A program made the position numbers and the translations under genes. The notes beneath the pieces were generated by a model, which had not been told where the DNA came from, made no database searches, and saw only the letters and a program-made list of their open reading frames with translations. From Syntrophaceae bacterium UBA6252 (GTDB taxonomy: Bacteria; Desulfobacterota; Syntrophia; Syntrophales; UBA6807), in assembly GCA_002441265.1 (NCBI GenBank), contig DJVQ01000045.1, positions 57,575-121,574 on the forward strand: a stretch of 64,000 bases of DNA, given 5' to 3'. Positions within the stretch are counted from its first letter, which is position 1; each line of letters begins with the position of its first letter. Below, one piece after another: positions 1 through 64,000 of the stretch.

Positions 1-1845
1 TTCCTGTTCTCGATCAAAATATTCGAGGGAAGAAGCGGGTGGATACCGGGCATCGAGCGTGAAAAGCCCGCATGGCTGTTCCTGTACCCGTTTGTCTGTA
101 TTATTTCCGTCTTCATGGATGGGTATAGTTTCATGATGTTTGCCGTGGGGTCAACCATCCTTGGCTTATGGTTCTTCATTTCGAATGGCGGACAAAACAG
201 AAAACACTTGATGCTGGTTTCCTTTCCGGTCCATATCGTGGGCCTGGGAGTCGCCTATATTCTTTATGCCCTTTATATCGGAAAATCCGGGTTTAGCGAC
301 GCGCCGCCGGATTTTTTCCGCGGCTGGGGAGTGGATCTCACTTTTATTCTCATTCCGACAAGAGGAATGCACTGGCTGCCGGATTTGATTGGATGGAGCG
401 TTTCCCGTTCCCCTAAAATTTTTTTTGGCGACGCGTCTGTCTGGATATCATCTTTTTCCATCCCGGTAATCATCGGTGCCGTTTGGGCTGCTCTGATTTC
501 CGGGCAGAAAAAGAAACTGGTTATCGGCCTGGCGATGATCAGCCTCTTTGGTTTTTACATGTCTTTGGGCCCGTCAATCAAGTTCAACAGCACCAAGCCT
601 CCGGGGGAAAAGCTCGGTGCGCTGATGCCGGAGCGGTATGCGATCGCACCGAACGGATCCGGCTTCCTGTCGAAGAATCTGCCGGGATTCAAGAACATGC
701 GTGCCAGTTATCGATGGGGCGCTCTGGGGGTGTTTGGCGCCTGGGCATTGCTTGTTTCTTCGATGTCGGCGGAGAACAGGAGAAGGACCGTTTTCGGTTC
801 CGTGGCTCTCCTGGGGATCGTTATGCTGCTCAATTTGCCAAACCCATCGTTTAAATGGAAGAATTACACCTCAAACCGTTCCATGTTCCTGAGGCTTGAA
901 TCGGATGTTGTCGATGACATGAGGATGTTTCTTCATCCGGGAGAGCGGGTTGCATTTCTGCCGTGGAGGAATGATTTCCTCGCCAATTACGTCGCTTCGA
1001 AACTGAATGTCGTTTCTTTCAACATAGGAGGCGACAAGAACCTGGAGGACGCAAGAAAACATTGGCCTGCGATCATGCGGGACTTTCCGATCGCCAAGGT
1101 GGATGACGAATTTGCCGGTCGTGTTTATCTGATGCTGACGAGGAAAGAAGCGGACTGCATTGTCTTTCCCTACATTGACATGCTCTGGGCAGCCCACTCC
1201 TGGCCGTATCCGGTCAAATTCAAGGAACAGTTTGTGCCTGTAATCGAGCGGCTGGCCGGTTCCGGACTTGTCGAGATCACGGATCGTGATTTCTTTGCGG
1301 TTGTGCGGTTGAAAAGTTTTCCCTCGGAGAAGGTATTCTATCCGATGACGGTGCGAGACGGGAATTTTTCCCTGTTCCGCGTGTTGGGAGACGGCTGGAA
1401 CAAGGTCAGAAAGGGGTGCGTATGGTCCGGAGAGAACGCCGGCCTGGCGCTGCCCATACCGGAAGATTGCTCTTCCGCGGCATGCTCGGCGACTCTGGAT
1501 TTCTTTGTATTCGGTGCATCCGCGGAGAAACCCGTTGAAGTCTCCTTTACCTATGGTACCGGAAACGGGGTAAAGGAAGAAAAGATCGTCGCGACGGACA
1601 ATGCCCGGTCAAGTGTCGACATTCCTCTCCCTCGAACCGGAAAAAGTCAAAATGTCGGTGTCAATGTCCGGCAGTCCGTTTTGCCGGGATCGTCAGCTCC
1701 TTCCACTGACACCGGAGCCCCGGGGATCGCCCTGAGCGCCGTGAGACTGCTCTCGTGCGATACGAATGAAGATGAGACGGAGTCCCTCACCCGCCTCCCC
1801 TCCGGATTGCGTCCGATGCCGAGGCGGGGACTGGACTTACAGTAA
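1..1845 (+). CDS. Polytopic membrane protein, putative GT-C-fold glycosyltransferase with C-terminal extracytoplasmic domain (5'-truncated by window edge)
   Basis: The frame of ORF 115..1845 is open back to base 1 (FLFSIKIFEG...). Many hydrophobic segments, a 'LPGFKNMRASYRW' motif like YfhO/GT-C-type membrane proteins, a soluble C-terminus, and a polyprenol-P GT2 next door. Confidence 0.55.
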   Translation, partial: FLFSIKIFEGRSGWIPGIEREKPAWLFLYPFVCIISVFMDGYSFMMFAVGSTILGLWFFISNGGQNRKHLMLVSFPVHIVGLGVAYILYALYIGKSGFSDAPPDFFRGWGVDLTFILIPTRGMHWLPDLIGWSVSRSPKIFFGDASVWISSFSIPVIIGAVWAALISGQKKKLVIGLAMISLFGFYMSLGPSIKFNSTKPPGEKLGALMPERYAIAPNGSGFLSKNLPGFKNMRASYRWGALGVFGAWALLVSSMSAENRRRTVFGSVALLGIVMLLNLPNPSFKWKNYTSNRSMFLRLESDVVDDMRMFLHPGERVAFLPWRNDFLANYVASKLNVVSFNIGGDKNLEDARKHWPAIMRDFPIAKVDDEFAGRVYLMLTRKEADCIVFPYIDMLWAAHSWPYPVKFKEQFVPVIERLAGSGLVEITDRDFFAVVRLKSFPSEKVFYPMTVRDGNFSLFRVLGDGWNKVRKGCVWSGENAGLALPIPEDCSSAACSATLDFFVFGASAEKPVEVSFTYGTGNGVKEEKIVATDNARSSVDIPLPRTGKSQNVGVNVRQSVLPGSSAPSTDTGAPGIALSAVRLLSCDTNEDETESLTRLPSGLRPMPRRGLDLQ

Positions 1846-1951
1846 GGTTGGCGTTCATTGGAAATACGGGTGCCAATTGATGAAGGGGCGGAAATTTCAG
1901 TAGACGGTTATTCGTTCAAAAGGGCGAAGAACCGGGGGGGAAAAAAGCGAA

Positions 1952-2947
1952 ATGAAGCTTGTCATCCAGATACCCTGTTATAACGAGGCGGAAACACTCG
2001 CTTTGGCGCTTGCCGAATTGCCGAGGGAAGTGCCCGGTTTCGACATTGTCGAATGGCTCGTCATCGATGACGGCAGCACCGATGACACCGTCAGAGTGGC
2101 TGAGGAAAACGGCGTCGACCACATCGTGCGGCACACCCGGAACCAGGGCCTGGCAAGGGCCTTCATGACCGGCATCAATGCCTGCCTGCGCTTTGGGGCG
2201 GACTGTATCGTCAACACCGATGCCGACAACCAGTACAACGCCGATGACATCCCGCTTCTGGTGGCCCCTGTTGTCGAAGGACGTGCCGACATCGTCGTGG
2301 GTACCCGGCCGATCGAGACCATCGAGCATTTCTCCCCAGCCAAAAAGTTCCTCCAGAAACTGGGAAGCTGGGTTGTCCGGATCGCCAGCAAGACCGACAT
2401 CCCTGACGCCCCAAGCGGTTTCCGTGCCATGAGCCGGGCCGCCGCCCAGCGCATCATCGTATTCAACGACTACACGTACACCCTGGAGACCATCATCCAG
2501 GCGGGACAGAAGAACATGGCCATTACGTCGGTACCCGTGAGGGTGAACGAAGACCTTCGCCCATCGCGGCTGCTGAAGAGCGTTCCGTCCTACGTCAGGC
2601 ACAGCATCGTCACCATCGTCCGGATTTTTGTCATCTATCGGCCTTTTCGTTTCTTCGGGTGGATCGGGGCCGTGTTGTTCGGACTCGGCTTGTTGATCGG
2701 CATCCGGTTCATATGGTTTTACATCAACGGACAAGGGGGAGGGCATGTTCAGTCCCTGATCCTGTCAAGCATACTTCTCGGAATGGGGTTTCAGACTTTC
2801 CTCGTGGCCTTTGTCGCCGATCTGCTGTCTGCCAACCGGAAGCTTTCCGAAGAAGTGAGATACGACATGAAGGCGATCACAAACGAATTGATCGATAAAA
2901 GAAAAACGGCAGCCGGTTACGGGGAACACGGTCGGCCCGGTCCATGA
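1952..2947 (+). CDS. GT2 glycosyltransferase, polyprenol-phosphate glycosyl synthase type (DPM/GtrB-like) with two C-terminal TM helices
   Basis: IQIPCYNE, VIDDGSTD, NTDADNQY and DAPSGFRA motifs; two hydrophobic helices near the C-terminus. Confidence 0.9.
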   Translation: MKLVIQIPCYNEAETLALALAELPREVPGFDIVEWLVIDDGSTDDTVRVAEENGVDHIVRHTRNQGLARAFMTGINACLRFGADCIVNTDADNQYNADDIPLLVAPVVEGRADIVVGTRPIETIEHFSPAKKFLQKLGSWVVRIASKTDIPDAPSGFRAMSRAAAQRIIVFNDYTYTLETIIQAGQKNMAITSVPVRVNEDLRPSRLLKSVPSYVRHSIVTIVRIFVIYRPFRFFGWIGAVLFGLGLLIGIRFIWFYINGQGGGHVQSLILSSILLGMGFQTFLVAFVADLLSANRKLSEEVRYDMKAITNELIDKRKTAAGYGEHGRPGP

Positions 2948-3304
2948 TCGGGGCTTGGAACAGGGATACAACGGTGCCGGGATATTGAAGGCATGTTTGA
3001 GGTGAGGAAACGGATGACCGATAATAGAGGAGTGACCCGGTCATCCGGGGCGATCATGAAACAATCCATGTATGGCGGTGTGTACCCTGTGATTTCGAGA
3101 GAGTACATCGGGAAGTCGGAGGATCATGTTCTTCTGATGTCCTGCGATTGCGCGCACGATACATACTGCAAAACAAAAATAATGCCGCTGCCGGGAAAGA
3201 AGACGACCCGAAAGAAGATGCACGCCCGTATGGAACGTCCCGGGCGAAGGGTGTCGTCCGCCGGAACGATGAGGCATTAGCCCGCATCTCAAAGAGAAAG
3301 CTTC

Positions 3305-3952
3305 ATGGATATTTCGGGCGGTTTGACAGATGAAGATATCGTTGTCGGAAACATCTACAATAAGTATGGTGCGAGGAACCCGTTCGTACGTTTCCTCATG
3401 AGAGGTTTCGACAGATCGCTTTCCAGCCTCGTCGCAGGAACATCGGCGCGCTCCATACACGACGTGGGTTGCGGTGAGGGCTATTGGGTTTTCCACTGGC
3501 ACGGCCAGGGCCTTCACGTGCGAGGGACGGATTTTTCGAGCAAAGTGATAGACATCGCACGGGCCAATGCGAGGATGCGGGGTGTCGATCCCCGTGTTTT
3601 TGAGACCAGAAATATCTTTGATATGGAGCATGGCCGCGACGACGCCGACCTGATCATGTGCCTCGAGGTGCTCGAACACCTGGAACATCCCGAATGCGCT
3701 TTGCATGCGTTGCAGCGTGTCGTGAACAGATACGTCATCATAAGCGTACCCCGTGAGCCGGTCTGGCGCGTGCTGAACCTGCTGCGGGGCAGATACATCG
3801 GTGCTCTCGGAAATACCCCGGGGCATGTCCAGCATTGGTCATGCAGAGGTTTCAGCTCTCTGGTGCAGCGCTATTTCGATATCGTAGAGATGAGGGCGCC
3901 TCTGCCTTGGACGATGGTTTTGTGCCGGGCCAGGCGATCAAGCCTTCTCTGA
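3305..3952 (+). CDS. Class I SAM-dependent methyltransferase
   Basis: DVGCGEG motif I and EVLEHL post-II motif. Confidence 0.85.
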   Translation: MDISGGLTDEDIVVGNIYNKYGARNPFVRFLMRGFDRSLSSLVAGTSARSIHDVGCGEGYWVFHWHGQGLHVRGTDFSSKVIDIARANARMRGVDPRVFETRNIFDMEHGRDDADLIMCLEVLEHLEHPECALHALQRVVNRYVIISVPREPVWRVLNLLRGRYIGALGNTPGHVQHWSCRGFSSLVQRYFDIVEMRAPLPWTMVLCRARRSSLL

Positions 3953-4812
3953 TGCATCGTGCCTTGAAGCTCGCTTTAAATATAGCGGGCGGCCTGCTGA
4001 GTCTGGCGGGTGTCGCCTTTGTGGGAATCCGGCTTTCCGGCTATATGGCGGAGATAGATCTTGCCCGGTTCCATTGGAAGGCGTGGCTCCTGGCAGGTTT
4101 CTTCGCGCTTGTTTACGGGACCGCCAATACGCTCCTGGCAAGGGCCTGGTGGAACCTGATGGAATTTCTCAAAGCCCCCGCCGGATGGGGTTGGGCATGG
4201 CGCATTTACGGCGTATCCCAGCTTGCCAAATATGTCCCGGGCAACATCTTCCACCTGGCGAGCCGACAGGCGCTCTCGATGGCCGCCGGGTTCGAGGGAT
4301 GGATGCTTGCGAAGTCGACGGTCTGGGAATTGGGTCTGCTTGTTCTGGCAGGAGTGATGTTTTTTGGTCTCATCCTGGACCTTTTATTTCCTTCATTGCC
4401 GTTTTTTGCCCCGCTTCTTGTCTTTGTCGGAGTGTTTCTGTCGGTCGAAGCCGGTTTGAGATGCTGGTCGGCCCCTTCCATCGCCAGGGCCTTGGCCTGG
4501 CAATGGGTCTTTCTCATCATTTCAGGCCTTGTTTTCGTGGGGGTCCTGGCCCTGGTCGCGCCGCAGAGTGTCAATTTCGCCCTGTTGCCCACATTCTGCG
4601 GCTCTTACGTGATTGCGTGGCTTGCCGGGCTCGTCACACCCGGAGCGCCGGCCGGTGTCGGGGTGCGGGAGTTGGTCCTTCTTTATTTGCTCGAAGGCTA
4701 TGTCATGGAAACGAATTTACTGCTGGCGGTTGTCCTGGGCCGGCTTGTGACCGTGGCGGGAGATTTGCTGTTCTTCTGCATGGCATCGACGGCGAGAACC
4801 GGGAAAGGATAG
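3952..4812 (+). CDS. Lysylphosphatidylglycerol-synthase TM domain / putative flippase membrane protein
   Basis: ATG at 3952 overlaps the upstream TGA (TGATG). Motifs SQLAKYVPG and PAGVGVRE are typical of the LPG_synthase_TM (UPF0104/AglD2-like) family; about 8 TM segments. Confidence 0.75.
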   Translation: MHRALKLALNIAGGLLSLAGVAFVGIRLSGYMAEIDLARFHWKAWLLAGFFALVYGTANTLLARAWWNLMEFLKAPAGWGWAWRIYGVSQLAKYVPGNIFHLASRQALSMAAGFEGWMLAKSTVWELGLLVLAGVMFFGLILDLLFPSLPFFAPLLVFVGVFLSVEAGLRCWSAPSIARALAWQWVFLIISGLVFVGVLALVAPQSVNFALLPTFCGSYVIAWLAGLVTPGAPAGVGVRELVLLYLLEGYVMETNLLLAVVLGRLVTVAGDLLFFCMASTARTGKG

Positions 4813-5069
4813 GGGCCGCCCTTTGCGGCAGTGCCGGCGCTTCATCGGGCCTTATGGGAGACGGGATTTTCACGGTTGCTTGTCAATGAATCGATGGATG
4901 CCATGTTCCGGAAATCAACAAATGGAACAAAATATGTCTCTTGCCATTGATGAAAAAAAATATTATGCCACGGTCAGAATTTTACCGGGGGACAGGGGTG
5001 CGGTTCCGTACGCGATACATGCGATCGATTACGCGCTTCCTTTACGTCTTGCATTGACTCAGAGTTGAT

Positions 5070-6125
5070 ATGACTTCAAGAGAAGCAATGGGCGAGCGCA
5101 CGGGAAAGACAGCCCTGATCCTGGGCATCTCCGGCCAGGACGGGTCGTATCTTGCCGAATTTCTCCTGAAAAAGGGATACAGGGTCTTCGGCTGTTCCCG
5201 GGACGCCCAGATGAACCGTTTTGTCAATCTCGTCCATCTCGGAATCCTGAACCGGGTCCGGATCGAATCGGTTTCCATGAAGGATTTCAGGAGCGTCCTC
5301 CAGGTGCTCCGGAAAGTGCGGCCCGACGAAATCTACAATCTTGCCGGGCAGAGTTCCGTGGGGCTTTCCTTCGACCAGCCGCTGGAAACGTTTCAAAGCG
5401 TCAGCATCGCCACCCTGAACCTCCTCGAGGCGGTGAAGTACCTGAACGATCCGGTCAGGATCTACAATGCCGGATCCGGCGAGTGTTTCGGGAATGCGGG
5501 GAAAAAACCGGCGGACGAGACGACGCCTTTTCATCCCCGGAGCCCCTATGCCGTGGCCAAAGCGACGGCGTTCTGCCAGGTGGCCAACTACCGGGACGCT
5601 TACGGACTGTTCGCCTGCACCGGCCTCCTGTTCAACCACGAATCCCCCCTCCGGCCCCTCCGGTTCGTGACCCGGAAAATCGTGAACGCCGCCTGCCGCA
5701 TCGCAAAGGGCGAAGCGAGCCTGCTCGAACTGGGAAACATTGCCGTGGAGCGTGACTGGGGCTGGGCGCCGGAATATGTGGAGGCCATGTGGCTCATGCT
5801 GCAGCAGGATACTCCCGAGGACTACGTCATCGCCACGGGGGAAACCCGGAAGCTGGAGGACTTCATCCGCGAGGCCTTCGCGGCCGTGGGCCTGGATTGG
5901 CGGGAACATGTGAAGACGAACTCGTTTCTGATGAGGCCCACGGAGATCCTGGTGACCCGGGCCGATCCCGGGAAGGCGCACCGGAAGCTGGGGTGGAAGG
6001 CCCGCTACAGGATGGAGGACGTGGTACGAATGATGGCTGAAGAAGAACGAAAGACCCTGGAGCGGCCCCCGAAGAAAAGGCGGGGGAATGGAAAGCCGAC
6101 TGCGCCGAGGGGCGCCGTTTCATGA
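5070..6125 (+). CDS. gmd: GDP-mannose 4,6-dehydratase (copy 1); start may be ATG 5088
   Basis: GISGQDGSYLA, YNLAGQSSV, PRSPYAVAK, FNHESP, FVTRKI and RDWGWA motifs. Confidence 0.9.
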   Translation: MTSREAMGERTGKTALILGISGQDGSYLAEFLLKKGYRVFGCSRDAQMNRFVNLVHLGILNRVRIESVSMKDFRSVLQVLRKVRPDEIYNLAGQSSVGLSFDQPLETFQSVSIATLNLLEAVKYLNDPVRIYNAGSGECFGNAGKKPADETTPFHPRSPYAVAKATAFCQVANYRDAYGLFACTGLLFNHESPLRPLRFVTRKIVNAACRIAKGEASLLELGNIAVERDWGWAPEYVEAMWLMLQQDTPEDYVIATGETRKLEDFIREAFAAVGLDWREHVKTNSFLMRPTEILVTRADPGKAHRKLGWKARYRMEDVVRMMAEEERKTLERPPKKRRGNGKPTAPRGAVS

Positions 6126-7093
6126 AAAAAGCTCTGATATTCGGAATCTCCGGCCAGGATGGATCGTACCTTGCCCGATTCCTGCTGGGAAAAGGGTATG
6201 AGGTGATCGGCACTTCCAGGGACGCCCAGATTGCGGGTTTTGAAAACCTCGAACGGCTCGGTATACGGGAAAAGCTCCTTCTGGAGTCGGTTTCCCTGGT
6301 CGATTTCCGGAGCGTGCTCCAGGTGGTGGACCGGTATAAGCCCGACGAGATCTACAATCTGGCGGGCCAGGGGTCGGTGGGCCTCTCCTTCGAACATCCC
6401 GTGGAGACATTCCAGAGCCTGGGCATCGGTACGCTCAATCTGCTCGAGGTCATCCGGTTTCTGGGGGCGCCGATCCGGTTTTACCATGCCGGTTCCAGCG
6501 AATGCTTCGGGGACACCGGGGGAACGGCGGCCGATGAATCCACGCCGTTTCACCCGAGGAGTCCCTATGGCGTCGCCAAGGCCGCGGGTTTCTGGCAGAC
6601 GGTCAACTACCGGGAGGCTTACGGGATTTTCGCCTGTTCGGGCATTCTCTTCAACCACGAATCGCCTTTCCGTCCGGAGCGGTTCGTCACCCGGAAGGTC
6701 GTGAACGCCGCCTGCCGCATCGCCAGGGGAAGCCGGGAAAAACTCCTCCTTGGAAACATCGCCGTGGAGCGTGACTGGGGCTGGGCGCCGGAATACGTGG
6801 AAGCCATGTGGCTGATGCTCCGGCGAGAAATTCCAGGCGATTACGTCATCGCCACCGGTGAAAGCCACACCCTCGAGGATTTCGTCGATGCGGTCTTTTC
6901 CTGTCTCGACCTTGACTGGCGGGAACATGTGGAGATCGGCAGGGAGTTGTTCAGACCGGCGGACATCCTGAGGATGAAGGCCGACCCGGGCAAGGCCTGG
7001 CGCGAACTGGGCTGGGAAGCGAGGTCCAGGATGCGGGACGTGGCGAGAAGAATGGTGAGGGCCGAGTGGGATCCCGACAACGGCTCCTTATGA
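6122..7093 (+). CDS. gmd: GDP-mannose 4,6-dehydratase (copy 2)
   Basis: Same motif set (GISGQDGSYLA, PRSPYGVAK, FNHESP, RDWGWA); ATGA overlap with copy 1. Confidence 0.9.
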   Translation: MKKALIFGISGQDGSYLARFLLGKGYEVIGTSRDAQIAGFENLERLGIREKLLLESVSLVDFRSVLQVVDRYKPDEIYNLAGQGSVGLSFEHPVETFQSLGIGTLNLLEVIRFLGAPIRFYHAGSSECFGDTGGTAADESTPFHPRSPYGVAKAAGFWQTVNYREAYGIFACSGILFNHESPFRPERFVTRKVVNAACRIARGSREKLLLGNIAVERDWGWAPEYVEAMWLMLRREIPGDYVIATGESHTLEDFVDAVFSCLDLDWREHVEIGRELFRPADILRMKADPGKAWRELGWEARSRMRDVARRMVRAEWDPDNGSL

Positions 7094-7114
7094 CGATCCG
7101 GGTTGCGCGACACG

Positions 7115-9427
7115 ATGACGGACCGTAGAATATTCTCCGCCCTTGCGGTGTTTCTCGTCATCGCCGCGGCGTTCGCCGTTTACGGGGAAATCTTCGATTA
7201 TCCCTTCGTTTTCGACGACGCTCCCAATATCCTGGAGAACGCGCGGATCCGTTCCCTGTCGAGCTTCCTGGGCTCGAGGGTCCTGTCCCAGGGCCGGGAG
7301 GCGGTCAATTTCACCTTCGCTGTGAACTACGCCCTCGGAGGATACGAAGTTTCCGGTTATCATCTCGGCAACATCCTCATTCATATCCTCAACGGCATTG
7401 TGGTCTATTTCCTGTCCCTCCTCCTTCTCCGGGGGATGGCCGGCAGGTCCGGCCCCGCCGGGGACGGCGGAAACGGCTCCGCCCGGCTCGTTTCTCTCTT
7501 CACGGCCCTTCTTTTCGTGGTCCACCCCCTTCAGACCCAGGCGGTGACTTACACGATCCAGCGGTACACCTCCATGGCGGCCCTGTTTTACATGGCCTCC
7601 ATCCTTTTTTACCTGGCGGCCCGGCTCCTTCAGAAAGGGGAACCGGCGACGGCGGTCCTTGAAACGGTGCGGGAGAATGGACCCGCCGACACCGGAAGGC
7701 CCGCCGGGAAGAAGAAAAAACAGAAGAAGCGGAATACGGCTCCCGCCGGGTACGGCACCGCTCCGGGACCGGCTGCGGAGAAGGCTGTCGCCGGTCCCCT
7801 TCCCGGACGGAGGACGGCATTCCGGATCGTTCTTTTCTTCGTTCTTTCCGTCCTGTGCGCCTTCGTGGCCTTTCTGTGCAAGGAAAACACGCTCAGCCTT
7901 CCCGTCGCCATCCTCCTGGTGGAATATTTCGCCGTCGACCGCTCCCGGGCGGGCTGGAAGAGGAAGATTCCCTGGATCGTCGCGGTCGTGGCCGCCGTGG
8001 CGGTCTTCTACCTTTATGTCTCCGGGCTGTTCCGGCCCGGATTCTCGTGGGGGCGGTTCCTTGCGGAACTGGACAGCCGAAGCCGGGAAACGGACGCCGT
8101 CGGCCGCTGGTCGTATCTGTTCACCCAGTTCAACGTCCTTGTCACCTATCTCCGGCTTTTCTTTTTTCCGGTGAACCAGAACCTGGATTACATGTATCCT
8201 TTCCGGACGGGCTTTTTCGGCGGGACGACGCCTTTTGCCTTTGCGTTTCTCCTTTCCCTCGCCGCCGGCGCTTTCCTGGTCCGCAGGAGATGGCCCGTTC
8301 TCTCCTTCGGCGTTTTCTGGTTCTTTGTCACCCTTTCGGTGGAATCGACGATCATCCCCATCCGGGACGCCCTCTTCGAGCACCGGATGTACCTCCCCCT
8401 TTTCGGGTGTGCCCTGGCCTTCGCCTGGACGGTGTTCCGGCTCTTCGGGAACCGGAAGGCGCTGGCGGCGGGCCTGTGCGTCATCCTCGTGGCGGCCCTC
8501 GGGACGGCATCCTTCCTGCGAAACCAGGTCTGGCGGGATGAAACCGTCCTGTGGTCCGACGTGGTCCGGAAAAACCCGGGAAGCGTCCGGGGGCTCAATT
8601 ACCTGGGGACTTTCCAGATGGAGAGGGGGCGACTGGAAGAGGCGGTGGCCCTTCTGGAGTGGGCTCTCCGTGTGAGCGCCGCCGGCGGAGACGCCATCAC
8701 CCATTACAACCTCGCCAATGTCCTGAAAAAAAAGGGAGACGGAACGGGTGCCGAGCGGCATTACCGCGAAGCCCTCCGGATGAATCCGGGGTATGCCGAC
8801 GCATATGTCAACCTGGGGAACCTTTATCTGGAACGGGGTGACGGGGGACAGGCCCTTGCCATGTATGAAAAGGCCCTGAAAGTCGACCGGTTCAGCAGGG
8901 GGGCCCGATACGGTCTTGCGTCGCTGCATCTCCGGAAGGGGGATTACAGGGGAGCGGCGGAGCAATTCAAGGTCCTCGTCAAGGCGGACCCGGCCGATGC
9001 GGCGGCCCGGAACAACCTGGCAAGCGCCTTCCTGGAAATGGGGGATGAGGCCGCCGCCGTCCGGGAACTGAATGAGGCCCTCCGGCTGAGACCGGATTAC
9101 GGAGAGGCCCGCTTCAACCTGGCGGTCATTTACGAGAGAAAGGGCGAATACGACCGGGCCCTTTCCCATTACGAAAAGGCGGCCGCATCGGGGGACCGTG
9201 CGGTCCCCGTGGCGTATTTGCGCGCCGCCAGGATCCATGCCATGAAGAAGGAAACGGACCAGGCCCTCCGCGGACTCGAGAGGGCCTTTGCGTCGGGCTT
9301 CCGGAACTGGAGCGCCGTCGAGTCCGACGAAGCGTTTGCGTCCCTCCGGTCTTTGGAACAATACCGGGAGCTTGGCGCCAGATACTCAAAACCCTCCCGG
9401 GAGAAGGAGAAAGAGTCTTCCCGATGA
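7115..9427 (+). CDS. TMTC-like (GT-C) membrane glycosyltransferase with C-terminal TPR array, paralogue 1
   Basis: FVFDD, YHLGNILIH, HPLQTQAVTYTIQR, KE, EHRMYLP and RNQVWRD motifs characteristic of TMTC1-4-like proteins; TPR repeats (YNLANVL, YVNLGNL, NNLASAF, FNLAVIY). ATG 7115 preferred over TTG 7103. Confidence 0.8.
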   Translation: MTDRRIFSALAVFLVIAAAFAVYGEIFDYPFVFDDAPNILENARIRSLSSFLGSRVLSQGREAVNFTFAVNYALGGYEVSGYHLGNILIHILNGIVVYFLSLLLLRGMAGRSGPAGDGGNGSARLVSLFTALLFVVHPLQTQAVTYTIQRYTSMAALFYMASILFYLAARLLQKGEPATAVLETVRENGPADTGRPAGKKKKQKKRNTAPAGYGTAPGPAAEKAVAGPLPGRRTAFRIVLFFVLSVLCAFVAFLCKENTLSLPVAILLVEYFAVDRSRAGWKRKIPWIVAVVAAVAVFYLYVSGLFRPGFSWGRFLAELDSRSRETDAVGRWSYLFTQFNVLVTYLRLFFFPVNQNLDYMYPFRTGFFGGTTPFAFAFLLSLAAGAFLVRRRWPVLSFGVFWFFVTLSVESTIIPIRDALFEHRMYLPLFGCALAFAWTVFRLFGNRKALAAGLCVILVAALGTASFLRNQVWRDETVLWSDVVRKNPGSVRGLNYLGTFQMERGRLEEAVALLEWALRVSAAGGDAITHYNLANVLKKKGDGTGAERHYREALRMNPGYADAYVNLGNLYLERGDGGQALAMYEKALKVDRFSRGARYGLASLHLRKGDYRGAAEQFKVLVKADPADAAARNNLASAFLEMGDEAAAVRELNEALRLRPDYGEARFNLAVIYERKGEYDRALSHYEKAAASGDRAVPVAYLRAARIHAMKKETDQALRGLERAFASGFRNWSAVESDEAFASLRSLEQYRELGARYSKPSREKEKESSR

Positions 9428-11958
9428 ACCGTTCCTCCATGACAAGAATCGTGACGGGCATTCCTGCGTGCCTGGCCCTCATTGCCCTCGTCTCTGTCTG
9501 CGTGTACGGGAGAATCTTCGATTTCCCCTTCGTTTTCGACAGCATCGACCACCTTGTGAACAGGTCCTTCATCAAAAATCTCCTCAGGGATTTCCAATGG
9601 AACCTCCTTCTCAGCCCGAGGAACCTGGTCAACCTGACCTTCTCCCTGAATTATCGGATCGGAGGACTCGACGTTTTCGGTTATCACCTGGTGAACCTGG
9701 CCGTTCACGTCCTGAACGGTTTCGTGGTGTTCTTTCTCTCCGGAGCCATTCTGGAGAGGCTTTCAGCCTCTTCGCCGGGGCCCGGGGGGGAAGAGGAAGT
9801 CGTCACGCACAGGCTTGTCGCCCTCTTCGCCGCCCTCATTTTCGTCGCCCACCCCGTCCAGACACAGGCGGTGACCTACACGATCCAGCGCTATACCTCC
9901 ATGGCCGCGCTCTTCTACCTCTCGTCCCTCCTCTTCTACCTCAAGGCGCGGACTCCCGGTCCGGAAGGGGTGGGGCGCATCGTTTTTCTGTATTACGGGC
10001 TCTTCGCCCTTTTGGCGGCCCTCGCCTTTCTGTCCAAGCAGAATGCGGCGAGCCTGCCGCTGGCGGTGCTGGCCGTGGAATATTTCTTCGTCGACCGGAC
10101 GGGAAAAGGCTGGCTCAGGAAAATACCCTGGATCGCATTGGGGTTCGCCCTGTGGACGGCCTTCATTTTCCTGTCCCTCGGAGTGTTCGACTCCCTCTCC
10201 GGGGAAGGCGTCCTGGAGGACCTTGCCCGGAGGAGCATGGAAACGGAGCTTGTCAGCCGGTGGACCTATCTCCTCACCCAGTTCAACGTCCTCGTGGAAT
10301 ACCTCCGCTTGCTTGTTTTTCCCACCGGCCAGTCCGTCGACTACATCTACCCCTTCCACCGGACGTTCTTCTCCGGCTGGACGCCCCTGGCCTTTCTTTT
10401 TCTCCTCGCCCTCCTGGCGGCGGCGGTCGTTCTGAGGAAGAGGCTTACGCTCTTCTCGTTCGGGGTGTTCTGGTACTTCATCACCCTGTCGGTGGAGTCG
10501 AGCGTTTTTCCCATCCGGGATGCCCTCTTCGAACACCGCCTCTACCTTCCCCTGTTCGGGTTCGCCGTCGCCCTCTCCGACGGGTTGTTCCGAATCTTCC
10601 GGTGGAAGAGAGTCCCGGCCGTCGTTCTCCTGGCGGTTATCGTCGCCGCCCTTGCCGTCACCGCCCATGTTCGGAACGAGGTCTGGCGGGACGGGATAAC
10701 CCTGTGGACGGACGTCATCGAGAAAAATCCCAGGAATGCGCGGGCATGGAACAATCTCGCCACGGTCCTCGCAGACGCGGGCAGGCTGGAGGAAGCGGAA
10801 GAGGACCTGGAAAAAGCATTCAGGATCAAGCCGGGTTATGAACTCGCCCGGATCAATCTGGGATTCGTCCTCCTGAAGAGGGACAGGCCCGCGCAGGCAA
10901 GGGAGGTCTTCCTGTCGGTCCTGGAGAAATACCCTTCCGAACTCCGTACCCGGATGGGTCTGGGGGAAGCCCTCCGGAAGGAGGGACGGCTTGAGGAGGC
11001 GGCGGCGCAATTCGAGGAGGTCCTCCGGCTGGACCCGACCGAGGAGAAAGCCGGGGTGTTCCTTGCCGAAATCCAGTCAGCCCGGGGGGAGACGGGAAAG
11101 GCGGAAAAAAAGCTTGCCGACTTCATGAACAAGGATTCCGGGGACCCCTCCATCCTCACCGCCATGGGAAACCTGAAACGGCAGGCCGGCGACCGGGAAG
11201 GCGCCCTCCGGTATTATCGGGAGGCCGTCGGCGCCGATCCGCGGTCCGTCGAGGCCCGGCTCAACCTTGCCGCCATGATGACGGAGGAAAAACGCTATGA
11301 AGACGCCGAGAAGCTCCTTGCCGAGGTGATCCGGATCGATCCCGGCCACAGCCGGGCGAGAAGCGCCCTCGGGGCGATCCTCCTGGTCCGGGGGAAGCTT
11401 CCGGAAGCACGCCGGGCGTTCGAGGAGGCCCTCCGTATCGACGGTGAGAACGGTGAGGCCCTCTTCAACCTCGCCGCCCTCGCCGAAGGGGAAGGGGATC
11501 TCGCCGCCGCGGCGGATTTGTACGGGAAGGCGCTGAAGGTGGATCCCCGGGACTGGGAGGCTTCCCAGAACCTCGGGGGGATCCTCATGGCCCGGGGGGA
11601 CCTCCGGGGCGCCCGGCAGCGGTTTGAAGCGTCCCTCGAAGTACGTCCCCGGAATGCCGTTCTTCAGAACCGCCTGGCCATCGTTCTTGCGAGAATGGGG
11701 GATTTCGACGGTGCCCGTGCCCGTTACGAGAAGGCGCAGGAAATCGATCCCGCCCTGAAGGCGGTCGTCCGGTACAACCTGGCCTGTCTCGAGTCCCTCC
11801 GGAACAGGAGGGAAGCCGCCTTCCTGCTGCTGGAAGAGGCCTTCCAGGCCGGGTACAGGAACTGCCGGAACGCCATGACGGACCCCGACCTGGAAAACAT
11901 CAGGAGCTACCCCGGTTTCCCCGGCCTGATGAAACGGTACTGCGGCGGGGGATCCTGA
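9424..11958 (+). CDS. TMTC-like (GT-C) membrane protein with long TPR array, paralogue 2
   Basis: FVFDS, YHLVNLAVH, HPVQTQAVTYTIQR, KQ, EHRLYLP and RNEVWRD motifs; about 10 TPRs and a terminal YNLAC...DPDLENIR cap; ATGA overlap with paralogue 1. Confidence 0.8.
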   Translation: MNRSSMTRIVTGIPACLALIALVSVCVYGRIFDFPFVFDSIDHLVNRSFIKNLLRDFQWNLLLSPRNLVNLTFSLNYRIGGLDVFGYHLVNLAVHVLNGFVVFFLSGAILERLSASSPGPGGEEEVVTHRLVALFAALIFVAHPVQTQAVTYTIQRYTSMAALFYLSSLLFYLKARTPGPEGVGRIVFLYYGLFALLAALAFLSKQNAASLPLAVLAVEYFFVDRTGKGWLRKIPWIALGFALWTAFIFLSLGVFDSLSGEGVLEDLARRSMETELVSRWTYLLTQFNVLVEYLRLLVFPTGQSVDYIYPFHRTFFSGWTPLAFLFLLALLAAAVVLRKRLTLFSFGVFWYFITLSVESSVFPIRDALFEHRLYLPLFGFAVALSDGLFRIFRWKRVPAVVLLAVIVAALAVTAHVRNEVWRDGITLWTDVIEKNPRNARAWNNLATVLADAGRLEEAEEDLEKAFRIKPGYELARINLGFVLLKRDRPAQAREVFLSVLEKYPSELRTRMGLGEALRKEGRLEEAAAQFEEVLRLDPTEEKAGVFLAEIQSARGETGKAEKKLADFMNKDSGDPSILTAMGNLKRQAGDREGALRYYREAVGADPRSVEARLNLAAMMTEEKRYEDAEKLLAEVIRIDPGHSRARSALGAILLVRGKLPEARRAFEEALRIDGENGEALFNLAALAEGEGDLAAAADLYGKALKVDPRDWEASQNLGGILMARGDLRGARQRFEASLEVRPRNAVLQNRLAIVLARMGDFDGARARYEKAQEIDPALKAVVRYNLACLESLRNRREAAFLLLEEAFQAGYRNCRNAMTDPDLENIRSYPGFPGLMKRYCGGGS

Positions 11959-11962
11959 GGAC

Positions 11963-12055
11963 TGACGGCTTCGAAAGGCGCACGAAACGTGACGCTTGGG
12001 TCCGGAACGGCGGTCCAGCCTTCCGGGATTTTTCCCTTTGCCTCCCGAAAAAGCG
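11963..12055 (+). repeat. Degenerate copy of dispersed intergenic repeat (TGACGGCTT...TTTTTCCC...CGAAAA)
   Basis: Starts TGACGGCTTCGAAAGG and ends TTTTTCCCTTTGCCTCCCGAAAAAGCG, matching the termini of the copies at 40975 and 56598. Confidence 0.4.
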
Positions 12056-12235
12056 TCGTTCGGATTGCCCGCCGGCTCATCAGCGTTGGTCATATATGAC
12101 CCGCAGCGTTCCATCGTAGCCAGAAATGCCGGTCTTAAAGGAGGCCGGCACCCCCCCGGAGCCGCCGAAACGCCGGATCGCAGGATGCATCTGACAAACG
12201 ATTGGCCTGGCATGATCGTTGCTTCATATGAGGTC

Positions 12236-13696
12236 ATGAGAACGCGGTCGATCCACAAGGGCATCCTTTTTTTCATCCTTTTCATCCTCATGGCGGGGAC
12301 GGCATGGGGTGCCGTTGCGCCTTCAGAAGAGGAGCAGGCCCTTCTCGACCGAATCAATGCCGCCCGCCAGGCCCCCTTCGCTGCGGCCGCCGCGATCGGC
12401 ATCGATCCGCAGCAGCTTGCGGCGGCGCGGCCGGAGCTTCTGGAACTGCCGGAAGAAGGAATGTCCCAGCTCAAGTGGACGTCACTCCTTTCGGATACCG
12501 CGAAAGCCCACAACGAAGACATGCTCGCCCGGGGATACGTGGACCGTGTGAACCCCGAGGGACTGACGGCGGGGGATCGGGCGGCCGCGGCCGGCTACTG
12601 GGCCGTCTCCGTGGGCGAGTCCATCGGCCTGGTCGGTTTTGCCAACTTTCTTGCCCCCGATGCGGCCGTTTCGATTCTTTTCGAGAACATGCTCCGGGAA
12701 GAACTCCTGAATCCGTCGGATGAAAAGTGGAATCTTCTGAATCCCGGCTTTTCCGAGGTAGGCATCGCTGTCGGAACGGGAGTCCTCGAGTACGGGGGCT
12801 ACCTGTTCAACGTGTACATCGCCGTATGCGATTTCGGGGAGCCCTGCCGGGCAGGCTCCGAGGAGGAACTTTTCCTCGCGCTGGTGAACCAGGCCCGCTC
12901 GAATCCCGAGGGATTCCTCCTGTCCGTGGGTCTTTCGGCGGACCGCCTCATGCCGGACCTTCAGGAAGGGCTGGATGCCTTTTATGCCGGCATGCCCCCC
13001 CTCTTTCCCGTCAAAACCCTTTTCCAGGCGGCCAGGGCCCATGCCGTGGACATGCTCTCCGCCGGCTACTTCGCCGCCGATTCCCTCGACGGCAGGACCC
13101 CCATGGACCGGATCCTGGAAGCGGGGTACGAGGAAGCCGTGGAATCCGGCGAGACGAGGGGCCTTCTGGCCCTTTGCGGGGACCGGGTCCCCGCGGAACA
13201 GGTGAAGGCTTTCTTCCAGCGTTCGGCGATCGTCGAGTTGACCCGGACGGCGCCGGAAGACCGGCTGATCTTCAATCCTTCGCTGCGCGAAGCGGGCGTC
13301 GGGTTTGCCGAAGGGGATTCGGAGAGCCTCGGCGGCATCTGCGGGGACCATGTCGGCCTCCTGGTCGCAGAGTATGGCACGAGAATTGCAATAGAATCGG
13401 GCATTGTCGGTGTCGTTTTTTCCGATCTCGACGGGAACGGTCTTCTCGATCCCGGCGAGGCTCTTTCAGGCGTTGAGGTTACCATCTCCGGTTCAGACGT
13501 TACCCAGGTCCTCCTTACGGGGGAAGGGGGCGGCTTCCAGATCGTCCTTCCCGAGGGGCCGTACGAGGTTTCGGCGGCGGGAACGGACCCGGTGGAAAGC
13601 GTTGAACTGACGGTTCCCGGAAACGGGGAAAGCATTTTCATTCCCCTTTCCGTGACGGTCCCGGTCGATGAGATCGCGGCGGAAGAGAACGGGTAA
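12236..13696 (+). CDS. Secreted protein with two CAP (SCP) domains and a C-terminal SdrD-B/carboxypeptidase-regulatory-like beta domain
   Basis: GAGG RBS then ATG 12236 with a signal peptide (MRTRSIHKGILFFILFILMAGTAWG-A). Two repeats LLDRINAARQ/FLALVNQARS...AKAHNEDM/ARAHAVDM...NLLNPGFSEVGIA/LIFNPSLREAGVG. C-terminal GVVFSDLDGNGLLDPGEALSGVEV. Confidence 0.8.
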   Translation: MRTRSIHKGILFFILFILMAGTAWGAVAPSEEEQALLDRINAARQAPFAAAAAIGIDPQQLAAARPELLELPEEGMSQLKWTSLLSDTAKAHNEDMLARGYVDRVNPEGLTAGDRAAAAGYWAVSVGESIGLVGFANFLAPDAAVSILFENMLREELLNPSDEKWNLLNPGFSEVGIAVGTGVLEYGGYLFNVYIAVCDFGEPCRAGSEEELFLALVNQARSNPEGFLLSVGLSADRLMPDLQEGLDAFYAGMPPLFPVKTLFQAARAHAVDMLSAGYFAADSLDGRTPMDRILEAGYEEAVESGETRGLLALCGDRVPAEQVKAFFQRSAIVELTRTAPEDRLIFNPSLREAGVGFAEGDSESLGGICGDHVGLLVAEYGTRIAIESGIVGVVFSDLDGNGLLDPGEALSGVEVTISGSDVTQVLLTGEGGGFQIVLPEGPYEVSAAGTDPVESVELTVPGNGESIFIPLSVTVPVDEIAAEENG

Positions 13697-13703
13697 AAAG
13701 GTC

Positions 13704-13732
13704 TTGACAATTACGAAGAATTTCATTAGCGT
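13704..13732 (+). promoter_or_regulatory. Sigma70-like promoter upstream of the Cys-rich secreted protein
   Basis: Perfect -35 TTGACA (13704-13709), 17-bp spacer, -10 TAGCGT (13727-13732) in an AT-rich intergenic stretch. Confidence 0.6.
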
Positions 13733-13868
13733 TATCGCAATTTGACTTCTGGACTATAAAAAAGGAAAGGAGGGGGGTGCGGAAAGAAAGGATACAGCGG
13801 AATTCTCTGAGAGGTTTTGAATTTAGGGAAATATGTCAGGAAAACACTAAGAATTGGAGGAGAAAGAC

Positions 13869-14984
13869 ATGAAGAAAAGAATGGTATTCACGGCTCTTCT
13901 GGCGATGGTCCTCGCACTGTCCTTCGCCTGGACGGCCATGGCGGCGGATGACGCCTGCGTCGACTGCGGCAAGTGCCCTCTGCGCCAGATCGAGTGCTGT
14001 GTCAGCAGCGGCCAGGCAACGCCCTACACGAGCTATTTCGACTATGAAACGGGCTACGGCTACTGCGCCACGAGCGCCTATGACAAAGACTGCAAGGTCA
14101 TCTTCGACCTTTGTAACTGCGATTCCCCGAACACGAACTTCGTGTCCGGGAAGAAGATCGGCATCCGGATGGAAATCCTGACCTCCGGCGTTTACTGGAG
14201 CGATGTGTATCCCTCCATGATGGCCTACACGTCAGCCGCGCTTGCCTGCGCCGGCACGTCGACGACCTACAGCTATACGTGGACCGACATCGATTACTAT
14301 GACAAGGCCGGCAGCCCGACCTCGCCGGTTTCGATCAGCAACACCTCCTGCGAAGTTCCCTGCGACGCGATGGCAGTTGAACTCCAGAGCGCCAACGAAA
14401 CGGGATACGAGATTCCCGCCGAAATGGTCACCAATCAGGTGAAGTACTGGTGGATCGATGTTCCCCCGATGTTCCTCAATGATTCGGAAATCGAGGGCCG
14501 GGAAGGCGAAACCGTTACGATCGAAGTGTGCCTCCAGGGCGCCAGCGGCGGGATCTGCCGTGAGTGCAACGACATCTGCTGCTGCACCATCGACGTCGGC
14601 ACGCTGTGCTGCGAGTCTGGCGACCAGACCTGCATCTACTTCCCCTATGTCGTGACCGGAATCCAGCCCTGGTGGACTGGTGTTGCGATCGCGAACTACG
14701 GCGGAACCTCTTCGCTCGACCTGACGCTGACCCTGACCGACGCCACGGGCGCGAAGTTCACCTGGGTGAAGACCGGTCACACGGCGGCAATGTGGACCTT
14801 CATCCTCGACTCCGTCCTGGCCAACTTCAGTGGCACGCCGGCAGCCGGTGCGGCAATGCTGAAGGTTGAATCTGATCAGGGCTGGATCGACGGCTACAGC
14901 TTCCTCACCGACGGCACCTTCGGTGGTAGCACGCTGGCGAGAGGCTGCTGCACGATCTGCTTCGACTACAGCAAGCTTGACTAA
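13869..14984 (+). CDS. Cys-rich secreted protein, candidate major surface-layer protein
   Basis: GGAGGAG RBS, ATG 13869, Sec-pathway signal peptide MKKRMVFTALLAMVLALSFAWTAMA. 24 Cys counted; acidic and Thr/Ser-rich; C-terminal IYFPYVVTGIQPWWTGVAIAN domain; own promoter and terminator. Confidence 0.7.
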   Translation: MKKRMVFTALLAMVLALSFAWTAMAADDACVDCGKCPLRQIECCVSSGQATPYTSYFDYETGYGYCATSAYDKDCKVIFDLCNCDSPNTNFVSGKKIGIRMEILTSGVYWSDVYPSMMAYTSAALACAGTSTTYSYTWTDIDYYDKAGSPTSPVSISNTSCEVPCDAMAVELQSANETGYEIPAEMVTNQVKYWWIDVPPMFLNDSEIEGREGETVTIEVCLQGASGGICRECNDICCCTIDVGTLCCESGDQTCIYFPYVVTGIQPWWTGVAIANYGGTSSLDLTLTLTDATGAKFTWVKTGHTAAMWTFILDSVLANFSGTPAAGAAMLKVESDQGWIDGYSFLTDGTFGGSTLARGCCTICFDYSKLD

Positions 14985-15027
14985 TTACTGACCGCAACGA
15001 CACAAGCAAAGGTCAGTGAATGAATGG

Positions 15028-15067
15028 GAATGGGCAGGGTCTTCGAAAGGCCCTGCCCATTCTGTTT
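15028..15067 (+). terminator. Intrinsic terminator-like hairpin after the Cys-rich gene
   Basis: GAATGGGCAGGG-TCTTCGAAAGG-CCCTGCCCATTC followed by TGTTT. Confidence 0.7.
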
Positions 15068-15120
15068 CGGGCAGGCAAACGGAAGAAAAGGGGACAAAGA
15101 GCCCCGGCGGGGAATGGCCG

Positions 15121-15810
15121 ATGACCAGAACAGCGACCGCATTCTTCGGGGGAATCCTGATCGTTTTGATCGCGGCCTTTGCGGCATGGGGCGCGGAGGA
15201 AGGGACCGGCCCGTTCATGCCGTCATGGGAACCCGGGCAGACGTGGACGCTGCGGCTTGAAGCCGCGAAGTGGGAAAGCGGACAGGAAAACGGGAACGGC
15301 ACCGGAGCCATCCTCCTGCGGTACCGGGTCCGGGGAATGGAGGAAGCGGGAGGGGAGACCTGCTGGGCCGTGGAAGTTTCCGGGGAAGGGGCAGGCCTGT
15401 CTCTCGAGGCGACCCTTTTTTACCGGGCAGCGGATTTCTCCCTTTCCATCGCGGAAGTGACCCGAACCCGGATGGGGGAGACCGGCAGGGAGACATGGAC
15501 ATTTCCCAGGGAGGCGCCGGCGGTTGCGAAATTCGCGGACATTCCGCTGGAAACCCCCGTGTTTCCCCTCACGGCCCCGTCGAGAAAAACCTTCGAAATG
15601 GAAAGGCGGATCGGGAACGACCTTGCCTTTCGGGAGAAAGTGGTTCAGTCCGTGGATGCCGCCCCGGGGAACGGCCGGGCACCGTCCTATGAAGTGATCT
15701 GCAAGAACAAGGACGGGATCGTGCTGTTCGCCCAGCGCTGGGAAAAGGGCAAGCCCTGGGCCGTCGAGGGACATTCGGGGGACCGGAAATACAGGATGGA
15801 GGAGCCATGA
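15121..15810 (+). CDS. Secreted hypothetical protein (beta-rich)
   Basis: Signal-peptide-like N-terminus MTRTATAFFGGILIVLIAAFAAWG-A from ATG 15121; ATGA overlap with the next gene. Confidence 0.7.
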   Translation: MTRTATAFFGGILIVLIAAFAAWGAEEGTGPFMPSWEPGQTWTLRLEAAKWESGQENGNGTGAILLRYRVRGMEEAGGETCWAVEVSGEGAGLSLEATLFYRAADFSLSIAEVTRTRMGETGRETWTFPREAPAVAKFADIPLETPVFPLTAPSRKTFEMERRIGNDLAFREKVVQSVDAAPGNGRAPSYEVICKNKDGIVLFAQRWEKGKPWAVEGHSGDRKYRMEEP

Positions 15811-18230
15811 AAAGAGCGGGGGCGGTTTTTTTCCTGATTTCGTTTTTCCTCATCTTGAACGTCGGGGCGGGACAAGCGGACGCGCTGACCTATCAGGCGG
15901 ACAAACTTCCCTGGTCGGGGTGGTGGTGGCCCTTCGCACAGGGGGGGCTCGTTACGGGAACGGGTTACAACGGCCACCCGGCACCCCTGGAGAAGTACGA
16001 TCTCGTGACGTCCGGCGTGGCCAAGGGCCCGGCGACCCAGTACGGGCTTTCAGCTTATTACAACGCACTGGCCAAATCCTGGGAAGGGATGTGCTTCTGC
16101 TGGGCGGCGGCGGCCATGCTGGAGGAGGAGCCGGTTCACCGCGGGATTTACGGCGGCCTTCTCTTCGATGTGGGAGACAAGAAAGGCATCCTCACGGCGG
16201 TGTACGACGGCACCCTGTACAACTTCTACCCCATCGACGGTCCCGAGGATTTCCAGGAAATCCTGGAAACGTTCATCGGCAACCGGCGGTCCATGATCAT
16301 GATGGATCTCGGCACGGACGGGGAAATCTGGAACTATCCCGTGTACAAGTACGACATCGATTACACGGAGGATGGGAACACCAGGCATTACACGGTGACC
16401 ATCTATTTCGCCAGCGACACGGTGTCCCCCGACTATGTGGGATTGAGGGAAAGCATACGGACGTATCACTACTATTATGAACTTGACGGGACAGTCATCA
16501 CCGGAAGCGGCTGGGAGTCGGGAAGCGAATCGGAGCATCCGGTGAGCGCCGCCGACCCGTACGGCACCGCCTGCACCGATCCCGGACTGGATTACAGCCA
16601 TGCACGGGAAATCGTCTACACCGACGACGATCCTTACGAACCGAACGACGACTTTGACGCCGCCGCTTCCGTCACCAGCGGGGGGTACCTTCTCATCGCC
16701 GCGAACAACGACTACTTCCAGGTGGATCTCCGGACCGGCGACCGGCTCAGGATCCGGGTGGACATGGAGTCGCCCGGTGACGTGACGGTGAACGTCTACG
16801 ATCCCGCGCGGGCCAAGATCGGCATTGTCTGTGACGGATGTACGACCACAGCGGAGGCCCTCATGGCCGGAGCGTACGTGATCGAGGTCATCCCCGCCGA
16901 TCCTTCCGCGGAACCGGCCTATGAACTCTACCTGGAGCAGGCGCTTTCCTTCCGGGGCGTGTTCCCCAACGATCCTTCGGGCATCTGGGCCGGCGGTGTC
17001 ACGCTGACCGGCGACGGGGAGGCCCTGGGAAGGGTGATCCTCTGCCAGACCGACGAAGAAGGGAACCCCGAGCGAAGCTACAGCACCGAGGTGGAAGGAA
17101 GCTGCCTGGAGGGCCTTCTGGAGGCCTTCGGCCTTACCCCTTCCCTCGGAGGCTATATCCGCGTCGATTCGGACCGTCCCCTGGCGGGCATGTACACGAC
17201 GACGGACGGAAGCGACCTGCTCATGGGCTGCAATCTCGTCCCCCTCTCCCGGGCGTATCGGGAGATCGTCTTTCCGCACATCGCCTCCGTCTCCGGGTGG
17301 AACACCTATTTCGGATTCATGAACATGGGGGATTCCTCGGAGGAACTCGATCTCGTGGTGTACGACTCCTCCGGAGGCACCGTCACGAGCGAGCGCTGGG
17401 TGCTTGACCCGGGGGAAAAGGTGGAGGACGACCGCTTTACGGGTCTCTTTCCTTCCCGGGGTGCGTCCGTGTCGATTTCGACGCGGAGCGGGAATGACAC
17501 CCTTGTCGGGTACCTGGTCTACCAGCCCCCGCTTGCGACGTCGAAAGCGAGGGCCCTTCTTGCCGTGGAAGGCCCGCCGGCGTCGGAACTGCACCTCCCA
17601 CACGTGGCCGCAACGGGAGCGTGGTGGACGGGCATCTCCGTCATGAACGGGGGGACCGGTTCCGCCGATGTCGGCTTTTCCGCCTATGACAGCGAGGGGA
17701 CCCTCCTCGGTACGGTGTACCGCACCCTGGCGGCGAAGCAGACCCTCGTGTCCATGGCGGCCTACCTGTTCACGGGGGTGTTGCCGGAACGGATCGCGTC
17801 GCTGAAGATTTCAGGCGGGACGGGAGCGGAGCTCACCGGGCTCGTGGTCTACGGATCCCGGGACGGTCAGGCCCTGTCGGCCGCGCCCATGGCTTCGTCT
17901 TTCCCCGGGACCCTGTACGCCCCCTGGTGGTATGTTTCCGACACCTGGTGGGAGGGCCTCGCGGTGGTCCAGAGGGGAACGTCGCCGGTGACGGTCGTTT
18001 TCGATCTCATGGATGACACCGGAACCGTTCTCCGGCGGGTGACCAGGCTGCTGGAACCGGAGGAACGGATCATTGCCATGGCGGAAACCCTCTTCGGGAC
18101 CCCGGTGCCCGATGCCGCGAAAATCGTGCGTGTTTACGGAGGGGAAGCCCCCCTGAGCGGGATCTGCATCTTCGGAGCTTGTGACGGAAAACGTCTTTGC
18201 GGGGATCTCCTGCCCGGGATCGTCCCCTGA
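15807..18230 (+). CDS. Secreted multidomain protein: transglutaminase-elicitor-like N-domain, PPC-like domain, 3-4 repeats of a ~108-aa surface domain
   Basis: Signal peptide; PWSGWWWP, PLEKYD, WEGMCFCWAAAA, DKKGILT and IWNYPVY resemble the TGase_elicitor family; DDPYEPNDD...DYFQV resembles a pre-peptidase C-terminal domain; repeats at 17265, 17589 and 17913 (324-nt period). Confidence 0.65.
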   Translation: MKRAGAVFFLISFFLILNVGAGQADALTYQADKLPWSGWWWPFAQGGLVTGTGYNGHPAPLEKYDLVTSGVAKGPATQYGLSAYYNALAKSWEGMCFCWAAAAMLEEEPVHRGIYGGLLFDVGDKKGILTAVYDGTLYNFYPIDGPEDFQEILETFIGNRRSMIMMDLGTDGEIWNYPVYKYDIDYTEDGNTRHYTVTIYFASDTVSPDYVGLRESIRTYHYYYELDGTVITGSGWESGSESEHPVSAADPYGTACTDPGLDYSHAREIVYTDDDPYEPNDDFDAAASVTSGGYLLIAANNDYFQVDLRTGDRLRIRVDMESPGDVTVNVYDPARAKIGIVCDGCTTTAEALMAGAYVIEVIPADPSAEPAYELYLEQALSFRGVFPNDPSGIWAGGVTLTGDGEALGRVILCQTDEEGNPERSYSTEVEGSCLEGLLEAFGLTPSLGGYIRVDSDRPLAGMYTTTDGSDLLMGCNLVPLSRAYREIVFPHIASVSGWNTYFGFMNMGDSSEELDLVVYDSSGGTVTSERWVLDPGEKVEDDRFTGLFPSRGASVSISTRSGNDTLVGYLVYQPPLATSKARALLAVEGPPASELHLPHVAATGAWWTGISVMNGGTGSADVGFSAYDSEGTLLGTVYRTLAAKQTLVSMAAYLFTGVLPERIASLKISGGTGAELTGLVVYGSRDGQALSAAPMASSFPGTLYAPWWYVSDTWWEGLAVVQRGTSPVTVVFDLMDDTGTVLRRVTRLLEPEERIIAMAETLFGTPVPDAAKIVRVYGGEAPLSGICIFGACDGKRLCGDLLPGIVP

Positions 18231-18331
18231 GTCGGGCGGACGTTCATAAGGAAACGACGAAGCGAAGTCGCCGGACCGCGCGCCGCCCGGGCGGGTCCGG
18301 TGGATGCAATACACTCCCTTGGAGGATGACG

Positions 18332-18769
18332 ATGAAAGTTCGATGGCTTGCAGTGTCTCTTGCGTGCCTCTTTTTCTGTTCAGCCTGTGCGCACCTCTCC
18401 CTGAAATCGCCGACGGAGGAATCCCTGAGGGAAACCGTTGACAAGGTGTGGATGTCCAAAACGCAGCGGAAATGGGGTCCCGTCTATGACCAGGCAAACG
18501 AGGAATACAAGGCCCAGGTCGAAAGAGAGGATTTCATCCGGAGGGCCAATCTGAACGTGGTTTCCTATTCCATCCGGGAAATCCGGATGACCGGACCCGG
18601 CAAGGCCGCCGTGACGCTGGATTTCTCCGTGAACTTCACGGGGACGAGTTTTTCGGGAACGACCGAGGAAGAGTGGCTCTGGGAAAAGGGGGAGTGGCGG
18701 GTGAACATGATGCCCCAGTTGAACACCCCCTTCGGTTCCCTCGCGAAGCCGCCGGCGCCGAAGAAATGA
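18332..18769 (+). CDS. Lipoprotein, NTF2-like fold possible
   Basis: GGAGG RBS at 18321; MKVRWLAVSLACLFFCSA-C lipobox-like signal; C-terminal EEWLWEKGEWRV. Confidence 0.65.
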   Translation: MKVRWLAVSLACLFFCSACAHLSLKSPTEESLRETVDKVWMSKTQRKWGPVYDQANEEYKAQVEREDFIRRANLNVVSYSIREIRMTGPGKAAVTLDFSVNFTGTSFSGTTEEEWLWEKGEWRVNMMPQLNTPFGSLAKPPAPKK

Positions 18770-19449
18770 ACGAACGGGGAACGAAGGCCCCTCTCCGGAG
18801 GGAGGCATACGACCGGAGATACGCCATGACGCTCCGGGAATGGCTCCTTCATCACCAGGAGAAGATCGTCTTCACGGAAGTGAAATGGATGGGGCTTCCC
18901 GCGTGGAAGAACCCGCTCGATGCCTGGATCTACCAGGAGATCGTCCATGAGGTCCGTCCGGAGGTGATCGTCGAAATCGGAAGCCGGTACGGCGGGAGCA
19001 CGAGGTTCTTCGCCGATCTCCTGGACATCCTGGGAAGGGGGATCGTCGTTTCCATCGATATCGACAGGTCCCTCTACCAGTGCCGCCATGAGCGGGTCGT
19101 CGAGCTTACCGGAGGAAGTTCGGAACCGGCCGTCCTCGACGAGGTGCGGTCCCTGTGCCGCGGGAAGACGGTCCTCGTCATCCAGGACGGGGACCACCGG
19201 AAGGAGCAGGTCCTCCGGGATCTCGTGAATTACGCGCCCCTCGTAACGCCGGGAAGCTATTTCATCGTGGAGGACGGGATCGTCGATCTGTTTCATCACG
19301 GGGACGGCCTCGGATTCGAGGAGGAGGGCCCGCTGGCCGCCACGGAGGAGTTTCTTGCCGGAAACCCGGGATTTGCCGTCGACGAAACCCGGGAGCGGTA
19401 CCTCCTCACCTACAACCCCCGGGGATTCCTGAAAAGAATCGGGCCGTAA
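18766..19449 (+). CDS. CmcI / cephalosporin-hydroxylase family (rhamnosyl O-methyltransferase-like) protein
   Basis: WMGLPAWKNPLDAWIYQE, VEIGSRYGGS, QDGDH and GSYFIVEDG motifs; ATGA overlap with the upstream lipoprotein. Confidence 0.85.
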   Translation: MNERGTKAPLRREAYDRRYAMTLREWLLHHQEKIVFTEVKWMGLPAWKNPLDAWIYQEIVHEVRPEVIVEIGSRYGGSTRFFADLLDILGRGIVVSIDIDRSLYQCRHERVVELTGGSSEPAVLDEVRSLCRGKTVLVIQDGDHRKEQVLRDLVNYAPLVTPGSYFIVEDGIVDLFHHGDGLGFEEEGPLAATEEFLAGNPGFAVDETRERYLLTYNPRGFLKRIGP

Positions 19450-19571
19450 GACGGCGGGACAACCTGCCGTCGGGCGCACGACCCCGGGGAAGGGACGTCT
19501 CTGAGAAGGTCGTGGACGCATCCGGACGGTGAGATCCTCCGACCTGCCGGACGATCTCGAATCGAAGGGCG

Positions 19572-20438
19572 ATGGAACACGAGGAAACCATTCAGACGAT
19601 CACGCCGGCGGGGACACCGGTCGTTCCGTTCCTCAATCCGGTCCGGCTGTTCCTCCATCTCTGGGGATTCCGGGAGATCATCCGCCCCATGACCCGGCGG
19701 GAAATCGCCGGCCGCTACCGCGGCTCCTGGCTCGGCGTCGGCTGGTCCTTCCTCCAGCCCCTTCTCATGCTGTGCGTGTACACCTTCGTCTTTTCCGTCG
19801 TTTTCGAAATCCGCTGGGGCATGTCCGGCGAGGAATCCCGGTCGGCCTTCGCCATCGCCCTGTTCATGGGGCTCATCTCCTTTTCCATTTTCTCCGAGAC
19901 GGTCAACGCGGCGCCGTCGGTGATCCTTTCGAACCCGAACCTGGTGAAACGGGTCGTTTTCCCCCTGGAGGTCCTTCCCCTGGTCCGTCTTCTCGGTTCC
20001 TTCGTTCAGGCCTTTTTCAGCCTTGTCGTGCTCGTTCTCGCCATGATCGCCGTTTTCGGGACCGTCCCGTGGACCATCCTCCTTCTCCCCCTGGTGTGGC
20101 TCCCCCTGGGGCTTTTCACCCTGGGGATCGCCTATTTCCTTGCCGCCATCGGCGTCTTCATCCGGGACACGGGCGCCCTGACGTCGATCTTCACCACCAT
20201 GCTCCTGTTCCTTTCCCCCATTTTCTATCCCCTGAGAGCGGTGCCGGAACGATTTCACTTCCTCTACCGCCTCAATCCCATCGCCGTTTTCGTGGAGGAG
20301 GCCCGCAAGGTGGCCCTGTGGGGAGCTTTTCCCGACTGGGGCTGGCTTTTTGCGGCGGCCGTCTTTTCCCTGGCCGTCTTGATTTTCGGGTTCCTGTGGT
20401 TTATGAAATCGAAAAACGCCTTTGCGGACGTCCTGTAA
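19572..20438 (+). CDS. wzm: Polysaccharide ABC transporter permease Wzm
   Basis: RYRGSWLGVGWSFLQPL, NLVKRVVFP, SPIFYP, LNP and FADVL C-terminus. Confidence 0.92.
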   Translation: MEHEETIQTITPAGTPVVPFLNPVRLFLHLWGFREIIRPMTRREIAGRYRGSWLGVGWSFLQPLLMLCVYTFVFSVVFEIRWGMSGEESRSAFAIALFMGLISFSIFSETVNAAPSVILSNPNLVKRVVFPLEVLPLVRLLGSFVQAFFSLVVLVLAMIAVFGTVPWTILLLPLVWLPLGLFTLGIAYFLAAIGVFIRDTGALTSIFTTMLLFLSPIFYPLRAVPERFHFLYRLNPIAVFVEEARKVALWGAFPDWGWLFAAAVFSLAVLIFGFLWFMKSKNAFADVL

Positions 20439-20475
20439 GGTCGGGACGGAACGGCGGAGAACGAGGTTTTCATTC

Positions 20476-21777
20476 TTGAATCGCGATCCGGTCATCCTGG
20501 GAACGGGCCTGGGGAAGTGCTACCCCATCTATCAGGCGCCGGTGGACCGCCTCAAGCAGTCCTTCTGGCGGCGCAGGAAGGTCTTTTACCGGGAGTTCTG
20601 GGCCCTCCGGGACGTCTCCTTCGGGATCCGAAAAGGGGAAACGGTGGGACTCGTCGGTTCCAACGGCTCGGGAAAATCGACCCTCCTTCAGCTCATCTCC
20701 GGCGTCCTGCGGCCGACCGAGGGAAATCTTCGGATCCGGGGGCGGGTCTCGGCGCTCCTCGAACTCGGGGCGGGCTTCAACCCGGACTGCACGGGCCGGG
20801 AGAACGTCTTCATGAACGGCGCCATCATGGGCATCCCGCAGCAGGAAATCGAAAAACGCTACGACGATATCCTCCGGTTCGCCGACATCGGGCCCTTCAT
20901 CGATCAGCCCGTGAAAACCTATTCGAGCGGGATGTACGTCCGTCTCGCCTTTGCCGTGGCGGTTCACGTGTCGCCGGACATTCTCCTCGTGGATGAAGCC
21001 CTTGCCGTGGGGGACCTCCGGTTCCAGCAGAAATGTATCGCCCGGATCCGGGAGTTCTGCGAGAAGGGGACCGTCCTTTTCGTCTCCCACGACCCCTCCG
21101 TGGTCCGGGAACTGTGCAGCCGCGTCATCTGGCTGGAAGGCGGGAGAATCCGCGGCGACGGCCCGCCCCGGGAGGTGGTGGACCGTTACCTCGCCTATAT
21201 GTACGAGGGGGAAAAGGAACCGGCGGGTGCGCGGCCGCAGGACGCGGCGGGCCCGGGGGAGGAAGGTCCGGAAGACCTTCTCCGGGGCTTCCTCCCCGTC
21301 GACAGCGCCTGCCAACAGTTCGGCGACCGGCGGGCGGTCATCGAGGCCATCCGGGTCCGGTCGCGGAACGGAACCGCCGGGGTCGTCTATTCCGGGGACC
21401 CCTGCGAGATCAGCCTCTATTTCCGGGCCCTCGAAAACGTGGACCGCCCCGTGGCGGGATTCGTCGTCCGGGACCGTCTCGGCCGGGAACTCCTGGCGGA
21501 CAACACGGCGCTGCTGAAAAAGGATCTTCCCCCCCTGTCCAAAGGGGGCGGGTATATCCTCACCTTTCATCTCGACTCCTGGCCCAATCTCCGGGAGGAG
21601 GAATATTCCCTCACCGCCGCCGTGGCGGACGGGAGCCTCACGGACCACGTCCAGTGCCACTACGTCCACGACGCCCTGGTGATCCGGAGCGTTCCCGTGC
21701 GGATGCCCGGGGCCATCCTTTCGGTGACGAAAACGGAAATTTCCCTGGGGAAAGTGGAGGGCGGCCATGCATCGTAG
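20476..21777 (+). CDS. wzt: Polysaccharide ABC transporter ATPase Wzt with C-terminal carbohydrate-binding domain
   Basis: Walker A GSNGSGKST, YSSGMYVRLAF, DEALAVGD and an extended Wzt_C domain; probable TTG start at 20476 after GAGG. Confidence 0.9.
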   Translation: MNRDPVILGTGLGKCYPIYQAPVDRLKQSFWRRRKVFYREFWALRDVSFGIRKGETVGLVGSNGSGKSTLLQLISGVLRPTEGNLRIRGRVSALLELGAGFNPDCTGRENVFMNGAIMGIPQQEIEKRYDDILRFADIGPFIDQPVKTYSSGMYVRLAFAVAVHVSPDILLVDEALAVGDLRFQQKCIARIREFCEKGTVLFVSHDPSVVRELCSRVIWLEGGRIRGDGPPREVVDRYLAYMYEGEKEPAGARPQDAAGPGEEGPEDLLRGFLPVDSACQQFGDRRAVIEAIRVRSRNGTAGVVYSGDPCEISLYFRALENVDRPVAGFVVRDRLGRELLADNTALLKKDLPPLSKGGGYILTFHLDSWPNLREEEYSLTAAVADGSLTDHVQCHYVHDALVIRSVPVRMPGAILSVTKTEISLGKVEGGHAS

Positions 21778-22414
21778 CTCCTATGAGAAGATGACCGCTT
21801 TCCGGGACCGTCACCTCGGGGACAGGAAAGCCTCGCCCCTGCTCATCTACGATCTCGGGAGCTGCGAGGTCAGCGGCGGGTCCTACCGGCCCCTCTTCGA
21901 TCTGCCCCCCTGGCGGTACCGGGGGATCGACCTGGCGCCGGGAAAGAACGTGGACGTGGTTCTACGGGATCCCTACCACTGGCGGGAGATCCCTCCGGAC
22001 AGCGCCGACGCCGTCGTTTCCGGCCAGGCCCTGGAGCATGTGGAATTTTTCTGGCTCGTCGTCCTTGAAATCTGGCGGATCTTGAAACCGGGGGGGCTTT
22101 GCTGTATCATCGCACCCTCCGGCGGCCCGGAACACCGCTACCCCGTGGACTGCTGGCGGTTTTTCCCCGACGGGATGCGGGTTCTGGCGCGGTACGCGCC
22201 ATTCGAGGTCCTGGAGATTTACGGGCAGCAGGGGGCGACCGGCCATTCCGACGGAAGCGACCTCTGGCAGGATGCCGTCCTGGCGGGCAGAAAGCCCGCC
22301 CTTCCCGCGGCGGGGAGGATCCTGCAGGCCGTCCGGAGGTACCTGATCCGGAAATGCACCCTTTCTCCGGGGGGTGGCGACGAAAAAAGAGGAGGGGGGG
22401 ACAGGCGCCCGTGA
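21767..22414 (+). CDS. Class I SAM-dependent methyltransferase
   Basis: DLGSCEV, SGQALEHVEFFW, LKPGGL and HRYPVDCWRF motifs. Confidence 0.85.
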   Translation: MHRSSYEKMTAFRDRHLGDRKASPLLIYDLGSCEVSGGSYRPLFDLPPWRYRGIDLAPGKNVDVVLRDPYHWREIPPDSADAVVSGQALEHVEFFWLVVLEIWRILKPGGLCCIIAPSGGPEHRYPVDCWRFFPDGMRVLARYAPFEVLEIYGQQGATGHSDGSDLWQDAVLAGRKPALPAAGRILQAVRRYLIRKCTLSPGGGDEKRGGGDRRP

Positions 22415-24666
22415 CACAGGAAAAGAAGGCATTCCGCCGGTTCGACGTCTTTTCCCTTTCCGGGGTGTTCCGGAGTCCCCGGCGGCTCACCGACGTGGAC
22501 TGCTGGCACCTGCACATCCCGTTCGCCTTCGCCGTGGTGGAAATCCTGCGGCCCCGGGTCATCATCGAACTGGGGACCCACAAGGGGGATTCCTACTGTG
22601 CCTTCTGCCAGGCGGTGGACGAGCTGGGCCTCGGGACGGCCTGCTATGCCGTGGATTCCTGGGAAGGGGACGAACAGGCCGGGTTCTACGGATCCGAGGT
22701 CCTCGAGGAACTGAAAGCCTATCACGACCCCCTTTACGGCCGGTTCTCACAACTCGTGAAATCCCTTTTCGACGAGGCCCTGCCGTATTTCGAGGAGGGA
22801 ACGGCGGACCTGCTCCACATCGACGGCTGTCACACCTACGAGGCGGTGAAGCGGGATTTCGACGCCTGGCTCCCCAAGGTGAGCGACCGGGGCGTCGTCC
22901 TTCTCCACGACACCAACGTCCGGGAGCGGGAATTCGGCGTCTGGAAACTCTGGGAGGAGATCCGACGGTCCGGGATGCCCCACTTCGAGTTTCCCTTCGG
23001 CAACGGCCTGGGCGTCCTCGCCCCGGGAAAACGGCCCGATCCCGCCATGACGGCGTTCTTCGAGGAATGCCGGTCGAACGGCGCCGCGGTGATCTCCTTC
23101 TTCCACGGACTGGGGAAGAACCTCTCCCTGACCAGGGAGAACGAAAGGGCGAAGGAGGAACTGGGACGCTTCGCCGCTGTGACGAAGGATCTCTCCCGGG
23201 CCCTCGAGGAAAAGGACCTCGCCCTCGCCCGCGCGGACGGATGGCTCCGGGATGCGAAGACGGAGCTGGGGGACCATCTCCGGGAATCCCGGGAGCGGGC
23301 CGCCGCGGCGCAGGAAAGGATTCAGGCCCTCGAGGAACTGGCGGAGGCCAAGGAGGGACAGCTCCAGCAGGCGGACCTCTGGCTGCGGGAGGGCCAGGCG
23401 GAACGGGAGCGGCTCCAGGCCGAGGTGGAGAACCTTCGGATCCTAGCGGAAACGAAGGATCGGACCCTGCGGGAAATCTATTCGTCGAAGGGATGGAAGT
23501 GGCTGAGCCGGTATCGGAGGCTGAAAGGCGGCTTTTCCCGGAACCGGGTCCCACCGCCGTCCCCGCCCGCGGAAGGGGCCCCGACGGAGGAGCCGTTCCG
23601 GGCCTGCGAGATCGGGATCCTCCATCCCGTGGAGACGAACCGGAAAAAAGTCGTTCACGCCATCGCCAATTTCATGACGGGCGGTTCGAGCCGGCTCGTG
23701 GCCGATCTTTTCGAGCGCCTGGGACACCGTTACGACCAGGAGGTGATCACGTTCTTCGCTCCCGACCCGCCGGCGTACCGCGGCATCCCCGTCCATGATT
23801 TCTCCCGTCTGGAGAAGCCCGGCGACGTGGCCGCCTTTCTCCGGGACCGTCAGGTGTCCCTGGTCCATCTCCACTACTGGGGGGAATGCGACGAGGGATG
23901 GTACCGTCTCGTCCTCGAGGGACTGAGGGGCCTTCCCGTCCGGGTCATCGAAAACGTGAACACCCCCGTGGCACCCCTGGTGGACGACGTCATCGACCGC
24001 TACGTCTACGTGAGCCGTTATGCCCTGGAGTTCACGCCGCCGGTAAGGGAGCGGTCCCTGGTGATCCACCCGGGAAGCGATCTGACCCTTTTCAGCAGGG
24101 ACGGCGCACCCGTTCCCGACGACGTGATCGGCATGGTGTACCGCCTCGAGGGGGACAAGCTCCGGGAGGACGCCGTCGAGGTTCTCCTCGACGTGGCGCG
24201 GCAGCGGCCGGCGACACGGGTCCTCGTCGTCGGCGGGGGCACGTTCCTCGAACCCTGGAGGAAAGCAGCGGCCGAGGCGGGGCTGGCGGACCGTGTCCGG
24301 TTCACCGGGTACGTCTCCTACGACCGCCTTCCCGGGTACTACCGGGAGCTCTCCGTTTTCGTCGCCCCCGTCTGGAAGGAGAGTTTCGGCCAGGTTTCCT
24401 CCTTCGCCATGAGCATGGGGATCCCCGTGGCGGGGTACCGCGTCGGCGCCCTCAAGGAGATTCTCGGCACCGGCGAGTGCCTGGGCCGGGACCGGGAGGA
24501 ACTGGCGAAGATTCTCATCGGGCTTCTCGACGACCGGGAAAAACGGCTCAGGATCGGAGAGGAGAACCGGAAGAGGGTCCACGAACTCTTTTCGGTGGAG
24601 GCCATGGCGGAGAAGTACGGCGCCCTCTACGGGGAGCTTCTGGGGACGGATGAAAAAGAAGGGTAA
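22411..24666 (+). CDS. Methyltransferase - coiled coil - GT4 glycosyltransferase fusion (candidate chain terminator/length regulator)
   Basis: GTG start overlapping the upstream TGA. ELGTHKGDS, LLHIDGCHTYEAV and LLHD methyltransferase (Methyltransf_24-like); ~120-aa E/K/R/L/A-rich heptad region; SSKGWKW linker; C-terminal GT-B with ESFG motif. Confidence 0.85.
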   Translation: MTQEKKAFRRFDVFSLSGVFRSPRRLTDVDCWHLHIPFAFAVVEILRPRVIIELGTHKGDSYCAFCQAVDELGLGTACYAVDSWEGDEQAGFYGSEVLEELKAYHDPLYGRFSQLVKSLFDEALPYFEEGTADLLHIDGCHTYEAVKRDFDAWLPKVSDRGVVLLHDTNVREREFGVWKLWEEIRRSGMPHFEFPFGNGLGVLAPGKRPDPAMTAFFEECRSNGAAVISFFHGLGKNLSLTRENERAKEELGRFAAVTKDLSRALEEKDLALARADGWLRDAKTELGDHLRESRERAAAAQERIQALEELAEAKEGQLQQADLWLREGQAERERLQAEVENLRILAETKDRTLREIYSSKGWKWLSRYRRLKGGFSRNRVPPPSPPAEGAPTEEPFRACEIGILHPVETNRKKVVHAIANFMTGGSSRLVADLFERLGHRYDQEVITFFAPDPPAYRGIPVHDFSRLEKPGDVAAFLRDRQVSLVHLHYWGECDEGWYRLVLEGLRGLPVRVIENVNTPVAPLVDDVIDRYVYVSRYALEFTPPVRERSLVIHPGSDLTLFSRDGAPVPDDVIGMVYRLEGDKLREDAVEVLLDVARQRPATRVLVVGGGTFLEPWRKAAAEAGLADRVRFTGYVSYDRLPGYYRELSVFVAPVWKESFGQVSSFAMSMGIPVAGYRVGALKEILGTGECLGRDREELAKILIGLLDDREKRLRIGEENRKRVHELFSVEAMAEKYGALYGELLGTDEKEG

Positions 24667-26047
24667 AAAAGAAAACTCCCTCCGGGTCCTCCTCCCGGTC
24701 CACGTCTTTTTCCCGGGCCATATCTACGGGACGGAGACCTACACCCTCGAACTCGCCCGTTCGCTGCGCCGGCTGGGGCACGAGGCGTCCATTCTCACGG
24801 CCGTCCCCTGGGGCGAGGAGGGGCCGGGGGCGCTGCTTACCTCCTATGTCTACGACGACTTTCCCGTCCACGTGATCGACCTGAACGGGATGCCCAACCG
24901 CCGTTTCAAGGACACCTATTACCGGCCCGAGCTGAAACCCCTTTTCCGGAAGGTCCTCGGGGAGGTCCGCCCGGACCTGGTCCACGTCACCCATCTGATC
25001 AACCACACGGGAAGCCTCCTCGAAGCCGTCGGGGAATCCCGGATTCCCGCCGTGGCGACGCTGACGGACTTCTTCGGATTCTGCTTCAACAACAAGCTCG
25101 AAGCCCACGACGGCTCGCTGTGCCTCGGCCCGGACCGGTTCTCGTCCAACTGCCTTGCCTGCTACCTCCGCAGGGCCGGCGCGTTTCCCCTCAGGCGGGC
25201 GGTGAAGCCCTGGATCCGCCGGGACCGTTTCGTCGCGGGGGTTTCCCGTCTTCTCCCTTTCCTGATCCAGGTGCCCGGTCTCAGCCGGGGCGCCCTGGCG
25301 GGACATGTCCTCGACGTCACGGCGCGGAAAAACACCCTCCGGCACCTCTACGGAACCTACCGGGCCCTGATCGCGCCCACGGAATTCCTGTACCGGGCCT
25401 ATGGCGACAACGGCTTCTACCCCGAGCGGCTGAGAAAGATCCATTTCGGCATCAGCCAGGAACTTGTCCGGGGGTTCGACCGGCCGAGAAAGAACGGCGG
25501 GGGACCCGTCCGGTTCGGCTACATCGGCCAGATCACGGCCCACAAGGGCGTGGATCTCCTGGTCGACGCCTTTCTCCGCCTCGGGACGAAGAACGCCACC
25601 CTGACCGTCTACGGGCCGGGGGATCAGGACCGCCCCTACATGGATGCGCTGCGGAAGGCGGCGGACGGGGCGAAGGGCGTCTCGTTTCGCGATCCCTTCC
25701 CCCCGAAGGACCTCACGGAACGGCTCGCCGGTTTCGACGTCCTCGTCATCCCTTCCCGGTGGTATGAGAACAGCCCCCTCGTCCTGCTCTACGGCCTGGC
25801 GACGAGGACCCCTGTCGTGGTGACCGACGTGGAGGGCATGAACGAATTCGTCCGTTACGGAGAGAACGGATTCACCTTTCGGAAAAACGACCGCGACCAC
25901 CTCACGGCCGTTCTGCGGAAATTTACCGACGACCCCCGGTGGGTCGAAATCCTCTCCCGGAACGCCTCGTACCGGAAGGACGTGGAGGACCATGCCCGGG
26001 AGGTCGTCGCCGTCTACGAATCGGTTCTCCGCGGCGGGAGGTCATGA
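24650..26047 (+). CDS. GT4 family glycosyltransferase
   Basis: HVFFPGHIYGTE, HKGVDLL and PSRWYENSPLV motifs. Confidence 0.88.
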   Translation: MKKKGKKENSLRVLLPVHVFFPGHIYGTETYTLELARSLRRLGHEASILTAVPWGEEGPGALLTSYVYDDFPVHVIDLNGMPNRRFKDTYYRPELKPLFRKVLGEVRPDLVHVTHLINHTGSLLEAVGESRIPAVATLTDFFGFCFNNKLEAHDGSLCLGPDRFSSNCLACYLRRAGAFPLRRAVKPWIRRDRFVAGVSRLLPFLIQVPGLSRGALAGHVLDVTARKNTLRHLYGTYRALIAPTEFLYRAYGDNGFYPERLRKIHFGISQELVRGFDRPRKNGGGPVRFGYIGQITAHKGVDLLVDAFLRLGTKNATLTVYGPGDQDRPYMDALRKAADGAKGVSFRDPFPPKDLTERLAGFDVLVIPSRWYENSPLVLLYGLATRTPVVVTDVEGMNEFVRYGENGFTFRKNDRDHLTAVLRKFTDDPRWVEILSRNASYRKDVEDHAREVVAVYESVLRGGRS

Positions 26048-27414
26048 GGATCGCCTACACCACCCACCAGTTCTTCCCCGAGTACGGCGCGGGGACGGAG
26101 GTGCTCACCCTGCGCACGGCGCGGGAAATGCGCGCCCGGGGGCATGAGGCCGTCGTGTTCACCGGGTATCCCGTGAAGGGACAGTTCTCCCGGGAAAACG
26201 CCGAGGACGCTTACGAGTATGGCGGACTTCCCGTCTTCCGGTTCCGCCATTCCAACACCTGGTCCCTCCTCCCGAAAAACCCCATGGAGGCCGAGTATGA
26301 AAACCTCTTCTTCGCCGGCCTCTTCCGGAGGGAACTCCGGCGATTCCGGCCTGACGTCGTTCATTTCTATCATCTCCAGCGGGTCTCCGCCTCCGCCGTC
26401 GCCGTCTGTCTCGAACTGGGAATCCCCATGGTGTACACGGTCACCGATTTCTGGCCCCTGTGCCCGACGAACCAGCTGCTTCTTCCCGACCTTTCCCTGT
26501 GCGAAGGGCCCGACGGGGACGGGGCGAACTGCATCGCCCACCTGGCGGGGATTCACGGGGGCGCCGCCGGAAGGTTTTTCCGGGCCCTTCCGCCAAGGGT
26601 GCTGGGAAGGCTTGCCCGGATCTCCGGGATGGTCCCCTGGCCCGAACGGAGCATCCCCGCCATGGCGAAGGCGCTTGCGGCGAGGCCGGGCATCCTCCGG
26701 GAACGGATGAACCGCATCGACGCGATCCTCGTCGCCACGGGCTTCATGGGGGAGACCCTGGCCCGTTTCGGGGTGGAGCGGGAGCGGATCCGCCGGGTTC
26801 CCTTCGGGATCCCCGGCGGCGACGGAACATCCCCCCGGGCGGCGGATCGAGGGGGGAGGGAAACGTTCCGTGCCGGGTTCATCGGAACCCTTTACGAGCA
26901 CAAGGGCGCCCACGTTGTGCTCGAGGCGCTGCGCAGGCTTCCGGCGGATCTTCCCGTCGAGGTTCTCCTTTACGGCGATGCCGGATGGTTCCCCTCCTAC
27001 GGGGAACGTCTCCGGTGCCTCGCCGGGGGAGACGGGCGGGTCCGGTTCTGCGGCACCTTTCCAGGAGAGAGAACGGGGGAAGTTCTGGGCGGCATGGACG
27101 TTCTCGTCGTCCCGTCCCTGTGGCACGAGAATTCCCCTCTTGTGATTCTCGAGGCGCAACGGGCGGGGGTTCCCGTCATCGCCTCCCGGGTCGGCGGGAC
27201 GAGCGAGCTCATCAGGGAAGGCGAAAACGGGTTCCTCTTCGAGCGGGGGGACGACGGCGAACTGGCCCGGATCCTGGAACGGCTGTGCCGGGACGGGGAT
27301 CTCGTCGGAAGGCTTTCCCGGAACGCCCCCGCGCCGAGAACGATGGAATCCTATGCCGGCGAGATCGAGGGGGTCTACCGCGCCCTGGCGACCGGGGATT
27401 CGGTGCACCGGTAA
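26044..27414 (+). CDS. GT4 family glycosyltransferase (paralogue of upstream gene)
   Basis: ATG 26044 overlaps the upstream stop; HQFFPEYGAGTE, HKGAHV and PSLWHENSPLVILEA motifs. Confidence 0.88.
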   Translation: MRIAYTTHQFFPEYGAGTEVLTLRTAREMRARGHEAVVFTGYPVKGQFSRENAEDAYEYGGLPVFRFRHSNTWSLLPKNPMEAEYENLFFAGLFRRELRRFRPDVVHFYHLQRVSASAVAVCLELGIPMVYTVTDFWPLCPTNQLLLPDLSLCEGPDGDGANCIAHLAGIHGGAAGRFFRALPPRVLGRLARISGMVPWPERSIPAMAKALAARPGILRERMNRIDAILVATGFMGETLARFGVERERIRRVPFGIPGGDGTSPRAADRGGRETFRAGFIGTLYEHKGAHVVLEALRRLPADLPVEVLLYGDAGWFPSYGERLRCLAGGDGRVRFCGTFPGERTGEVLGGMDVLVVPSLWHENSPLVILEAQRAGVPVIASRVGGTSELIREGENGFLFERGDDGELARILERLCRDGDLVGRLSRNAPAPRTMESYAGEIEGVYRALATGDSVHR

Positions 27415-27416
27415 AT

Positions 27417-27473
27417 GTAGTCCGGGGCTTCAGCCCCGGCGGCGGAAACGCCGGCCCTGAAGGGCCGGACGAC
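27417..27473. repeat. Inverted pair of GTAG-type REP palindromes (REPIN-like)
   Basis: GTAGTCCGGGGCTTCAGCCCCGG, short spacer, then CCGGCCCTGAAGGGCCGGACGAC, whose reverse complement is GTCGTCCGGCCCTTCAGGGCCGG. Confidence 0.65.
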
Positions 27474-27493
27474 GGATTCGGAGAGAGGAGCCA

Positions 27494-28423
27494 ATGAACT
27501 GTCTTGTCCTGGGCGGAGCGGGATTCATCGGGTCTCACCTGGTGGACGCCCTTGCCGGAAGGGGCCACCGGGTCCGGGTTTTCGACCTTCCCAACATCAG
27601 CGCGGAGAACCTGCACCGTTCCCTTCCCTCCATCGAGGTCCTGGGGGGGGATTTCGAGAACCGGCGCGCCGTGGCCGAAGCCCTCGAAGGGATGGAGACG
27701 GTCGTTCATCTCGTCTCCACGACCCTCCCGGGGCCGTCGAACGAGAATCCCGGGTACGACGTGGAGACGAACGTCATCGGCTCCATCCACCTCCTGGAAG
27801 AGGCCGTTCGCCAGGGGGTCCGGAAGGTGGTCTTCGCCTCCTCCGGCGGGACGGTCTACGGGATTCCCGAGACCCTTCCCATTCCCGAATCCCACGGGAC
27901 GAACCCCATCTGCTCCTACGGGATCACCAAGCTCGCCGTCGAAAAGTACCTCACCCTGTTCCACCATCTCCACGGCCTCCGGCACACCGTCCTCCGGCTT
28001 GGAAATCCTTACGGGGAACGGCAGCGGACGAGCGGCGTCCAAGGCGCCGTGGCGGTCTTTCTCGGAAGGACGCTGCAAAACGAGGAGATCACCATCTGGG
28101 GGGACGGGACCGTGGCCCGGGATTACTTTCACGTGAGCGACCTGACCCGGGCCCTGCTCCTTGCCGTCGAGAAGGACCTCCCTTCCCCGGTCTACAATGT
28201 GGGAAGCGGCACCGCCACGTCCCTCCTCGAGATCCTGGAGACCATCGGCGCCGTGACGGGCCGGCGACCCGAGGTCCGGTTCACGCCGGCGAGAAAGCTC
28301 GACACCCCCCTCAACTGCCTGGACATCCGGAAAATCCGGACCGAGGCGGGTTGGGTCCCGACGGTGTCCCTGCGGGAGGGGATCGCCAGGACGTGGGAGT
28401 GGATGCAATCGAAAGGCCGGTGA
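27494..28423 (+). CDS. NAD-dependent epimerase/dehydratase (extended SDR)
   Basis: GGAGFIG, SSGGTVYG, YGITK and RLGNPYG motifs. Confidence 0.9.
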   Translation: MNCLVLGGAGFIGSHLVDALAGRGHRVRVFDLPNISAENLHRSLPSIEVLGGDFENRRAVAEALEGMETVVHLVSTTLPGPSNENPGYDVETNVIGSIHLLEEAVRQGVRKVVFASSGGTVYGIPETLPIPESHGTNPICSYGITKLAVEKYLTLFHHLHGLRHTVLRLGNPYGERQRTSGVQGAVAVFLGRTLQNEEITIWGDGTVARDYFHVSDLTRALLLAVEKDLPSPVYNVGSGTATSLLEILETIGAVTGRRPEVRFTPARKLDTPLNCLDIRKIRTEAGWVPTVSLREGIARTWEWMQSKGR

Positions 28424-28427
28424 CGGA

Positions 28428-30617
28428 ATGACCGCCCCGGGGCATGCGGGAACACCGGGCAGGGACAGGCTGCCTTTCGCCGTCCTTGCGGCGTTCCTCG
28501 CCCTTCTCGGGACGCTCGTGTTTCTCCGCGTCCAGGAAACCCGGCAGGAACCTTTCTTCGACGTTCTGAGCTACGCCTCGAAGGCGAAAGCCTTCTGGGA
28601 TGCCGCCGGGGAGGGGAAACCCTTCAACCCCCTCGACCTGGAACCGGCCATCCGGCCGCCGGGGACGGTCCTCGTCACGTATCCCTTCGGATTTTCCGAT
28701 GAATACCGGGGATTTTATTTCCGCACGGTTTTTCTTCCCGTGGTCCTTTTCGCCCTCGCTCTCTGGACGGCGGGGAGAAGGGCCCGGGAGCGGAAGGGGG
28801 GCGCCTGGCTCGTTCTCGTCCTCGTCGTCGCGTTTTCCTCGCTCCCCCTGTTCTATCAATTCGAACCGGCCCGGCCTTCCCCTGTCTATCCCTGGCCGAC
28901 CTGCTGGGGGCTTGTGGACACCGCGCTCGGGGCCGTCGCCGCCCTCGCGGCGGCCCTCGTCGCCCGGGGGGCCCAGGCCCGCTCCACGGCCCTGACGGCC
29001 GCCGGCATCGCTGCCGCGGCCTTCTGCCTTTTCATCAAGCCCTCGGGGATCCTCATCATGGGGGCCGTTTTCCTCGTGTGGTTCCTTTCCCTTTTCCCCT
29101 GGAGCAAACAGGGACGCGCGGACCGGTATGTCGCCGCCTGCCTCGGTGCGTTCCTTCTCGTTTACGGCGCCGCCCTGTACGCCGCCCTGCTCTCCAGGTA
29201 TCTCTCCCCGGAGACCCTGTCCCTCGGGGGAAAGGCCATGGAGGTTCTCTTGAGCGAGTGGCCCCTCGAACGGTGGGGGCCGGTCCTCCTGCGGCAGGTC
29301 CATTTCAGCGTGGGGCTCCACTGGCTCGTGTTCCTTGCAGCAATCGCCGTCCTGGCCGGCGTTTCACGGCGGAGCCGGGAGACGGAACGGGAAGGGGAAT
29401 CCCCGTCCCGCTCCTGGATTCCGGCGACCCTTGCGGTGCTCGGGATCGGACTGTGGTTCTGGCTCGTTGCCACGGGGAAATCCCAGGTACGGTATTTCTA
29501 CCCTTTTCTTCTCATGGCCGTCGTCCTCGTCTTCCCCCCGCTCATCGAGGTCCTGGAACGGACGGGGAATTCCCTGAAAAAGGTCCTTGCGGGCCTCGCC
29601 CTTCTTCCTCCCCTTTTGCTTATCGTTCTCCTCCTTCCCGGGAAACCCTTCCCGTGCGCCGGTCCCTTCCTCGGGGTGCACGTCGATTCCGGGGGGCTTG
29701 CCGACGTGGCCAGGCAGGCGGGAGCCCTGGTCGAGGAGGCGAGAAAAAGGGAAAGGAACCTCCTCGTGTACCTTCCTTCGGAGGACCACGGCAATGCCGT
29801 GTTCGCAGGGGTGGGTGGTTACAGGCGCCTGATCGACCCGGGAAAGCCCTCTTTCTTTTCCAGGACCGCCATCCGGTGGGACCGCCCGCCCGTCATCGTC
29901 CTTGCGGAGATGGCGTCGGCCGATTTCATCCTTTTCGAACCGGTGTCCCCTCCCGCCGAGGCGGCAAGGGTGCTCCAAGCGGCCTTCGCCCCCGATTTCC
30001 CCTCGGAAAAGCGCCTCGTCCGGTCGTGGCTCACCGGACTCGATCCCTCTTCGTCGGGAGTCGCGGTCCGCTCGGAAACGTCTTTGCGCCTCCTGGAGAT
30101 CACCGATCGGGAGCGCTTCTCACTGGCCGTCGACGGTCTGCGGAACCGGGACGGGTGGCGGGAAATCTTCGAGGAGGCGAATCCGCGGCGCTGGCTCACC
30201 GGGGAGGGGATGGAGCGGATGCTTTCCGGCGGGGCGTCCGTCGCCGGAGGAATCCGCTTCGGGGGCAGGTTCTCCCTGGAAGGCCTTGAAATGCGGCGGG
30301 ACGAAAACGGCCTGGTCCTGGATCTTTTCTGGAAAAGCCAGGACGAGGCCAGGCTCGACGGGATTGTCTTCCTCCACATGGTGAACGCCGAAGGCGTCAT
30401 CCTGGCCCAGGGGGATTACGGCCAGGATCCCGGAAAGCGGGCCGTTCGGAAGGATGCATGCTGGCGGGACCGCGTCCGGATCCCTGAAAACGACCTGAAG
30501 GGGGCGGCGGCCCTGGCCCTGGGAATCTACAAACCGCCGGATCTTTTCCTTCTTCCCGACGGGGGAAGAACGGACTGGGGCGGCAAACGGCTTCTCGTGC
30601 CCCTGGAAAGGAAATGA
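28428..30617 (+). CDS. Polytopic membrane protein, putative GT-C glycosyltransferase/ligase with C-terminal periplasmic beta domain
   Basis: Acidic residue in the first loop (FFDVLSY), RPPG, IKPSG and QVRYFYP motifs; >10 TM segments; soluble tail FLHMVNAEG...WRDRVRIP...LGIY typical of GT-C-associated domains. Confidence 0.55.
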   Translation: MTAPGHAGTPGRDRLPFAVLAAFLALLGTLVFLRVQETRQEPFFDVLSYASKAKAFWDAAGEGKPFNPLDLEPAIRPPGTVLVTYPFGFSDEYRGFYFRTVFLPVVLFALALWTAGRRARERKGGAWLVLVLVVAFSSLPLFYQFEPARPSPVYPWPTCWGLVDTALGAVAALAAALVARGAQARSTALTAAGIAAAAFCLFIKPSGILIMGAVFLVWFLSLFPWSKQGRADRYVAACLGAFLLVYGAALYAALLSRYLSPETLSLGGKAMEVLLSEWPLERWGPVLLRQVHFSVGLHWLVFLAAIAVLAGVSRRSRETEREGESPSRSWIPATLAVLGIGLWFWLVATGKSQVRYFYPFLLMAVVLVFPPLIEVLERTGNSLKKVLAGLALLPPLLLIVLLLPGKPFPCAGPFLGVHVDSGGLADVARQAGALVEEARKRERNLLVYLPSEDHGNAVFAGVGGYRRLIDPGKPSFFSRTAIRWDRPPVIVLAEMASADFILFEPVSPPAEAARVLQAAFAPDFPSEKRLVRSWLTGLDPSSSGVAVRSETSLRLLEITDRERFSLAVDGLRNRDGWREIFEEANPRRWLTGEGMERMLSGGASVAGGIRFGGRFSLEGLEMRRDENGLVLDLFWKSQDEARLDGIVFLHMVNAEGVILAQGDYGQDPGKRAVRKDACWRDRVRIPENDLKGAAALALGIYKPPDLFLLPDGGRTDWGGKRLLVPLERK

Positions 30618-30618
30618 G

Positions 30619-31464
30619 ATGGGTTCGGAGCCATTGAGCGGGAGGGAAAAAGCGGGGGCGGCGGTTCCGCCCGGCGACGGCGGCCGCGTGCGCCGCGAGA
30701 TCGCCCACGGCCGGTACCTTTCCGCCCGAGGGCCGGAGAACGTCTGGAACTGGGGAAGCCCGGCGGGAAGGCTCCGGTGGCGGAGAAGGGAAGCCCTGCT
30801 GACGGCAGGGATCCGCCCGGAGGCGGAGGTCCTGGAGATCGGCTGCGGAACGGGATCCCTGGCGGCGACCCTGGCCGGTCTCGGCGCGTCCGTGACGGCC
30901 ATGGACGTGTCGGAACCGCTCCTCGCCGAAGCGGGGAAGAAAATCGGGCAAGGGAGGGCCTTTTTCCTCAGAGGGGACGCCCACGGCCTTCCCTTCCGGT
31001 CGGGATCCTTTCACCGGGTTCTCGGGAGTTCCATCCTCCACCACCTGGATCTCGACAGGGCGCTGCCGGAAATCCTCCGGGTCCTGAAGCCGGGAGGCCG
31101 CATCGCCTTCGCCGAGCCGAACCTGGTGAACCCCCAGGTGCTGGCGATGAAAAAGCTGCCCTTTTTCGGGAGATGGATGGGGGAATCCCCCGACGAGACC
31201 GCTTTCATCCGGTGGAAACTGGGCCGTCTCCTCCGTTCCAGGGGCTTTTCCAGGGTCCGGATCGTCCCCTTCGACTTCCTTCACCCCCTGCTGCCCGCCG
31301 GGGTGCTTGATTTTTCGGCCGCCTTCTGTTTAATGCTGGAGAGAATCCCTCTCCTCAGGGAGGCGGCGGGGTCGCTGTTCATCTCCGCGGAAAAGGCGGG
31401 GGACGGCTCCGGGACGGAAGGAATGACGCCGGGGAGGGGCCGGACCCGCGCGCCGGGAGATTGA
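30619..31464 (+). CDS. Class I SAM-dependent methyltransferase (Methyltransf_11-like)
   Basis: LEIGCGTG, GDAHGLPF, ILHHL and RVLKPGG motifs. Confidence 0.88.
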   Translation: MGSEPLSGREKAGAAVPPGDGGRVRREIAHGRYLSARGPENVWNWGSPAGRLRWRRREALLTAGIRPEAEVLEIGCGTGSLAATLAGLGASVTAMDVSEPLLAEAGKKIGQGRAFFLRGDAHGLPFRSGSFHRVLGSSILHHLDLDRALPEILRVLKPGGRIAFAEPNLVNPQVLAMKKLPFFGRWMGESPDETAFIRWKLGRLLRSRGFSRVRIVPFDFLHPLLPAGVLDFSAAFCLMLERIPLLREAAGSLFISAEKAGDGSGTEGMTPGRGRTRAPGD

Positions 31465-31489
31465 TTTCAAGACAGGGAAGGGGCGATCG

Positions 31490-32899
31490 TTGACGAAAGA
31501 GGAACGGGTCCGTTACTTCGATTCCGTGGCGGCCGAAAGGAAGAAATGGAGACGGAAGGGGGCATTCTACCACGGGGAACTGGAAAGGTATCTCCGGCTC
31601 GTGGTTCCTCCCGGCTCGTCGGTCATCGAGATCGGCTGCGGAACGGGGGAACTCCTGAACGCCCTCCGGCCGGTAAGGGGCCTTGGAATCGACATCAGTC
31701 CCGGGATGGTCGCCGAAGCCAGGAAAAACTTTCCCCATCTCCGGTTCGAGACGGGGGACCTGGAGGATCTCCGGATCGGCGAGACATTCCAGTACGTCAT
31801 CCTGGTGGAGACCATCGGACACGTCGACGACATCCAGAGGGCCCTCCGGGAGCTGCACAAGGTCTGCGATCCCCGGACCCGGGTCATTCTCGTCTCTTAC
31901 AATTACCTCTGGGAACCGGTCCTCAAGTTCGGCGAGGCCGTCGGGCTCCGCATGAAGCAGCCGCTCCAGCACTGGCTGCCCATGACGGACATGGCCAATC
32001 TCCTGTTCCTGGCGGATTTCGAGGTGGTCCGGCGGGAAAGCAAGATCCTCGCACCGGTCCGGGTGCCCTGCGTTTCCGCCTTCGCGAACCGCGTCCTGGC
32101 CAACCTCCCCCTCATCAGCCGCCTGTGCCTGAACGGAATCCTCATCGCCCGCCCCATGACCCCGAGGAAGGACCCCGGGCGGATCTCCACGTCCGTCATC
32201 GTGCCCTGCCGGAACGAAAAGGGGAACATTGCGCCGGCGGCGGCCAGGATTCCCGCCATGGGCTGCCGGACGGAAATCCTTTTCGTGGAGGGCCATTCCG
32301 GAGACGGTACCCTGGAGGAGTGCGAGCGGGTGCGGGACGCCCGCCCCGACCGGGAGATCCGCGTCTTCCGGCAGCCGGGGGAGGGAAAGGGGGACGCCGT
32401 TCGGGAGGGCTTTTCCAGGGCGACCGGTGACGTCCTCATGATCCTCGACGCCGATCTCACCGTCCCCCCGGAAGACCTCCCCAAGTTTTTCGAAGCCCTC
32501 TCGAAGGGGAAGGGGGAGTTCATCAACGGGTCCAGGCTGGTCTACCAGATGGAGGACAGGGCCATGCGTTTTCTGAACCTCCTGGGGAACAAGTTCTTCA
32601 GCATGGCCTTCGGCTACCTCCTGGAACAGCCGATCCGGGACACCCTGTGCGGGACCAAGGTGCTGTGGCGGGAGGACTATGAAAACATCGCCGCCGGAAG
32701 GTCCTACTTCGGGGAACTCGACCCCTTCGGGGATTTCGACCTCCTCTTCGGCGCCGCCCGGCTGAATCTCAAGATCGTCGAGATCCCAGTGAAATACCGG
32801 GAACGGACCTACGGGAGGACGCAGATCCAAAGATTCCGGCACGGGTGGCTTCTCCTGAAGATGACCTTCGTCGCCATGAGGAGGATCAAATTTTTGTGA
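31490..32899 (+). CDS. Bifunctional SAM-methyltransferase-like / GT2 glycosyltransferase
   Basis: N-terminal IEIGCGTG; C-terminal VIVPCRNEKGNI, ILDADLT, DTLCGTK and DPFGDFDLLFGA motifs (DPM-like GT2). Confidence 0.88.
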   Translation: MTKEERVRYFDSVAAERKKWRRKGAFYHGELERYLRLVVPPGSSVIEIGCGTGELLNALRPVRGLGIDISPGMVAEARKNFPHLRFETGDLEDLRIGETFQYVILVETIGHVDDIQRALRELHKVCDPRTRVILVSYNYLWEPVLKFGEAVGLRMKQPLQHWLPMTDMANLLFLADFEVVRRESKILAPVRVPCVSAFANRVLANLPLISRLCLNGILIARPMTPRKDPGRISTSVIVPCRNEKGNIAPAAARIPAMGCRTEILFVEGHSGDGTLEECERVRDARPDREIRVFRQPGEGKGDAVREGFSRATGDVLMILDADLTVPPEDLPKFFEALSKGKGEFINGSRLVYQMEDRAMRFLNLLGNKFFSMAFGYLLEQPIRDTLCGTKVLWREDYENIAAGRSYFGELDPFGDFDLLFGAARLNLKIVEIPVKYRERTYGRTQIQRFRHGWLLLKMTFVAMRRIKFL

Positions 32900-32926
32900 C
32901 GATTTTGACGTTCCGATTACATTTTT

Positions 32927-32955
32927 TTGACAGGAGGCCCGCAATCCGATAGGAT
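32927..32955 (+). promoter_or_regulatory. Sigma70-like promoter for the PKD-repeat (putative seleno) protein
   Basis: TTGACA (32927-32932), 17-bp spacer, TAGGAT (32950-32955), preceded by a T-rich tract. Confidence 0.7.
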
Positions 32956-32961
32956 GCCCCG

Positions 32962-33190
32962 AACCCGCCCGGGAGAAATTTTCGTTGAAAATCCCCGAAA
33001 GGCGGGCTTTTTCAACGATGGTGTCTGAAAAGCGAGACCCGCAAAGGGTTCTGAAGCCCAGGGGAGATCCGGAAACCCCGGAATTGACGCCGGTCCCCGG
33101 GGAAGCGGGCCGTCACGGAGATTTCTCCGGAATGCGGTATGTTTATTGCAATAACCTCATGCAGTAAGAGAAAAATTACACTCTTTCGAG
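32962..33190 (+). other. Long, highly structured putative 5' leader
   Basis: Hairpins TCGTTGAAAA...TTTTCAACGA with an inner GAAA loop, AGACCC-GCAA-AGGGTTCT, and a nested TCCGGA...TGACG...CGTCA...TCCGGA structure. Confidence 0.4.
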
Positions 33191-33198
33191 GAGGAAAC

Positions 33199-34899
33199 AT
33201 GAAGAGGGTGGTCAAAAAGATCCCGATGTGGTCATTTATGGCCTTGGCGCTTGCCATTATCCTTACGCTGTCCATGGCAAAGCCGGCGGCCGCGGGGTGA
33301 GGCACGTGCTACTTTACGCTGGCCGTGACTGTCAGCCCGATTGCTATAGCAGGAAATGTGGAAGTTACCCCCGTAACGGAAAAACTGCAGAAGGTGACAT
33401 GCTACAATGAGGAGAGTGGCTCGGTTGAAGGCAAATGCAACTACGTTACGGAAGGGAGTATCTCCTATTATCTGACCGCCACCGCGAACGAGGGATACAC
33501 GTTCTCACGATGGGAGGGAGAAGTCTCGAGCACCAACCAGACGGTTACCATCACGCTCCCGGCAACGGCGGACTCGACGACGAAAAACTTCAAGGCGATT
33601 TTTGTGCAAAGGACCCCGACGCCCCCCACTGCGAACGCCGGGGCCGACCAGATAGTCGAATCCGGCACTCTGGTCACCCTCGACGGATCGGGATCGTCCG
33701 ACAGCGACGGGACCATCGTTTCGTACAGTTGGGAGCAGCTCTCGGGGACAGGAGTCGCCCTTTCCGACAACAACGCCCAGAAACCCACCTTCACGGCGCC
33801 CAATGTGGCGGCGGGTTCGACGGCGGCCCTGACCTTCCGTCTCCGCGTGTATGACGATGAGATGATGTCCGGAACGGACACCGTGACCATCACCGTGGGG
33901 TCGTCCAACGAGGCCCCCACTGCGAACGCCGGGGCGGACCAGTCGGTTCAGACGGGAACGACGGTCACCCTGAACGGGACCGGGTCGTCCGATCCCGAGG
34001 GAGGCGCGCTTACCTATGCCTGGACCCAGCTCTCCGGGACCGAGGTCACGTTGTCCGACCCGACTGCGTCGAGTCCCGCCTTCACCGCTCCCGATGAGGC
34101 GGGGACCCTCGTGTTCCAGCTCACTGTCACAGACAGTTACCAGGCTTCGGACACGGACACGGTCACGATCACCGTCTCGGTTCCGAGTGCATCGGCGGCG
34201 TACAGGCTCTACTACCCCCACGTGGTGAGCCAGCTTTCCGCCGGCGGCGACAAGGTCTGGGAGACGGACATCATCATCGTCTATACCGGCACGGAGGAAT
34301 CCTTCACGGGGACCCTCCTGGCCTACGACGCCTCGGGCGCGGAAGTCGGCACGGCCGTCGGGGTGACCCTGGCCCCCCTGGGAAGGATCGTCTACCCGGT
34401 GGGTGCGACCTTCGAATCGCCGGAGACGATCCGGTACATCGTTCTCGAGTCGGAACAGGACGGCGCCGTGGGCTATGAGCTGCTCGGCGTGGACGGCCTG
34501 GCCCGGACGACCTTCGAGGCGTACCAGGTTTCCGGGGATGCGGAATACCAGCCCCCCATCGCCCAGAGCCGGGCTTCGTCCGCCCTTCCCTCTTCGTCGG
34601 GCGTGTTCATGACGCTGGACCAGGCGGGCTGGACCGGCATCGTCTTCGTGAATCCCGGCGACGCCGAGGTCACGATCGAACTCAAAGCCTACAATGACGA
34701 AGGCGAGGAGATCGCGACCGATTCCTTCGACCTGGCGGCGGGAGGCTATCGCTCCGGGTTCGCTTCCGGGTTCTTCCTGGAGAAAGGGGCCCTTGAAGGC
34801 GCCACCCACATCACCTATTCGGCGGGCGGCGACGTGATCGCCGTCCAGTTTACCGGCGACTTCAGCGGCGCCATGCTGGATTCGCTTCCCGGCGCCTGA
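33199..34899 (+). CDS. Secreted PKD/K319-like repeat protein with in-frame TGA at codon 34 (putative selenocysteine, UxxC); alternatively a nonsense pseudogene
   Basis: GAGGAGG RBS then ATG 33199, in frame with ORF 33325. Reads MKRVVKKIPMWSFMALALAIILTLSMAKPAAAG-TGA-GTCYFTL...; then an InlB-B-like repeat (LTATANEGYTFSRWEG), two ANAGADQ PKD/K319-like repeats and two shared surface domains. Confidence 0.75.
33301..33350 (+). promoter_or_regulatory. Candidate bacterial SECIS hairpin
   Basis: GCTGGC(33318-23)-CGTGACT-GTCAGC(33331-36): 6-bp stem with one G-U pair; loop starts 23 nt after the TGA and has G in position 2; a possible lower GCTA/TAGC pairing. Confidence 0.55.
33623..34180 (+). repeat. 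Two intragenic PKD/K319-like domain repeats (291-nt period)
   Basis: CCCCCACTGCGAACGCCGGGGC(C/G)GACCAG occurs at ~33623 and ~33914. Confidence 0.75.
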
Positions 34900-34917
34900 T
34901 CCGGTACCGTAACGATG

Positions 34918-34962
34918 AAGGGAAAGGCAGGGTTCCCAAAACCCTGCCTTTCCCTTTTTTTT
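34918..34962 (+). terminator. Intrinsic terminator
   Basis: AAGGGAAAGGCAGGG-TTCCCAAAA-CCCTGCCTTTCCCTT followed by a T run. Confidence 0.9.
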
Positions 34963-35101
34963 ATTTCATGGATCCTTCGGATTTCCGGAATCCTTTTGAC
35001 GGTGAGCCGCCGCCGTGCTAAGAAGACAGCCTGAGTTCTGTCGGACTTGCGGGGTGGCGAACCGCCCCAGGGGGGCTTCCGTCAGGGCGTGACCGATTTC
35101 C

Positions 35102-35311
35102 TCGGGAGACGCTGATGACCGAATCGACAGGGAATGTGCGCATCGCCGTTCCCTCTCTCGCCGCCTTGCGATTTTTCGCCGCCGCCGTCATCGTCCTGCA
35201 CCATTCGGGAGACGCTGATGACCGGATCAACAGGGAACGGGCGCATCGCCATTCCCTCTCTCACCGCCTTGCGATTTTTCGCCGCCGCCGTCATTGTCCT
35301 GCACCATTCGG
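35102..35311 (+). repeat. 103-bp imperfect tandem duplication of the RBS and first 31 codons of the acyltransferase
   Basis: ATG at 35115 and 35218, both preceded by TCGGGAGACGCTG; 7 mismatches between the copies. Confidence 0.9.
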
Positions 35312-36366
35312 TGGGGCATTTCGGCATCGGAACGGAAATCCAGAAATACATCAACACCGGCCAGCCGGTCTGTTTTTTCTTCCTTCTTTCCGGATTCATC
35401 CTCGCCTGCGTATACCCCTCCCTGGACAGGGGACGGGACATCATGAAATTCATGGTATCCCGGCTTGCCCGGATCTGGCCGCTTCATATCCTGACATTTT
35501 TCGTGGTGGTCCTGTTCGCGCCGGGGGGGCGCCCCCCGATTTCCGTGGCCGCATCGAATTTCCTCATGGTTCACGGCTGGATACCGGTGAAGGAATACTT
35601 CTTCTCCGTCAACTGGCTTTCGTGGGCCGTGTCGGCCGAGTGGGCCCTGTATCTTTTTTTCCCCGTTCTCCTTTACCGGCTGAACCGCACCTGGCACGTC
35701 AAGCTCATCCTTTCCTTTTTTCTTGCCCTCCTTCTCATTGTCCTGTGCAGGGTCTACGATCTTCCCCCCCTGGGCGGGGAAGGGAAACCGGCCGCCCTGG
35801 GACTGGTGTACATCAGCCCCCTGGCGAGGCTCTTCGAGTTCACCCTGGGCATGTCCCTGGGGCTCCTGTATCTCCGGCGGAGGAGAACGGCGCCCGGGAA
35901 TACGCGGCGGGGAACCCTCCTGGAAACCGGGGTCTGCCTGTTTGCGATCGCCGCGATCCTGGGCACCTATCCCATCCTGAAGACCCTTTACCCCCTTCTC
36001 GGTTACGGGGCGGCGAAATGGGTGGAATCCAGCGGATGGCCCTCCCTCTTCTACGCCCCCCTGATCCTGGTCATGGCCTTCGAAAGGGGGAGGATTTCGC
36101 ACTGGCTGGGGAACGGAATTCTCGTGAAACTCGGAGAACTCAGCTTTTCGATTTATCTCCTTCATCAGATCGGGATCCGTTTTTATGTTTCCCGGTTCGG
36201 GACGGCGGCCGATCGCTTCGATGCCGCCGCGTACGGCATCTTCTGGGTTCTGCTCCTTCTTGCGGCATTTTTTGTGCAAGTCGCCGTGGAGAAGCCCTGC
36301 AGAAAAGCCATCATCCGATGGTTCGACCGTTTCCGGGGCGGGCAGGAAACGGTCCCCGTCCGGTGA
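35218..36366 (+). CDS. Acyltransferase_3 (OafA-like) membrane O-acyltransferase
   Basis: SLTALRFFAAAVIVLHH, VCFFFLLSGFIL, RLARIWPLH, WAVSAEWALYL, LGELSFSIYLLH and VEKP motifs. Confidence 0.9.
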   Translation: MTGSTGNGRIAIPSLTALRFFAAAVIVLHHSVGHFGIGTEIQKYINTGQPVCFFFLLSGFILACVYPSLDRGRDIMKFMVSRLARIWPLHILTFFVVVLFAPGGRPPISVAASNFLMVHGWIPVKEYFFSVNWLSWAVSAEWALYLFFPVLLYRLNRTWHVKLILSFFLALLLIVLCRVYDLPPLGGEGKPAALGLVYISPLARLFEFTLGMSLGLLYLRRRRTAPGNTRRGTLLETGVCLFAIAAILGTYPILKTLYPLLGYGAAKWVESSGWPSLFYAPLILVMAFERGRISHWLGNGILVKLGELSFSIYLLHQIGIRFYVSRFGTAADRFDAAAYGIFWVLLLLAAFFVQVAVEKPCRKAIIRWFDRFRGGQETVPVR

Positions 36367-36388
36367 CGGGAGGAGGAAGGAACCCATC

Positions 36389-39187
36389 GTGAATTCGATC
36401 GCCGGCAGAATCGGTCTTTTCCTGTTCGTTTTTCTCATCCTCGGGGGAAACCTTGCGGGGTTCACCCTGCCGCCGAACGGGCTGGAGCTGGAGATACGAT
36501 CGGACCATGCCGACACGTGCCAGGTGTTCTTCGATACCGGGTCCGGCTTTTCCGAAAGCGAATCGGCAAAAGCGGTGTTTCCGGGGGACGAAAAGTTCCG
36601 GAAACTCCGTTTCCCCTATCCCGGAGGCAGGGTCGATTTCATTCGGATCGATCCGGGTACCCGGAAGGGCCCGTATTTCATCCGATCCCTCAGGCTGGTC
36701 CGGCGGGTGCCGATCCATGCGTTCTCCCCGGAGGAAATCACCGGAAACGCCTCCTTTCAGCAGATCCGGGATCTTCGATGGGAGGGAGGGGCCCTTCGCG
36801 TCGAAAGCACGGGAGACAACCCGGCGTTCCGGTTTCCCGTCGATCAGGAAGCCGTTCTCTCCGCATCGCGGAAGGCCGCGAGGATCTGGTGGAACCTTTG
36901 CCTCCTTCCGGCGTTCGTTCTCTTTCTTGCCCGGCGGCCGATCCTGTCCGTTGTGAAAAGATCGGGAGCCTCCGTCTTGCGACGATGGAAAACGATCCCT
37001 CTTCACAGGAAGACGGCGGCGGCGATCCTTCTCCTGTCCCCGCTTGCGCTTTTCGTGACCCTGCCCCTTCCCTTCAACGCCCTTGTCCTTACGGTGAAGG
37101 GGGGAGGGGAGGATCTTCTCCAGGTTTTTTACGACCGGGGGGAGGGATTCAATGAGAAGGATTCCTGCAAGTTCTACGTCAAAATGGACGAAACGCGGTT
37201 CAGGAAGCTCACCGTCCGGATTCCTTCCGGAACGGAGCGGATCCGGATCGATCCGGGGACTGCGTATCCTTCCTTCATGGAGTTCGGGTCCGTCGCCCTG
37301 AAATACGGGCTTCTCACCGTTCGTTCCTGGACGCCCCGGGAGATCGTCCGGGACTTCGTGCCGATCCGTGACATCCGGTCTTTCCAGGTTCATGACGGGG
37401 CCCTTCGCATCGAGACTTCGGGAAACGATTCCGGCTTCATGACCGCCGACAAACTTTCCCGTCTGACGGAAGGAGGGATCGGAGGGTACGCCTTCGCGTT
37501 TTTCCTCCTCCTGGGGGCCGCTCTTTTTTCCCTCGATTTCCTGAAAAGAAGGCTTCGGCCTTTCCTCGGACCGTTGCGCCGGATCGGCCTTGTCTTTGTC
37601 CTGGTGCCCACGCCGCTACTGCTCTTCGTGAGTTCGGCCAATTCCCTCTATCTGGGCAATCAGGAGCTTCTGGGACACCGGCTCTGGGTCCTCAAGCCCT
37701 TCGCGGCGGCCTTCGCGGCGGCCTTTTGCGCCGGTGCCCTGATCCTGGCGCTTCATCTCCTCCGGGGGAACCGGCTGACCCGGATTCTCCTGTGGGCCTA
37801 TTTCCTTCTCGGCCCCGCCTTTCTCGTGTTTCACGCCCTGAACGGGCCCTGTCCCTTCCTGGACACGATGCCCGGAACCCTCCTTCTTCTCGCCGTCTTC
37901 CTGGGCGCGGTTCCCTTTCTCCTCCGTTCCGTCGATCCCCGCCGGGTCTTTGTCTACTTCGCCTGCTTCGGCGCGCTCCTGGCCGTGTACGAGACGTTCA
38001 CGTTCCTGACGTCCGCCTCGCTTCCGCCGGCGCCCGCCGGTTCCGGCGCACCCGTCCGCCAGGAGGCGGCGGCCCCCTCCGGGGGGGCGGCGCGACCGAA
38101 CATCTACCATCTCGTTCTCGACGAGTTCCAGACGGACATGTTCGAAGCGGCCCTGACGGCCGAAGTCCGGGAGGCGCTTGCCGGATTCGTCTATTACCCG
38201 GCAAACGTCTCGAACTACGGGGGGACGGCGCTGTCCATTCCCTCCGTCTTTGCGGGGGGCCGGTTCGATCTCGGGAAGTCGCTGGACTATTACGAAAGGG
38301 CCTTCCGGAATGGGCCCTCCATGCTGATTCCCCTGAAAGACGCGGGCTACGAGCGCTACGGGTTCATGTTCATGGTCGACAAGTTCTACCCCCTGCCGCC
38401 GACCCTGTTCGATCACCTGACGGACCTGATGGACGAATCCCTTCTCGACAAGTACGGAAACGCGGGGGATACGTTCCGCACCCTCTGGGTGTACGCGAAC
38501 CTCCCCGGGTTCCTCTCCCGGATGCTGATCTCCCCGGACGACCTCCAGGCCCTTCAGAACCAGCAGGGCATGCCCGGCCATTTCGAACTCATTTCCCTGC
38601 ACACCTTCATGAACTTCATGGGGATCGAAAAATTCCTGCCGGACCGGAACCGGTACACCTTCATCCATGTCATGCTTCCCCATGCCCCGTACATCCTTTC
38701 CGCCGACTGTTCCTACTGCATCGGGAAAAAGGGGCTTCAGAGAACGTCTTCCGGTGAACAGGCCCGGTGCGCGATGAAGCTCGTCGGCGAGTTCCTCGGG
38801 ACGCTGAAGGCGCTGGGCCGTTTCGACGACGCCATGATCGTCATTCACGCCGATCACGGAAGGAGGGAAAACCTCAAGGATATCGAATCCATGGAGCTGG
38901 CCCGGAACGCTTCGAGCGCCCTCCTTCTCGTGAAACCGGCGGGAAGGAGCGCAGGAACGCCGTTCGAAACGTCGGCCGCGGAAACCATGCTTCTGGACGT
39001 ACCGGCGACGATTCTCCGGGGCGCCGGCATCCCGCTTGCGCCGTCGTTCGAGGGCCGATCCCTTCTTGATTCCCGGTCCTTTACGGAAAACAGGACGAGA
39101 ACGTTCATGATCTACGATAACAAGGAATTCGTCTGTTACAGGATCGAGAATGGACGGCTGGTACGGGACGCCGTGGTTTCCCGCTGA
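36389..39187 (+). CDS. Large membrane protein with duplicated periplasmic beta domains and C-terminal sulfatase/LTA-synthase-like transferase domain
   Basis: GGAGG RBS and GTG 36389. Duplicated QVF(F/Y)D.G.GF...RIDPGT module; PNIYHLVLDE, HVMLPHAPY and IVIHADHG alkaline-phosphatase-superfamily motifs. Confidence 0.75.
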   Translation: MNSIAGRIGLFLFVFLILGGNLAGFTLPPNGLELEIRSDHADTCQVFFDTGSGFSESESAKAVFPGDEKFRKLRFPYPGGRVDFIRIDPGTRKGPYFIRSLRLVRRVPIHAFSPEEITGNASFQQIRDLRWEGGALRVESTGDNPAFRFPVDQEAVLSASRKAARIWWNLCLLPAFVLFLARRPILSVVKRSGASVLRRWKTIPLHRKTAAAILLLSPLALFVTLPLPFNALVLTVKGGGEDLLQVFYDRGEGFNEKDSCKFYVKMDETRFRKLTVRIPSGTERIRIDPGTAYPSFMEFGSVALKYGLLTVRSWTPREIVRDFVPIRDIRSFQVHDGALRIETSGNDSGFMTADKLSRLTEGGIGGYAFAFFLLLGAALFSLDFLKRRLRPFLGPLRRIGLVFVLVPTPLLLFVSSANSLYLGNQELLGHRLWVLKPFAAAFAAAFCAGALILALHLLRGNRLTRILLWAYFLLGPAFLVFHALNGPCPFLDTMPGTLLLLAVFLGAVPFLLRSVDPRRVFVYFACFGALLAVYETFTFLTSASLPPAPAGSGAPVRQEAAAPSGGAARPNIYHLVLDEFQTDMFEAALTAEVREALAGFVYYPANVSNYGGTALSIPSVFAGGRFDLGKSLDYYERAFRNGPSMLIPLKDAGYERYGFMFMVDKFYPLPPTLFDHLTDLMDESLLDKYGNAGDTFRTLWVYANLPGFLSRMLISPDDLQALQNQQGMPGHFELISLHTFMNFMGIEKFLPDRNRYTFIHVMLPHAPYILSADCSYCIGKKGLQRTSSGEQARCAMKLVGEFLGTLKALGRFDDAMIVIHADHGRRENLKDIESMELARNASSALLLVKPAGRSAGTPFETSAAETMLLDVPATILRGAGIPLAPSFEGRSLLDSRSFTENRTRTFMIYDNKEFVCYRIENGRLVRDAVVSR

Positions 39188-39374
39188 GGCCCGGCCGGGG
39201 CGGCGGCTCCCCCGTTCCGGCGGCCGGGAAAGGACGGTTCCATTGAAATTAGGGCTTTGCTTTCAGGCAAAAAATTGGTAAACCGGGCCTTATACTTCAG
39301 CGGCCTGTTCCCGGTTTTCGCCGGGGAAGGGGGCAGGTCCTCTTCGCGCAAATCCACCATGGGAGGAAGGAAAG

Positions 39375-39605
39375 ATGTGGAAAAGAAGGATTCTTGGAAT
39401 AACCGTCTTCGGACTTCTTTCCCCGCTCTTTCCGGGGGTCGCCTTTGCCTATCTCGATCCCGGAACGGGGAGCATGATCATCCAGGGCGTCCTGGCCGCC
39501 GTGGCTGCCGTGGGGGTTTCCCTGGGGGTCTTCTGGAAGAGGCTGAAAACCCTTTTCGGAGCGAAAAAGAGCGGGCCGGCGGAGCGCGATGGGGATGAAA
39601 ACTGA
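39375..39605 (+). CDS. Small membrane protein with YLDPGTGS motif
   Basis: GGAGG/AGGA RBS, signal-like N-terminus, AYLDPGTGSMIIQ, one TM helix and a basic tail. Confidence 0.7.
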   Translation: MWKRRILGITVFGLLSPLFPGVAFAYLDPGTGSMIIQGVLAAVAAVGVSLGVFWKRLKTLFGAKKSGPAERDGDEN

Positions 39606-40977
39606 TTCCGGTTCCTTCCGCGACCCCTCGGGAACCGTTTTCACGAGGAACGGGGAGGTCCTCCGGGCCGTGTTCGCGCCCGGCGCGGAAAGCTACGCCA
39701 GGGCGAAGGAAAAGGGGATCTTCGAACGCCTGTCACGAAAAGGGCTCCTGGTTCCACATGTGGAAATCGAACCCGGCGGCGAAGGCGTTCCCGAGGGAAC
39801 CGTTTTCTGCCTGGCCCATCCCAGGCTTCCCATGGTGAGCTACCCCTGGGAATGGACCTTCTCCATGCTGAAGGATGCGGCCCTGCTCCACATCGACCTC
39901 ATGGAGGAACTCCTCCCCCTGGGATTCTGGCTGAGGGACGCCAGCGCGTTCAACGTCCAGTTCGACGGCAAAAAGGTCCTGCTCATCGACACCCTGTCCC
40001 TTGGAGAGCGGGTTCCGGACAGTCCCTGGGTGGCTTACCGCCAGTTCTGTTCCCATTTTCTCGCTCCCCTCGCCCTCGCGGCGTACCGGGACGTCCGGAC
40101 GCTGGCCCTCTGGCGGAATTACATCGACGGGTATCCCCTGGACCTGGCCGTCCGGATGCTTCCCTGGAAGGCCCGGTACCGGCCGGGGTTGTGGATGCAC
40201 CTGACCCTGCACGCCTCTTTCCAGAAAAAGGCCGACCGGAAGGAGGACCTCGGGGGGGCGGAGGCGGTGAAAACGCCGAAGGTGAGCGACCAGGGCCTGA
40301 CGGGGCTCGTCCGCTCCCTGAGAAGAACCGTGGAGAAGCTCCGGTGGCGTGAAGGGGAAAGTCTCTGGAAGGCCTACGGGGAGATCCGGACTTACAGCTC
40401 GGAGGACGTGGGGGACAAGGCAACGTTCGTGTCCGGGGCCCTCGATGCCGTGAAACCCGAAACGGTCTGGGACCTCGGGGCGAACACCGGGGAATTTTCG
40501 GAGCTGGCGGCCTCACGGGGGGCTTTCGTCGCCGCGGTCGACAGCGACGCCGCCTGCACGGAATTCATGTACGGGAAGCTGACGGGAGAGAAGGGGCTGC
40601 CCGTCCTGCCCCTGACGATGGATCTTGCCAATCCCTCCCCCGGACTGGGCTGGGAGGGTTCGGAGCGGCCCGGCCTCGCGGACCGGGGACCGGCGGATCT
40701 TGTCCTCGCCCTCGCCCTGCTTCACCACCTCGTCCTGACGGGTTCCATCCCCTTCGAAAGGATCGCCCGCTGGCTCGCGCGGATCTCCCGGCACCTGGTC
40801 GTCGAGTTCGTGCCGCCGGAAGATCCCATGGTGAAAAAACTGCTCCGGAACCGGAAGGACGGCCACCTGCCCTATGACGGAGAGACGTTTCGGGGGGCGT
40901 TTGGCCGGCTGTTCACGTTTCTCGGGGAGAAGGCGCTGCCCAACGGCCGCAGCCTCTTCCTCTGCCGGAAAAAATGA
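39595..40977 (+). CDS. NoeA-like protein (kinase-like N-domain plus SAM methyltransferase C-domain)
   Basis: SGSFRDPSG, SYPWEWTFSMLKDAAL, RDASAFNVQF, IDTLS, WDLGANTGEFS, DLANPSPGLGW and LALLHHL motifs; start at ATG 39589 or 39595. Confidence 0.75.
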   Translation: MKTDSGSFRDPSGTVFTRNGEVLRAVFAPGAESYARAKEKGIFERLSRKGLLVPHVEIEPGGEGVPEGTVFCLAHPRLPMVSYPWEWTFSMLKDAALLHIDLMEELLPLGFWLRDASAFNVQFDGKKVLLIDTLSLGERVPDSPWVAYRQFCSHFLAPLALAAYRDVRTLALWRNYIDGYPLDLAVRMLPWKARYRPGLWMHLTLHASFQKKADRKEDLGGAEAVKTPKVSDQGLTGLVRSLRRTVEKLRWREGESLWKAYGEIRTYSSEDVGDKATFVSGALDAVKPETVWDLGANTGEFSELAASRGAFVAAVDSDAACTEFMYGKLTGEKGLPVLPLTMDLANPSPGLGWEGSERPGLADRGPADLVLALALLHHLVLTGSIPFERIARWLARISRHLVVEFVPPEDPMVKKLLRNRKDGHLPYDGETFRGAFGRLFTFLGEKALPNGRSLFLCRKK

Positions 40978-41110
40978 CGGCTTCGCAAAAGGCTTCCATG
41001 CCGCGTCGCGCTTCATCCCCCGTTCCCGCGGCGTACGCTCCGTATGCCCCGGTCCCCGGGATGCGGCCGCCGCGCCTTTGGGGCTTTTTCCCCTGCCGTT
41101 CGAAAATGCG
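40975..41110 (+). repeat. Dispersed ~130-bp intergenic repeat
   Basis: TGACGGCTTCGCAAAAGG...TTTTTCCCCTGCCGTTCGAAAATGCG; shares both termini with the inverted copy at 56598-56733. Confidence 0.6.
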
Positions 41111-41175
41111 TCATCCCGGCGTCTTGCACGTTCGGGAGGAATGACTTCCGCCTTGGAAGGACGTCCGGAGACTCC

Positions 41176-42189
41176 ATGGATTCTCCATCCGTGTCGGTGA
41201 TCGTCACAAACTGGAACGGGAAGCACCTGCTTCCCCTGTGCCTGGAGAGCCTCCGGGGCCAGCGGTTCCGGTCCTTTCGGACGCTCCTCGTGGACAACGG
41301 TTCCACCGACGGTTCCGTCGATTTCGTCCGGCGCCGGTATCCCGAGGTCGCGGTGATTTCCCTGCCCCGCAACACCGGGTTCGCCGTGGCCAACAACCGG
41401 GCTCTCGAGACCGTCTCGACGCCCTATGCGGCGCTCCTGAACAACGACGCCGAGGCGGACCCCCTCTGGCTTCTGAGCCTTGTGGATGCTCTGGAGCGCC
41501 ATCCCCCGGCGGGATTCGCCGCTTCGAAAATGGTTTTCCTGGACAGGCCGGCCACGGTGGACCGCGCCGGAGACGGGTACACCGTTGCGGGAGCGGCCGT
41601 ACTCCGGGGAAGGGGCGCGCCGTCGGAGGCCTATTCCCGGGAGGAGTGGGTCTTCGGGGCCTGCGCCGGCGCGGCGTTGTACCGCATGTCCATGCTCCGG
41701 GAGATCGGATTTTTCGACGAGGACTTCTTTATCCTCTGCGAAGACGTGGACCTGAGCTTCCGGGCCCAGCTTCGGGGATACCGGTGCATCTTCGTGCCCG
41801 GTGCGGTGGTACGCCACGGGTGGGCCTCCACCATCGGCCGGGATTCGCCTCCGTCGGTTTTTTACGGCCACCGGAATGTGGAATGGGTGTACGTGAAAAA
41901 CATGCCGTCCCGGTTGATATTTCGTACTATCCTTCCACACGTGATCTATGATATAGCAGCCTTTCTGTATTTTCTGATTCGCGGCCGTGGAGGGGTTTTT
42001 GCAAAAGCCAAGATGGAAGCCCTCGGGGGACTGGGGAAGATGTGGGCGAAACGGCGGAGAATTCAGCGGTTGAGATCGGTTCCGGAGGGCGATCTTTGGA
42101 AAAGCATGGACAGGGAGATGTTCTGGAAAAGACGGATCGCCGCGGGAAGACCGGAAAAACGCGGAACCGGCGCGGAGGGGGAGGCTTGA
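41176..42189 (+). CDS. GT2 glycosyltransferase (rhamnosyltransferase-like)
   Basis: GGAG RBS and ATG 41176; VTNWNG, VDNGSTDGS, NTGFAVANN, LLNND and EDVDLSFRA motifs. Confidence 0.88.
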   Translation: MDSPSVSVIVTNWNGKHLLPLCLESLRGQRFRSFRTLLVDNGSTDGSVDFVRRRYPEVAVISLPRNTGFAVANNRALETVSTPYAALLNNDAEADPLWLLSLVDALERHPPAGFAASKMVFLDRPATVDRAGDGYTVAGAAVLRGRGAPSEAYSREEWVFGACAGAALYRMSMLREIGFFDEDFFILCEDVDLSFRAQLRGYRCIFVPGAVVRHGWASTIGRDSPPSVFYGHRNVEWVYVKNMPSRLIFRTILPHVIYDIAAFLYFLIRGRGGVFAKAKMEALGGLGKMWAKRRRIQRLRSVPEGDLWKSMDREMFWKRRIAAGRPEKRGTGAEGEA

Positions 42190-42194
42190 ACGTC

Positions 42195-43097
42195 ATGGCG
42201 GACCCTTCGGCGAAAAAAACGAACGGAACCTTCCCCCCGGTCGATGTAGTCATCGTGAATTACAACAGCACCGATTACCTTCTTTCCTGCATCCGGTCGA
42301 TCTACCGGGTGAACAACGGGAATTCCCTCAACATTTACGTGGAGGACAACGGGTCCGTCGACGGCGTCGAACGGGTGTCCCGGGAATGGGGGGACGTGAA
42401 CCTCTCCATCAAGGAATCCAACGAGGGCTATTCCCGTTCCGTCAACGACGGGCTGAAAAAAAGCCGGGCCCCCTATGTCGTTCTGCTGAACCCGGACACG
42501 GTCCTCAATCCCGGCTTCTTCGGAAAGGTGATTCGCTGCATGGAGGAGGACCCGGCCATCGGGGTTCTCGGGCCCAGGATCCTGAATCCCGACGGGACGA
42601 TCCAGGGGTCGGCAAGGTCGTATCCCACGGCGCTGACGGCCCTTTTCGGCCGGAATTCCCTTCTGACCCGCTGGTTTCCGGACAATCCCATTTCCCGGAG
42701 GAACATGCTTCACTTCCGCTCGGACGGGAAGACCCCCATGGCGGTCGACTGGGTGTCCGGGGCCTGCATGGTCGTCCGGAAGGAGGCGCTGGAGCGGGTC
42801 GGCGTTCTGGACGAGCGTTTTTTCATGTACTGGGAAGATGTGGACCTCTGCAGGAGGATGGGAGACGGTGGATGGAAGGTCGTCTATTATCCAGAGCCCG
42901 CCGTGGTGCATCATGTGGGCGGAAGCAGCGGGAAACTTCTTTTCCGTTCCGTCTATGAATTCCACAAGAGCTGTTACCGCCTGGTCATGAAGAACTCCCG
43001 AATTCCCGAAGGAATCCTGGCTCCCGTACTGCTCTCCCTTCTTGCGGCCCGGCTTGGCGCGGTGCTCCTGTACCACGCCGTCATGAACAGGAAATAA
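42195..43097 (+). CDS. GT2 glycosyltransferase (WbbL-like)
   Basis: IVNYNS, DNGS, LLNPD, VDWVSGAC and FFMYWEDVDLC motifs. Confidence 0.88.
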   Translation: MADPSAKKTNGTFPPVDVVIVNYNSTDYLLSCIRSIYRVNNGNSLNIYVEDNGSVDGVERVSREWGDVNLSIKESNEGYSRSVNDGLKKSRAPYVVLLNPDTVLNPGFFGKVIRCMEEDPAIGVLGPRILNPDGTIQGSARSYPTALTALFGRNSLLTRWFPDNPISRRNMLHFRSDGKTPMAVDWVSGACMVVRKEALERVGVLDERFFMYWEDVDLCRRMGDGGWKVVYYPEPAVVHHVGGSSGKLLFRSVYEFHKSCYRLVMKNSRIPEGILAPVLLSLLAARLGAVLLYHAVMNRK

Positions 43098-43114
43098 CCC
43101 TTCACGGACGGCCC

Positions 43115-44068
43115 ATGCGAATCCTCATCACCGGCGGCAGCGGATTCATCGGAAGCCTTCTCTGCAGGACCCTCTCCCCCCGTTTCGAAGTGACGGGCAC
43201 CTTCCTCCGCCATGCGCCGGGAGGGCCGCCGCCCGTCCGCTGGAGGCGTCTCGACGTGCTCGACCCGGCCTCCGTGGAACGTCTTTTCCGGGAAGTCGCT
43301 CCCGATGCCGTCATCCACTGCGCCGGGGTGAAGCGGGTGCCCCTGTTCGGAAAGAACCGGGACCTCCCCCGCCGGGTGAACGGAGGGGCGACGGAACTCC
43401 TGGGGTTCCAGGCGGGCCGTTTCAATCCGCGGTGCCTGTTCGTCTACCTTTCATCGGTTTCCGTGTACGGCCCGGGACACCCGGAGAGGTCCCTGAGGGA
43501 GGAGGACCCCTGCCGTCCCGCCGGAATGAGCGGAACGAGCAAACTCGAGGGCGAAAGAAGTCTCCGCTCCCTCGTCGAGCGCGGGATGCTTCAGAATGTT
43601 CTGGTCCTCAGGCTCGCTCCCTGCTATGACAGAACCTGGACACGGAACCTGGAACGGAGGATTCTTCTTCCCGGCGGCTTCTCCTATGTCCGCTACGGTT
43701 CGGGGGAACAGAGGATGTCCGCCCTGTCCAGGGACAACGTGGCCGACTGGATGGAGTTCGTCCTCGCCGGGAGGGACCGGTTCGGGGGGTTCCAGGTGTA
43801 CAACCTCTGTGACGAGAGGCCCTATTCGTTCAACGAGATGATCCGGATTTTCAGGGAATCGGGCCGGAAGACCCCTTGCCCCGACCTTTCCGTACCCCCG
43901 GGGCTGCTCCACCGGTTTTACGCCCTGGCGAAGGCCTGGCCGCGGGAAGGCCGGGTTTCGCTGCGTTCATACGCGGAAAAAATCTGCCGGGACATGGTGT
44001 ATGCCGGTGAAAAGATGCTCGGAACGGGGTTCCGTCCCGTGCACAGCCTGGAAACGGTGCTTCGATAA
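43115..44068 (+). CDS. NAD-dependent epimerase/reductase (SDR) with atypical catalytic motif
   Basis: ITGGSGFIG, IHCAG and LSSVSVYG present; the expected YxxxK reads SGTSK. Confidence 0.75.
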   Translation: MRILITGGSGFIGSLLCRTLSPRFEVTGTFLRHAPGGPPPVRWRRLDVLDPASVERLFREVAPDAVIHCAGVKRVPLFGKNRDLPRRVNGGATELLGFQAGRFNPRCLFVYLSSVSVYGPGHPERSLREEDPCRPAGMSGTSKLEGERSLRSLVERGMLQNVLVLRLAPCYDRTWTRNLERRILLPGGFSYVRYGSGEQRMSALSRDNVADWMEFVLAGRDRFGGFQVYNLCDERPYSFNEMIRIFRESGRKTPCPDLSVPPGLLHRFYALAKAWPREGRVSLRSYAEKICRDMVYAGEKMLGTGFRPVHSLETVLR

Positions 44069-44071
44069 GCC

Positions 44072-45064
44072 ATGACCGAAATCGCCCTGTACCTTCTGTG
44101 CATCACCCTGAGTTCCATGGGGGGGCTCCTGGTCATGCGGTTCGCCCGGAACGGGCGCATGGTGGACATTCCCGGGGAAAGGAGTTCCCACAAGGAGCCC
44201 GTGCCCACCGGCGGGGGCATCGGAATCCTCACGGCGTTCCTCTTTTCCGCGGTCCTTCTCCGGTTTCCCCCCGGCCTGTGGTTCCCCCCGGCGATTCTGG
44301 CCCTGGTCAGCCTGTACGGGGACTGGTTCCGGCTCACCCCGCTCTTTCGCCTGGCCATCCAGTTCCTGGCGGTCATCATCTTTCTCTTTTCCCTCTATCC
44401 CCTCGTGGGCGCGGGTTCCGGTCCGTTGCTTCTCCCGCTCCTGGCGGTCTTCTTCGCCGTATACATCGTGGGGACGGCCAATTTTTTCAATTTCATGGAC
44501 GGAATCGACGGCATGCTGGTCACAAGTGGCGTGATCGCATTCGGATTCCTCGCCGTTTTCATCGTCGCCGAGAGCCGCGGCATTCTTTTTCTGAAGCTGT
44601 CCCTCTCCATGGCGGCGGCGTGCCTGGGATTCCTCCCCCTCAATTTCCCGAGGGCCAAGGTGTTTCCCGGGGACGTGGGAAGCATTCTCATCGGATTTCT
44701 TTACGGCGGCCTGGTGGTGATTCTTTCGAAAACCCTCCTCGACTTCGTCGTTCTTGCAGGCTTCGCCGGCCTCCTTTATGCCGACGTGCTGACGACCCTT
44801 TTCATCCGATGGAAGGACAGGGAAAACCTGCTGCTCGCCCACCGGCGACACCTGTACCAGATCCTGGCGAACGAGAACGGCATGTCCCACTGGAAGGTCA
44901 CCCTTCTGTACGGTGTGGTGCAGCTCGTACTGGGGGCGGTTCTTTTCGTGCTGAAGCCCTACGGGCTCGTTCCGGTGGTGATTTTTCTCGCATTGTTTTT
45001 CATCGCTTTCGTAGCGTTCAGCCTTCGCCAGAGGAGAAAATCCGTGGCGGCGGCGGAGGCGTGA
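44072..45064 (+). CDS. Polyprenyl-phosphate N-acetylhexosamine-1-phosphate transferase (MraY/WecA/WbpL family)
   Basis: RSSHKEPVPTGGG, NFFNFMDGIDG, FPGDVGS and AHRRHLYQ motifs. Confidence 0.9.
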   Translation: MTEIALYLLCITLSSMGGLLVMRFARNGRMVDIPGERSSHKEPVPTGGGIGILTAFLFSAVLLRFPPGLWFPPAILALVSLYGDWFRLTPLFRLAIQFLAVIIFLFSLYPLVGAGSGPLLLPLLAVFFAVYIVGTANFFNFMDGIDGMLVTSGVIAFGFLAVFIVAESRGILFLKLSLSMAAACLGFLPLNFPRAKVFPGDVGSILIGFLYGGLVVILSKTLLDFVVLAGFAGLLYADVLTTLFIRWKDRENLLLAHRRHLYQILANENGMSHWKVTLLYGVVQLVLGAVLFVLKPYGLVPVVIFLALFFIAFVAFSLRQRRKSVAAAEA

Positions 45065-45091
45065 CGGAATGCCGCGGTTCCCTCGGGGGCT

Positions 45092-45114
45092 GTAGTCCGA
45101 CCCTTCAGGGTCGG
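45092..45114 (+). repeat. Single GTAG-type REP palindrome
   Basis: GTAGTCCGACCCTTCAGGGTCGG; same GTAGT-stem-TTCA-stem layout as 27417. Confidence 0.6.
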
Positions 45115-45157
45115 TTTCAGATGAATCGTGATTGAAGCGCAAAATAAGGACTGTGTC

Positions 45158-46735
45158 ATGGATATTCCCGGAATCGCCGTCATCGGTGCCGGATACTGGG
45201 GGAAAAACCTGGTCCGGAATTTTTACGAACTGAATGCCCTGAAGGTCGTGTGCGACAAGAACGAGGCCGTTCTCGCGAGCATGGAGGCCGCCTTCCCAGG
45301 GATGGAACGGGCCTTCGCGGTAAGCGACATCCTCTCCCGGGACGATGTTGAGGCCGTCGTCGTGGCGACCCCGGCGGAAACCCACTATACGATCGTCCGG
45401 GAGGTCCTCCTGGCGGGAAAGCATGTTTTCGTGGAGAAGCCCCTGGTCCTCAGGGAAGAGGAGGCGCTCGACCTCATCGATCTGGCGGAGACGGGCGGCC
45501 GCATCCTCATGGTGGGCCATCTTCTCCAGTACCACCCGGCATTCATCCGCCTCAAGGAACTCGTCCGGTCGGGCGACCTGGGAAGGGTGAACTACATCTA
45601 TTCGAACCGGCTGAACCTCGGGAAGATCCGGAGAGAGGAAAACGCCCTGTGGTCCTTTGCGCCCCACGACATTTCCATGATCCTCGGCCTTGCAGGGGAG
45701 GAGGTGGAAAGCGTGTCCGCCACGGGGGGAAACTACCTCCATCAGAAAATCGCCGACGTGACCATGACCCATCTGCACTTTCCGTCGGGTCTCCGGGCGC
45801 ACATCTTCGTGTCCTGGCTCCATCCCTTCAAGGAACAGAAGCTCGTCGTCGTCGGGGACCGGAAGATGGCCGTGTTCGACGACACCCGGCCGTGGCCGGA
45901 AAAGCTCCTTCTCTATCCTCACGAGATCAAGTGGCGAAACCAGGTCCCCGTCGCATCGAAGGCGGAGCCCGAACGGGTCGCCGTCGGGGAGGAGGAACCG
46001 CTGAAACGGGAGTGCCTCCAGTTCCTGGAAAGCGTTCGGACGGGAAAGCCGCCCGTGACGGACGGAAAGGAGGGGCTGCGGGTTTTACGGATCCTGAACG
46101 CCTCCCAGCGGTCCCTGGACGGCGGGGGCCGGGAGGTCTCCTTCCGCCGGGGCGGGGACCGGCCTCTTGCCGAGGGCTTCATTCATCCGACGGCGGTCGT
46201 CGAGGAGGGTGCCGTCGTCGGAAACCGGACCCGGATCTGGCATTTTTCCCACATTCTGCCGGGTTCGCGGATCGGAGAGAACTGCAACATCGGCCAGAAC
46301 GTGGTCATCGGCCCGGACGTCGCCATCGGCCCCGGGTGCAAGATCCAGAACAACGTGAGCGTCTACAAGGGTGTCACCCTGGAGGACGGCGTGTTCTGCG
46401 GTCCGTCCATGGTGTTCACGAACGTGATCAACCCCCGTGCCGGAATTTCCAGGATGGACGAGATGAAGACGACGCTGGTGAAAAAGGGGGCCACCATCGG
46501 GGCCAACGCCACCATCGTCTGCGGCGTCACCATCGGGAGATACTCCTTCGTGGGCGCCGGGGCCGTTGTGACGGGGAACGTCCCCGATCACGGGCTGGTC
46601 GTGGGAAATCCGGCCAGGCGGAAAGGCTGGGTCTGCCGCTGCGGGACGACCCTGAACGAACATCTCGGCTGCCCGGCCTGCGGCCTGAGCTACAGGAAAG
46701 GAGCAGGCGGCCTGGATTCGGCCGATGAAACGTGA
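45158..46735 (+). CDS. Fused Gfo/Idh/MocA oxidoreductase and hexapeptide N-acetyltransferase (WbpB-WbpD / WlbA-WlbB-like)
   Basis: GAGYWG, VEKP and SFAPHD dehydrogenase domain; C-terminal [30 protein letters not shown] and WVCRCG...CPAC zinc knuckle. Confidence 0.88.
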
Positions 46736-46860
46736 CGGCTCGGCATGTTCCCGTGCCGCGACGTCCCTTGCCCCCGCGGCGCACCCCTCGTGCGCCCCGG
46801 TTTCCGGGACGGGGGCGCCCGGCCTGCGGTTTTTTGTGCAATGCCGCTCGGAGAAGCGTT
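46733..46860 (+). repeat. Degenerate copy of dispersed intergenic repeat
   Basis: Begins TGACGGCT at the stop codon; internal CCGCGGCGCAC...GTGCGCCCCGG and a TTTTTTG...GCCG end resemble the 40975 copy. Confidence 0.4.
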
Positions 46861-46888
46861 TTTGAGACTTCCTGCGAGTTCATGAAGG

Positions 46889-48187
46889 ATGAGACTTTTT
46901 TCCTCAGAATTCGTCCGCAACGTGCTGACCCTGGTCACGGGGAATTCCATCGCCCAGGTCATCCCCCTTGCGGCGGAACCCTTCCTGACCCGGCTCTTCC
47001 GGCCGGAGGAGTTCGGGGTCCTCGCGCTGTTCATTTCCATCAGCACCCTGTTTGCGGTCGTCGCCACGGGAAGGTACGAGATGGCCATCATGCTGCCTCT
47101 CCGGGAAGAGGATGCGGCCCCCGTTTTCTGGGTTTCCATTGCCGCTTCGGTTCTCGTCGCCCTCCTTTCGCTCCTTCTCATGGTCTGGCTGAACGGACCG
47201 ATCTGCCGTTTCCTGGAGAGCCCCGGCCTTTCCCCCTGGCTCTGGTTCGTCCCCCTGGTGGTCCTGTCCTACGGGGTTTACCAGAGCCTTCACTACTGGG
47301 CGGCCCGGCAAAAGAAATTCCTCCGGATCTCCGGGTCCCGGGTGACCCAGAGCCTCTCCAATGCCGGTCTCGGGATCGCCGCCGGTTTCGGGGGCCTGGG
47401 GACGGCGGGGCTGGTCCTGGCCCAGGTGGCGGGACAGGCGCTCGCCGCGGTGCATCTGGGGATTGCCGGCTTCTTCGGGGGGAATGCCCCCCCGCTTCCC
47501 GCGCGGTTCCGGGAGATGGTGCGGGCGGCCCGGACGTACCGCGAGTTCCCCCAGGTGAACACCTGGTTCATCCTTGCGGACACGGCCCAGTACAGCGGGA
47601 TCAGCTTCCTCATCGCCCTCTATTTCAACGAGGCCTCCCTGGGCTTCTATTCCAGGACGTTCCGGATCCTGACGGTGCCCCTGTCGTTCATCGGGAGCGC
47701 CTTGTCCCACGTTTTTTACCAGAAGGCCGCCGAGATCCTGGCCGGGAAGGGGGACCTGAGGGCGTTTTCCGTGAAGACGCTACGCGGTTCGATGGCCGTG
47801 GCCCTGCCCATTTTCCTTGTCCTCATGCTGTGGGGGCCCGATCTTTTCGCCTTTCTTTTCGGCGACCCGTGGCGGGAGGCCGGGGAGTACGCCCGGATCC
47901 TGTCCCCTTGGATTTTCGTGCGGTTCGCCTTTGCGCCCCTGTCCCAGCTTCCGCTTCTGGTGAACCGGCAGAAGGAACTTCTTTTCCTGAACGTTCTCGG
48001 GCTTGCCCTGGTCCTCGGTGCGCTCGCCGCCGGAGGCGCATGGACGGGCAACGTGCGGTGGAGTCTCCTGCTTCTCTCCCTGGGCCAGGTCGTCTTTCTC
48101 GTGGGAATGATTTTCTGGGCCATCGGAATTCTCCCGGCGGGGCGGCAGGGCGCGGAACCCGGCGGGGAAAACGGGAAGGCGGTGTGA
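46889..48187 (+). CDS. wzx: Wzx-type oligosaccharide flippase
   Basis: FVRNVLTLVTGNSIAQVI, RLFRPEEFG, GRYEMAI and LFGDPWREAG motifs; about 12 TM helices. Confidence 0.85.
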   Translation: MRLFSSEFVRNVLTLVTGNSIAQVIPLAAEPFLTRLFRPEEFGVLALFISISTLFAVVATGRYEMAIMLPLREEDAAPVFWVSIAASVLVALLSLLLMVWLNGPICRFLESPGLSPWLWFVPLVVLSYGVYQSLHYWAARQKKFLRISGSRVTQSLSNAGLGIAAGFGGLGTAGLVLAQVAGQALAAVHLGIAGFFGGNAPPLPARFREMVRAARTYREFPQVNTWFILADTAQYSGISFLIALYFNEASLGFYSRTFRILTVPLSFIGSALSHVFYQKAAEILAGKGDLRAFSVKTLRGSMAVALPIFLVLMLWGPDLFAFLFGDPWREAGEYARILSPWIFVRFAFAPLSQLPLLVNRQKELLFLNVLGLALVLGALAAGGAWTGNVRWSLLLLSLGQVVFLVGMIFWAIGILPAGRQGAEPGGENGKAV

Positions 48188-48191
48188 CGGG

Positions 48192-48779
48192 ATGTCGCTG
48201 AACGATACGGGGCGGATCTGGGTCCGCAGGCTGAAAAACGGATTGAAAAGGCTTTCCCTGAAGCCGGTCATGCTGTACGGCTACCGCCGGCACGACGGGA
48301 GATACCTTCCCCACACCCGCATCAGCACGAGCGCCCACATCGGGAACCGGAGCCGCTTTTTCGTGGAGGACCACGTGTACATCGGCCACTTCAACGTGAT
48401 CGACACCCACCGGCCGGTCCGCATCGGCGAGGGCTGCCAGATCACCAACTTCGTGACCATTCTCACCCATTCGAGCCATGTGGCCATCCGGCTTTACGGG
48501 AGCGCCTACGCCGGGGAGCCGGAGCCCGCGGGTTACGGGGAAGGGGAGGTGCACATCGGGCCTTACACGTTCATCGGCCCCTTTTCGGTGATCATGCCCG
48601 GCAGCAGGATCGGGAAAGGGTGCATCGTTTCGGCCCACAGCTACGTGGACGGGGAGATTCCCGATTTCGCCGTCGTCCGGGGGGCCCCCGCCGGGATCGC
48701 CGGCGACACGCGGGATCTGGACCGGCCCTTCCTGGAGCGGTACCCCGAACTGAGGGATCATTATGAGAAGTGGCGATAA
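48192..48779 (+). CDS. Hexapeptide-repeat acyltransferase
   Basis: IGEGCQI, ILTHSSH, IGPYTFIG, IGKGCIV and GAPA left-handed beta-helix motifs. Confidence 0.85.
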   Translation: MSLNDTGRIWVRRLKNGLKRLSLKPVMLYGYRRHDGRYLPHTRISTSAHIGNRSRFFVEDHVYIGHFNVIDTHRPVRIGEGCQITNFVTILTHSSHVAIRLYGSAYAGEPEPAGYGEGEVHIGPYTFIGPFSVIMPGSRIGKGCIVSAHSYVDGEIPDFAVVRGAPAGIAGDTRDLDRPFLERYPELRDHYEKWR

Positions 48780-49863
48780 ATATCTCCTTTTCGGGGACGG
48801 GGAAAGCCCCCACCTCCTGAAATGGGCAAGGGAACTGACCCGCCATTTCCAGGTCCACCTGGTGTCCTCCCGGGGGGTCTGCGGGGACCTTCGCCGCCTG
48901 ATCCCCGGGGAACGGGTGGACGCCCTCGGCCTGCGGGTCCGGGAGGAAGGGGGAAATTTCCGCATCCTTCTTTCGCTGCCCCGGCTTCGGAGCATCCTGA
49001 AACGGGTGAACCCCCGCTTCGTCAACGCCCACTACCTGACGAGCCACGGGCTTCTCGCGGCGATTCTGAAAAAGGGGTCCTTCCGCCGTCCATTCACCCT
49101 CATCCAGTCGACCTGGGGAACGGACATCCTGGTGACGCCCTTCCGGAACGGCGCCTACCGGCTCGCCGCGAGGTTCGCCCTCGACCAGGCCGATCTCGTC
49201 ACCTCCGACTCGGAATTCATGTCCCGGACCATCGGAAGGCTCACCGACCGGCCCGTCGTCACCTTCCCCTTCGGGCCGGAAGCGATCCCCCCTCTCGATC
49301 CGAAAGGGAAGAACCCCGGTCTTTTCTATTCCAACCGCGCCCTTTCGGAGAATTCCAACATCCCGGAGATCATCCGCTTCTTCGGAAGGATCGCCCGGGA
49401 GCGGACGGAGGCCGCCCTTGTCGTGGCCAACGACGGAAACAGGAGGAAGGCGCTCGAGGAGATGGTCCGCGCAGCCGGCCTGGAAAGCCGGGTCCGGTTC
49501 GTGGGATACCTCTCCCGGGAGGAGCAGGAGCGGATGTACGGGCAGGCCAGGTTCTACCTTTCCCTGCCGGTGTCGGACGCCACGTCCGTCTCCCTCCTGG
49601 AGGCCATGGCCCACGGGTGCATCCCCATCGTCTCCGACATCCCCGCCAACCGGGAGTGGGTGCGCCACGGGGAAAACGGCCTTCTGTACCGGGAAGGGCT
49701 TCCCCTTGCCGAGATCGAGGCCATGGACCGGAAGTGGGAGGCCGTGGCCGGCGAAAACCGGCGGATCGTCTCCGAAAGGGCCCTCTTCCCGGAGCGGATG
49801 CGGTCGGTGCTCGTTCCCCGGCTCCTCGGGCGGGACGCGCCCCGCCGGGAGACACGGCCATGA
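48763..49863 (+). CDS. GT4 family glycosyltransferase
   Basis: NAHYLTSHG, WGTDIL and SDATSVSLLEAMAHGC motifs. Confidence 0.88.
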   Translation: MRSGDKYLLFGDGESPHLLKWARELTRHFQVHLVSSRGVCGDLRRLIPGERVDALGLRVREEGGNFRILLSLPRLRSILKRVNPRFVNAHYLTSHGLLAAILKKGSFRRPFTLIQSTWGTDILVTPFRNGAYRLAARFALDQADLVTSDSEFMSRTIGRLTDRPVVTFPFGPEAIPPLDPKGKNPGLFYSNRALSENSNIPEIIRFFGRIARERTEAALVVANDGNRRKALEEMVRAAGLESRVRFVGYLSREEQERMYGQARFYLSLPVSDATSVSLLEAMAHGCIPIVSDIPANREWVRHGENGLLYREGLPLAEIEAMDRKWEAVAGENRRIVSERALFPERMRSVLVPRLLGRDAPRRETRP

Positions 49864-51116
49864 ACATCCTCCTCATCAACCACTACGCGGGGTCTCCCGC
49901 CATGGGCATGGAGTTCAGGCCTTATTACATGGCCCGGGAGTGGGTCCGGGGGGGGCACGACGTGACCATCGCCGCCGCGTCCTTCTCCCACCTGAGGACG
50001 GTGAACCCCGGCGGGACCTCCGCCATGGAGGAGGAGTGGCTGGACGGGATCCGCTACCTGTGGTTCCGGACCCCTTCGTACGGCGGGAACGATCTTCGGC
50101 GGGTGCGGAACATGGCGGCCTTCGTTTCCAGCCTGCTGCTCCATCACCGGGAGATCCTCCGGCGGGCCAGGCCCGGGGCGGTCATCGCCTCCTCCACCTA
50201 TCCCCTGGACATCTTCCCCGCCTGGCTCATCGCCCGCAGGGCGGGGGCGAAGCTCGTTTTCGAAGTCCACGACCTGTGGCCCCTGTCCCCGGTGGAACTG
50301 GGGGGGATGTCGCCCTTTCATCCCTTCATCCTGGTCCTGCAGGGAGCGGAAAATTTCGCCTACAGGGCGTCGGAGCGTGTGGTCTCCATGCTGCCCGAGG
50401 CCCGGGGGCACATGGAACGCCACGGGATGGAAAGCGGGAAATTCGTTTACATCCCCAACGGGATCGACCTGGGAGACTGGCGGGGCGAACCCGAGAAGAT
50501 CCCGGGGGATCACGAAAAGGCCCTTTCGCGGATGCGGGGAGAAGGGGGGCTGATCGTCGGGTATGCGGGGGCCCACGGGCTGGCGAACGATCTGGACGCC
50601 CTGCTCGACGGGGCGGAGATCCTGAAGAAGGATAACCTGTGGTTCGTCCTGGTGGGCCAGGGCCCGGAAAAGGAGAAACTCCGGGAAAGGTGCCGTTCCT
50701 GCGGACTCGACCGCGTCGTCTTTCTTCCGCCGGTGTCCCGCAAGGCCATTCCCGATCTTCTTGCCCGGATGGACGTCCTGTATCTCGGCCTCAGGAGGGA
50801 ACCCCTCTTCCGCTTCGGCGTCAGCCCGAACAAGCTTATGGACTACATGATGTCGGGAAAGCCCGTCGTCCAGGCCATCGAGGCGGGGAATGACCTGGTA
50901 CGGGACAGCGGATGCGGATTCACCGTTCCGCCGGGCGACGCCCGGGCCCTCGCCGGGGCGCTTCGGGCCATGGCCGCCCTGCCGCCCGGGGAGCGGGAAC
51001 GAATGGGGGGCAGGGGCAGGGACTACGTGATGGCCCGCCACCATTACGGGATTCTGGGGGAGGCGTTTCTCAGTGCCCTCCGGCCGGACGGCGTGGACGG
51101 GCACCCGGTTTCGTGA
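49860..51116 (+). CDS. GT4 family glycosyltransferase (WbuB-like)
   Basis: ATG 49860 overlaps the upstream TGA; MNILLINHYAGSP, EVHDLWP, YAGAHGLAN and SPNKLMDYM motifs. Confidence 0.88.
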   Translation: MNILLINHYAGSPAMGMEFRPYYMAREWVRGGHDVTIAAASFSHLRTVNPGGTSAMEEEWLDGIRYLWFRTPSYGGNDLRRVRNMAAFVSSLLLHHREILRRARPGAVIASSTYPLDIFPAWLIARRAGAKLVFEVHDLWPLSPVELGGMSPFHPFILVLQGAENFAYRASERVVSMLPEARGHMERHGMESGKFVYIPNGIDLGDWRGEPEKIPGDHEKALSRMRGEGGLIVGYAGAHGLANDLDALLDGAEILKKDNLWFVLVGQGPEKEKLRERCRSCGLDRVVFLPPVSRKAIPDLLARMDVLYLGLRREPLFRFGVSPNKLMDYMMSGKPVVQAIEAGNDLVRDSGCGFTVPPGDARALAGALRAMAALPPGERERMGGRGRDYVMARHHYGILGEAFLSALRPDGVDGHPVS

Positions 51117-51246
51117 AGCCTCGCCGGGGCCCTGGGGCCGCCGGCGGGGGAAGGGGGCATCTTTCTGATTTCGGTGCGTTCGGGGAACGGATTCCCCGGA
51201 TGCCGTTTGTTTCGCAGCAAGAAAAGCGTCTCAAGGGAGGAAGGAC

Positions 51247-52404
51247 ATGCGGAAGGAGTTTCTCTCCTTCTCACCCCCTCTGATCGGGGAGGAGGAAATC
51301 CAGGAAGTGGTCGATACCCTTCGATCGGACTGGATCACCACGGGACCGAAAACGAAACGTTTCGAGGAGGCGTTCGCCCGGTTCGTCGGCGCACCGGGGG
51401 CCCTGGGCCTGAATTCCTGCACCGCGGGCCTGCACACGGCCCTGGTGACCGCCGGAATCGGGCCGGGGGACGAAGTGGTGACGACCACCCTCACCTTCGC
51501 CGCCACGGTGAACGTGATCGAGCAGGTGGGGGCGCGGCCGGTCCTGGTGGACGTGGAACCGGACACCCTCAACATGGATCCCCGAAAGGTGGAGGCGTGC
51601 CTGTCCGGAAAGACGAAGGCGATCATTCCCGTCCATTACGCCGGCCACCCCGTGGAGATGGACGGGATCCTCGAGATTGCCCGGTCACGCCGGCTCCTCG
51701 TCGTCGAGGACGCCGCCCATGCCCTTCCGGCCCGGTACCGGGGGCGTTTCGTCGGGTCCGGGAGCAATCCCGCGTCGTTCAGCTTCTACGCCACGAAAAA
51801 TCTCACCACCGGGGAGGGGGGCATGCTCACCGCGGACCCGTCGTTCCTGGAACGGGCCAGGATCGTGAGCCTCCACGGCATGAGCCGGGACGCCTGGAAG
51901 CGGTACGACAAGGCCGGCGGCTGGTTTTACGAGGTGGTCCTGCCGGGGTTCAAGTACAACATGACGGACATCCAGGCGAGCCTCGGCCTGCATCAGTTGA
52001 AGAAGCTCGAAGCGTTCCAGAAGCGGAGGCGGCGGCTGGTGGAAATGTACCAGGAAGCCTTCCGTGGGGAGGAAGCGCTGGAGATTCCCGTGGAGAAGGC
52101 CCACGTGGAGCACGCGTGGTATCTCTACGTGCTCCGGATCGTTCCGGAAACCCTGACCATCCACCGCGACCGGTTCATCGAGGAGTTGAAGGAGAGGAAA
52201 ATCGGCACTTCCGTGCACTTCATCCCCATTCATTTCCATCCCTATTACCGGGACAAGTACGGGTACGGGAAGAGGGATTTCCCCGTGGCCCGCGGGAACT
52301 ACGAACGGATGATGAGCCTTCCCCTCAATCTCCGCATGACCGACGGGGACGTGGCGGACGTCGTGGAGGCGGTCCTGGAGGTGGTCCGGAAGTTCCGGCG
52401 GTGA
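51247..52404 (+). CDS. DegT/DnrJ/EryC1/StrS sugar aminotransferase
   Basis: WITTGPK, NSCTAGLH, EDAAHA, SFYATKNLTTGEGGM (PLP lysine) and GFKYNMTD motifs. Confidence 0.93.
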   Translation: MRKEFLSFSPPLIGEEEIQEVVDTLRSDWITTGPKTKRFEEAFARFVGAPGALGLNSCTAGLHTALVTAGIGPGDEVVTTTLTFAATVNVIEQVGARPVLVDVEPDTLNMDPRKVEACLSGKTKAIIPVHYAGHPVEMDGILEIARSRRLLVVEDAAHALPARYRGRFVGSGSNPASFSFYATKNLTTGEGGMLTADPSFLERARIVSLHGMSRDAWKRYDKAGGWFYEVVLPGFKYNMTDIQASLGLHQLKKLEAFQKRRRRLVEMYQEAFRGEEALEIPVEKAHVEHAWYLYVLRIVPETLTIHRDRFIEELKERKIGTSVHFIPIHFHPYYRDKYGYGKRDFPVARGNYERMMSLPLNLRMTDGDVADVVEAVLEVVRKFRR

Positions 52405-52411
52405 CGGCGGG

Positions 52412-53014
52412 ATGAAGAAACGGGTGTTCGACCTTTTCCTTGCCCTGTCGGGCATGCTGCTCCTGGCCCCCCTGTTCCATCTCGTGGGGCTGTGGATCAG
52501 GGTCTGCGACGGAAGCCCCGTTTTCTTCCGCCAGGAACGGGTCGGCCGGGGAGGCGTTCCCTTCCGCATGTGGAAATATCGGACCATGGTCCCCGGCGGG
52601 GAAACCCGGGGGGGGCTCCTCACCGTGGGCGACGATGCCAGGATCACGGCGGCGGGGAGGATCCTCAGAAGATACAAGATCGACGAGCTGCCCCAGCTCT
52701 TCAACGTGCTCGGCGGGACCATGAGTTTCGTGGGACCCCGGCCCGAGGTGCCCCGTTACGTGGCGCTGTACACACCGGAGCAGAGAAGGGTCCTGGAAAT
52801 GATGCCGGGAATCACCGACCCCGCTTCGATCCGTTTCCGCCGCGAGTCGGAACTCCTGGCGGATGCCGATGATCCCGAGGACTATTATGTCCGGGTCCTG
52901 CTCCCGGAGAAGATCCGGCTGAACCTGGAATACGGCCGCCGGGCCACCCTTTCCGGAGATCTTCGGATCATTCTTTGCACCCTGTTCCCGGGCCTGTTGC
53001 CGGGAACCCCGTGA
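52412..53014 (+). CDS. Bacterial sugar transferase (monotopic PGT, PglC-like)
   Basis: KRVFD, FRQERVG, KYRTM, DELPQLFNVL, MSFVGPRPE and PGIT motifs. Confidence 0.93.
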   Translation: MKKRVFDLFLALSGMLLLAPLFHLVGLWIRVCDGSPVFFRQERVGRGGVPFRMWKYRTMVPGGETRGGLLTVGDDARITAAGRILRRYKIDELPQLFNVLGGTMSFVGPRPEVPRYVALYTPEQRRVLEMMPGITDPASIRFRRESELLADADDPEDYYVRVLLPEKIRLNLEYGRRATLSGDLRIILCTLFPGLLPGTP

Positions 53015-53018
53015 AGCC

Positions 53019-54887
53019 ATGAACAGGATTTATCCGAAATTCCGTCCCATCCTGCCGATGGCGGTGGACTTCCTTCTCGTCGCCGCCGCCTATCTCCTGG
53101 CCCATGCCCTGCGGTTCGAGGGCAATCCGCCTCCCCAGGAGTGGGACAACATCTGGAGAACGCTCCCCTTCGTCATCCCCCTGAAACTGGTTTGGTTCCA
53201 CGTCTTCGGCCTCTACCGGGGAATGTGGCGGTACACGAGCCTCCTCGATCTGGCCAAGGTGCTCCGGGCGGTGGCGGCGTCCTCCGTCTCCATCGTTCTC
53301 GTCATCCTGTTCACGTGGCATTTCAAAGGCTTTTCCCGGTCCGTCCCCGTTATCGACCTGGTCCTCACCTTTCTTTTCATCGGCGGGGTCCGGGTGGCGA
53401 GCCGGCTCATCTTCGCGGGAAATCTCACGACCTTCTGGAACTGGAGGGGGACCCGGGGAAGACCCTTCAAGAACCTCCTCATCGTCGGCGCCGGGGCGGC
53501 GGGGGAGAAGGTCCTCCGCGAGCTCCTCGAAAACAGGGACCTCCTGCTCCACCCCGTGGGCTTCCTCGACGACGATCCGAAGAAGCGGGGACGGTCCATC
53601 CACGGCGTTCCCGTTCTCGGGACGATGGACGACATCACCGCCATCCCCGTTCCTTACGATGAGATCCTCATCGCCGTACCCTCCGCCAGGGGGGAGGAAA
53701 TGCGGCGGATCGTCGCGGCCTGCGAGGGGACGGGGCGCCGCTACCGGACCATGCCCGGCCTGGGGGAGCTCATCGACGGCCGCGTTTCCGTCCGGGCGGT
53801 CCGCGACGTGACCCTGGCGGACCTCCTCGGGCGGGAGGAAGTGCACCTGGACCGGGAGATCATCGAAAAAACCCTGAAGGGAAAGCGGATTCTCGTGACC
53901 GGGGCGGGGGGGTCCATCGGGAGCGAACTGGTCCGGCAGATCGGGAGGTTCGAACCGGAATGCCTGTCGCTGGTCGAGTTCAGCGAGTACCATCTCTTCC
54001 AGATCGAAACGGAGCTTCGTCAGAAGAACGGCGCCCTCCCCCTCCGGAGCGACCTCGTGGACATCCGGAACCGTTCCGCCCTGGAGCGGGTGTTCCGCGA
54101 TTTCCGGCCCCAGGTGGTGTTCCACGCCGCCGCCTACAAGCACGTCCCTCTTCAGGAGCTCCAACCCTGGGAGGCCGTCTGCAACAACGTCCTGGGCAGC
54201 CGGAACGTCATGGAGATCTCCCTCGATGCGGGGGTGGAACGGTTCGTCCTCGTCTCGACGGACAAGGCCGTCCGGCCGAGCAGCGTCATGGGGGCGACCA
54301 AGCGGGTGGCGGAACTTCTCGTCGAATCCATGAACGGCCTCGGCGCGACCCGGTTCCTGGCCGTCCGTTTCGGAAACGTTCTCGGGAGTTCCGGTTCCGT
54401 TGTTCCCCTCTTCCAGCACCAGATCGAGCAGCGGCTTCCCATCACGGTGACCCATCCCGAAATGACCCGCTTCTTCATGACCATCCCCGAGGCGGCCCAG
54501 CTCATCCTCCAGGCGGGGGCCATGGGGGAGGGCGGGGAGATCTTCATCCTCGACATGGGAAGACCGGTCCGGATCGTGGACATGGCGAAGGATCTGATCC
54601 GCCTGAGCGGGCTGGAGCCGGAACGGGACATCCCCATCCGGTTCATCGGCCTTCGGCCCGGGGAGAAGATCCACGAGGAGCTGATCACCGACGGGGAGGG
54701 GATCGTGCCCACGGCCCATGAGAAGATCCTCGTTCTCCGGGGGACGCCGGGGAACCGGGAACGCCTCCGGGCCGGGGTGGAAGCCCTCCTGGCCGCCGCC
54801 GGCACGGGCGACGGGGAAGGGGTCCGGAAGGCGCTTCGGGACCTTCTCCCGGAGTACCGGCCTTCCGTGGAGGGGACGGCGTCGTGA
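53019..54887 (+). CDS. Membrane-bound UDP-GlcNAc 4,6-dehydratase (PglF/CapD/WbpM family)
   Basis: Four N-terminal TMs; TGAGGSIGSEL, FHAAAYKHVP, STDKAVRP, MGATKR, RFGNVLGS and RPGEK motifs. Confidence 0.93.
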   Translation: MNRIYPKFRPILPMAVDFLLVAAAYLLAHALRFEGNPPPQEWDNIWRTLPFVIPLKLVWFHVFGLYRGMWRYTSLLDLAKVLRAVAASSVSIVLVILFTWHFKGFSRSVPVIDLVLTFLFIGGVRVASRLIFAGNLTTFWNWRGTRGRPFKNLLIVGAGAAGEKVLRELLENRDLLLHPVGFLDDDPKKRGRSIHGVPVLGTMDDITAIPVPYDEILIAVPSARGEEMRRIVAACEGTGRRYRTMPGLGELIDGRVSVRAVRDVTLADLLGREEVHLDREIIEKTLKGKRILVTGAGGSIGSELVRQIGRFEPECLSLVEFSEYHLFQIETELRQKNGALPLRSDLVDIRNRSALERVFRDFRPQVVFHAAAYKHVPLQELQPWEAVCNNVLGSRNVMEISLDAGVERFVLVSTDKAVRPSSVMGATKRVAELLVESMNGLGATRFLAVRFGNVLGSSGSVVPLFQHQIEQRLPITVTHPEMTRFFMTIPEAAQLILQAGAMGEGGEIFILDMGRPVRIVDMAKDLIRLSGLEPERDIPIRFIGLRPGEKIHEELITDGEGIVPTAHEKILVLRGTPGNRERLRAGVEALLAAAGTGDGEGVRKALRDLLPEYRPSVEGTAS

Positions 54888-55010
54888 GACGGCCCCGGAA
54901 ACCGGCGGCAGGCCGTTCCCGGAGTCGGGCGGGACGGGATCCCCTTCGGCCGCGGCCGGAAAAAGTTGTTTGACTTGGCCGCCCCTTTTGTGTTAATGAG
55001 GCCATCGTCC

Positions 55011-55289
55011 ATGGATCGAAAAGAGAGAAGAAGGTGGATTTTCACCTTGGCCTATGCCAGCAGTCTCGGGATCGGCATGGCCATCGCCATCTTCGGAAGT
55101 CTGTTCGTCGGCGCCTGGATCGACCGGAAACTGGGAACGAAGAACATTTTCGCCACCCTGTTCTTTTTCATAGGAGTCGCCGCCGGTTTCAGGAACGTTT
55201 TTCTCTTCCTGAAAAGATATTTTCCCAAAGAAGAACGTCATGATGGAGAAAGCGGAGAGAATCAGAAGCCCCCTGCAGGGAAGGATTGA
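55011..55289 (+). CDS. atpZ: AtpZ/AtpI-family ATP synthase accessory protein
   Basis: Two TM helices with GAWIDRKLGT and GVAAGFRN; directly upstream of atpI and atpB. Confidence 0.8.
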   Translation: MDRKERRRWIFTLAYASSLGIGMAIAIFGSLFVGAWIDRKLGTKNIFATLFFFIGVAAGFRNVFLFLKRYFPKEERHDGESGENQKPPAGKD

Positions 55290-55686
55290 GTGGTGGATCT
55301 GGATTCTCCTGGCCGCCGGCACGGGGATCGGGTACGGGCTCTTCTCCTGGGAATTCGCCCTGGGGGTCCTTCTGGGCGGAATCATCGGGATCGCCAATTT
55401 TTACTGGCTTTCCAGGGACCTGGGAGTTCTGCTCGGTAGGCAGGCCGCCGGGGAGACCAAGGCGAAGCCGAAGACCTTCATGCTGGTCCGGCACTATGTC
55501 CGTCTGGTCCTGACGGCGGGGGTTCTTTTCCTCGTGATCACGAAAACCCCCGCGCACGTCCTCGGGCTCCTCTTGGGGCTTTCCGTCGTGATCGCCGGCA
55601 TTTTCCTGGCGGTGGCAACGATGCGTTATAAAAACCCGTTAAGGAGGTTGAAGGATAAAGATGCATCCCCTTTTATTTCTGGATAA
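55240..55686 (+). CDS. atpI: ATP synthase subunit I
   Basis: Four hydrophobic segments, [14 protein letters not shown] and GLLLGLS; position before atpB. Confidence 0.8.
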
Positions 55687-56314
55687 TCCCTATTTTCCAC
55701 CCCACGTGACCTATACGTGGTTCGTCATGCTGCTTCTTATCGTCCTGGCCTTCCTGATGACGCGGAAGCTGGACATCTATCCCGGGAAGCTCCAGAATGT
55801 CTTCGAAGTCATGATCGAAGGCGTCCGGGGACTGGTGGAAGATTCCATGGGCCATGAAGGGAAGAAGTTCTTCCCCCTCATCGCGACACTTGCCTTTTTC
55901 ATCCTGATCTCCAACCTTCTCGGGGTTTTCCCGGGATTCGAATCTCCCACGGCCAACCTGAACACGACCGTGGCCATGGCCCTGGTGGTCTTTGTCCTCA
56001 CCCACGTCATCGGAATCAAGGTCCATGGGTTCAAGTACATCAAGCAGTTCATGGGCCCGGTCTGGTGGATGACCCCCATCATGCTGCCCATCGAAATCGT
56101 GAGCCACCTGGCACGGCCGCTTTCCCTCTCCGTCCGGCTTTTCGGAAACATCCGGGGGGAGGACCTCGTTCTCGCCATCGTCCTCATGCTCGTGCCCTTC
56201 CTGATGCCGCTTCCGGTCGTCATTCTGATGATTTTCACGTCCATCATCCAAACGCTTGTTTTCATGATGCTTTCCATGATCTACATTTCGCTGGCCATGC
56301 AGGAAGCCCATTAA
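55661..56314 (+). CDS. atpB: F0F1 ATP synthase subunit a
   Basis: [28 protein letters not shown] (essential Arg) and IQTLVF motifs. Confidence 0.95.
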
Positions 56315-56334
56315 AAAACACGCCGGAATTACAG

Positions 56335-56368
56335 AAAAAGGGGTGGTCCCGATACCACCCCTTTTTTT
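56335..56368 (+). terminator. Intrinsic (possibly bidirectional) terminator after atpB
   Basis: AAAAAGGGGTGGT-CCCGAT-ACCACCCCTTTTTTT. Confidence 0.88.
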
Positions 56369-56597
56369 GTTCCCGGAGCGGCGGAAGGAAAAATGTTGAA
56401 GTCCCCCGGAAGGTATGGTAGTTCTCAAACAAAAATGCCGCCGGAAAAACCTTATGTTTCGGAAAGTTCTTTCCGGGATGGGAAGGGCGTCCGGAAGGGA
56501 AGGTGAGGGAAGTTCCTGCCCGGCATCCGCTGCGGGAATCGCCCCGGCGGGATTTCAGGGACATGAAGGCGGATGCGCGTGCGAAACGTCTGAGAGC

Positions 56598-56733
56598 GTG
56601 TTTTCGAACGGCAGGGAAAACGGAGCGGCAGGCAGCGCGCCCGAACCCCGCCGGCTGAGGCGTGCCTGTTCGTGTGCCCCGGAAAGGCGGGAGGCAGGGC
56701 GATGCCGCCTGCGGGTTTTTTACAAAGCCGTCA
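56598..56733 (-). repeat. Inverted copy of dispersed intergenic repeat
   Basis: The reverse complement reads TGACGGCTTTGTAAAAAAC...GTTTTCCCTGCCGTTCGAAAACAC, matching the termini of the 40975 copy. Confidence 0.6.
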
Positions 56734-56739
56734 GGGAGG

Positions 56740-56964
56740 ATGGAATCGGGAATGGAGGATAAGTCGCCGACAGTGGACGGACCGGTTTACGATCTCACCG
56801 AGGTGGTCGAGGAAGGGATCCCGGAGGATCTCGGCGCTCTTCCGCAGGAAGTGATGGATCGTCTTGTGGTGGCCGCGGAACGGGTTGCCAGGGAGATGTT
56901 TCCCGACATCGCCGAGAGGATCGTCCGGGAAGAGATCGCCAGGTTGAAGGAAAACCGGGAATAG
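56740..56964 (+). CDS. Small acidic protein resembling the C-terminal helical segment of PopZ/RomR-like polar proteins
   Basis: VYDLTEVVEE plus AERVAREMFPDIAERIVREEIARLK; start at ATG 56740 or 56752. Confidence 0.55.
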   Translation: MESGMEDKSPTVDGPVYDLTEVVEEGIPEDLGALPQEVMDRLVVAAERVAREMFPDIAERIVREEIARLKENRE

Positions 56965-56994
56965 ACCGGGTTGGCTTGAAAAAGGAGGTCTGTT

Positions 56995-58164
56995 GTGAAG
57001 CGGTGGTTTGTCCTGCCCGTGGCGGGTCTTTTTCTGATCCTGTTCATGGTCCCCCCGGCCGTTTCGGCGGCGGGGGAGGGAAATGTGACGACCATCGACG
57101 CCGAGGGCGTCGGTGCGGTCACGAACAACAACAAGGCCCTGGGAAGGGACAGCGCCATCCGGGACGCCCTGCGGAAGGCCGTGGAGCAGGCCGTGGGCAC
57201 GTTCATTTCCTCCGATACCGTCGTCAAGAATTACGAGGTCCTGAGCGACAGAATCTATTCCAGGTCCCAGGGCTACGTCCAGAATTACTCCATCCTCTAC
57301 GAGGACCTCAGGGACGACCTCTACCACGTGAAAGTCCGGGCCGTCATCTCTCTCGGCGGCATCAAGGATGACCTGCAGGCCCTGGGGCTTCTCATGGCCC
57401 GCATGAACATGCCGAGAATCATGGTCCTCATCGCCGAGCAGAACGTGGGGCAGTCCCACCCGTCCTACTACTGGCAGGGGGCCGATCTGTCCGTCACCGA
57501 GGGCGTGATTCACGAGAAGTTCCTGAAGGACGGGTTCACCTTTGTGGACCGGACGCCCCTCGCGGGGAAGCTCAAGGTCGTCAGGGACAACATCAGCGAT
57601 TCCGAGGCGGCCGGCATGGGGCGGCAGGTGGACGCGGAACTGGTGATCCTGGGCAAGGCTTTCGCCAAGTATGCCTCGAACATCGCCGGTACGGCGATGA
57701 AATCCTTTCAGGCCAACGTGACGGCGAAGGTCGTGCGGGTGGATACGGGAATGGTGATCGCCTCCGCGAGCGGGCACGGCGCGGCGGTTCACATCGACGA
57801 CATCACCGGCGGGACCAACGCCTTCCAGAAAGCGGCCGAGTCCGTCGCCGACAGCCTCAAATCCCAGATCATCGCGAAATGGCAGTCCGAGGTCGGTTCG
57901 ACGACCCTGGTGTCCCTGACGGTCAGGGGGCTGAAAAGCTACTCCGACTTCATCCGGTTGAAGGACGCCCTGAAAACGGAAGCCCGGGGCGTTCAGGAGA
58001 TCTTTCTCAGGAAAATGGAAGGGGGCACGGCGAAAATGGATCTGCAGATCGAGGGAAGCGCCCTTTCCCTGGCCGATGAACTCGCCATGGCGAAGTTCCA
58101 GGGTTTCTCCCTCGATATCACAAACGTGAGTCAGAACAGTCTCGAAGCGAACATGGTGAAATGA
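56995..58164 (+). CDS. Secreted protein with flagellar assembly protein T N-terminal-like domain
   Basis: AGGAGG RBS, GTG start and signal peptide; AIRDALRKAVEQAVG, VKVRAVI and PRIMVLIAEQ motifs. Confidence 0.7.
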   Translation: MKRWFVLPVAGLFLILFMVPPAVSAAGEGNVTTIDAEGVGAVTNNNKALGRDSAIRDALRKAVEQAVGTFISSDTVVKNYEVLSDRIYSRSQGYVQNYSILYEDLRDDLYHVKVRAVISLGGIKDDLQALGLLMARMNMPRIMVLIAEQNVGQSHPSYYWQGADLSVTEGVIHEKFLKDGFTFVDRTPLAGKLKVVRDNISDSEAAGMGRQVDAELVILGKAFAKYASNIAGTAMKSFQANVTAKVVRVDTGMVIASASGHGAAVHIDDITGGTNAFQKAAESVADSLKSQIIAKWQSEVGSTTLVSLTVRGLKSYSDFIRLKDALKTEARGVQEIFLRKMEGGTAKMDLQIEGSALSLADELAMAKFQGFSLDITNVSQNSLEANMVK

Positions 58165-58174
58165 GGAATACGGT

Positions 58175-58831
58175 ATGAGGGCTGCAAGAACGTTTTTCCC
58201 CCTTCTCCTGGCCGTAGCGCTGTCGGTCCTGGCGGGATGCGGCGGGACGAAGGTTGTCAAGGCCCCTGATTTCGGGGACAAGGCAGTGAGGCTCATCGCC
58301 GTCATGCCCTTTCCCTCCGGCGGAACGGACGACGCGGCGGCATGCCCGATCATCCGGGAACTCATTCTGGAGGAACTCTATTTCAAGGGGTATCCGAGAA
58401 TTCCCCTGTCCGTCGTAGACGAGCATTTGAACGGGATCGCCGGAGATGCGGAATCCGCGGACCGGGGGGTCGTCCCCCCGGAGGCCGTCGGATCGCTTCT
58501 CGGGGCGGACGCCGCGCTGTACGGCAGGATCGAAAAGTGGAAGACCTCCTCCCTTCTGTTTTACGCCCCCGTCACCATCCGGATTTCCATGGTCCTCCGG
58601 AGCACCCGAACGGGGGAGGAACTGTGGCAGGGGGATTGCGAGATCGTCCGGAGAACCTGCGGATTTCCCAAAAGCAGCCTGAAAGTGAAGTCGGTGATCG
58701 CCGCCGATGAGGTGATCCGGGAAGTGGTCAGAAAAACCCTTTCCGAAATGCCCGACGGGCCGGACTGCATCGGCGTCGCTTCGCCGAAAAAGGGTTTTTT
58801 CGAGAGATGGTGGCCTTTCGGCTCTTCGTAG
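58175..58831 (+). CDS. Lipoprotein (GNA1162/DUF799-like)
   Basis: LAGC lipobox; IAVMPF, LGADAALYGRI and TGEELW motifs. Confidence 0.7.
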   Translation: MRAARTFFPLLLAVALSVLAGCGGTKVVKAPDFGDKAVRLIAVMPFPSGGTDDAAACPIIRELILEELYFKGYPRIPLSVVDEHLNGIAGDAESADRGVVPPEAVGSLLGADAALYGRIEKWKTSSLLFYAPVTIRISMVLRSTRTGEELWQGDCEIVRRTCGFPKSSLKVKSVIAADEVIREVVRKTLSEMPDGPDCIGVASPKKGFFERWWPFGSS

Positions 58832-58849
58832 TGAAAAGGAGGTCCAAAG

Positions 58850-59623
58850 ATGAAATCCCGAATCGTCCTCGTTCTTGCAGCGTCCTTGTTGTGGCTGTTC
58901 GCAGGCGATGCCGCGGCGAAAAGACCGGTCACGGTGGATCTCCGGGGTGACGAAGCCATGGTTTCCCTGCTGGAGGGAGCCGCCGAGGTCGAGAAGAGCG
59001 GGGAGGCATGCTGGAAGGCCCTTAACGAAGGGGATTTCCTGGGAAAGGGCGATCAGGTGAAAACCGGTCCCGGCGCCAGGATGGAAATACTCCTGAAGGA
59101 CGGAACGGTCCTTCGTTTCGCCGACAAGACCCATCTGAAGCTTGCCGCCCTTCAGATCGTTCCGGACGCCGGGACGAGGGACGTCAAGGTGGATGTGGTT
59201 CTCGGAAGGACCTGGGCCAACGTGAGCAAGACCCTGGGTGTCCGGTCCGGATTCGAAATCTCCTGCGAGAACGCCGTTGCAGGCGCCCGGGGAACGGTTT
59301 ACCGGATGAATGTCTATGAGGACCGGTCGGCCCTCGTCCGTGTCTATGACGGCTCGGTCGCCGTATCGAAACCCGCACAGCCGGTGGGAGTCCCCACCGC
59401 CGTGGGCCCCCCGGGGAAGGTGGAGGGGCCGAAACCCGTTCCCGGTCCCGTGAAGGTGACCATGGAGGAGTGGGTGTACATCGTGAAATCCATGCAGCAG
59501 ATCCGGGTCGCGGCCGACGGCTCGGCGGAGGAACCGAAAAGCTTTACTGTCGAGGAGGACAGAAACGACTGGGTGGACTGGAACAAGGAAAGGGATGCCC
59601 GCCTGAACGAACCCGCCCGGTAG
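58850..59623 (+). CDS. Secreted FecR-domain protein
   Basis: AGGAGG RBS and signal peptide; GDQVKTG, DGTVLRF, AVAGARGT and VYDGSV motifs. Confidence 0.8.
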   Translation: MKSRIVLVLAASLLWLFAGDAAAKRPVTVDLRGDEAMVSLLEGAAEVEKSGEACWKALNEGDFLGKGDQVKTGPGARMEILLKDGTVLRFADKTHLKLAALQIVPDAGTRDVKVDVVLGRTWANVSKTLGVRSGFEISCENAVAGARGTVYRMNVYEDRSALVRVYDGSVAVSKPAQPVGVPTAVGPPGKVEGPKPVPGPVKVTMEEWVYIVKSMQQIRVAADGSAEEPKSFTVEEDRNDWVDWNKERDARLNEPAR

Positions 59624-59629
59624 ACGGAG

Positions 59630-60166
59630 ATGAACATCCCCAATCTTCTCACGCTCCTGCGGATTCTCCTTGTTCCCCTCATCGTGATTCTCCTCATGGA
59701 CGGCGCTTATTTGCCGGCGCTCCTCGTTTTCCTTTTCGCGGGAATCACCGACGGCCTGGACGGATTCCTCGCCCGGCTCCTCGATCAGAAGACCGTTATC
59801 GGCGCGTACCTCGATCCCCTGGCGGACAAGGCCCTCATCGCCAGTTCCTTCGTCACGCTTTCCATCCTCGGACCCATTCCGGGATGGCTCACCGTCCTCG
59901 TCATCACCAGGGATCTCATGATCCTTCTCGGCATTTCGCTTCTCGCGCTTCTTTCCATTCCCTTCGAGATCCACCCGGTTGCGGTGAGCAAGCTTACGAC
60001 GGCCTTTCAGATCTTCACGGTCTTCATGGTGCTCCTGATGAAGAACATCGCCTGGGAATCCCTGACACCCGTCGTGGAGTTTCTTTTCTGGGCGACCGCC
60101 CTTCTGACCGTTCTTTCAGGCCTGTCCTACATTCGGAAAGGGGTCGGGATGTTCAATGCCTCCTGA
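59630..60166 (+). CDS. CDP-alcohol phosphatidyltransferase (PgsA-like)
   Basis: NIPNLLTLLRI and TDGLDGFLAR...GAYLDPLADK signature. Confidence 0.9.
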   Translation: MNIPNLLTLLRILLVPLIVILLMDGAYLPALLVFLFAGITDGLDGFLARLLDQKTVIGAYLDPLADKALIASSFVTLSILGPIPGWLTVLVITRDLMILLGISLLALLSIPFEIHPVAVSKLTTAFQIFTVFMVLLMKNIAWESLTPVVEFLFWATALLTVLSGLSYIRKGVGMFNAS

Positions 60167-60229
60167 ACGACGCCGGCCGGGACAACGGATTTTCCGTGGA
60201 GACGAGGGAAAAAAGTCGGTGATTAACCC

Positions 60230-60258
60230 TTGACAGGAAACGGTTTTGTTGATATTTC
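60230..60258 (+). promoter_or_regulatory. Putative sigma70 promoter for tRNA-Val
   Basis: TTGACA at 60230-60235 with an AT-rich TGATATTT about 17 bp downstream. Confidence 0.45.
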
Positions 60259-60286
60259 TACGCTGTTTTTGAACAGCTTTCCTTGT

Positions 60287-60361
60287 AGGCACGTAGCTCA
60301 GGGGGAGAGCGCCATCCTGACGCGGTGGATGTCCAGGGTTCAAATCCCTGCGTGCCTACCA
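60287..60361 (+). tRNA. tRNA-Val(GAC)
   Basis: Acceptor AGGCACG/CGTGCCT-ACCA, D arm GCTC/GAGC, anticodon arm CCATC-CTGACGC-GGTGG, T arm CAGGG-TTCAAAT-CCCTG; CCA encoded. Confidence 0.95.
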
Positions 60362-60373
60362 TTTGCTGACTTG

Positions 60374-60409
60374 GGGCATCGCGAATTTTTTCGAGGATGC
60401 CCTTTCTTT
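60374..60409 (+). terminator. Terminator-like hairpin after the tRNA
   Basis: GGGCATC-GCGAATTTTTTCGAG-GATGCCC followed by TTTCTTT. Confidence 0.55.
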
Positions 60410-60584
60410 AATCACGGGTGTGGATCGGAAACCGCCGAAAAACGAACCCGTTGAAGCCGGACGGGTCGACCATGGACTCATTCCCGAGAGATCTGTTTTA
60501 ACCATCCTCCGGAAAGCGGAATGACCAGGACAAAGGACGGCGGTTCCTCGGGAGTGCTTTATTGGAAAGGCGCAGGTTAAAACC

Positions 60585-62501
60585 ATGAAACAGGTGCGGA
60601 TCCAGTTGCCTGACGGCGGAAAAGCGGATTTCCCCTCGGGGATGTCCGCAAGGGAGATCCTCGCGGCCGCGGGTTGGAAGGACCTCGAGAACGCGGTGGC
60701 GGCCAGGGTGAACGGAAACCTGGTGGATCTGGCCCGGCCGGTCACGGAGGACGGGAACGTCGAGCCCGTGGCTGCGAACTCGAAAGAGGGCCTCGCCATT
60801 CTCCGCCACAGCACATCCCATGTCATGGCCCAGGCCGTCCAGGACCTCTTCCCGGGGGTCAAGGTGGCCATAGGACCCTCCATCGAGGACGGCTTCTACT
60901 ACGATTTCGAATACAGCGACACCTTCACCACGGAAGACCTGTCCCGGATCGAGGGCCGGATGGAAGAGATTATCTCCCGTGACGATTCTTTCGAAAGAAG
61001 GGAGATTTCGCGGGACGAGGCGATCCGCTTCTTCCGGGACCGGGGGGAGACGTACAAGGTGGAGCTTCTCGAGGATCTTCCCGGAGATGTCGCTGCGGTG
61101 AGCCTGTACAGCCAGGGGGGATATGTCGACCTCTGCCGGGGGCCCCACGTGCCCTCCACCGGAACCATCCGGGCCTTCAAACTTCTCAACGTCGCCGGCG
61201 CCTACTGGAGAGGGGACGAGAAGAACGCCATGCTCCAGAGGATCTACGGGACGGGATTCGGGACCAGGGAGGAACTCGGGGATTACCTGACCGCCATGGA
61301 AGAGGCGAAAAAGAGGGACCACCGGCGGCTCGGGAGGGAGCTCGACCTTTTTCAGCTCAACGACGAGGTCGGTCCCGGCCTCATCATCTTTCATCCCAAG
61401 GGGGCCCTTCTCAGGACCATCATCGAGGACTGGGAGAGAAAGGAGCACCTGAAACGGGGCTACGATATCGTCCAGGGTCCCCAGATCCTCAAGGGAGATC
61501 TCTGGAAGCGGTCCGGCCACTTCGATCATTACCGTGAAAACATGTATTTCACCGAGGTGGACAAGGAGATCTACGGCATCAAGCCCATGAACTGCATCGC
61601 CCACATGCTGATCTACAAGTCGAAGATCCGGAGCTACCGGGACCTGCCCCTCCGGTATTTCGAACTGGGGACCGTTCACCGCCACGAGAAAACGGGGGTG
61701 CTTCACGGCCTTCTCCGGGCGCGCCAGTTCACCCAGGATGATGCCCACATCCTGTGCACGCCGGAACAGCTGAACGATGAAATCAAGGCGATCACCGGAT
61801 TCGTGGACGACGCCATGAAGGTTTTCCACTTCGAGTACGAGGTGGAGCTGAGCACGCGGCCCGCCAAGTCCATCGGGACGGACGAAGATTGGGAAATGGC
61901 CACGAACGCCCTCGAACAGTCTCTCAAGGACCGCGGGATGGCCTACGAGATCAACGCCGGCGACGGGGCCTTCTACGGTCCCAAGATCGATTTCAAACTG
62001 AAGGACGCCCTGAAGCGGAAGTGGCAGTGCGCCACCATTCAGTGCGACTTCACGCTGCCCGAACGGTTCGACCTCACCTATGTCGGCGCCGACGGGGAGC
62101 GGCACCGGCCCGTGATGCTCCACAGGGTGATCCTCGGGGCCATCGAACGGTTCATGGGGGTGCTCATCGAACATTACGGGGGCGCGCTGCCCCTGTGGCT
62201 GTCCCCCGTTCAGGCGAGAATCATGACCGTGACGGACCGGCACATCCCTTACGGTCAGGAGGTTCTCCGGTCCCTGCTCGAGGCCGGCGTCCGCGCCGAG
62301 GGGGATTTCCGGAACGAAAAGCTCGGGTACAAGATCCGGGAGGGCCAGAACCAGAAGATTCCCTTCATGCTGGTCGTCGGAGACCGGGAGATGGAGTCGA
62401 AGACCGTGTCGCCCAGGCAGCGGGACGGTGAAAATCTCGGCGCCATGGATGTTGCCGGTTTCGCCGGTCTTGTGCGGGAGCGGTGCGAACGGAACGAATA
62501 A
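60585..62501 (+). CDS. thrS: Threonine--tRNA ligase
   Basis: TGS domain; RHSTSH, DLCRGPH, RDHRRLG, KPMNC, FTQDDAH, GAFYGPK and QCDF motifs. Confidence 0.98.
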
Positions 62502-62612
62502 CGGGCGGCCTGGCCCTGTCCCCGGCGAAGGCGGGGTTCGGGCCGGGAAGACGCCTTGCCCCGGCGGTTTCCGGGGTTGACCATAGATTTTCTGGATCAG
62601 GGGAGGTGGAAC

Positions 62613-63125
62613 ATAGCTAAGGATTATCGTGTAAACGATGAAATCAAGGCCCAGACCGTCCGGGTCATCGGCGCGGAAGGAGGCCAGTTGGGGATCCTGC
62701 CCCTGTCCATGGCTCTGGCGGAGGCGGAGAAAGCGGGGTCCGACCTGGTGGAGGTGGCTCCCGATTCCTCGCCGCCGGTCTGCCGGATCATGGATTACGG
62801 CAAGTACCGGTATCAGCAGAGCAAAAAAGTCCACACCGCCAGAAAGACCCAGGTGACGGTCCAGTTGAAGGAAATCCGTCTTCGGCCGAAGACGGAAGCC
62901 CATGACCTGGAAACGAAGATGAAACACATTCTCCGCTTCCTGGGTCAGAGCAGCAAGGTGAAGGTCAACATGCTTTTCCGGGGGCGCGAAATCGTTTATG
63001 CCGACCTTGGGAGAAAACTCATGGAGCAGATCAAGCAGAGGATCGAAGAGGTCGGACAGGTTGAACAGGAACCGAAGCTGGAAGGGCGCTACATGACCAT
63101 GGTGCTTGCGCCGAAGAAGAACTGA
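62613..63125 (+). CDS. infC: Translation initiation factor IF-3 (non-canonical ATA start)
   Basis: GGAGGT RBS then in-frame ATA 62613; [25 protein letters not shown] and FRGRE motifs. Confidence 0.95.
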
Positions 63126-63186
63126 GGCGGCGCCGCCGGACCGGGGACAGCCCGGATGTGAAGAAACGGAAAAAAGAGGTGAGTTC

Positions 63187-63387
63187 ATGCCGAAAGTGAA
63201 AACCCATCGCGGAGCGGCAAAACGCTTCAGCTTGACGGGCAAAGGCAAGGTGAAGAGGAGCAAGGCTTACGCCAGTCATATCCTGACGAAGAAGACGACG
63301 AAAAGAAAGAGGAATCTTCGGAAGAACACGGTCTTGCACAAGAGGGACGAAAAGGGGATCAAACGTCTGATTCCTTACGCCGGCTGA
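63187..63387 (+). CDS. rpmI: 50S ribosomal protein L35
   Basis: [23 protein letters not shown]...HILTKK. Confidence 0.97.
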
Positions 63388-63462
63388 CGTTTCGGCGGGC
63401 CGGCGCCGGAGGTTTCCCCGGGATTGAAAACGACCGCAGGGTCCTGAGGAGTTATTGAAGCC

Positions 63463-63810
63463 ATGCCAAGGGTAAAACGCAGCGTCAACGCGAAGAAGAA
63501 AAGAAGAAAGATTCTGAAGCTGGCCAAGGGATTTTTCGGTGCCAGAAAGCGCATTTACACGCTTGCCACGGAATCGGTGGAAAAGGCCTTGAAATACGCG
63601 TACAGGGACCGGAAGACGAAAAAGAGGAATTTCCGCCGATTGTGGATCGCCCGGATCAACGCCGCCGTGCGGATGGAAGGTCTGACGTACAGCCAGTTCA
63701 TGGACCGCATCAAGAAAGCGGGCATCGTCCTGGACCGGAAAGTTCTCGCCGACCTGGCGGTGCACGAGCCGAAGCATTTTTCCGAAATCGTTTCCCTCGC
63801 CAGGAACTGA
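63463..63810 (+). CDS. rplT: 50S ribosomal protein L20
   Basis: [25 protein letters not shown] and [10 protein letters not shown] motifs. Confidence 0.98.
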
Positions 63811-63837
63811 CGACCCAAGGACATCAAAGGGCCGAAC

Positions 63838-64000
63838 ATGAGAGACAAGCTCGAGAAGCTGCGGGAAGCGGCTCTTGGGGAATTGAACGGCGCGGCGTCG
63901 GCGGAGGAGGTTCAGGCGGTCCGGACCCGCTATCTGGGAAGGAAGGGCCTTCTTACGGAAGTTCTCCGCAACCTGAAGGACGTTCCCCTGGAAGAGCGGC
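63838..64000 (+). CDS. pheS: Phenylalanine--tRNA ligase alpha subunit (3'-truncated by window edge)
   Basis: MRDKLEKLREAALGEL...VRTRYLGRKGLLT...LKDVPLEER is the PheS N-terminal coiled coil; conserved position after rplT. Confidence 0.9.
   Translation, partial: MRDKLEKLREAALGELNGAASAEEVQAVRTRYLGRKGLLTEVLRNLKDVPLEER

Follow-up and report, generated by a model that had tools for sequence, protein, structure and literature searches.

The 64-kb window, that is, the whole 64,000-nucleotide stretch analyzed in this study, is the middle of a surface-coat island of about 100 kb in an anaerobic bacterium, and the window features described below lie on its forward strand. Two genes encoding TMTC-like proteins, each composed of a membrane domain and a TPR array, are located at 7115..9427 (GT-C-type membrane domain, FDD motif in the first outer loop) and 9424..11958 (predicted GT-C fold, FDS in the first loop). 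They are followed by genes for a secreted CAP-CAP protein with a C-terminal SdrD_B-like domain (12212..13696; the start is uncertain, the longest ORF beginning at 11996), a Cys-rich secreted protein with 24 cysteines (13869..14984), and a beta-type secreted protein without a known family (15121..15810), which is conserved between the Cys-rich and transglutaminase-like genes. The latter gene (15807..18230) encodes a Cys enzyme of the GP42-transglutaminase fold with a PPC-like domain and four ASRAH-like repeats. Then come a small lipoprotein gene (18332..18769), conserved in the module and also present in the G328 island, a gene for a protein similar to CmcI and rhamnosyl O-methyltransferases (18766..19449), and the ABC glycan exporter genes wzm (19572-20438) and wzt with a Wzt_C domain (the pair spanning 19572..21777).

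The glycan synthesis block at 21767..32899 encodes methyltransferases, a methyltransferase/coiled-coil/GT4 fusion, two GT4 proteins, an epimerase, a methyltransferase-GT2 fusion, and a 729-aa membrane protein that may be GT-C-like. It is followed by the gene of a probable secreted selenoprotein, hereafter the PKD protein (33199..34899), with a signal peptide, the G-U-G motif, a variable InlB-B-repeat-like domain, two PKD domains, and two ASRAH-like repeats; an intrinsic-terminator-like hairpin with a U run stands behind it (34917..34965; -32.3 kcal/mol, z -6.4). Further glycan genes extend over 36185..54887, in the same order as in G001, and encode a sulfatase-fold membrane protein, GT2 proteins, WecA-like and other sugar or initiating transferases, a DegT aminotransferase, a CapD-like dehydratase, and the Wzx flippase (46889-48187).

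All genes listed in the first-pass annotation of this region are present: the two membrane-plus-TPR ORFs, the CAP-CAP, 24-Cys, beta, transglutaminase-like, and lipoprotein genes, CmcI, Wzm/Wzt, the glycosyltransferases, and the ORF interrupted by TGA. The bounds drawn there, 7115..34899, are too narrow, with a type II secretion system (T2SS) operon upstream of the window and glycan genes running on to 54887. The secreted block had also been described as running by overlapping codons into CmcI. The lipoprotein/CmcI and beta/transglutaminase-like pairs do overlap, and the only other overlapping pairs are the two TMTC genes and wzt with the adjacent methyltransferase gene; however, gaps of about 100-250 nt occur at TMTC2-CAP, CAP-Cys, Cys-beta, transglutaminase-lipoprotein, and CmcI-wzm. 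Moreover, a 17-bp RNA hairpin directly 3' of the Cys-rich gene (15027..15063; -35.7 kcal/mol, z -6.6, matched by none of 200 shuffles) separates it from the downstream genes and is likely an attenuator or stabilizer.

The T2SS operon is located on the same contig at C21:10036-21077, where genes E, F, G, K, L, and D were found; a second T2SS-like locus of this genome is on contig C11. The core gene order conserved in Desulfobacterota is the T2SS operon, (a sensor block and CAP-CAP), the Cys-rich, beta, transglutaminase-like, and lipoprotein genes, a UshA-like selenoprotein gene, and wzm-wzt. Among the 17 non-congeneric loci of the Cys-rich family, gspD lies at most about 10 kb upstream of the Cys-rich gene in 11, and the remaining six stretches end before that point; in the island studied here the distance is about 50 kb. 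The transglutaminase-like gene is present in 13 of these 17 loci, and wzm-wzt is next in order in G414, G366, G394, G195, and G001. The CmcI gene of the window occupies the position of the UshA-like selenoprotein gene of its relatives. In both island types the CAP-CAP gene lies immediately ahead of the S-layer candidate. A different secreted protein family, possibly NpdA-like as judged by its motifs, fills the slot behind it in G328 and G411, and hence this slot behaves like a position at which subunits can be exchanged. The T2SS, situated outside the window, had no place in the first-pass annotation, and neither did the ASRAH-like C-terminal domain common to the Cys-rich, transglutaminase-like, and PKD proteins.

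The Cys-rich protein has a signal peptide, a predicted Ig-like domain (residues ~27-249), and a single predicted ASRAH-like domain (252-362), the structural model being of moderate quality (pLDDT 73, pTM 0.62). It combines the signal peptide and beta-rich fold by which a T2SS-linked S-layer protein is recognized, along with a gene position beside the T2SS cluster in the loci counted above. The family, which comprises 422 clusters at 50% identity and has no Pfam model, yielded no Pfam match for any of the 17 members searched, the Slr4 family PF19526 included. Its atlas similarity (0.83) to a cluster in which Slr4 proteins make up 12% of the members is a lead only, and the resemblance of the N-terminal domain to pilin and adhesin Ig folds is at a common level (Z ~7). 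The family occurs sporadically, in 12 of 400 genomes of the phylum and in one of 40 relatives, and the homolog in G001 contains an internal stop while the rest of that island is intact. To our knowledge, S-layer proteins rarely have so many cysteines. We take the Cys-rich protein to be the likely major subunit of the S-layer, and its family is likely undescribed.

The C-terminal domain is most similar to TM1070 (Z 11.5, rmsd 2.5 over 102 aligned residues) and ASRT (Z 8.8, rmsd 2.9 over 93), the sole chains with Z of at least 8. The ASRAH tryptophan near the domain start and the asparagine after the next strand are kept: W268 is invariant in alignment A1, and both residues reach at least 90% in alignment A5. 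In 66 complete ORFs taken from the top hits, four repeats were counted in 42, two in eight, three in five, one in 11, and more than four in none; eight of the 11 one-copy ORFs belong to the Cys-rich family. The domain was found in all 13 Cys-family genomes (3-64 matches each) and in none of 24 others, where the 13 genomes are not independent, seven coming from one family, and were selected by a protein that itself bears one ASRAH-like domain.

The transglutaminase-like protein matches TGase_elicitor (E 7e-16), and its active-site region matches the Phytophthora GP42 transglutaminase (PDB 3tw5, E 7e-7). The triad of GP42-type enzymes consists of Cys, Asp, and a His directly after the Cys. The Cys and Asp positions are invariant in 15 of 15 homologs, whereas the residue after the Cys is Phe in the window protein and His in three of the 15 homologs; fusion to four ASRAH-like repeats is a further difference from GP42. 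The role of cross-linker proposed earlier is weakened by the replaced His, and the protein may be a protease or another acyl-transfer enzyme.

The PKD protein probably is a real selenoprotein with selenocysteine (Sec) at the mature N-terminus. Its ORF starts at ATG 33199, contains an in-frame TGA at 33298-33300, and runs to 34899; a SECIS-like hairpin follows at 33318-33336, the whole element covering 33298..33336. The bSECIS consensus demands a loop of 3-9 nt with G in its first two bases, a spacing of 16-37, and an energy of at most -7.5 (PMC13188914). The hairpin has this geometry, with an energy of -7.5, or -6.4 for the bare stem. The hairpin is weak, and the TGA could be a true stop in a pseudogene or split gene: among 3000 random TGA sites, about 6% attain -6 with a GU/GG loop, the hairpin is devoid of the GGUCU loop of most clear selenoprotein genes in this genome, its stem overlaps conserved codons, and no homolog with Cys at the Sec position was found. 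We consider a true stop unlikely, since a ribosome-binding site and a signal peptide precede the TGA, the genome encodes selA and tRNA-Sec along with fdhA genes that have an in-frame TGA, and the divergent allele L027 keeps G-TGA-G and the 6-bp stem in an otherwise highly diverged N-terminal domain. Further, all four database homologs (62-99% identical, one being the window's own) are intact and begin after the TGA position; the in-frame UGA is conserved directly in L027 and indirectly in three further homologs. The redox accessory role suggested in the first-pass annotation is weakened, as the Cys of the UxxC motif is absent from the L027 allele. A 2026 selenoproteome review mentions neither PKD nor S-layer in its main text, nor does it use the words "secreted" or "signal peptide" there.

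The glycan genes have the features of an ABC-transporter-dependent O-antigen system: wzm, wzt with a C-terminal binding domain, the methyltransferase/coiled-coil/GT protein, and lipid A and ligase-family genes. There is no Wzy_C or STT3 match within the window; the first-pass annotation, recognizing no PglB, PglL/WaaL, or Wzy there, had proposed the TMTC-like and other GT-C proteins as candidate protein-glycan transferases. PglB/STT3 was not found in the genome either, yet the genome contains lpxC and two O-antigen-ligase/Wzy_C-family genes outside the window; because ligase-family genes exist elsewhere in the genome, the argument that the TMTC proteins must be the transferases fails. In the Geobacillus slg/wsa system, an oligosaccharyl:protein transferase is encoded inside the cluster; the window also encodes several membrane proteins without an assigned family. 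As in Aeromonas, the Wzm/Wzt glycan is more likely an LPS O-antigen than a protein glycan.

The two TMTC-like proteins are 39% identical. The model of the second (pLDDT 82.9, pTM 0.87) has a membrane domain of GT-C fold, matching Pmt1-Pmt2 (Z 18.3), Pmt4 (18.2), AglB (17.7), and ArnT (17.1). In the first outer loop, D39 is present in 58 of 58 sequences and DD in 50, with DS in the second window protein. Three of the 120 homologs listed carry the source name "protein O-mannosyl-transferase". With eukaryotic TMTC1-4 (GT105) these proteins have in common the GT-C membrane domain preceding a TPR array and the acidic first-loop motif; they differ in that neither membrane domain matches a Pfam TMTC/PMT membrane-domain model at E <= 1 and in that pilin genes are frequent neighbors of the bacterial relatives. 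What the eukaryotic enzymes transfer from a lipid-monophosphate donor is a single mannose and not a polymer chain.

A system built around these transferases was not borne out by gene neighborhoods in Desulfobacterota: no TMTC gene was found in any of the 17 non-congeneric Cys-family stretches, none was detected with the window TMTC query in the G366, G394, G195, and G421 genomes, and TMTC genes occur in eight of 12 Cys-positive and six of 12 Cys-negative genomes. They are an optional add-on, not the core. What stands is their association with islands in some lineages, since the TMTCs of the window and of the G001, G328, and G411 islands form one clade (FastTree support 1.0) that spans three families and has five of its six members in T2SS islands. 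This association, the protein-modifying enzymes among the top structural matches, the lack of a found STT3, and the high Ser/Thr content of the Cys-rich (18.5%) and PKD (22%) proteins would suit a glycoprotein S-layer as in Geobacillus, in which the TMTC-like enzymes move the glycan exported by Wzm/Wzt to the secreted subunits. We regard such transfer as quite unlikely, because wzm-wzt is present without TMTC in the complete islands of G414, G366, and G394, ligase-family genes and lpxC are available, and the eukaryotic enzymes do not transfer polymers. A possible, though doubtful, alternative is that the two TMTC proteins have type IV pilin or T2SS pseudopilins as their substrate and are merely carried along in a plastic glycan island. 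Distant TMTCs lie beside type IV pilin genes in seven of 23 loci, and the pilA locus of this genome (C49) has no TMTC, the window pair being the only clear copies; on the other hand, the window proteins fall outside the clades of pilA-linked copies and in the island-associated one. Action on pilins would affect the TMTC step alone and would leave the S-layer model intact.

Taken together, we propose, with a probability of about 0.62, that this T2SS-linked island encodes a Cys-rich S-layer that is exported by the T2SS, tetramerizes via its ASRAH-like domain, and accepts cargo proteins docking by four or two copies of that domain. The protein, with its signal peptide and conserved cysteines, would be exported by Sec, fold in the periplasm with disulfides, and leave the cell through the linked T2SS. 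Four single domains of the predicted fold would then join at a four-fold axis, as suggested by ASRT, which is described as a tetramer (PMC2739507). One chain with four domains, or two chains with two, could substitute for this tetramer, and the repeat counts and genomic co-occurrence agree with such cassettes displaying enzymes and adhesins (the transglutaminase-like protein, the PKD selenoprotein, and others). Wzm/Wzt would export a capped polysaccharide, likely ligated to lipid A core, that may anchor the layer as inferred from Aeromonas. In lineages having them, the TMTC-like enzymes likely put single sugars on Ser/Thr of the island's periplasmic beta-sandwich substrates; elsewhere they are dispensable.

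The same repeats could instead be a secretion or anchoring tag, recognized by the T2SS or binding O-antigen sugars, with the Cys-rich protein forming a filament, sheath, or matrix. This would fit the prediction that ASRAH domains bind sugars (PMC2739507) and the pilin- and adhesin-like N-terminal domain, and it predicts the observed co-occurrence equally well. Nevertheless, we find a mere tag improbable, as it leaves unexplained why there are four or two copies but in no case five or more, why the central gene of the module has a single copy, and why another subunit family can take the slot. The surface-coat island with a Cys-rich structural subunit, as already envisaged in the first-pass annotation, agrees with the conserved secreted block, the T2SS in front of it as at known S-layer genes, and wzm-wzt behind it, assembly into a lattice being the predicted part. 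A bolder and only tentative extension of the S-layer model is a square, disulfide-rich, T2SS-exported layer of Desulfobacterota, so far undescribed, that serves as a modular display board, in which any protein ending in a one-chain pseudo-tetramer of the subunit's assembly domain would enter at four-fold sites; a dedicated TMTC clade would glycosylate the coat, and one cargo would expose Sec at its mature N-terminus on the cell surface.

In anaerobic digesters and sediments, the outer surfaces of syntrophic and sulfate-reducing bacteria are important for contact between cells, and the island provides a candidate S-layer family for these organisms. The one-versus-four rule points to a possible, directly testable mechanism for building enzymes and adhesins into a diderm S-layer while preserving its symmetry, and possibly to a display tag. 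In addition, a bacterial clade of TMTC-like proteins gains candidate substrates, and the PKD protein is a probable secreted selenoprotein whose Sec would stand at the mature N-terminus.

In Gram-positive S-layers, the tandem SLH and CWB2 modules occur in threes in both subunit and cargo and bind a wall polymer. The ASRAH-like domain is similarly common to an S-layer protein and many cargo proteins, but here it is present in one copy in the subunit and four in the cargo. It resembles the ASRAH superfamily in the predicted eight-stranded beta-sandwich and the conserved Trp and Asn, and tandem extracellular copies are described in Chloroflexi and actinobacteria (PMC2739507); the portion of that paper considered here names three families and mentions neither Desulfobacterota nor any link to T2SS or structural role. 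The genes vapA, npdA, and slr4, which encode known S-layer proteins, are neighbors of T2SS clusters (PMC4483657, PMC10765051, PMC7821379). Slr4 of Pseudoalteromonas (PMC7821379), which forms a square (p4) lattice, and NpdA of Paracidovorax/Delftia (PMC10765051) are described as signal-peptide proteins without known domains encoded beside a T2SS cluster, as here, though the Cys-rich family has no Pfam Slr4 match. A close parallel in layout is the A-layer/wbsalmo locus of Aeromonas salmonicida, also a diderm, where vapA, the sps T2SS, and the wzm/wzt ABC-2 exporter of a glycan that is the LPS O-antigen are found in one locus (PMC4483657). The subunit family appears to be different, and the present island has CAP, transglutaminase-like, lipoprotein, selenoprotein, and sensor genes, together with cassette-bearing proteins encoded throughout the genome.

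The island of Syntrophaceae bacterium UBA6252 (G000) represents a genuine and conserved surface system, and the surface coat proposed in the first-pass annotation is borne out by a conserved module of secreted-protein genes accompanied by T2SS and wzm-wzt genes. We compared 17 loci from outside the genus (12 genomes of a phylum survey and five other loci, two sets that may overlap) that encode homologs of the candidate S-layer subunit, a protein with 24 Cys (13869-14984). GspD is encoded within ~10 kb upstream of the Cys gene in 11 of them, directly adjacent in six of these 11, and the remaining six stretches end first. The gene for a transglutaminase-like (TG-like) protein is present in 13 loci, and wzm-wzt is next in G414, G366, G394, and G195, like in the congeneric genome G001 and in the window. 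Seven loci (L050, L054, L056, L062, L007, L010, and L013) contain a secreted UshA-like gene with an in-frame TGA and a GGUCU-type hairpin sequence, whose product scores 93.7 bits against NF041198, under the cut-off of 275; in the window its place is occupied by CmcI. Two UshA-like selenoprotein genes are found elsewhere in G000 (C50:111030 and C41:44666). Inside the module of the Desulfobacterales locus L010, an 888-aa membrane and TPR protein of another family (L010:14152-16818) is possibly an alternative GT-C transferase.

All ORFs named by the first-pass annotation are present, with the corrections that only four junctions overlap and that the glycan genes run on to 54887. The system is not complete within 7115-34899, as had been claimed, since a T2SS operon (E at C21:10036-11187, then F, G, J, K, L, and D, where C21 is contig DJVQ01000045.1) lies upstream of the window; with this operon and the glycan genes up to 54887, the island extends over ~100 kb. 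The window itself corresponds to C21:57575-121574, and one of its proteins has a homolog with 95% identity whose source assigns it to Syntrophales. The operon is followed, still upstream of the window, by genes for a binding protein, a kinase, a regulator, and a TonB-dependent receptor. This binding protein/histidine kinase/response regulator/receptor block occurs after gspD in many islands with both subunit types (G000:C21:21349-27293; L049, L053, L057, L009, L010, L081, and L082) and is likely an envelope-sensing regulator of the coat. No promoter was found by a scan of 11900-15200. The GC content of positions 1-5000, upstream of two GDP-mannose dehydratase-family genes, is 53-56% versus 60-67%, which suggests a recent exchange of the glycan genes there. 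An apparent membrane acyltransferase gene at 35115-36392 has a short repeated start region and is seemingly frameshifted or split. Beyond the island, positions 55240-64000 contain the housekeeping genes atpI, atpB, FlgT-like, FecR, pgsA-like, thrS, and infC, and tRNA-Val (60287-60361).

The family of the Cys-rich protein comprises 28 homologs in a word search and 422 clusters at 50% identity in a profile search, with a median of 18 Cys among 147 retrieved members of at least 340 aa; a Pfam scan of 17 members gave no meaningful match. It was found in one of 40 relatives and in 12 of 400 phylum genomes. The structural model (pLDDT 73) has an Ig-like N-terminal domain, whose best Z of ~7 is a commonplace value. 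In the predicted fold, the C-terminal domain (residues 252-362) matches TM1070 (Z 11.5) and ASRT (Z 8.8). According to the available part of PMC2739507, the ASRAH fold is defined by one Trp and one Asn, and ASRT is a tetramer; both defining residues are kept in the C-terminal domain. Foldseek with this model returned adhesin and pilin matches only, all of low TM, and PDB sequence searches with the alignments of the Cys family and of the ASRAH-like repeats gave nothing meaningful. The G001 gene (L003:1432-2799) has an internal stop or frameshift, either an assembly error or a true inactivation. In L012, two paralogs lie less than 10 kb apart with short coiled-coil repeat genes interleaved, a possible case of subunit variation. 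Fifteen RNA runs from six studies contain part of 11900-19500, and four were analyzed, all as assembled contigs. In runs X1 and X2, the Cys-gene contigs have a depth of ~400-740 versus ~1-12 on most other genes, though contig depth cannot rank genes, and the CAP-CAP protein gene (~12212-13696) reaches 35-109, partly via a contig extending into the Cys gene; X12 contigs cover mainly the Cys gene, and X6 is flat at 3-9. Such depth is a hint on Cys-gene expression and is not counted as evidence.

An iterated profile search also detected the ASRAH-like domain in roughly ten further secreted proteins encoded by G000, where its fusion partners include RCC1-like and subtilase-like domains (named by inspection). 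It was detected in 13 of 13 Cys-family genomes (3-64 matches) versus none of 24 others, the positive genomes representing seven families, with seven genomes in one family, and the profile including G001 sequences. Among 66 complete ORFs from at least 14 genomes, drawn from the top matches of the genome survey and from module loci, 42 contain four copies, eight two, five three, and 11 one, and none has five or more. Each three-copy ORF includes weak or spurious repeats, and the one-copy ORFs are eight Cys-family members and three small proteins. Small secreted proteins with a single domain are encoded in G000 at C32:51351-51914 and C16:531-1229. We suggest that the four copies of a cargo protein could fold into a pseudo-tetramer that takes the place of a four-fold node in the lattice; a subunit with one copy and cargo with four are as expected of this arrangement. 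No description of the Cys family or of the four-copy cassette was found in literature searches covering few subscription papers.

The TMTC-like proteins 1 and 2 (7115-9427 and 9424-11958) had been placed at the core of the system. The membrane domain of protein 2 is predicted with confidence to have a GT-C fold, nearest to Pmt1-Pmt2, Pmt4, AglB, and ArnT (Z 17-18), and the first-loop Asp is invariant in the family. This domain has no TMTC-type match in Pfam and no meaningful one in a PDB sequence search; Foldseek of the TMTC model returned nothing at E <= 0.001, its best rows nevertheless being GT-C. In a midpoint-rooted FastTree tree of 36 domains, the closest homologs, from G411 (54%) and G328 (49%), cluster with the two window proteins and those of G001 and G322 (support 1.0), with every pilA-linked copy placed outside this group. 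An island-linked clade thus exists, but it is optional; none of the 17 Cys-family stretches contains a TMTC gene. The co-occurrence check likewise does not tie TMTC to the Cys family: TMTC was found in eight of 12 Cys-positive versus six of 12 Cys-negative genomes, and close matches (E <= 1e-60) occur in 16 genomes, none among the 12 Cys-positive ones. A system built around TMTC is therefore rejected, while the island linkage of this clade stands. The family is large (2272 matches at E <= 1e-20); in G414, the nearest of 16 matches is at least 245 kb away. A partial exception is G179, in which a contig with cassette proteins also carries a distant TMTC. Pilin genes adjoin TMTC in seven of 23 loci fetched, and a literature search for a TMTC-pilin link gave nothing relevant. 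Tandem TMTC-like arrays unlinked to the S-layer module were also observed (L068, L070-L072, and L079; eight matches in G015, 16 in G414).

In G411 and G328, these closest TMTC homologs directly follow the same sensor block and precede CAP and a different secreted protein; G328 adds the module's lipoprotein and wzm-wzt. This second family behind CAP (L081:3949-5331 in G328; L094 at the end of G411:C22) may be NpdA-like, and its N-terminal region weakly matches the ASRAH-like profile (E 8.5e-6, single target). The G328 protein has no Pfam or NCBIfam match, its database matches being hypothetical plasmid proteins only. Searches of G411, G328, and G322 found neither the TG nor the Cys family.

The TG-like protein (15807-18230) matches GP42 (3tw5; E 7e-7). 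The catalytic triad of GP42-type transglutaminases is Cys, Asp, and His; Cys and Asp are invariant in all 15 homologs, and His directly after Cys is found in three of the 15 only, with Phe in the window, so that the earlier label of cross-linker is likely wrong. The protein is probably catalytically active as a Cys enzyme that its four repeats, at residues ~375-807, set in the coat, and cross-linking and proteolytic maturation are both candidate roles.

In the PKD protein (33199-34899), a signal peptide read from the ATG at 33199 ends with A-x-G immediately before an in-frame TGA (33298-33300), and the frame stays open for 532 codons past it, a stretch that takes in two PKD domains and two ASRAH-like ones. 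The genome carries selA and tRNA-Sec. In the only allele fetched as DNA (L027), G-TGA-G and the same 6-bp stem are kept and the N-terminal domain is strongly diverged. All four database homologs begin after the TGA position. The hairpin fits the bSECIS-model geometry, as given in the available part of PMC13188914, but is weak, ~6% of random TGA sites equaling it. A genome-wide Sec-site motif scan was too noisy, and in the coding-model scan used instead the site scores low. On the sequence, this TGA quite probably encodes Sec, a residue that would lie at the mature N-terminus or adjacent to it. The data give no support for a thioredoxin-like redox function, and the annotated redox label is likely wrong, the Cys of UxxC being absent from the L027 allele. 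A lipobox reading of AAAG-U was rejected because of a polar, Pro-containing stretch between it and the hydrophobic region. No ortholog was found beyond close relatives. The N-terminal domain (33301-33620 versus L027:10100-10420) is strongly diverged beside glycan genes 93-99% identical, which suggests diversifying selection on an exposed domain.

The first-pass annotation assigned the glycan to protein because no ligase is found in the window. No STT3 match exists in the genome, which contains lpxC and two Wzy_C/ligase-family genes, and wzm-wzt is retained in islands without TMTC; the protein destination is thus likely wrong. Wzt_C and a methyltransferase/coiled-coil/GT4 fusion, both present in the window, fit a capped, length-controlled chain, a type that serves both O-antigen and S-layer glycan pathways. 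In A. salmonicida, T2SS and vapA lie between wzm and wzt, and the LPS O-antigen is lost in wzt mutants. Given this Aeromonas precedent, lpxC, and the ligase-family genes, LPS appears a likelier acceptor of the Wzm/Wzt glycan than protein.

The lattice, the docking, and the glycosylation are predictions. Among known diderm systems, the S-layer genes slr4, npdA, and vapA adjoin T2SS clusters, and the accessible part of a survey preprint (10.1101/2024.05.28.596244) mentions Desulfobacterota for beta-helix layers only. The island is a variant of this T2SS-linked S-layer island with an undescribed subunit family.

Follow-up and report, generated by a model that had tools for sequence, protein, structure and literature searches.

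A 24-cysteine exported protein with an ASRAH-fold module, likely the major S-layer subunit of a Syntrophaceae bacterium

The locus and its expression signals

The window, a 64,000-nucleotide stretch of the genome of Syntrophaceae bacterium UBA6252, is a glycan island in which GDP-mannose dehydratases, Wzm/Wzt and many glycosyltransferases lie around the gene of a 371-aa protein with 24 cysteines. The features discussed below are all on the + strand.

12185..13696 (start approximate), +, secreted double CAP-domain protein with an SdrD-B-like tail (Pfam CAP)
13704..13732, +, internal sigma-70-type promoter, TTGACA-17 nt-TAGCGT (sequence; family loci)
13767..13780, +, second, upstream SD-like element, putatively STAB-SD-like in function (duplex energy in 14/14 loci)
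13856..13862, +, ribosome-binding site GGAGGAG (sequence)
13869..14984, +, gene of the 371-aa exported 24-cysteine protein, likely major S-layer subunit (ORF; family matches)
13869..13943, +, Sec-type signal peptide, residues 1-25 (read from the sequence; pLDDT <50 for residues 1-26)
13944..14612, +, cysteine-rich beta-sandwich domain, residues 26-248, 20 Cys (predicted model; Cys pairs)
14613..14951, +, ASRAH-fold module, residues 249-361, predicted four-fold hub (1NC7/2II7 matches; tetramer prediction)
15027..15063, +, 17-bp terminator-like hairpin with a short U-tail (folding, z -5.6)
15121..15810, +, 229-aa secreted protein without a Pfam or NCBIfam match (syntenic in 7/8 loci examined)
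15807..18230, +, transglutaminase-elicitor-like Cys domain followed by four tandem ASRAH modules (PF16683 over cut-off)
18332..18769, +, 145-aa predicted lipoprotein with a conserved Cys (syntenic in 7/8 loci)
33325..34899, +, PKD-domain protein with two ASRAH modules, a probable accessory of the same layer (module search)

The mature protein carries its 24 cysteines in 346 residues (6.9%) together with a single histidine, and each cysteine motif listed in the original prediction is present while CxxCH is absent. Its cysteine fraction ranks fourth among 2130 predicted proteins of at least 150 aa, and by number of cysteines it heads the 153 heuristically predicted secreted proteins (24; next 11). 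The signal peptide, claimed before, is again recognized by reading of the sequence rather than by a dedicated predictor: MKKR is followed by a hydrophobic core, and A25 is invariant in the alignment of relatives. One same-genus copy of the gene is frameshifted.

The gene is preceded by a promoter of its own, as had been proposed from the TTGACA at 13704, which is followed after 17 nt by a weak -10 element (TAGCGT). The promoter scanner did not list this TTGACA; of 14 family loci, 12 have TTGAC(A/T) upstream, and TA then follows at a spacing of 17 (9 loci) or 18 (3 loci). The purine-rich leader of ~130 nt (70% purine) and the ribosome-binding site GGAGGAG at 13856-13862 are likewise as first described. 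The proposed terminator is borne out by the hairpin at 15027-15063 (-35.7 kcal/mol for the folded 66 nt; z -5.6; none of 200 shuffles equally stable), which the scanner missed because its U-tail is short, and hairpins lie 3′ of all 15 family loci having downstream DNA, a count made without a shuffle control. Because the promoter starts 7 nt beyond the upstream stop codon with no terminator between, the stand-alone unit originally proposed is closed only at its 3′ end.

The leader contains a second, upstream SD-like element, at -102 in this gene and at -89 to -127 in 13 of the 14 loci, the start of the fourteenth having been mis-picked. Its duplex with the anti-SD has an energy of -12.7 kcal/mol or stronger in all 14 loci; a duplex of -13 kcal/mol or stronger is found in 61 of 634 background leaders, for which a shorter window and rough starts were used. 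The STAB-SD of Bacillus thuringiensis cry3A is similar, being a non-initiating SD-like element that lies ~100 nt 5′ of the start of a structural protein made in large amounts (PMC4113751), and a comparable function is conceivable here. The cry3A element acts by blocking RNase J1 (PMC4113751), whereas no match to RNase J (TIGR00649) is found in this genome. Small ORFs downstream of the element are not conserved among the 14 loci. A leader peptide was rejected, since the GTG ORF overlapping the start is unconserved (0-85 codons across the 14 loci), and so was a structured leader RNA (z -0.4).

RNA libraries from four studies yielded contigs that cover the gene. In run X1 the contig depth, a quantity that cannot rank genes, is ~350-737 on the gene, 3-35 on the listed contigs of flanking genes and 3-23 on the listed contigs of the ribosomal-protein operon, with likeness thresholds that differed (85 and 90). 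In run X5 a single contig of depth 140 spans the CAP gene and the 24-cysteine gene. The depth on the gene exceeds that on the flanks and on the ribosomal-protein operon in both X1 and X5, runs that were chosen using this gene; X8 and X10 barely contain the organism. At most, these depths hint at a high abundance. The strong preference for C-ending codons that had been claimed does not exceed chance (0.52 versus 0.50 expected from amino-acid composition, and 0.50-0.52 in two neighbours), and codon bias was set aside as a sign of expression, GroEL not ranking high either.

Two further suggestions made with the original prediction fall away. Glycosylation at N-x-S/T sequons is not supported by their chance-level count: there are four versus 1.8 expected (P(>=4)=0.09), they are kept in just 3-18 of the 126 full-length homologues, and the family-wide total in these homologues is 372 observed versus 357 expected. 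STT3/PglB was searched for in the genome and not found, and a PglB-type N-glycoprotein was rejected on these grounds. Exchange of Cys for TGA was looked for in homologues and none was seen; selenocysteine at such positions was rejected, as the genome matches contain no in-frame TGA.

Family, cassette and predicted fold

Judged from sequence searches, the protein belongs to a large, divergent and widespread family that is unnamed in Pfam and NCBIfam. Word-indexed searches return 28 and 29 relatives, and a profile run against 50%-identity representatives returns 557 at E<=1e-3, 377 at 1e-10 and 163 at 1e-30. Pfam, NCBIfam and PDB sequence searches give no match for the protein or its family, S-layer models do not match the protein, and a whole-protein Atlas search (0.83) provides a lead only. 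The family is beta-rich, acidic and rich in T/G/S/A/D, and conservation within it falls on Cys, Gly, Pro and aromatic residues. Titled relatives come from Syntrophaceae, Desulfobacterales and other deltaproteobacteria, and the sources of module carriers name Syntrophales. By genome counts, which include this genome each time, the family appears patchy among Desulfobacterota-type anaerobes: carriers are 2 of 10 genomes in the host's family, 11 of 301 in the class and 11 of 401 in the phylum.

The gene lies in a cassette with the order CAP protein, 24-cysteine protein, 229-aa secreted protein, transglutaminase-like protein and lipoprotein. The transglutaminase-like gene is downstream of the family gene in 23 of 24 distinct loci, counting those with the module and enough downstream DNA and leaving out five contig-end loci, one module-less fusion and duplicates. 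In 15 family loci the gene is immediately preceded by a CAP gene; none was found at the first copy of L003 or at L033, L034, L036, L037 and L041. Longer forms of the protein (500-650 aa), with other N-terminal parts and the same C-module, fill the same slot. The cysteine of the transglutaminase-like neighbour is invariant in 30 of 30 ORFs of a redundant set and is followed by Phe here and by His in some relatives only; transglutaminase cross-linking by this neighbour (15807-18230) is not supported, as the Cys-His (CH) motif of the GP42 type is absent from this copy. This contig also encodes GspD (TIGR02517, 427 bits, cut-off 351), GspF and GspK, some 50 kb upstream of the gene, and 4 of 5 relatives likewise have a GspD orthologue upstream on the contig of the family gene, at a distance of 9-49 kb. 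The gene is thus linked to a type II secretion cluster, by which its product is probably secreted.

The AlphaFold2 model of the full protein has two beta domains (pLDDT 80, pTM 0.63), and the C-module folded alone reaches a pLDDT of 92. In this model the ASRAH (TM1070/ASRT) fold, an eight-stranded beta-sandwich, is adopted by the C-terminal ~110 residues. Residues 249-361 match TM1070 (1NC7) with Z 11.8 (rmsd 2.6, 103 aligned) and ASRT (2II7) with Z 9.1 (rmsd 3.0, 94 aligned), the next unrelated row having Z 6.8, and the top Foldseek match of the module is again the ASRAH fold (TM 0.66-0.68, E 1.1e-3). A module profile searched against the PDB gives E values of at least 0.24 throughout, with ASRT at 1.3. 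The ASRAH superfamily is defined by a Trp and a strand-end Asn (PMC2739507), which correspond to W268, present in 96 of the 126 homologues (aromatic in 122), and N276, present in 101. This superfamily, which includes DUF5719 (PF18986), has three described families, namely solos of the cytoplasm, fusions to amidases and lipoproteins of actinobacteria (De Souza et al. 2009, PMC2739507), whereas the module here is a single exported copy fused to a cysteine-rich sandwich and is without the His/Cys ligand motif that marks the ASRT family. In the accessible text of that paper neither this architecture nor a role in S-layers is described.

ASRAH proteins form tetramers, and dyads and tetrads are also reported, with sugar binding predicted in clefts partly made by the subunit interface (PMC2739507); the module is likewise predicted to close a four-fold ring. 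The oligomer prediction proposed as a check, which covered the C-module at four copies only, gives a closed ring for residues 249-366 that scores 0.92, versus 0.14 for the best of 3 controls; the tetramer runs share at least 91% of their contacts, and the partner pLDDT is at least 88. Of 30 solved homo-pairs 20 pass the score mark, as does 1 of 23 single chains; these counts come from two copies and apply only roughly to four copies and to a self-made alignment. Contacts run head-to-tail, each copy using different faces for its two neighbours and touching the copy opposite at 351/353, and P259 and Y260, conserved in 121 and 124 of 126 homologues, pack on A273/D341/G342/Y343 in the predicted interface. 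The tetramer pass may reflect likeness to the solved TM1070/ASRT tetramers, and a predicted tetramer is by itself not a lattice.

The copy number of the module elsewhere agrees with this geometry in that all 11 module ORFs of the genome (10 besides the 24-cysteine gene) have 1, 2 or 4 copies. In a set of 52 other module proteins, biased to multi-copy ones, four copies occur in 29, two in 15, three in 7 (mostly with weak scores) and one in 1. Several accessory module proteins score as DUF5719 (PF18986). The protein shares with ASRAH proteins the fold, the W268/N276 signature, the predicted tetramer and accessories in dyads and tetrads.

The predicted four-fold ring, the module shared with accessories, the conserved cassette and the linked type II cluster favour the reading that the protein is an S-layer subunit, and to this extent the original proposal of an S-layer candidate holds, the lattice itself being conjectural. 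The sequence character of the family (large, divergent, patchy, beta-rich and acidic) also speaks for this reading, whereas its occurrence in only 2 of 10 genomes of the host's family and the missing match to S-layer models speak against it. The protein is probably the major subunit of a type II-secreted, p4-type, four-fold, disulfide-stabilised S-layer. An export signal, a secretion route and a module shared with other surface proteins are present, and the ASRAH module may act as the glycan anchor.

A rather unlikely alternative, although the best placed, is a lectin, adhesin or biofilm-matrix subunit that is tetrameric and abundant at the surface and that the ASRAH ring holds on surface glycan without a crystalline lattice. 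The sugar binding proposed for ASRAH (PMC2739507) and the modelled contact, which is the four-fold one only, would suit such a protein. The same is true of the N-terminal domain, which also terminates other secreted proteins that lack the ASRAH module and whose nearest folds are Ig-like domains of pilins and adhesins (Z up to 6.8, rmsd 3.6, 131 aligned); however, these matches, obtained with the domain folded within the whole chain, fall below Z 8, the stated noise level of the structure search. The whole model gives generic tandem Ig-like matches in Foldseek (TM<=0.25). Moreover, a promoter, a second SD-like element and a terminator belonging to one gene inside an accessory cassette, as well as the interchange of long and short forms in the same slot, look more like a coat subunit.

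Pairing of the cysteines

The arrangement of the cysteines was analysed in the 126 homologues, which were kept from 178 proteins by a filter on coverage and length. Their mature forms have a median of 19 cysteines (9-31) and 2 histidines. Among 33 variable cysteine columns (528 column pairs, with rough hypergeometric values), changes on the same branch number 15 for 36/75, 10 for 221/238, 10 for 43/247, 8 for 54/161, 8 for 66/248, 7 for 255/360 and 6 for 30/239. Cysteines 221 and 238 are both present in 27 homologues and both missing in 98, with 1 discordant, and cysteines 44 and 165 co-occur in one clade. The cross-pair signals 36/43 and 36/247, with 7 same-branch changes and phi <0.4, are judged secondary.

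Since the variable cysteines change in twos and not in fours, disulfides are favoured over four-cysteine metal sites, and the gains and losses read from the alignment favour a pattern of disulfides between distant strands. CxxC knuckles of the zinc-knuckle or rubredoxin type were rejected because the CxxC pairs are not conserved as units: C30 is lost with C239 while C33 stays (10), and C233 is lost while C230 stays (20). A multiheme cytochrome was rejected as well, CxxCH being found in only 2 of the 126 homologues. The cross-linking by disulfides or metal that had been proposed is therefore narrowed towards disulfides for the variable cysteines, but covariation cannot assign C33, C82, C84, C127, C230 and C237, which 124-126 of the 126 homologues retain. 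C233, present in 102 of 126 without a steady covarying partner, may pair differently by clade or across subunits.

Several observations count against disulfides. DsbB, VKOR and DsbA models have no match in this genome, which is 100% complete by markers and has one DsbD/CcdA-like match; neither DsbB nor VKOR is found over cut-off in 21 carrier genomes (this and 20 others), and DsbA-like proteins occur in 7 of the 20 others. A rough secretome of the genome has 47 even and 65 odd cysteine counts, with no even-cysteine excess, and the count is even in 61 of the 126 homologues; the unpartnered C233 adds to these. Obligate anaerobes tend to exclude cysteine from exported proteins, and some have a partnerless DsbA (PMC12453122).

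It is improbable, more so than a lectin or adhesin, that the six near-invariant cysteines, perhaps with C233, bind Zn, Fe or Ni in a surface metalloprotein, in a lattice or not. Their conservation beyond the reach of covariation, the CxC and CxxC spacings, the missing DsbB and VKOR and the odd cysteine count in half of the family would fit a metal site. Against it are the behaviour of both CxxC pairs and of the variable cysteines described above and the scarcity of histidine and of CxxCH; in addition, long-form relatives, read from their sequences, appear to be without the positions of C82, C84 and C237. A secreted enzyme or electron-transfer protein, for which only the high cysteine content and the presumably syntrophic hosts speak, is very improbable, as there is no family match in Pfam or NCBIfam and none in PDB sequences, no heme motif and, among the 126 homologues, no conserved His or catalytic set.

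A model of the layer and its relation to known systems

Assembly of the S-layer proposed here would start with a large excess of the mRNA of the 24-cysteine protein in an envelope island of low expression, to which the internal promoter, the long leader with its second SD-like element and the terminator would contribute. After Sec export, the protein would fold with about 12 disulfides. Covariation suggests 30-239, 36-75, 43-247, 66-248, 221-238 and 255-360; by elimination, the others may be 361-364, two among 44/161/165/233 and three among the near-invariant 33/82/84/127/230/237. The folded protein would then leave through the linked type II secretion system. At the surface, predicted ASRAH tetramers would serve as four-fold nodes in a lattice of p4 type and would probably grip the Wzm/Wzt-exported glycan in clefts between subunits, with the N-terminal beta-sandwich as an outward or lattice-arm domain. 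Accessories with two module copies may make up half a pseudo-tetramer and those with four a whole one; they may attach to the same glycan or to the nodes, and would in this way display enzymes and adhesins.

More tentatively, the protein may represent an undescribed class of S-layer of Desulfobacterota, in which the ASRAH tetramer is both the p4 node and the plug for accessories with two or four copies, and in which 9-12 disulfides form without DsbB or VKOR. If so, an unknown route of oxidative folding would operate in strict anaerobes, possibly encoded by the cassette (CAP protein, Cys-enzyme and lipoprotein), and the unpartnered C233 would be available for cross-linking of subunits. A probably abundant exported protein with about a dozen covarying cysteine pairs and no detectable DsbB or VKOR would point to an unknown oxidase or a metal-based alternative. 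Anaerobic digestion and the turnover of carbon in sediments are driven by Desulfobacterota of the syntrophic and sulfate-reducer types, about whose outermost surface hardly anything is known. A disulfide-rich S-layer class unrelated to the beta-helical one would account for hundreds of unnamed clusters, and the exported ASRAH/DUF5719 module would gain a concrete job.

In Clostridioides difficile, the CWB2 anchor module is common to the major subunit SlpA and many accessories, and one papain-like cysteine enzyme, Cwp84, is encoded nearby. The present system is similar in that one module is shared by the putative subunit and its accessories and a cysteine enzyme is encoded close to it. However, C. 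difficile is Gram-positive and its CWB2 repeats are three-fold and of an unrelated fold, whereas the ASRAH module is predicted to be four-fold. A survey preprint describes beta-helix lattices for Desulfobacterota and notes that S-layer anchors are also found on non-S-layer proteins (10.1101/2024.05.28.596244). In the S-layer literature searched, mostly papers outside subscription and the text of the survey, the 24-cysteine family was not found, nor did the literature search find a paper linking ASRAH or DUF5719 to S-layers.

The S-layer genes slr4, npdA and vapA adjoin type II secretion clusters (PMC7821379, PMC10765051). The present gene is like npdA and vapA in that a candidate S-layer gene of a diderm is linked to such a cluster (PMC10765051); unlike there, the secretin gene is 9-50 kb away across the glycan island, and the likeness is one of linkage. 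With Slr4 of Pseudoalteromonas tunicata (PF19526; PMC7821379), the protein shares a Sec signal peptide and type II linkage, the p4 lattice being described there and predicted here. It differs from Slr4 in length (371 versus about 580 aa), N-terminal domain and hosts, and the word cysteine is absent from the main text of the Slr4 report as accessible (PMC7821379). Membership in the Slr4 family was rejected, as the PF19526 profile matches neither the protein nor any of 20 family members, nor anything in the genome at E<=10. A weak bridge is provided by P0227, whose module (970-1071) overlaps a match to positions 269-308 of the Slr4 profile, and the Atlas lists a 22%-Slr4 cluster at 0.91.

Separation of the N-domain and the ASRAH module

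Other secreted proteins (L022:1-2190; P0104, P0107, P0111, P0146 and P0154) contain the Cys-rich N-domain but lack the ASRAH module, and several of them carry a short, hydrophobic, Pro-Trp/Leu-rich C-terminal tail, possibly a sorting signal. Single ASRAH modules are found in two small secreted proteins of the host genome (G000), which are possibly stand-alone tetramers:
G000:C16:534-1229, small secreted protein, one ASRAH module
G000:C32:51354-51914, small secreted protein, one ASRAH module

Variant loci and the leader

In two carrier genomes (L007:1432-2784 in G009; L016:1275-2430 in G241) a frameshift splits the family gene, which may reflect either an assembly error or inactivation. The genome of L003 harbors two divergent full-length copies (1218-2636 and 9875-11281) within one rearranged cassette.

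A second SD-like element (window 13767-13780) is conserved also at 13 other family loci; across the family loci, including the window, it lies approximately 90-125 nt 5′ of the gene start. No RNase J was found in G000, the genome of the window.

Possible glycosylation, oxidative folding and secretion genes

Three stretches of the window carry the following genes:
5070-7093, tandem pair of GDP-mannose 4,6-dehydratase-like genes
7103-11958, tandem pair of genes for membrane proteins that have TPRs at the C-terminus
36185-39187, ORF of 1000 aa within the glycan island, weak match to a sulfatase-like domain

The N-terminal halves of the two membrane proteins match no Pfam or NCBIfam model. These proteins may resemble TMTC-type protein O-mannosyltransferases, and they would provide a possible O-glycosylation route for the Ser/Thr-rich 24-Cys protein.

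Neither DsbB nor VKOR was found above the cut-off in the whole G000 genome and 20 other carriers, whereas the 24-Cys family contains covarying Cys pairs.

Elsewhere in G000 lies one further stretch:
L044:1207-17290 (G000:C21:11207-27293), type II secretion cluster and following genes

The cluster is followed by genes for a sensor kinase, a sigma-54 regulator and a TonB-dependent receptor, beyond which lies a glycan island where one gene codes for another Wzm-type permease and one for a caspase-domain protein.

Follow-up and report, generated by a model that had tools for sequence, protein, structure and literature searches.

Three genes in the window, the whole 64,000-nucleotide stretch of Syntrophaceae bacterium UBA6252 DNA that was analysed, encode secreted proteins that share a repeated domain, and we refer to these genes as A, B and C. 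On balance our data favour the view that this repeat, for which models predict the beta-sandwich fold of the ASRAH superfamily, works four at a time to anchor proteins at the cell surface, both a probable coat protein, A, and many secreted accessory proteins. We observed a sequence family with its own copy-number pattern, gene order and variety of cargo. The relevant features of the locus are as follows.

11996..13696, + strand: gene upstream of A that encodes two CAP domains and is syntenic with it; homologues in genome G001 and at two of four named loci
13854..14984, + strand, likely start ATG 13869: gene A, probable major coat (S-layer-like) subunit
15027..15063, + strand: 17-bp hairpin after gene A, likely terminator (-33.8 kcal/mol for 15021-15075)
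15016..15810, + strand: small secreted protein gene without a Pfam or NCBIfam match; homologues in G001 and at three of four named loci
15807..18230, + strand: gene B, encoding a signal peptide, a transglutaminase-elicitor-like domain (PF16683, E = 7e-16), a PPC-like domain and four ASRAH copies
19572..21777, + strand: Wzm/Wzt-type ABC exporter heading a long glycosyl-/methyltransferase cluster; candidate source of an anchoring glycan
33199..34899, + strand: gene C, probable selenoprotein, with a signal peptide, an in-frame TGA, an InlB B-repeat, two PKD domains and two ASRAH copies

A sequence-only reading of the window had placed seven copies of an unnamed domain in these proteins, and all seven were recovered. 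Motifs lie at 14634, 17265, 17589, 17913 and 34207, those at 17265, 17589 and 17913 in gene B keeping the 324-nt spacing already reported, and further copies were found near 16956 and 34627.

14634..14966, + strand: copy A1 (gene A), at a motif position; its model (residues 252-361) matches 1NC7
16956..17243, + strand: copy B1 (gene B), divergent
17265..17579, + strand: copy B2 (gene B), at a motif position
17589..17903, + strand: copy B3 (gene B), model pLDDT 92.5; matches 1NC7 and 2II7
17913..18212, + strand: copy B4 (gene B), at a motif position
34207..34527, + strand: copy C1 (gene C), at a motif position
34579..34881, + strand: copy C2 (gene C), with a weak match to DUF5719 (E = 0.013)

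Pairwise identity among the seven is 14-30%. Of the 21 pairs, 12 had scores that were equalled by no more than 2 of 300 shuffles. An HMM built from them retrieved six further proteins from the same genome (E = 1.9e-44 to 1.7e-11) and, when iterated, converged on 25 copies in nine proteins together with two weak stand-alone proteins. The first strand reads h-x-h-P, with the proline present in 24 of the 25 copies; a conserved Trp stands at the start of the strand that follows; an Asn closes the second strand in 21, its correspondence to the ASRAH Asn being suggested by position; and the Gly of the previously noted AYD..G turn is present in every copy. The domain had also been described as always C-terminal, which did not hold: two paralogues in the same genome carry it directly behind the signal peptide, and among 61 complete multi-copy proteins 14 extend more than 90 residues past it, the remaining 47 being C-terminal. 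'Always C-terminal', 'confined to the island' and 'new fold' were dropped as descriptions of the repeat.

The AlphaFold model of B3 matched TM1070 (1NC7) with a Z score of 12.4 and an rmsd of 2.2 over 99 residues (Foldseek TM 0.73), the next unrelated match reaching Z 6.4, and matched 2II7 with Z 9.4. The A1 model gave Z 11.5 and an rmsd of 2.4 over 101 residues against 1NC7. Both models match ASRT as well. The predicted models have the eight-stranded beta-sandwich of TM1070/ASRT topology by which ASRAH is recognised, and on this basis we assign the repeat to that superfamily with high confidence. The domain itself is not new, since ASRAH is a described superfamily, and it is not unnamed, being of the ASRAH fold and related to DUF5719. 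In the portions of the ASRAH description considered here (PMC2739507), the members share with the repeat this sandwich, an Asn at the end of a conserved strand, secretion as dyads and tetrads, and a sugar-related gene context. The repeat differs in being only 7-15% identical to solved members, in lacking the SHE..C signature, in being neither fused to amidases nor carried on a lipoprotein, and in being found, in genomes of the Desulfobacterota type, both as a single copy in a Cys-rich protein and attached to many cargos; within those same portions, the three families set out in 2009 do not include it (PMC2739507). The ASRT-like subfamily (PF07100; stand-alone cytoplasmic proteins with an SHEshChhN signature) was considered and rejected, as the carriers in the window have signal peptides and no such signature. 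A PDB search with the domain profile returned nothing below E 0.07. Pfam and NCBIfam contain no family for A or for single copies apart from a weak match to DUF5719 (PF18986), which hits 10 of the 25 copies at E <= 1 (best 1.7e-5). Two paralogues pass its gathering cut-off; the window copies do not (best E 0.013), and the model spans only part of each copy. Pfam thus offers no good model of the domain. A literature search of papers outside subscription found none on DUF5719.

A library search placed the domain family at 17,389 clusters at 50% identity, and within the phylum its distribution is patchy (30 of 401 genomes). Among 95 complete ORFs, 34 had one copy, 16 two, 5 three, 39 four and 1 five, so that 55 of the 61 multi-copy proteins carry two or four. 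Exactly four stretches were found in 137 of the best 150 library matches, in a ranking by summed score that would favour longer arrays. In the part of the ASRAH paper considered, secreted domains occur as dyads or tetrads (PMC2739507), and relative to these the secreted single-copy proteins that we also found are new. The pattern is thus one copy on the Cys-rich protein A and two or four on varied secreted cargo proteins, which include RCC1, LVIVD, subtilase, rhodanese and PKD domains, in keeping with the differing cargo that had been claimed. Every carrier in the window has a signal peptide.

Gene A encodes a secreted protein of 371 residues, 24 of them Cys, in which an N-terminal beta-sandwich region precedes a single ASRAH domain at the C-terminus; homologues of this protein likewise combine one C-terminal copy with a variable Cys-rich N-terminus. 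As a hint only, since contig depth is no measure of expression, contigs inside gene A had a depth of 400-720 in two of four RNA runs, where gene B, rplT and the ATP synthase genes stood at 1-27, the runs having been found using the stretch itself; run X6 was flat across the locus. The hairpin 3' of gene A is likely a terminator that would reduce read-through into gene B, and an Rfam search of 12000-36000 gave no match. We regard A as probably the main coat subunit, likely of the S-layer kind. Its N-terminal part resembles pilin and adhesin domains with a middling Z of 6.5, and a fibre is therefore possible; Foldseek with the whole A model returned adhesin and pilin matches only, at low TM.

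We compared A with Slr4 (PF19526), whose S-layer forms a p4 lattice according to the part of PMC7821379 consulted. A-type proteins resemble Slr4 in being secreted beta proteins of 370-550 residues, and a C-terminal stretch of Slr4 aligns motif to motif with the domain; unlike Slr4, A is Cys-rich, and no A homologue reaches the Slr4 cut-off. The closest approach was the C-terminus of one homologue (24.3 bits, E = 2.6e-5, cut-off 25), and neither A nor any of 19 A-family members was matched. Profile alignment by hhalign gave a probability of 16% for the pooled domain and 0.35% for A-type copies, and a protein that exceeds the Slr4 cut-off is not picked up by the domain HMM. In the three Atlas clusters nearest A, Slr4 occurs on 10-16% of members, which we treat as a lead only. 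A search of 41 relatives yielded one Slr4 match (E = 0.0175), discounted because 2 of 14 controls also matched, and a plasmid search with the S-layer-like protein of genome G039 found no match. At the level of sequence, any homology to Slr4 is weak.

In the parts of the ASRAH paper covered, TM1070 forms a tetramer whose clefts are in part built by the dimer interface, and binding of surface sugars by dyads and tetrads had already been predicted for the superfamily (PMC2739507). Under the anchor model, four A chains would be joined through their single copies at the four-fold node of a square lattice, four-copy proteins would close a pseudo-tetramer within one chain, and two-copy proteins would pair up. 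The tetramer clefts may bind a surface glycan, perhaps the product of the adjacent Wzm/Wzt cluster; we give such a putative ligand an even chance. The exporter also lies near the locus in G001, the link being seen in this genus only, and was not seen near A at the four named loci. One anchor would then serve coat and passengers alike. In Gram-positive bacteria, SLH and CWB2 trimers anchor coat and passengers by a shared module in this way. The analogy is one of working, in that a surface polymer is bound through a single module which the coat protein shares with many accessory proteins; the fold is unrelated, and SLH/CWB2 are three-fold and found in monoderm hosts. The earlier idea of a surface-anchoring module survives in that it fits one versus two or four copies, the pairing of A with B and a tail swap described below, and is modified in that the superfamily had already been described as ASRAH.

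In G001 and at all four named loci, no more than 10 kb separates a B homologue from A, and the small secreted protein is kept beside both. This conserved pairing, the shared predicted fold of A and its neighbours, and the need of two-copy proteins such as C for partners to make four would also be expected if accessory copies co-assembled with A copies, replacing A subunits at the lattice node with no glycan involved. We consider such docking, the version put forward in the earlier reading, unlikely: the commonest class, with four copies (39 of 95), could complete a tetramer without the major subunit, A1 is only 19-27% identical to the accessory copies, and 14 of the 30 domain-positive genomes have no match to the A profile. 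All 16 genomes that do match fall within these 30. Since the domain is itself part of A, this overlap is to some extent circular, and one family (f79) accounts for many of the positive genomes.

Two readings dispense with a shared coat anchor. The repeat could be a general extracellular sugar-binding module that directs adhesins and enzymes to substrates outside the cell or to a biofilm matrix without any coat, as the predicted sugar binding of ASRAH (PMC2739507, in the part considered), the very large family and the N-terminal or internal copies would allow; we find this improbable, as it leaves unexplained the sharing by many unrelated cargos, the tendency of genomes to have many copies or none, and the swap with a C-terminal tail. 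The swap is seen in genome G430, where the same signal peptide-TGA-InlB-PKD-PKD cargo as in gene C is followed by a Gly-rich Cys-Phe tail instead of the repeat. NCBIfam does not recognise these tails, which may be sorting signals. Alternatively, a type II secretion system could recognise the folded domain as its signal for export. ORFs upstream of A at loci L045 and L046 may be secretins, which they resemble, and slr4 adjoins a T2SS cluster in the consulted part of PMC7821379. A signal would nevertheless have no need of two or four copies, and no secretion gene is annotated beside A in the window, which makes this reading very improbable.

Returning to the anchor model, selenocysteine is likely present upstream of the anchor in some passengers, gene C included; anchoring would then be limited to full-length chains made with a supply of selenium. 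The 33199 start proposed earlier is right only if an in-frame TGA is read through.

33298..33300, + strand: in-frame TGA where the mature protein begins, right behind the signal peptide
33318..33336, + strand: SECIS-like hairpin with a 6-bp stem and a 7-nt loop starting CG, 23 nt past the TGA

Read as selenocysteine, the TGA gives a U-x-x-C context. Its position is shared by seven homologous genes of three other genomes, and the hairpin behind it is conserved across genomes. We found 13 in-frame TGA genes of two types, InlB B-repeat and nidogen-like, 11 of which carry the ASRAH repeat. The in-frame UGA is conserved in homologues, and the SECIS-like hairpin falls in the range of 16-37 nt downstream, with a G in the first two loop positions, that is expected of bacterial selenoproteins; the genome contains selA, selB and two tRNA-Sec. 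The codons might instead mark read-through, either leaky or programmed, or lesions in pseudogenes. Cys was seen in no homologue where these genes have TGA (the single TGA-less homologue inspected, nidogen-like, has none there, and no TGA-less InlB-type homologue occurs among the sequences compared), the flanks are mostly Gly, Ala, Ser and Thr without a redox motif, and 28% of the TGA triplets across the whole genome satisfy a loose hairpin rule, for which reason the hairpin alone was not counted as evidence. A genome-wide read-through scan was likewise too noisy, and searches for MvhD and molybdopterin domains gave no in-frame stop usable as a SECIS reference. Against a lesion or leaky site, 8 + 5 genes from several families have the TGA in homologous places, and the hairpin agrees with the model of bacterial SECIS elements (PMC13188914, section 5). 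The codons of its stem are invariant although the one that follows them is not, compensatory changes occur in one type, a repeat without TGA also lacks the hairpin, and selA is present in all five genomes tested. Read-through or a lesion thus appears doubtful, and we think it quite probable, from sequence conservation, that the TGA of gene C and its kin encodes selenocysteine.

Gene C and its kin resemble bacterial selenoproteins in their in-frame UGA, downstream SECIS-like hairpin and genomic Sec machinery (PMC13188914). They differ from the 119 families tabulated in 2026, among which neither the InlB B-repeat nor the nidogen-like secreted type appears (PMC13188914, Table 1), and in the position of the residue, which is either the N-terminus of the mature protein or a loop in a surface domain that does not look enzymatic. 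A literature search outside subscription papers found none on selenoproteins with InlB, NIDO or S-layer domains, and the entries listed in the BSepDB supplement include no InlB, NIDO, PKD, S-layer, CTERM or surface match. The product of gene C is likely one of a group of secreted selenoproteins not yet catalogued. Standard gene callers truncate genes with an in-frame TGA.

As a tentative extension, less likely than not, a number of anaerobic Desulfobacterota lineages may build a disulfide-rich square-lattice coat on ASRAH tetramers, as a diderm counterpart of SLH/CWB2, and display on that four-fold anchor many passengers that include two undescribed secreted selenoprotein families, their N-terminal or loop selenocysteine reacting with the Cys-rich coat or with outside metals and sulfur species. 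If confirmed, two secreted, surface-directed families would be added to a selenoprotein catalogue of mostly redox enzymes. The ASRAH repeat may also link ASRT, DUF5719 and Slr4-type S-layers. A large and mostly unannotated domain family gains a predicted fold, a named ancestry and a testable job, and with it comes a candidate answer to how diderm anaerobes attach their coat and surface enzymes.

The motifs that defined the domain lie where the sequence-only reading had placed them, in three genes of the window:

13854–14984, plus strand: gene A, encoding a Cys-rich protein with one domain copy
15807–18230, plus strand: gene B, encoding a protein with a transglutaminase-elicitor-like domain and four domain copies
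33199–34899, plus strand: gene C, with an in-frame TGA and two domain copies

The observation of a shared domain is real. Pairwise identity among the copies is 14–30%, and in 12 of the 21 copy pairs the score was reached by no more than 2 of 300 shuffles. As a sequence comparison, an HMM search of the genome is a stronger test than these shuffled pair scores; the HMM of all seven copies retrieved six further proteins (E = 1.9e-44 to 1.7e-11), confirming the family, and on iteration converged on 9 proteins with 25 copies. Cargos of the genome paralogues include subtilase, LVIVD repeats and RCC1 repeats. The domain had been described as always C-terminal, which did not hold: it is N-terminal in two genome paralogues and, across loci, lies at most 30 aa from the end in 47 of 61 complete multi-copy proteins, with tails of more than 90 aa in the other 14 (near-identical homologues each counted, ORFs truncated by locus ends excluded). 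An anchoring role for the domain is plausible.

The predicted model of B3, the third copy in protein B (pLDDT 92.5), matched two members of the ASRAH superfamily, TM1070 (1NC7; Z = 12.4, rmsd 2.2 over 99 residues) and ASRT (Z = 9.4), the next match reaching only 6.4; Foldseek concurred (TM 0.73). Residues 252–361 of the protein A model likewise matched 1NC7 (Z = 11.5). DUF5719 weakly matched 10 of the 25 copies and two paralogues exceeded its cut-off; the closest named Atlas clusters were ASRT and DUF5719. Taken with the superfamily definition in the part of PMC2739507 consulted, the model and profile matches indicate that the fold is already known; the three families covered in that part do not include the present branch. 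Rather than an unnamed domain, as had been supposed, it is a known superfamily's new branch. According to the same source, TM1070 is a tetramer with clefts built partly at the dimer interface, secreted ASRAH members occur as tetrads or dyads, and binding of surface sugars is predicted.

At E ≤ 0.001 the domain profile matched 17,389 clusters, and 137 of the best 150 contain four domain stretches. Among 41 relatives, many copies occur only in this genome and its congener, G001, with a single weak match in G039; across the 401 genomes sampled from the phylum, 30 matched, often with many copies. Judging from named relatives, close homologues belong to Syntrophales and A homologues to Desulfobacterales. 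Complete ORFs (n = 95) carry one copy in 34 cases, two in 16, three in 5, four in 39 and five in 1, the single-copy proteins being mostly short stand-alone proteins or Cys-rich A types. Two short secreted stand-alone proteins (L010:5355-5915 and L011:534-1229) have one divergent copy each, and similar proteins of 170–190 aa occur in several other genomes.

We infer a working unit of four domains. Protein A, contributing one domain per chain, would give a four-fold node, and accessory proteins would supply four domains in one chain, or two plus dimerisation. The ligand would be common to all carriers, presumably from the neighbouring glycan cluster as the obvious source; the link between that cluster and the domain locus was seen in this genus only. 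Because tetrads need no partner, a shared ligand would explain the varied cargos better than docking does. An addressing role finds its best independent indication in G430: two of its proteins share the cargo of gene C but finish with a Gly-rich Cys-Phe tail in place of the domain, while three relatives with the same N-terminus have four domain copies. We take this tail, to which NCBIfam has no match, to be a sorting signal.

Protein A is probably a coat protein. It carries a signal peptide and 24 Cys, and its conserved C-terminal domain follows a variable N-terminal part, whose model reached only Z = 6.5 against adhesin/pilin sandwiches. Its profile matched 16 of 401 genomes, every one within the 30 domain-positive genomes, 14 of which had no A-profile match. 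This overlap is in part circular, and one family accounts for much of it. The gene order TPR, TPR, CAP, A, small gene, B is kept in G001, where wzm/wzt are also close by. Of the four named loci, all have B within 10 kb of A, three have the small gene and two the CAP gene; wzm/wzt were not found near A in these loci. B's transglutaminase-elicitor-like domain (window 15807-16600), present beside A in all named loci, could cross-link or process the coat. Two large membrane-plus-TPR proteins (window 7103-11958), 5' of the CAP gene and kept in G001, presumably resemble protein O-glycosyltransferases, which would suit a glycosylated coat. ORFs 5' of an A-type locus (L045:2-1756, L046:3-1721) look, we assume, like type II secretion secretins. 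Two A-type genes less than 9 kb apart (L047:1218-2636, 9875-11281) suggest alternative coat subunits. The G001 A homologue (L038:13970-15316) has a TAA interruption and an apparent frame disturbance, either an assembly error or a broken gene.

A hairpin of 17 bp lies 3' of gene A. Contigs within A reached depths of 400–720 in two RNA runs, each from a different study, versus 1–27 for B, ATP synthase genes and rplT, which is only a hint because contig depth cannot rank genes by expression. Long contigs in these runs indicate a close relative; a third run was flat across the locus and a fourth covered little beyond A. In three runs, related strains lack ~122 bases at window 56561-56684, inside the ATP synthase gene region. 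Window 1-1845 encodes a membrane protein without a Pfam family, GC being lower (0.53) over the first 2 kb.

Links between protein A and Slr4, an S-layer family with a p4 lattice (PMC7821379, in part), are weak. The Slr4 model matched two A homologues (E = 2.6e-5 and 0.013), Atlas clusters near A were 10–16% Slr4 (score 0.86–0.87), and the domain aligned in register with the Slr4 profile at 16% probability (control regions <0.5%). None of 19 A-family members had a Slr4 match, and the domain HMM did not match a protein exceeding the Slr4 cut-off. Two Cys-poor S-layer-like proteins were seen, L019:244-1785 (G039), with one weak C-terminal domain copy, and L156:1459-2907 (G157), above the Slr4 cut-off. 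The consulted parts of PMC10765051, PMC11410804 and PMC3658858 hold no domain-level account of these S-layers.

In gene C the TGA lies in frame immediately after the signal peptide, and this genome has selA, selB and two tRNA-Sec. G000 has, on contigs C11 and C15, a pair of selB matches that pass the cut-off as well as a pair of tRNA-Sec genes, all in a single genome. The arrangement of signal peptide, TGA and InlB B-repeat (type 1) recurs in eight genes of four genomes, six with the ASRAH domain. Five hairpin codons are the same in seven genes, gene C differing by one base with a G-U pair preserved, and the Pro codon directly after the hairpin varies. Given the codon usage of 14 genes in the window, the chance of this codon set is ~0.005 per gene, but shared ancestry inflates the agreement. 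A second repeat without TGA has different codons and no hairpin. Among 401 genomes the pattern turned up 8 times, in 4 of them; one occurrence is out of frame, and the reversed control gave 0 matches. Against selenocysteine, a loose hairpin rule matches 28% of TGAs, and no homologue with Cys at the TGA position was seen.

In the five genes of type 2, the TGA occupies one position of what we take to be a nidogen-like domain, and each gene has four domain copies downstream. Hairpin pairing is kept through base changes on both sides and, in G242, despite amino-acid changes. selA was above cut-off in each of the four further genomes checked, G001, G153, G430 and the L045 genome. The hairpins of both types fit the bacterial SECIS (selenocysteine hairpin) model in the part of PMC13188914 consulted. 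Neither type is among the 119 selenoprotein families tabulated there, nor in the searched parts and one supplement of PMC13326102, and the two are probably new secreted selenoprotein families. Nearby Cys residues would allow a selenylsulfide, and selenocysteine may gate the making of the anchored form by selenium supply. What emerges is a system of one, two or four domain copies around a probable coat protein, together with two probable new families of secreted selenoproteins.

Follow-up and report, generated by a model that had tools for sequence, protein, structure and literature searches.

In bacteria, genes decoded by SelB through a SECIS element, such as those for FdhA and SelD, combine an in-frame UGA, a hairpin with an early-loop G 16–37 nt downstream, the sel gene set and a Sec/Cys pair (PMC13188914, in the part available to us). 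The bSECIS consensus in the same part of that source asks for a loop of 3–9 nt, a stem of 4–16 bp, a G in the first two loop positions, a spacing of 16–37 nt and an MFE of -7.5 or lower. Nearly every bacterial selenoprotein in the catalogues is an enzyme, a carrier or a component of a transport system, and its selenocysteine (Sec, U) sits in a fixed motif. Exported bacterial selenoproteins as such are already known: UshA-like proteins (NF041198/NF049981), SaoB/SaoX/SaoC and multiheme cytochromes also join Sec to a signal peptide. The gene described here shares the UGA, the early-loop G, the sel set and the Sec/Cys pair with the SelB/SECIS genes, but its family has a CGUG-NNN loop rather than the GGUCU loop found in five TGA genes of the same genome (two fdhA and three others), and Sec is predicted at the mature N-terminus of a non-enzymatic surface repeat, where it belongs to no constant motif and its Cys partner changes position. 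The exported selenoproteins listed above differ from it in having enzyme, binding-protein or heme folds and internal Sec. Its domain family and stalk-like architecture are those of the InlB B-repeat, also called the Listeria-Bacteroides repeat or Flg_new_2 (PF18998, PF09479, TIGR02543), and the literature assigns spacer, binding and putative adhesin roles to proteins with B-repeats (PMC12415215 and PMC9723798, each in the part available to us). Unlike the present family, ordinary B-repeats have 0, 2 or 4 Cys, no UGA and no hairpin.

The gene lies in a window of 64,000 nucleotides from the genome of Syntrophaceae bacterium UBA6252 (G000), to which all positions refer. Its reading frame runs on the + strand from ATG 33199 to TGA 34897–34899 (566 aa), and the sole in-frame TGA, at 33298–33300, encodes the predicted selenocysteine U34. 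A ribosome-binding site GAGGAGG (33188–33194) stands 4 nt ahead of the ATG, and a signal peptide (residues 1–32, 33199–33294) ends KPAAA; the -3/-1 rule predicts a cut after A-A-A, with A-A-G fitting too, which makes U34 mature residue 2 (or 1). The ribosome-binding site, the ATG, the signal peptide and the TGA had been pointed out in the initial annotation and all are present in the sequence. The same is true of its promoter, a sigma-70-like TTGACA-17-TAGGAT at 32927–32955 that is a consensus match only and the sole promoter-like match for the gene (shuffled sequence gives 0.4), and of its intrinsic terminator, an 18-bp stem with a T run at 34917–34957. The order signal peptide, G-U-G-T-C, PKD needs amendment: two PKD (K319L-like) repeats are indeed there (33622–34179, the predicted stalk), but they come second: a predicted tip domain of the InlB B-repeat-like type (Flg_new_2, PF18998) occupies 33301–33606, directly behind the TGA, with a Pfam match at residues 66–134 (43.9 bits against a cut-off of 23.6). 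The term "Cys-rich" was likewise too strong for a protein with three Cys (Cys37, Cys68 and Cys80), all within this first domain. The C-terminal region (34186–34896), which may serve in surface attachment, is common to other secreted proteins of the order at ~28% identity, and the last 237 residues of the protein had no match in the Pfam scan. With its own promoter and terminator, the gene sits inside a long surface-glycan cluster (1952–54884) of Wzm/Wzt ABC transporter, glycosyl- and methyltransferase and sugar epimerase genes; a homologue in the same-genus genome G001 likewise adjoins glycosyltransferase-like genes.

A premature TGA invites the suspicion of a sequencing error or a recent nonsense mutation. 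Contigs assembled from the runs of three other studies carry the codon at 33298 without a change, one of them at depth 82 over the whole gene (the site is without coverage in a fourth run), and wherever strains differ in the rest of the gene, the difference is a substitution. The same TGA is kept at this site in 45 distinct genes whose proteins are 22–50% identical to the reference row. Error is thereby rejected, and the chance that either event explains the codon is negligible. Judged from these comparisons, the TGA that follows the signal peptide marks a site of conserved recoding. Contigs of related strains from RNA libraries also cover the gene, though they carry neither strand nor level. 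Those of three runs join 33308 to ~33622–33637 with other or no sequence between, a hint of an allele that may keep the signal peptide and TGA while the tip domain is swapped or dropped.

The family was recovered by several routes. A whole-protein search of 61 genomes led to G001, in which a signal peptide is followed by A-TGA-SSLGLTVYVSP. Since the DNA of this gene shares the hairpin, 339 genomes of the order were searched for a TGA followed by the hairpin, giving 19 rows in 16 genomes against none for a reversed-pattern control. Eleven of the 19 consist of a signal peptide, an in-frame TGA, 4–6 residues and L-[TA]-V-x-V-S, and belong to the same domain; the other eight have no in-frame TGA near upstream. 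A protein profile matches 63 of the 339 genomes, mostly in ordinary repeats, and yields at least 17 TGA genes in 15 genomes, spread over three families (5 weak profile rows were left out of this list); six are new relative to the DNA pattern. A GTDB-wide pattern scan, fixed at the commonest TGA-hairpin spacing, returned 54 loci, 38 of which match the family profile and 16 of which do not. By record title, these 38 belong to Desulfobacterales groups, Syntrophales/Syntrophaceae and Deltaproteobacteria, with two in one Pseudomonadota record. Removal of 10 duplicates left the 45 distinct genes, 39 of them found by a pattern that requires the hairpin. TGA rows were present in 3 genomes of an even sample of 401 from the phylum, so the family is patchy; further rows occur in G451 and G727. 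A metagenome scan with the N-terminal 140 aa gave 79 loci at 32–63% identity, as partial stretches only. HMMER matches among 1.84 billion representatives were dominated by multi-repeat proteins, masking any Cys homologues, and a word-index search with a Desulfobacterales-type member gave no match. Five TGA members fall within one genome (listed under G722), where three stand in tandem (G722:C1, L329 and L330) and elsewhere a TGA member is followed by a Cys-codon paralogue.

The hairpin that follows the TGA had been described as GCTGGC-CGTGACT-GTCAGC, with its loop 23 nt downstream and a G in loop position 2, and it is found as described at 33318–33336 (GCUGGC-CGUGACU-GUCAGC in the RNA), overlapping the codons of the first beta strand L-A-V-T-V-S. 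With a 6-bp stem, a 7-nt loop, a G second in the loop and a spacing of 23 nt it fits the bSECIS ranges, its energy (-7.5 to -8.8 kcal/mol) only barely. Such a fit discriminates little in this GC-rich genome, in which our own implementation of the generic rule accepts 73 of 150 ordinary TGA stops. Taken alone, the window hairpin is at chance level: folding gives z-scores of -0.04 to +1.2 and a local energy of -7.5 kcal/mol, and the suggested RNAfold-type check was not significant. The evidence for the hairpin is conservation, not stability. Across 17 aligned genes, 99% of stem cells are paired, a level reached in 0 of 500 shuffles and approached by no slid register. The stem also covaries: one pair changes from C-G to G-C on both sides in five genes, and three pairs show one-sided wobble changes. 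The two-sided change belongs to one clade of five related sequences and alters amino acids, and it counts as one event. A caveat is that the hairpin overlaps a conserved beta strand. All six members found without the DNA pattern, however, keep ACC-GTG-NNN-GTC at freely synonymous sites, whereas one of 30 ordinary L-T-V repeats combines ACC with GTG (from control genomes that differ in GC content), and in the G001 gene repeat two encodes the strand with other codons. The family hairpin has a 6-bp stem and a CGUG-NNN loop that starts 17 nt after the UGA in 12 genes, 20 nt in four and 23 nt in the window gene, where the distance exceeds that of most members by 6 nt. On this pattern of codon use and pairing, we conclude that the hairpin is a selected RNA structure. 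A G000 gene of a known selenoprotein type, presumably an octaheme cytochrome c, has C-CGUG at its hairpin apex too. That family also appears in the PMC13188914 table.

The loop itself contains the GUG (GTG 33325) at which the ORF caller starts the window gene. The TGA might be a true stop or part of a selenium-sensing switch, with a cytoplasmic product made from GTG 33325, or the residue at this site might be irrelevant; gene callers do begin many homologues at the hairpin GTG. No ribosome-binding site precedes GTG 33325, though, and in-frame signal peptides are intact in 45 of 45 genes. That the residue matters is indicated by an odd-Cys rule (below) and by the Cys-codon paralogue. We consider a true stop or switch highly improbable. 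The paralogue, the only Cys-codon homologue found, is tandem to and 44% identical with its TGA neighbour in G722 and has TGT at the U site. Its hairpin is lost (-5.9 kcal/mol), Ser replaces the usual partner Cys, and a local C-Q-C has been gained. The start at the SECIS-loop GTG also helps explain why the family has stayed hidden from annotation, since it drops the signal peptide. A second reason is that Cys homologues are rare, and pipelines built on Cys/Sec pairs depend on them (PMC12013277, in the part available to us).

The genome of the window has selA, selB, selD (with its own in-frame TGA) and tRNA-Sec, the set whose presence had been named as a check. Among other carriers, selA was present in five of five examined, selB scored over the cut-off in five of five outside the order, and tRNA-Sec was found in six of eight (partial in G252); it was not found in G001, although selA and selB are present there. 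SelB occurs in 305 of the 339 genomes of the order, and being near universal, its co-occurrence with the family says little. A family gene of G304 (G304:C9:81887-90928) lies ~8.7 kb from a tRNA-Sec gene.

G000 also holds a second decoding system that could in principle read this codon. In work by Mukai et al., selC*-type tRNA-Cys(UCA) species, paired with SelB*, directed Cys to UGA codons when tried in E. coli, and which natural genes they serve has not been charted (PMC5389517, in the part available to us; such systems are also covered in the accessible part of PMC7609411). At G000:C15:7918-9994 (L003, L230), a second UCA-anticodon tRNA with A1:U72 and U73 lies directly upstream of a second selB (selB*), whose product reads GYGRMIGLP in its C-terminal RNA-binding segment where SelB has LSRKFTIP. 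The UGA could then be decoded as cysteine, with the hairpin as the SelB* target and a plain disulfide protein as the product. Against this, SelB* orthologues (45% identity or more) occur in 4 of the 339 genomes and in 1 of the 15 carriers in the order, namely G000. The other 14 have one SelB-like gene each, from a comparison in which three candidates were scored per genome. A selC* DNA query returned nothing in five carriers, in a search without a positive control, and no anticodon-domain-less (truncated) cysS* was found in G000, nor does any cysS* adjoin the locus. We regard decoding as cysteine as very unlikely, although a share of Cys may be inserted in G000 when selenium is scarce, and the gene is a candidate reporter of whether the selC*/SelB* of this genome supplies Cys at Sec codons. 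As the 14 other carriers have no SelB* and a single SelB-like match each, Sec is the family-wide reading, and insertion of Sec at codon 34, with SelB binding the CGUG loop, is very likely. The earlier proposal of a Sec-containing extracellular protein is in this sense supported by the TGA conservation, the covarying hairpin and the Sec machinery. The other SelB* orthologues go with UCA tRNAs in G233 and G244 and a GCA tRNA in G273. A second CysRS of G000, assigned by eye, is fused to a cysteine-synthase-like N-terminal part, and G722, outside the order, has a second, weaker SelB-like gene.

The initial annotation had pointed to a UxxC motif. It is present in one of the 45 members, the window gene; what is conserved is U at the mature N-terminus together with one lone Cys in the domain. 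The U domain has exactly one Cys in 43 of the 45, three in the window gene and two in G265, an odd number in 44 of 45 members, whereas 66 of 69 repeats without U have 0, 2 or 4. This parity makes it likely that Sec pairs with one lone Cys of variable position. That Cys stands at +1, +2 or +3 from U, in a mid-domain xTC motif, ahead of the final strand or within an insertion, mostly far from U and in G312 at an unusual place. A thioredoxin-type UxxC redox protein was rejected on the rarity of the motif and the all-beta PF18998 domain. By hand application of the -3/-1 rule, U would be mature residue 1 in 10 genes, residue 2 in 21 and either in 14, and the consensus mature start is G-U-G-x-P. A lipoprotein with a lipidated U was also rejected: two of the 45 have a lipobox-like motif ([LVI]-x-[GAS]-C after a hydrophobic stretch), and the residues usual at position -3 are A, E, G and K. 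In no case is U found in an internal repeat, such as the second one of G001; it invariably occupies the free tip. Probably, then, U forms a Se-S bond with the lone Cys at the N-terminal face of the same domain; in the window gene the partner would be Cys37 or Cys68. Since Cys68 aligns with the xTC partner, U34-C68 plus C37-C80 is as possible as U34-C37 plus C68-C80.

We propose that the UGA would be read as selenocysteine by the ordinary SelB/SECIS route, that signal peptidase would leave U at mature position 1–2, and that the exported protein would show its U domain at the tip of a stalk of PKD repeats. There, the bond between U and one Cys of the same domain would form an exchangeable selenium-sulfur site. 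The pair could swap with outside thiols, persulfides or soft metals, so that partner cells, matrix or mineral surfaces could be bound covalently and reversibly, and the Cys would recapture and protect the selenium. A Sec-recoded exported protein with an exchangeable Se-S tip on a repeat stalk is fairly likely as the overall explanation.

A first competing view keeps the Sec insertion but gives the Se-S bond a structural role only, as a clasp that would hold the N-terminus against the domain and withstand reduction where sulfide is abundant and the redox potential low. In its favour, a Se-S bond is less easily reduced than a S-S bond, and the partner Cys is distant in sequence in most members. 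The domain is moreover a non-enzymatic repeat of a type described as spacer and binder (available part of PMC12415215). The clasp has trouble with members in which the pair is UC, UxC or UxxC and with the C-Q-C paralogue, all of which join neighbours and brace nothing. In addition, ordinary repeats of the same order manage with even sets of Cys, and U keeps to the free tip and shuns internal repeats. We judge it unlikely, but a serious competitor. Alternatively, the N-terminal amine, U and the lone Cys may form a metal-binding hook (N2-S-Se) resembling the nickel hook of NiSOD, which reads H-C-D-L-P-C. The mature start G-U-G-x-P, with U at 2 and Pro at 5, has the same spacing as the nickel hook. 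The position of the partner Cys varies widely, however, there is no conserved His, and U may be residue 1 or 2, all of which make a metal hook quite unlikely, although with the clasp it is one of the two main competitors. Our own preference, held at somewhat less than even confidence, is for the Se-S pair as a reactive tip rather than a staple, for three reasons: adjacent UC, UxC and CxC pairs have nothing to brace, U occurs at the free end alone, and the roles ascribed to B-repeat proteins are spacing, binding and putative adhesion (PMC12415215 and PMC9723798, as above).

The thioester-domain (TED) covalent adhesins of Gram-positive bacteria, in which an irreversible Cys-Gln thioester forms the reactive tip bond of a repeat stalk with a C-terminal anchor, offer a possible working analogy; their fold and chemistry are different and no homology is claimed. 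A still bolder and rather doubtful extension is that these proteins are widespread selenium-tipped covalent adhesins, by which syntrophs and sulfate reducers would reversibly hook thiol-bearing partner cells or metal-sulfide surfaces. If this were true, it would be a non-enzymatic, cell-surface use of selenocysteine. Here Sec would cap an exported adhesin-type repeat, and the Cys partner has shifted on four or more occasions without change to codon or hairpin. The family may therefore point to a use of selenium on the surface of the anaerobic cells behind syntrophy and sulfur cycling.

The sequence beyond the U domain differs among members: it may be absent, or consist of PKD stalks, rhodanese-like domains, the C-terminal region of the window gene or a sorting motif of the CFI-box kind (NF041763, with choice-of-anchor U). 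The mature proteins of G265 and G270 comprise the 83-residue U domain alone, a single-domain form that makes the chemistry directly testable. In many members with Desulfobacterales titles (L231–L283) the U domain is followed by a rhodanese-like domain in which, judged by eye, Asp seems to replace the catalytic Cys; the G001 rhodanese-like domain keeps the catalytic Cys. As to the beta-grasp-like fold expected of a PF18998 domain, the AlphaFold model has a pLDDT of 65, and Foldseek, VIA-align and a PDB sequence search gave no clear relative, which is not evidence for a new fold. Eleven neighbourhoods, read by eye, contain no conserved redox or operon partner gene.

The initial annotation knew of no described selenoprotein family of this kind, and our searches agree. 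No B-repeat, PKD or surface family appears in Table 1 (119 families, 2026) of PMC13188914, which includes the families of Haft and Tolstoy 2025 (both statements refer to the part available to us). Among eight proteins scanned against NCBIfam 20.0, none has a selenoprotein model matching the U domain. No InlB, PKD or signal-peptide selenoprotein was found in the main text and one supplement of BSepDB (PMC13326102) or in the accessible parts of deep-Sep (PMC12013277) and SelCysML (PMC13745706), and neither B-repeats nor PKD domains are mentioned in the accessible part of the preprint by Haft and Gwadz. Literature searches, confined to partly accessible sources, gave no description of the family, and subscription papers, bioRxiv or other supplements could contain one. 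As far as sequence can tell, this is an uncatalogued family of exported repeat proteins, predicted to be selenium-tipped, whose UGA is real and very probably encodes Sec.

A few further observations concern neighbouring proteins and other recoded genes. Several database proteins (P0155, P0157 and P0178–P0197) start at VTVSP or MDVSP without a signal peptide, end in a transmembrane anchor and mostly retain the distal Cys; they are probably mis-started family members of another lineage. In-frame TGAs of G000 (on C68, C35, C48, C46, C41, C50, C28 and C31) fall, by eye, in two fdhA genes, selD, a YeeE-like gene, two UshA-like genes with signal peptides, a CoA-disulfide-reductase-like gene and the octaheme-cytochrome-like gene. 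A TAG within a coding-like frame at G000:C59:52292 (- strand; ..FVPDIN*ILIKRGG..) is a nonsense change or an error, and the broken frame resembles what we take to be fructose-1,6-bisphosphatase. Finally, L026 (G057:C42) encodes a secreted protein with the same C-terminal region as the window gene and an internal TGA (..DPSG-U-TCTV..) followed by a 7-bp GUG-loop hairpin, and is a separate candidate selenoprotein.
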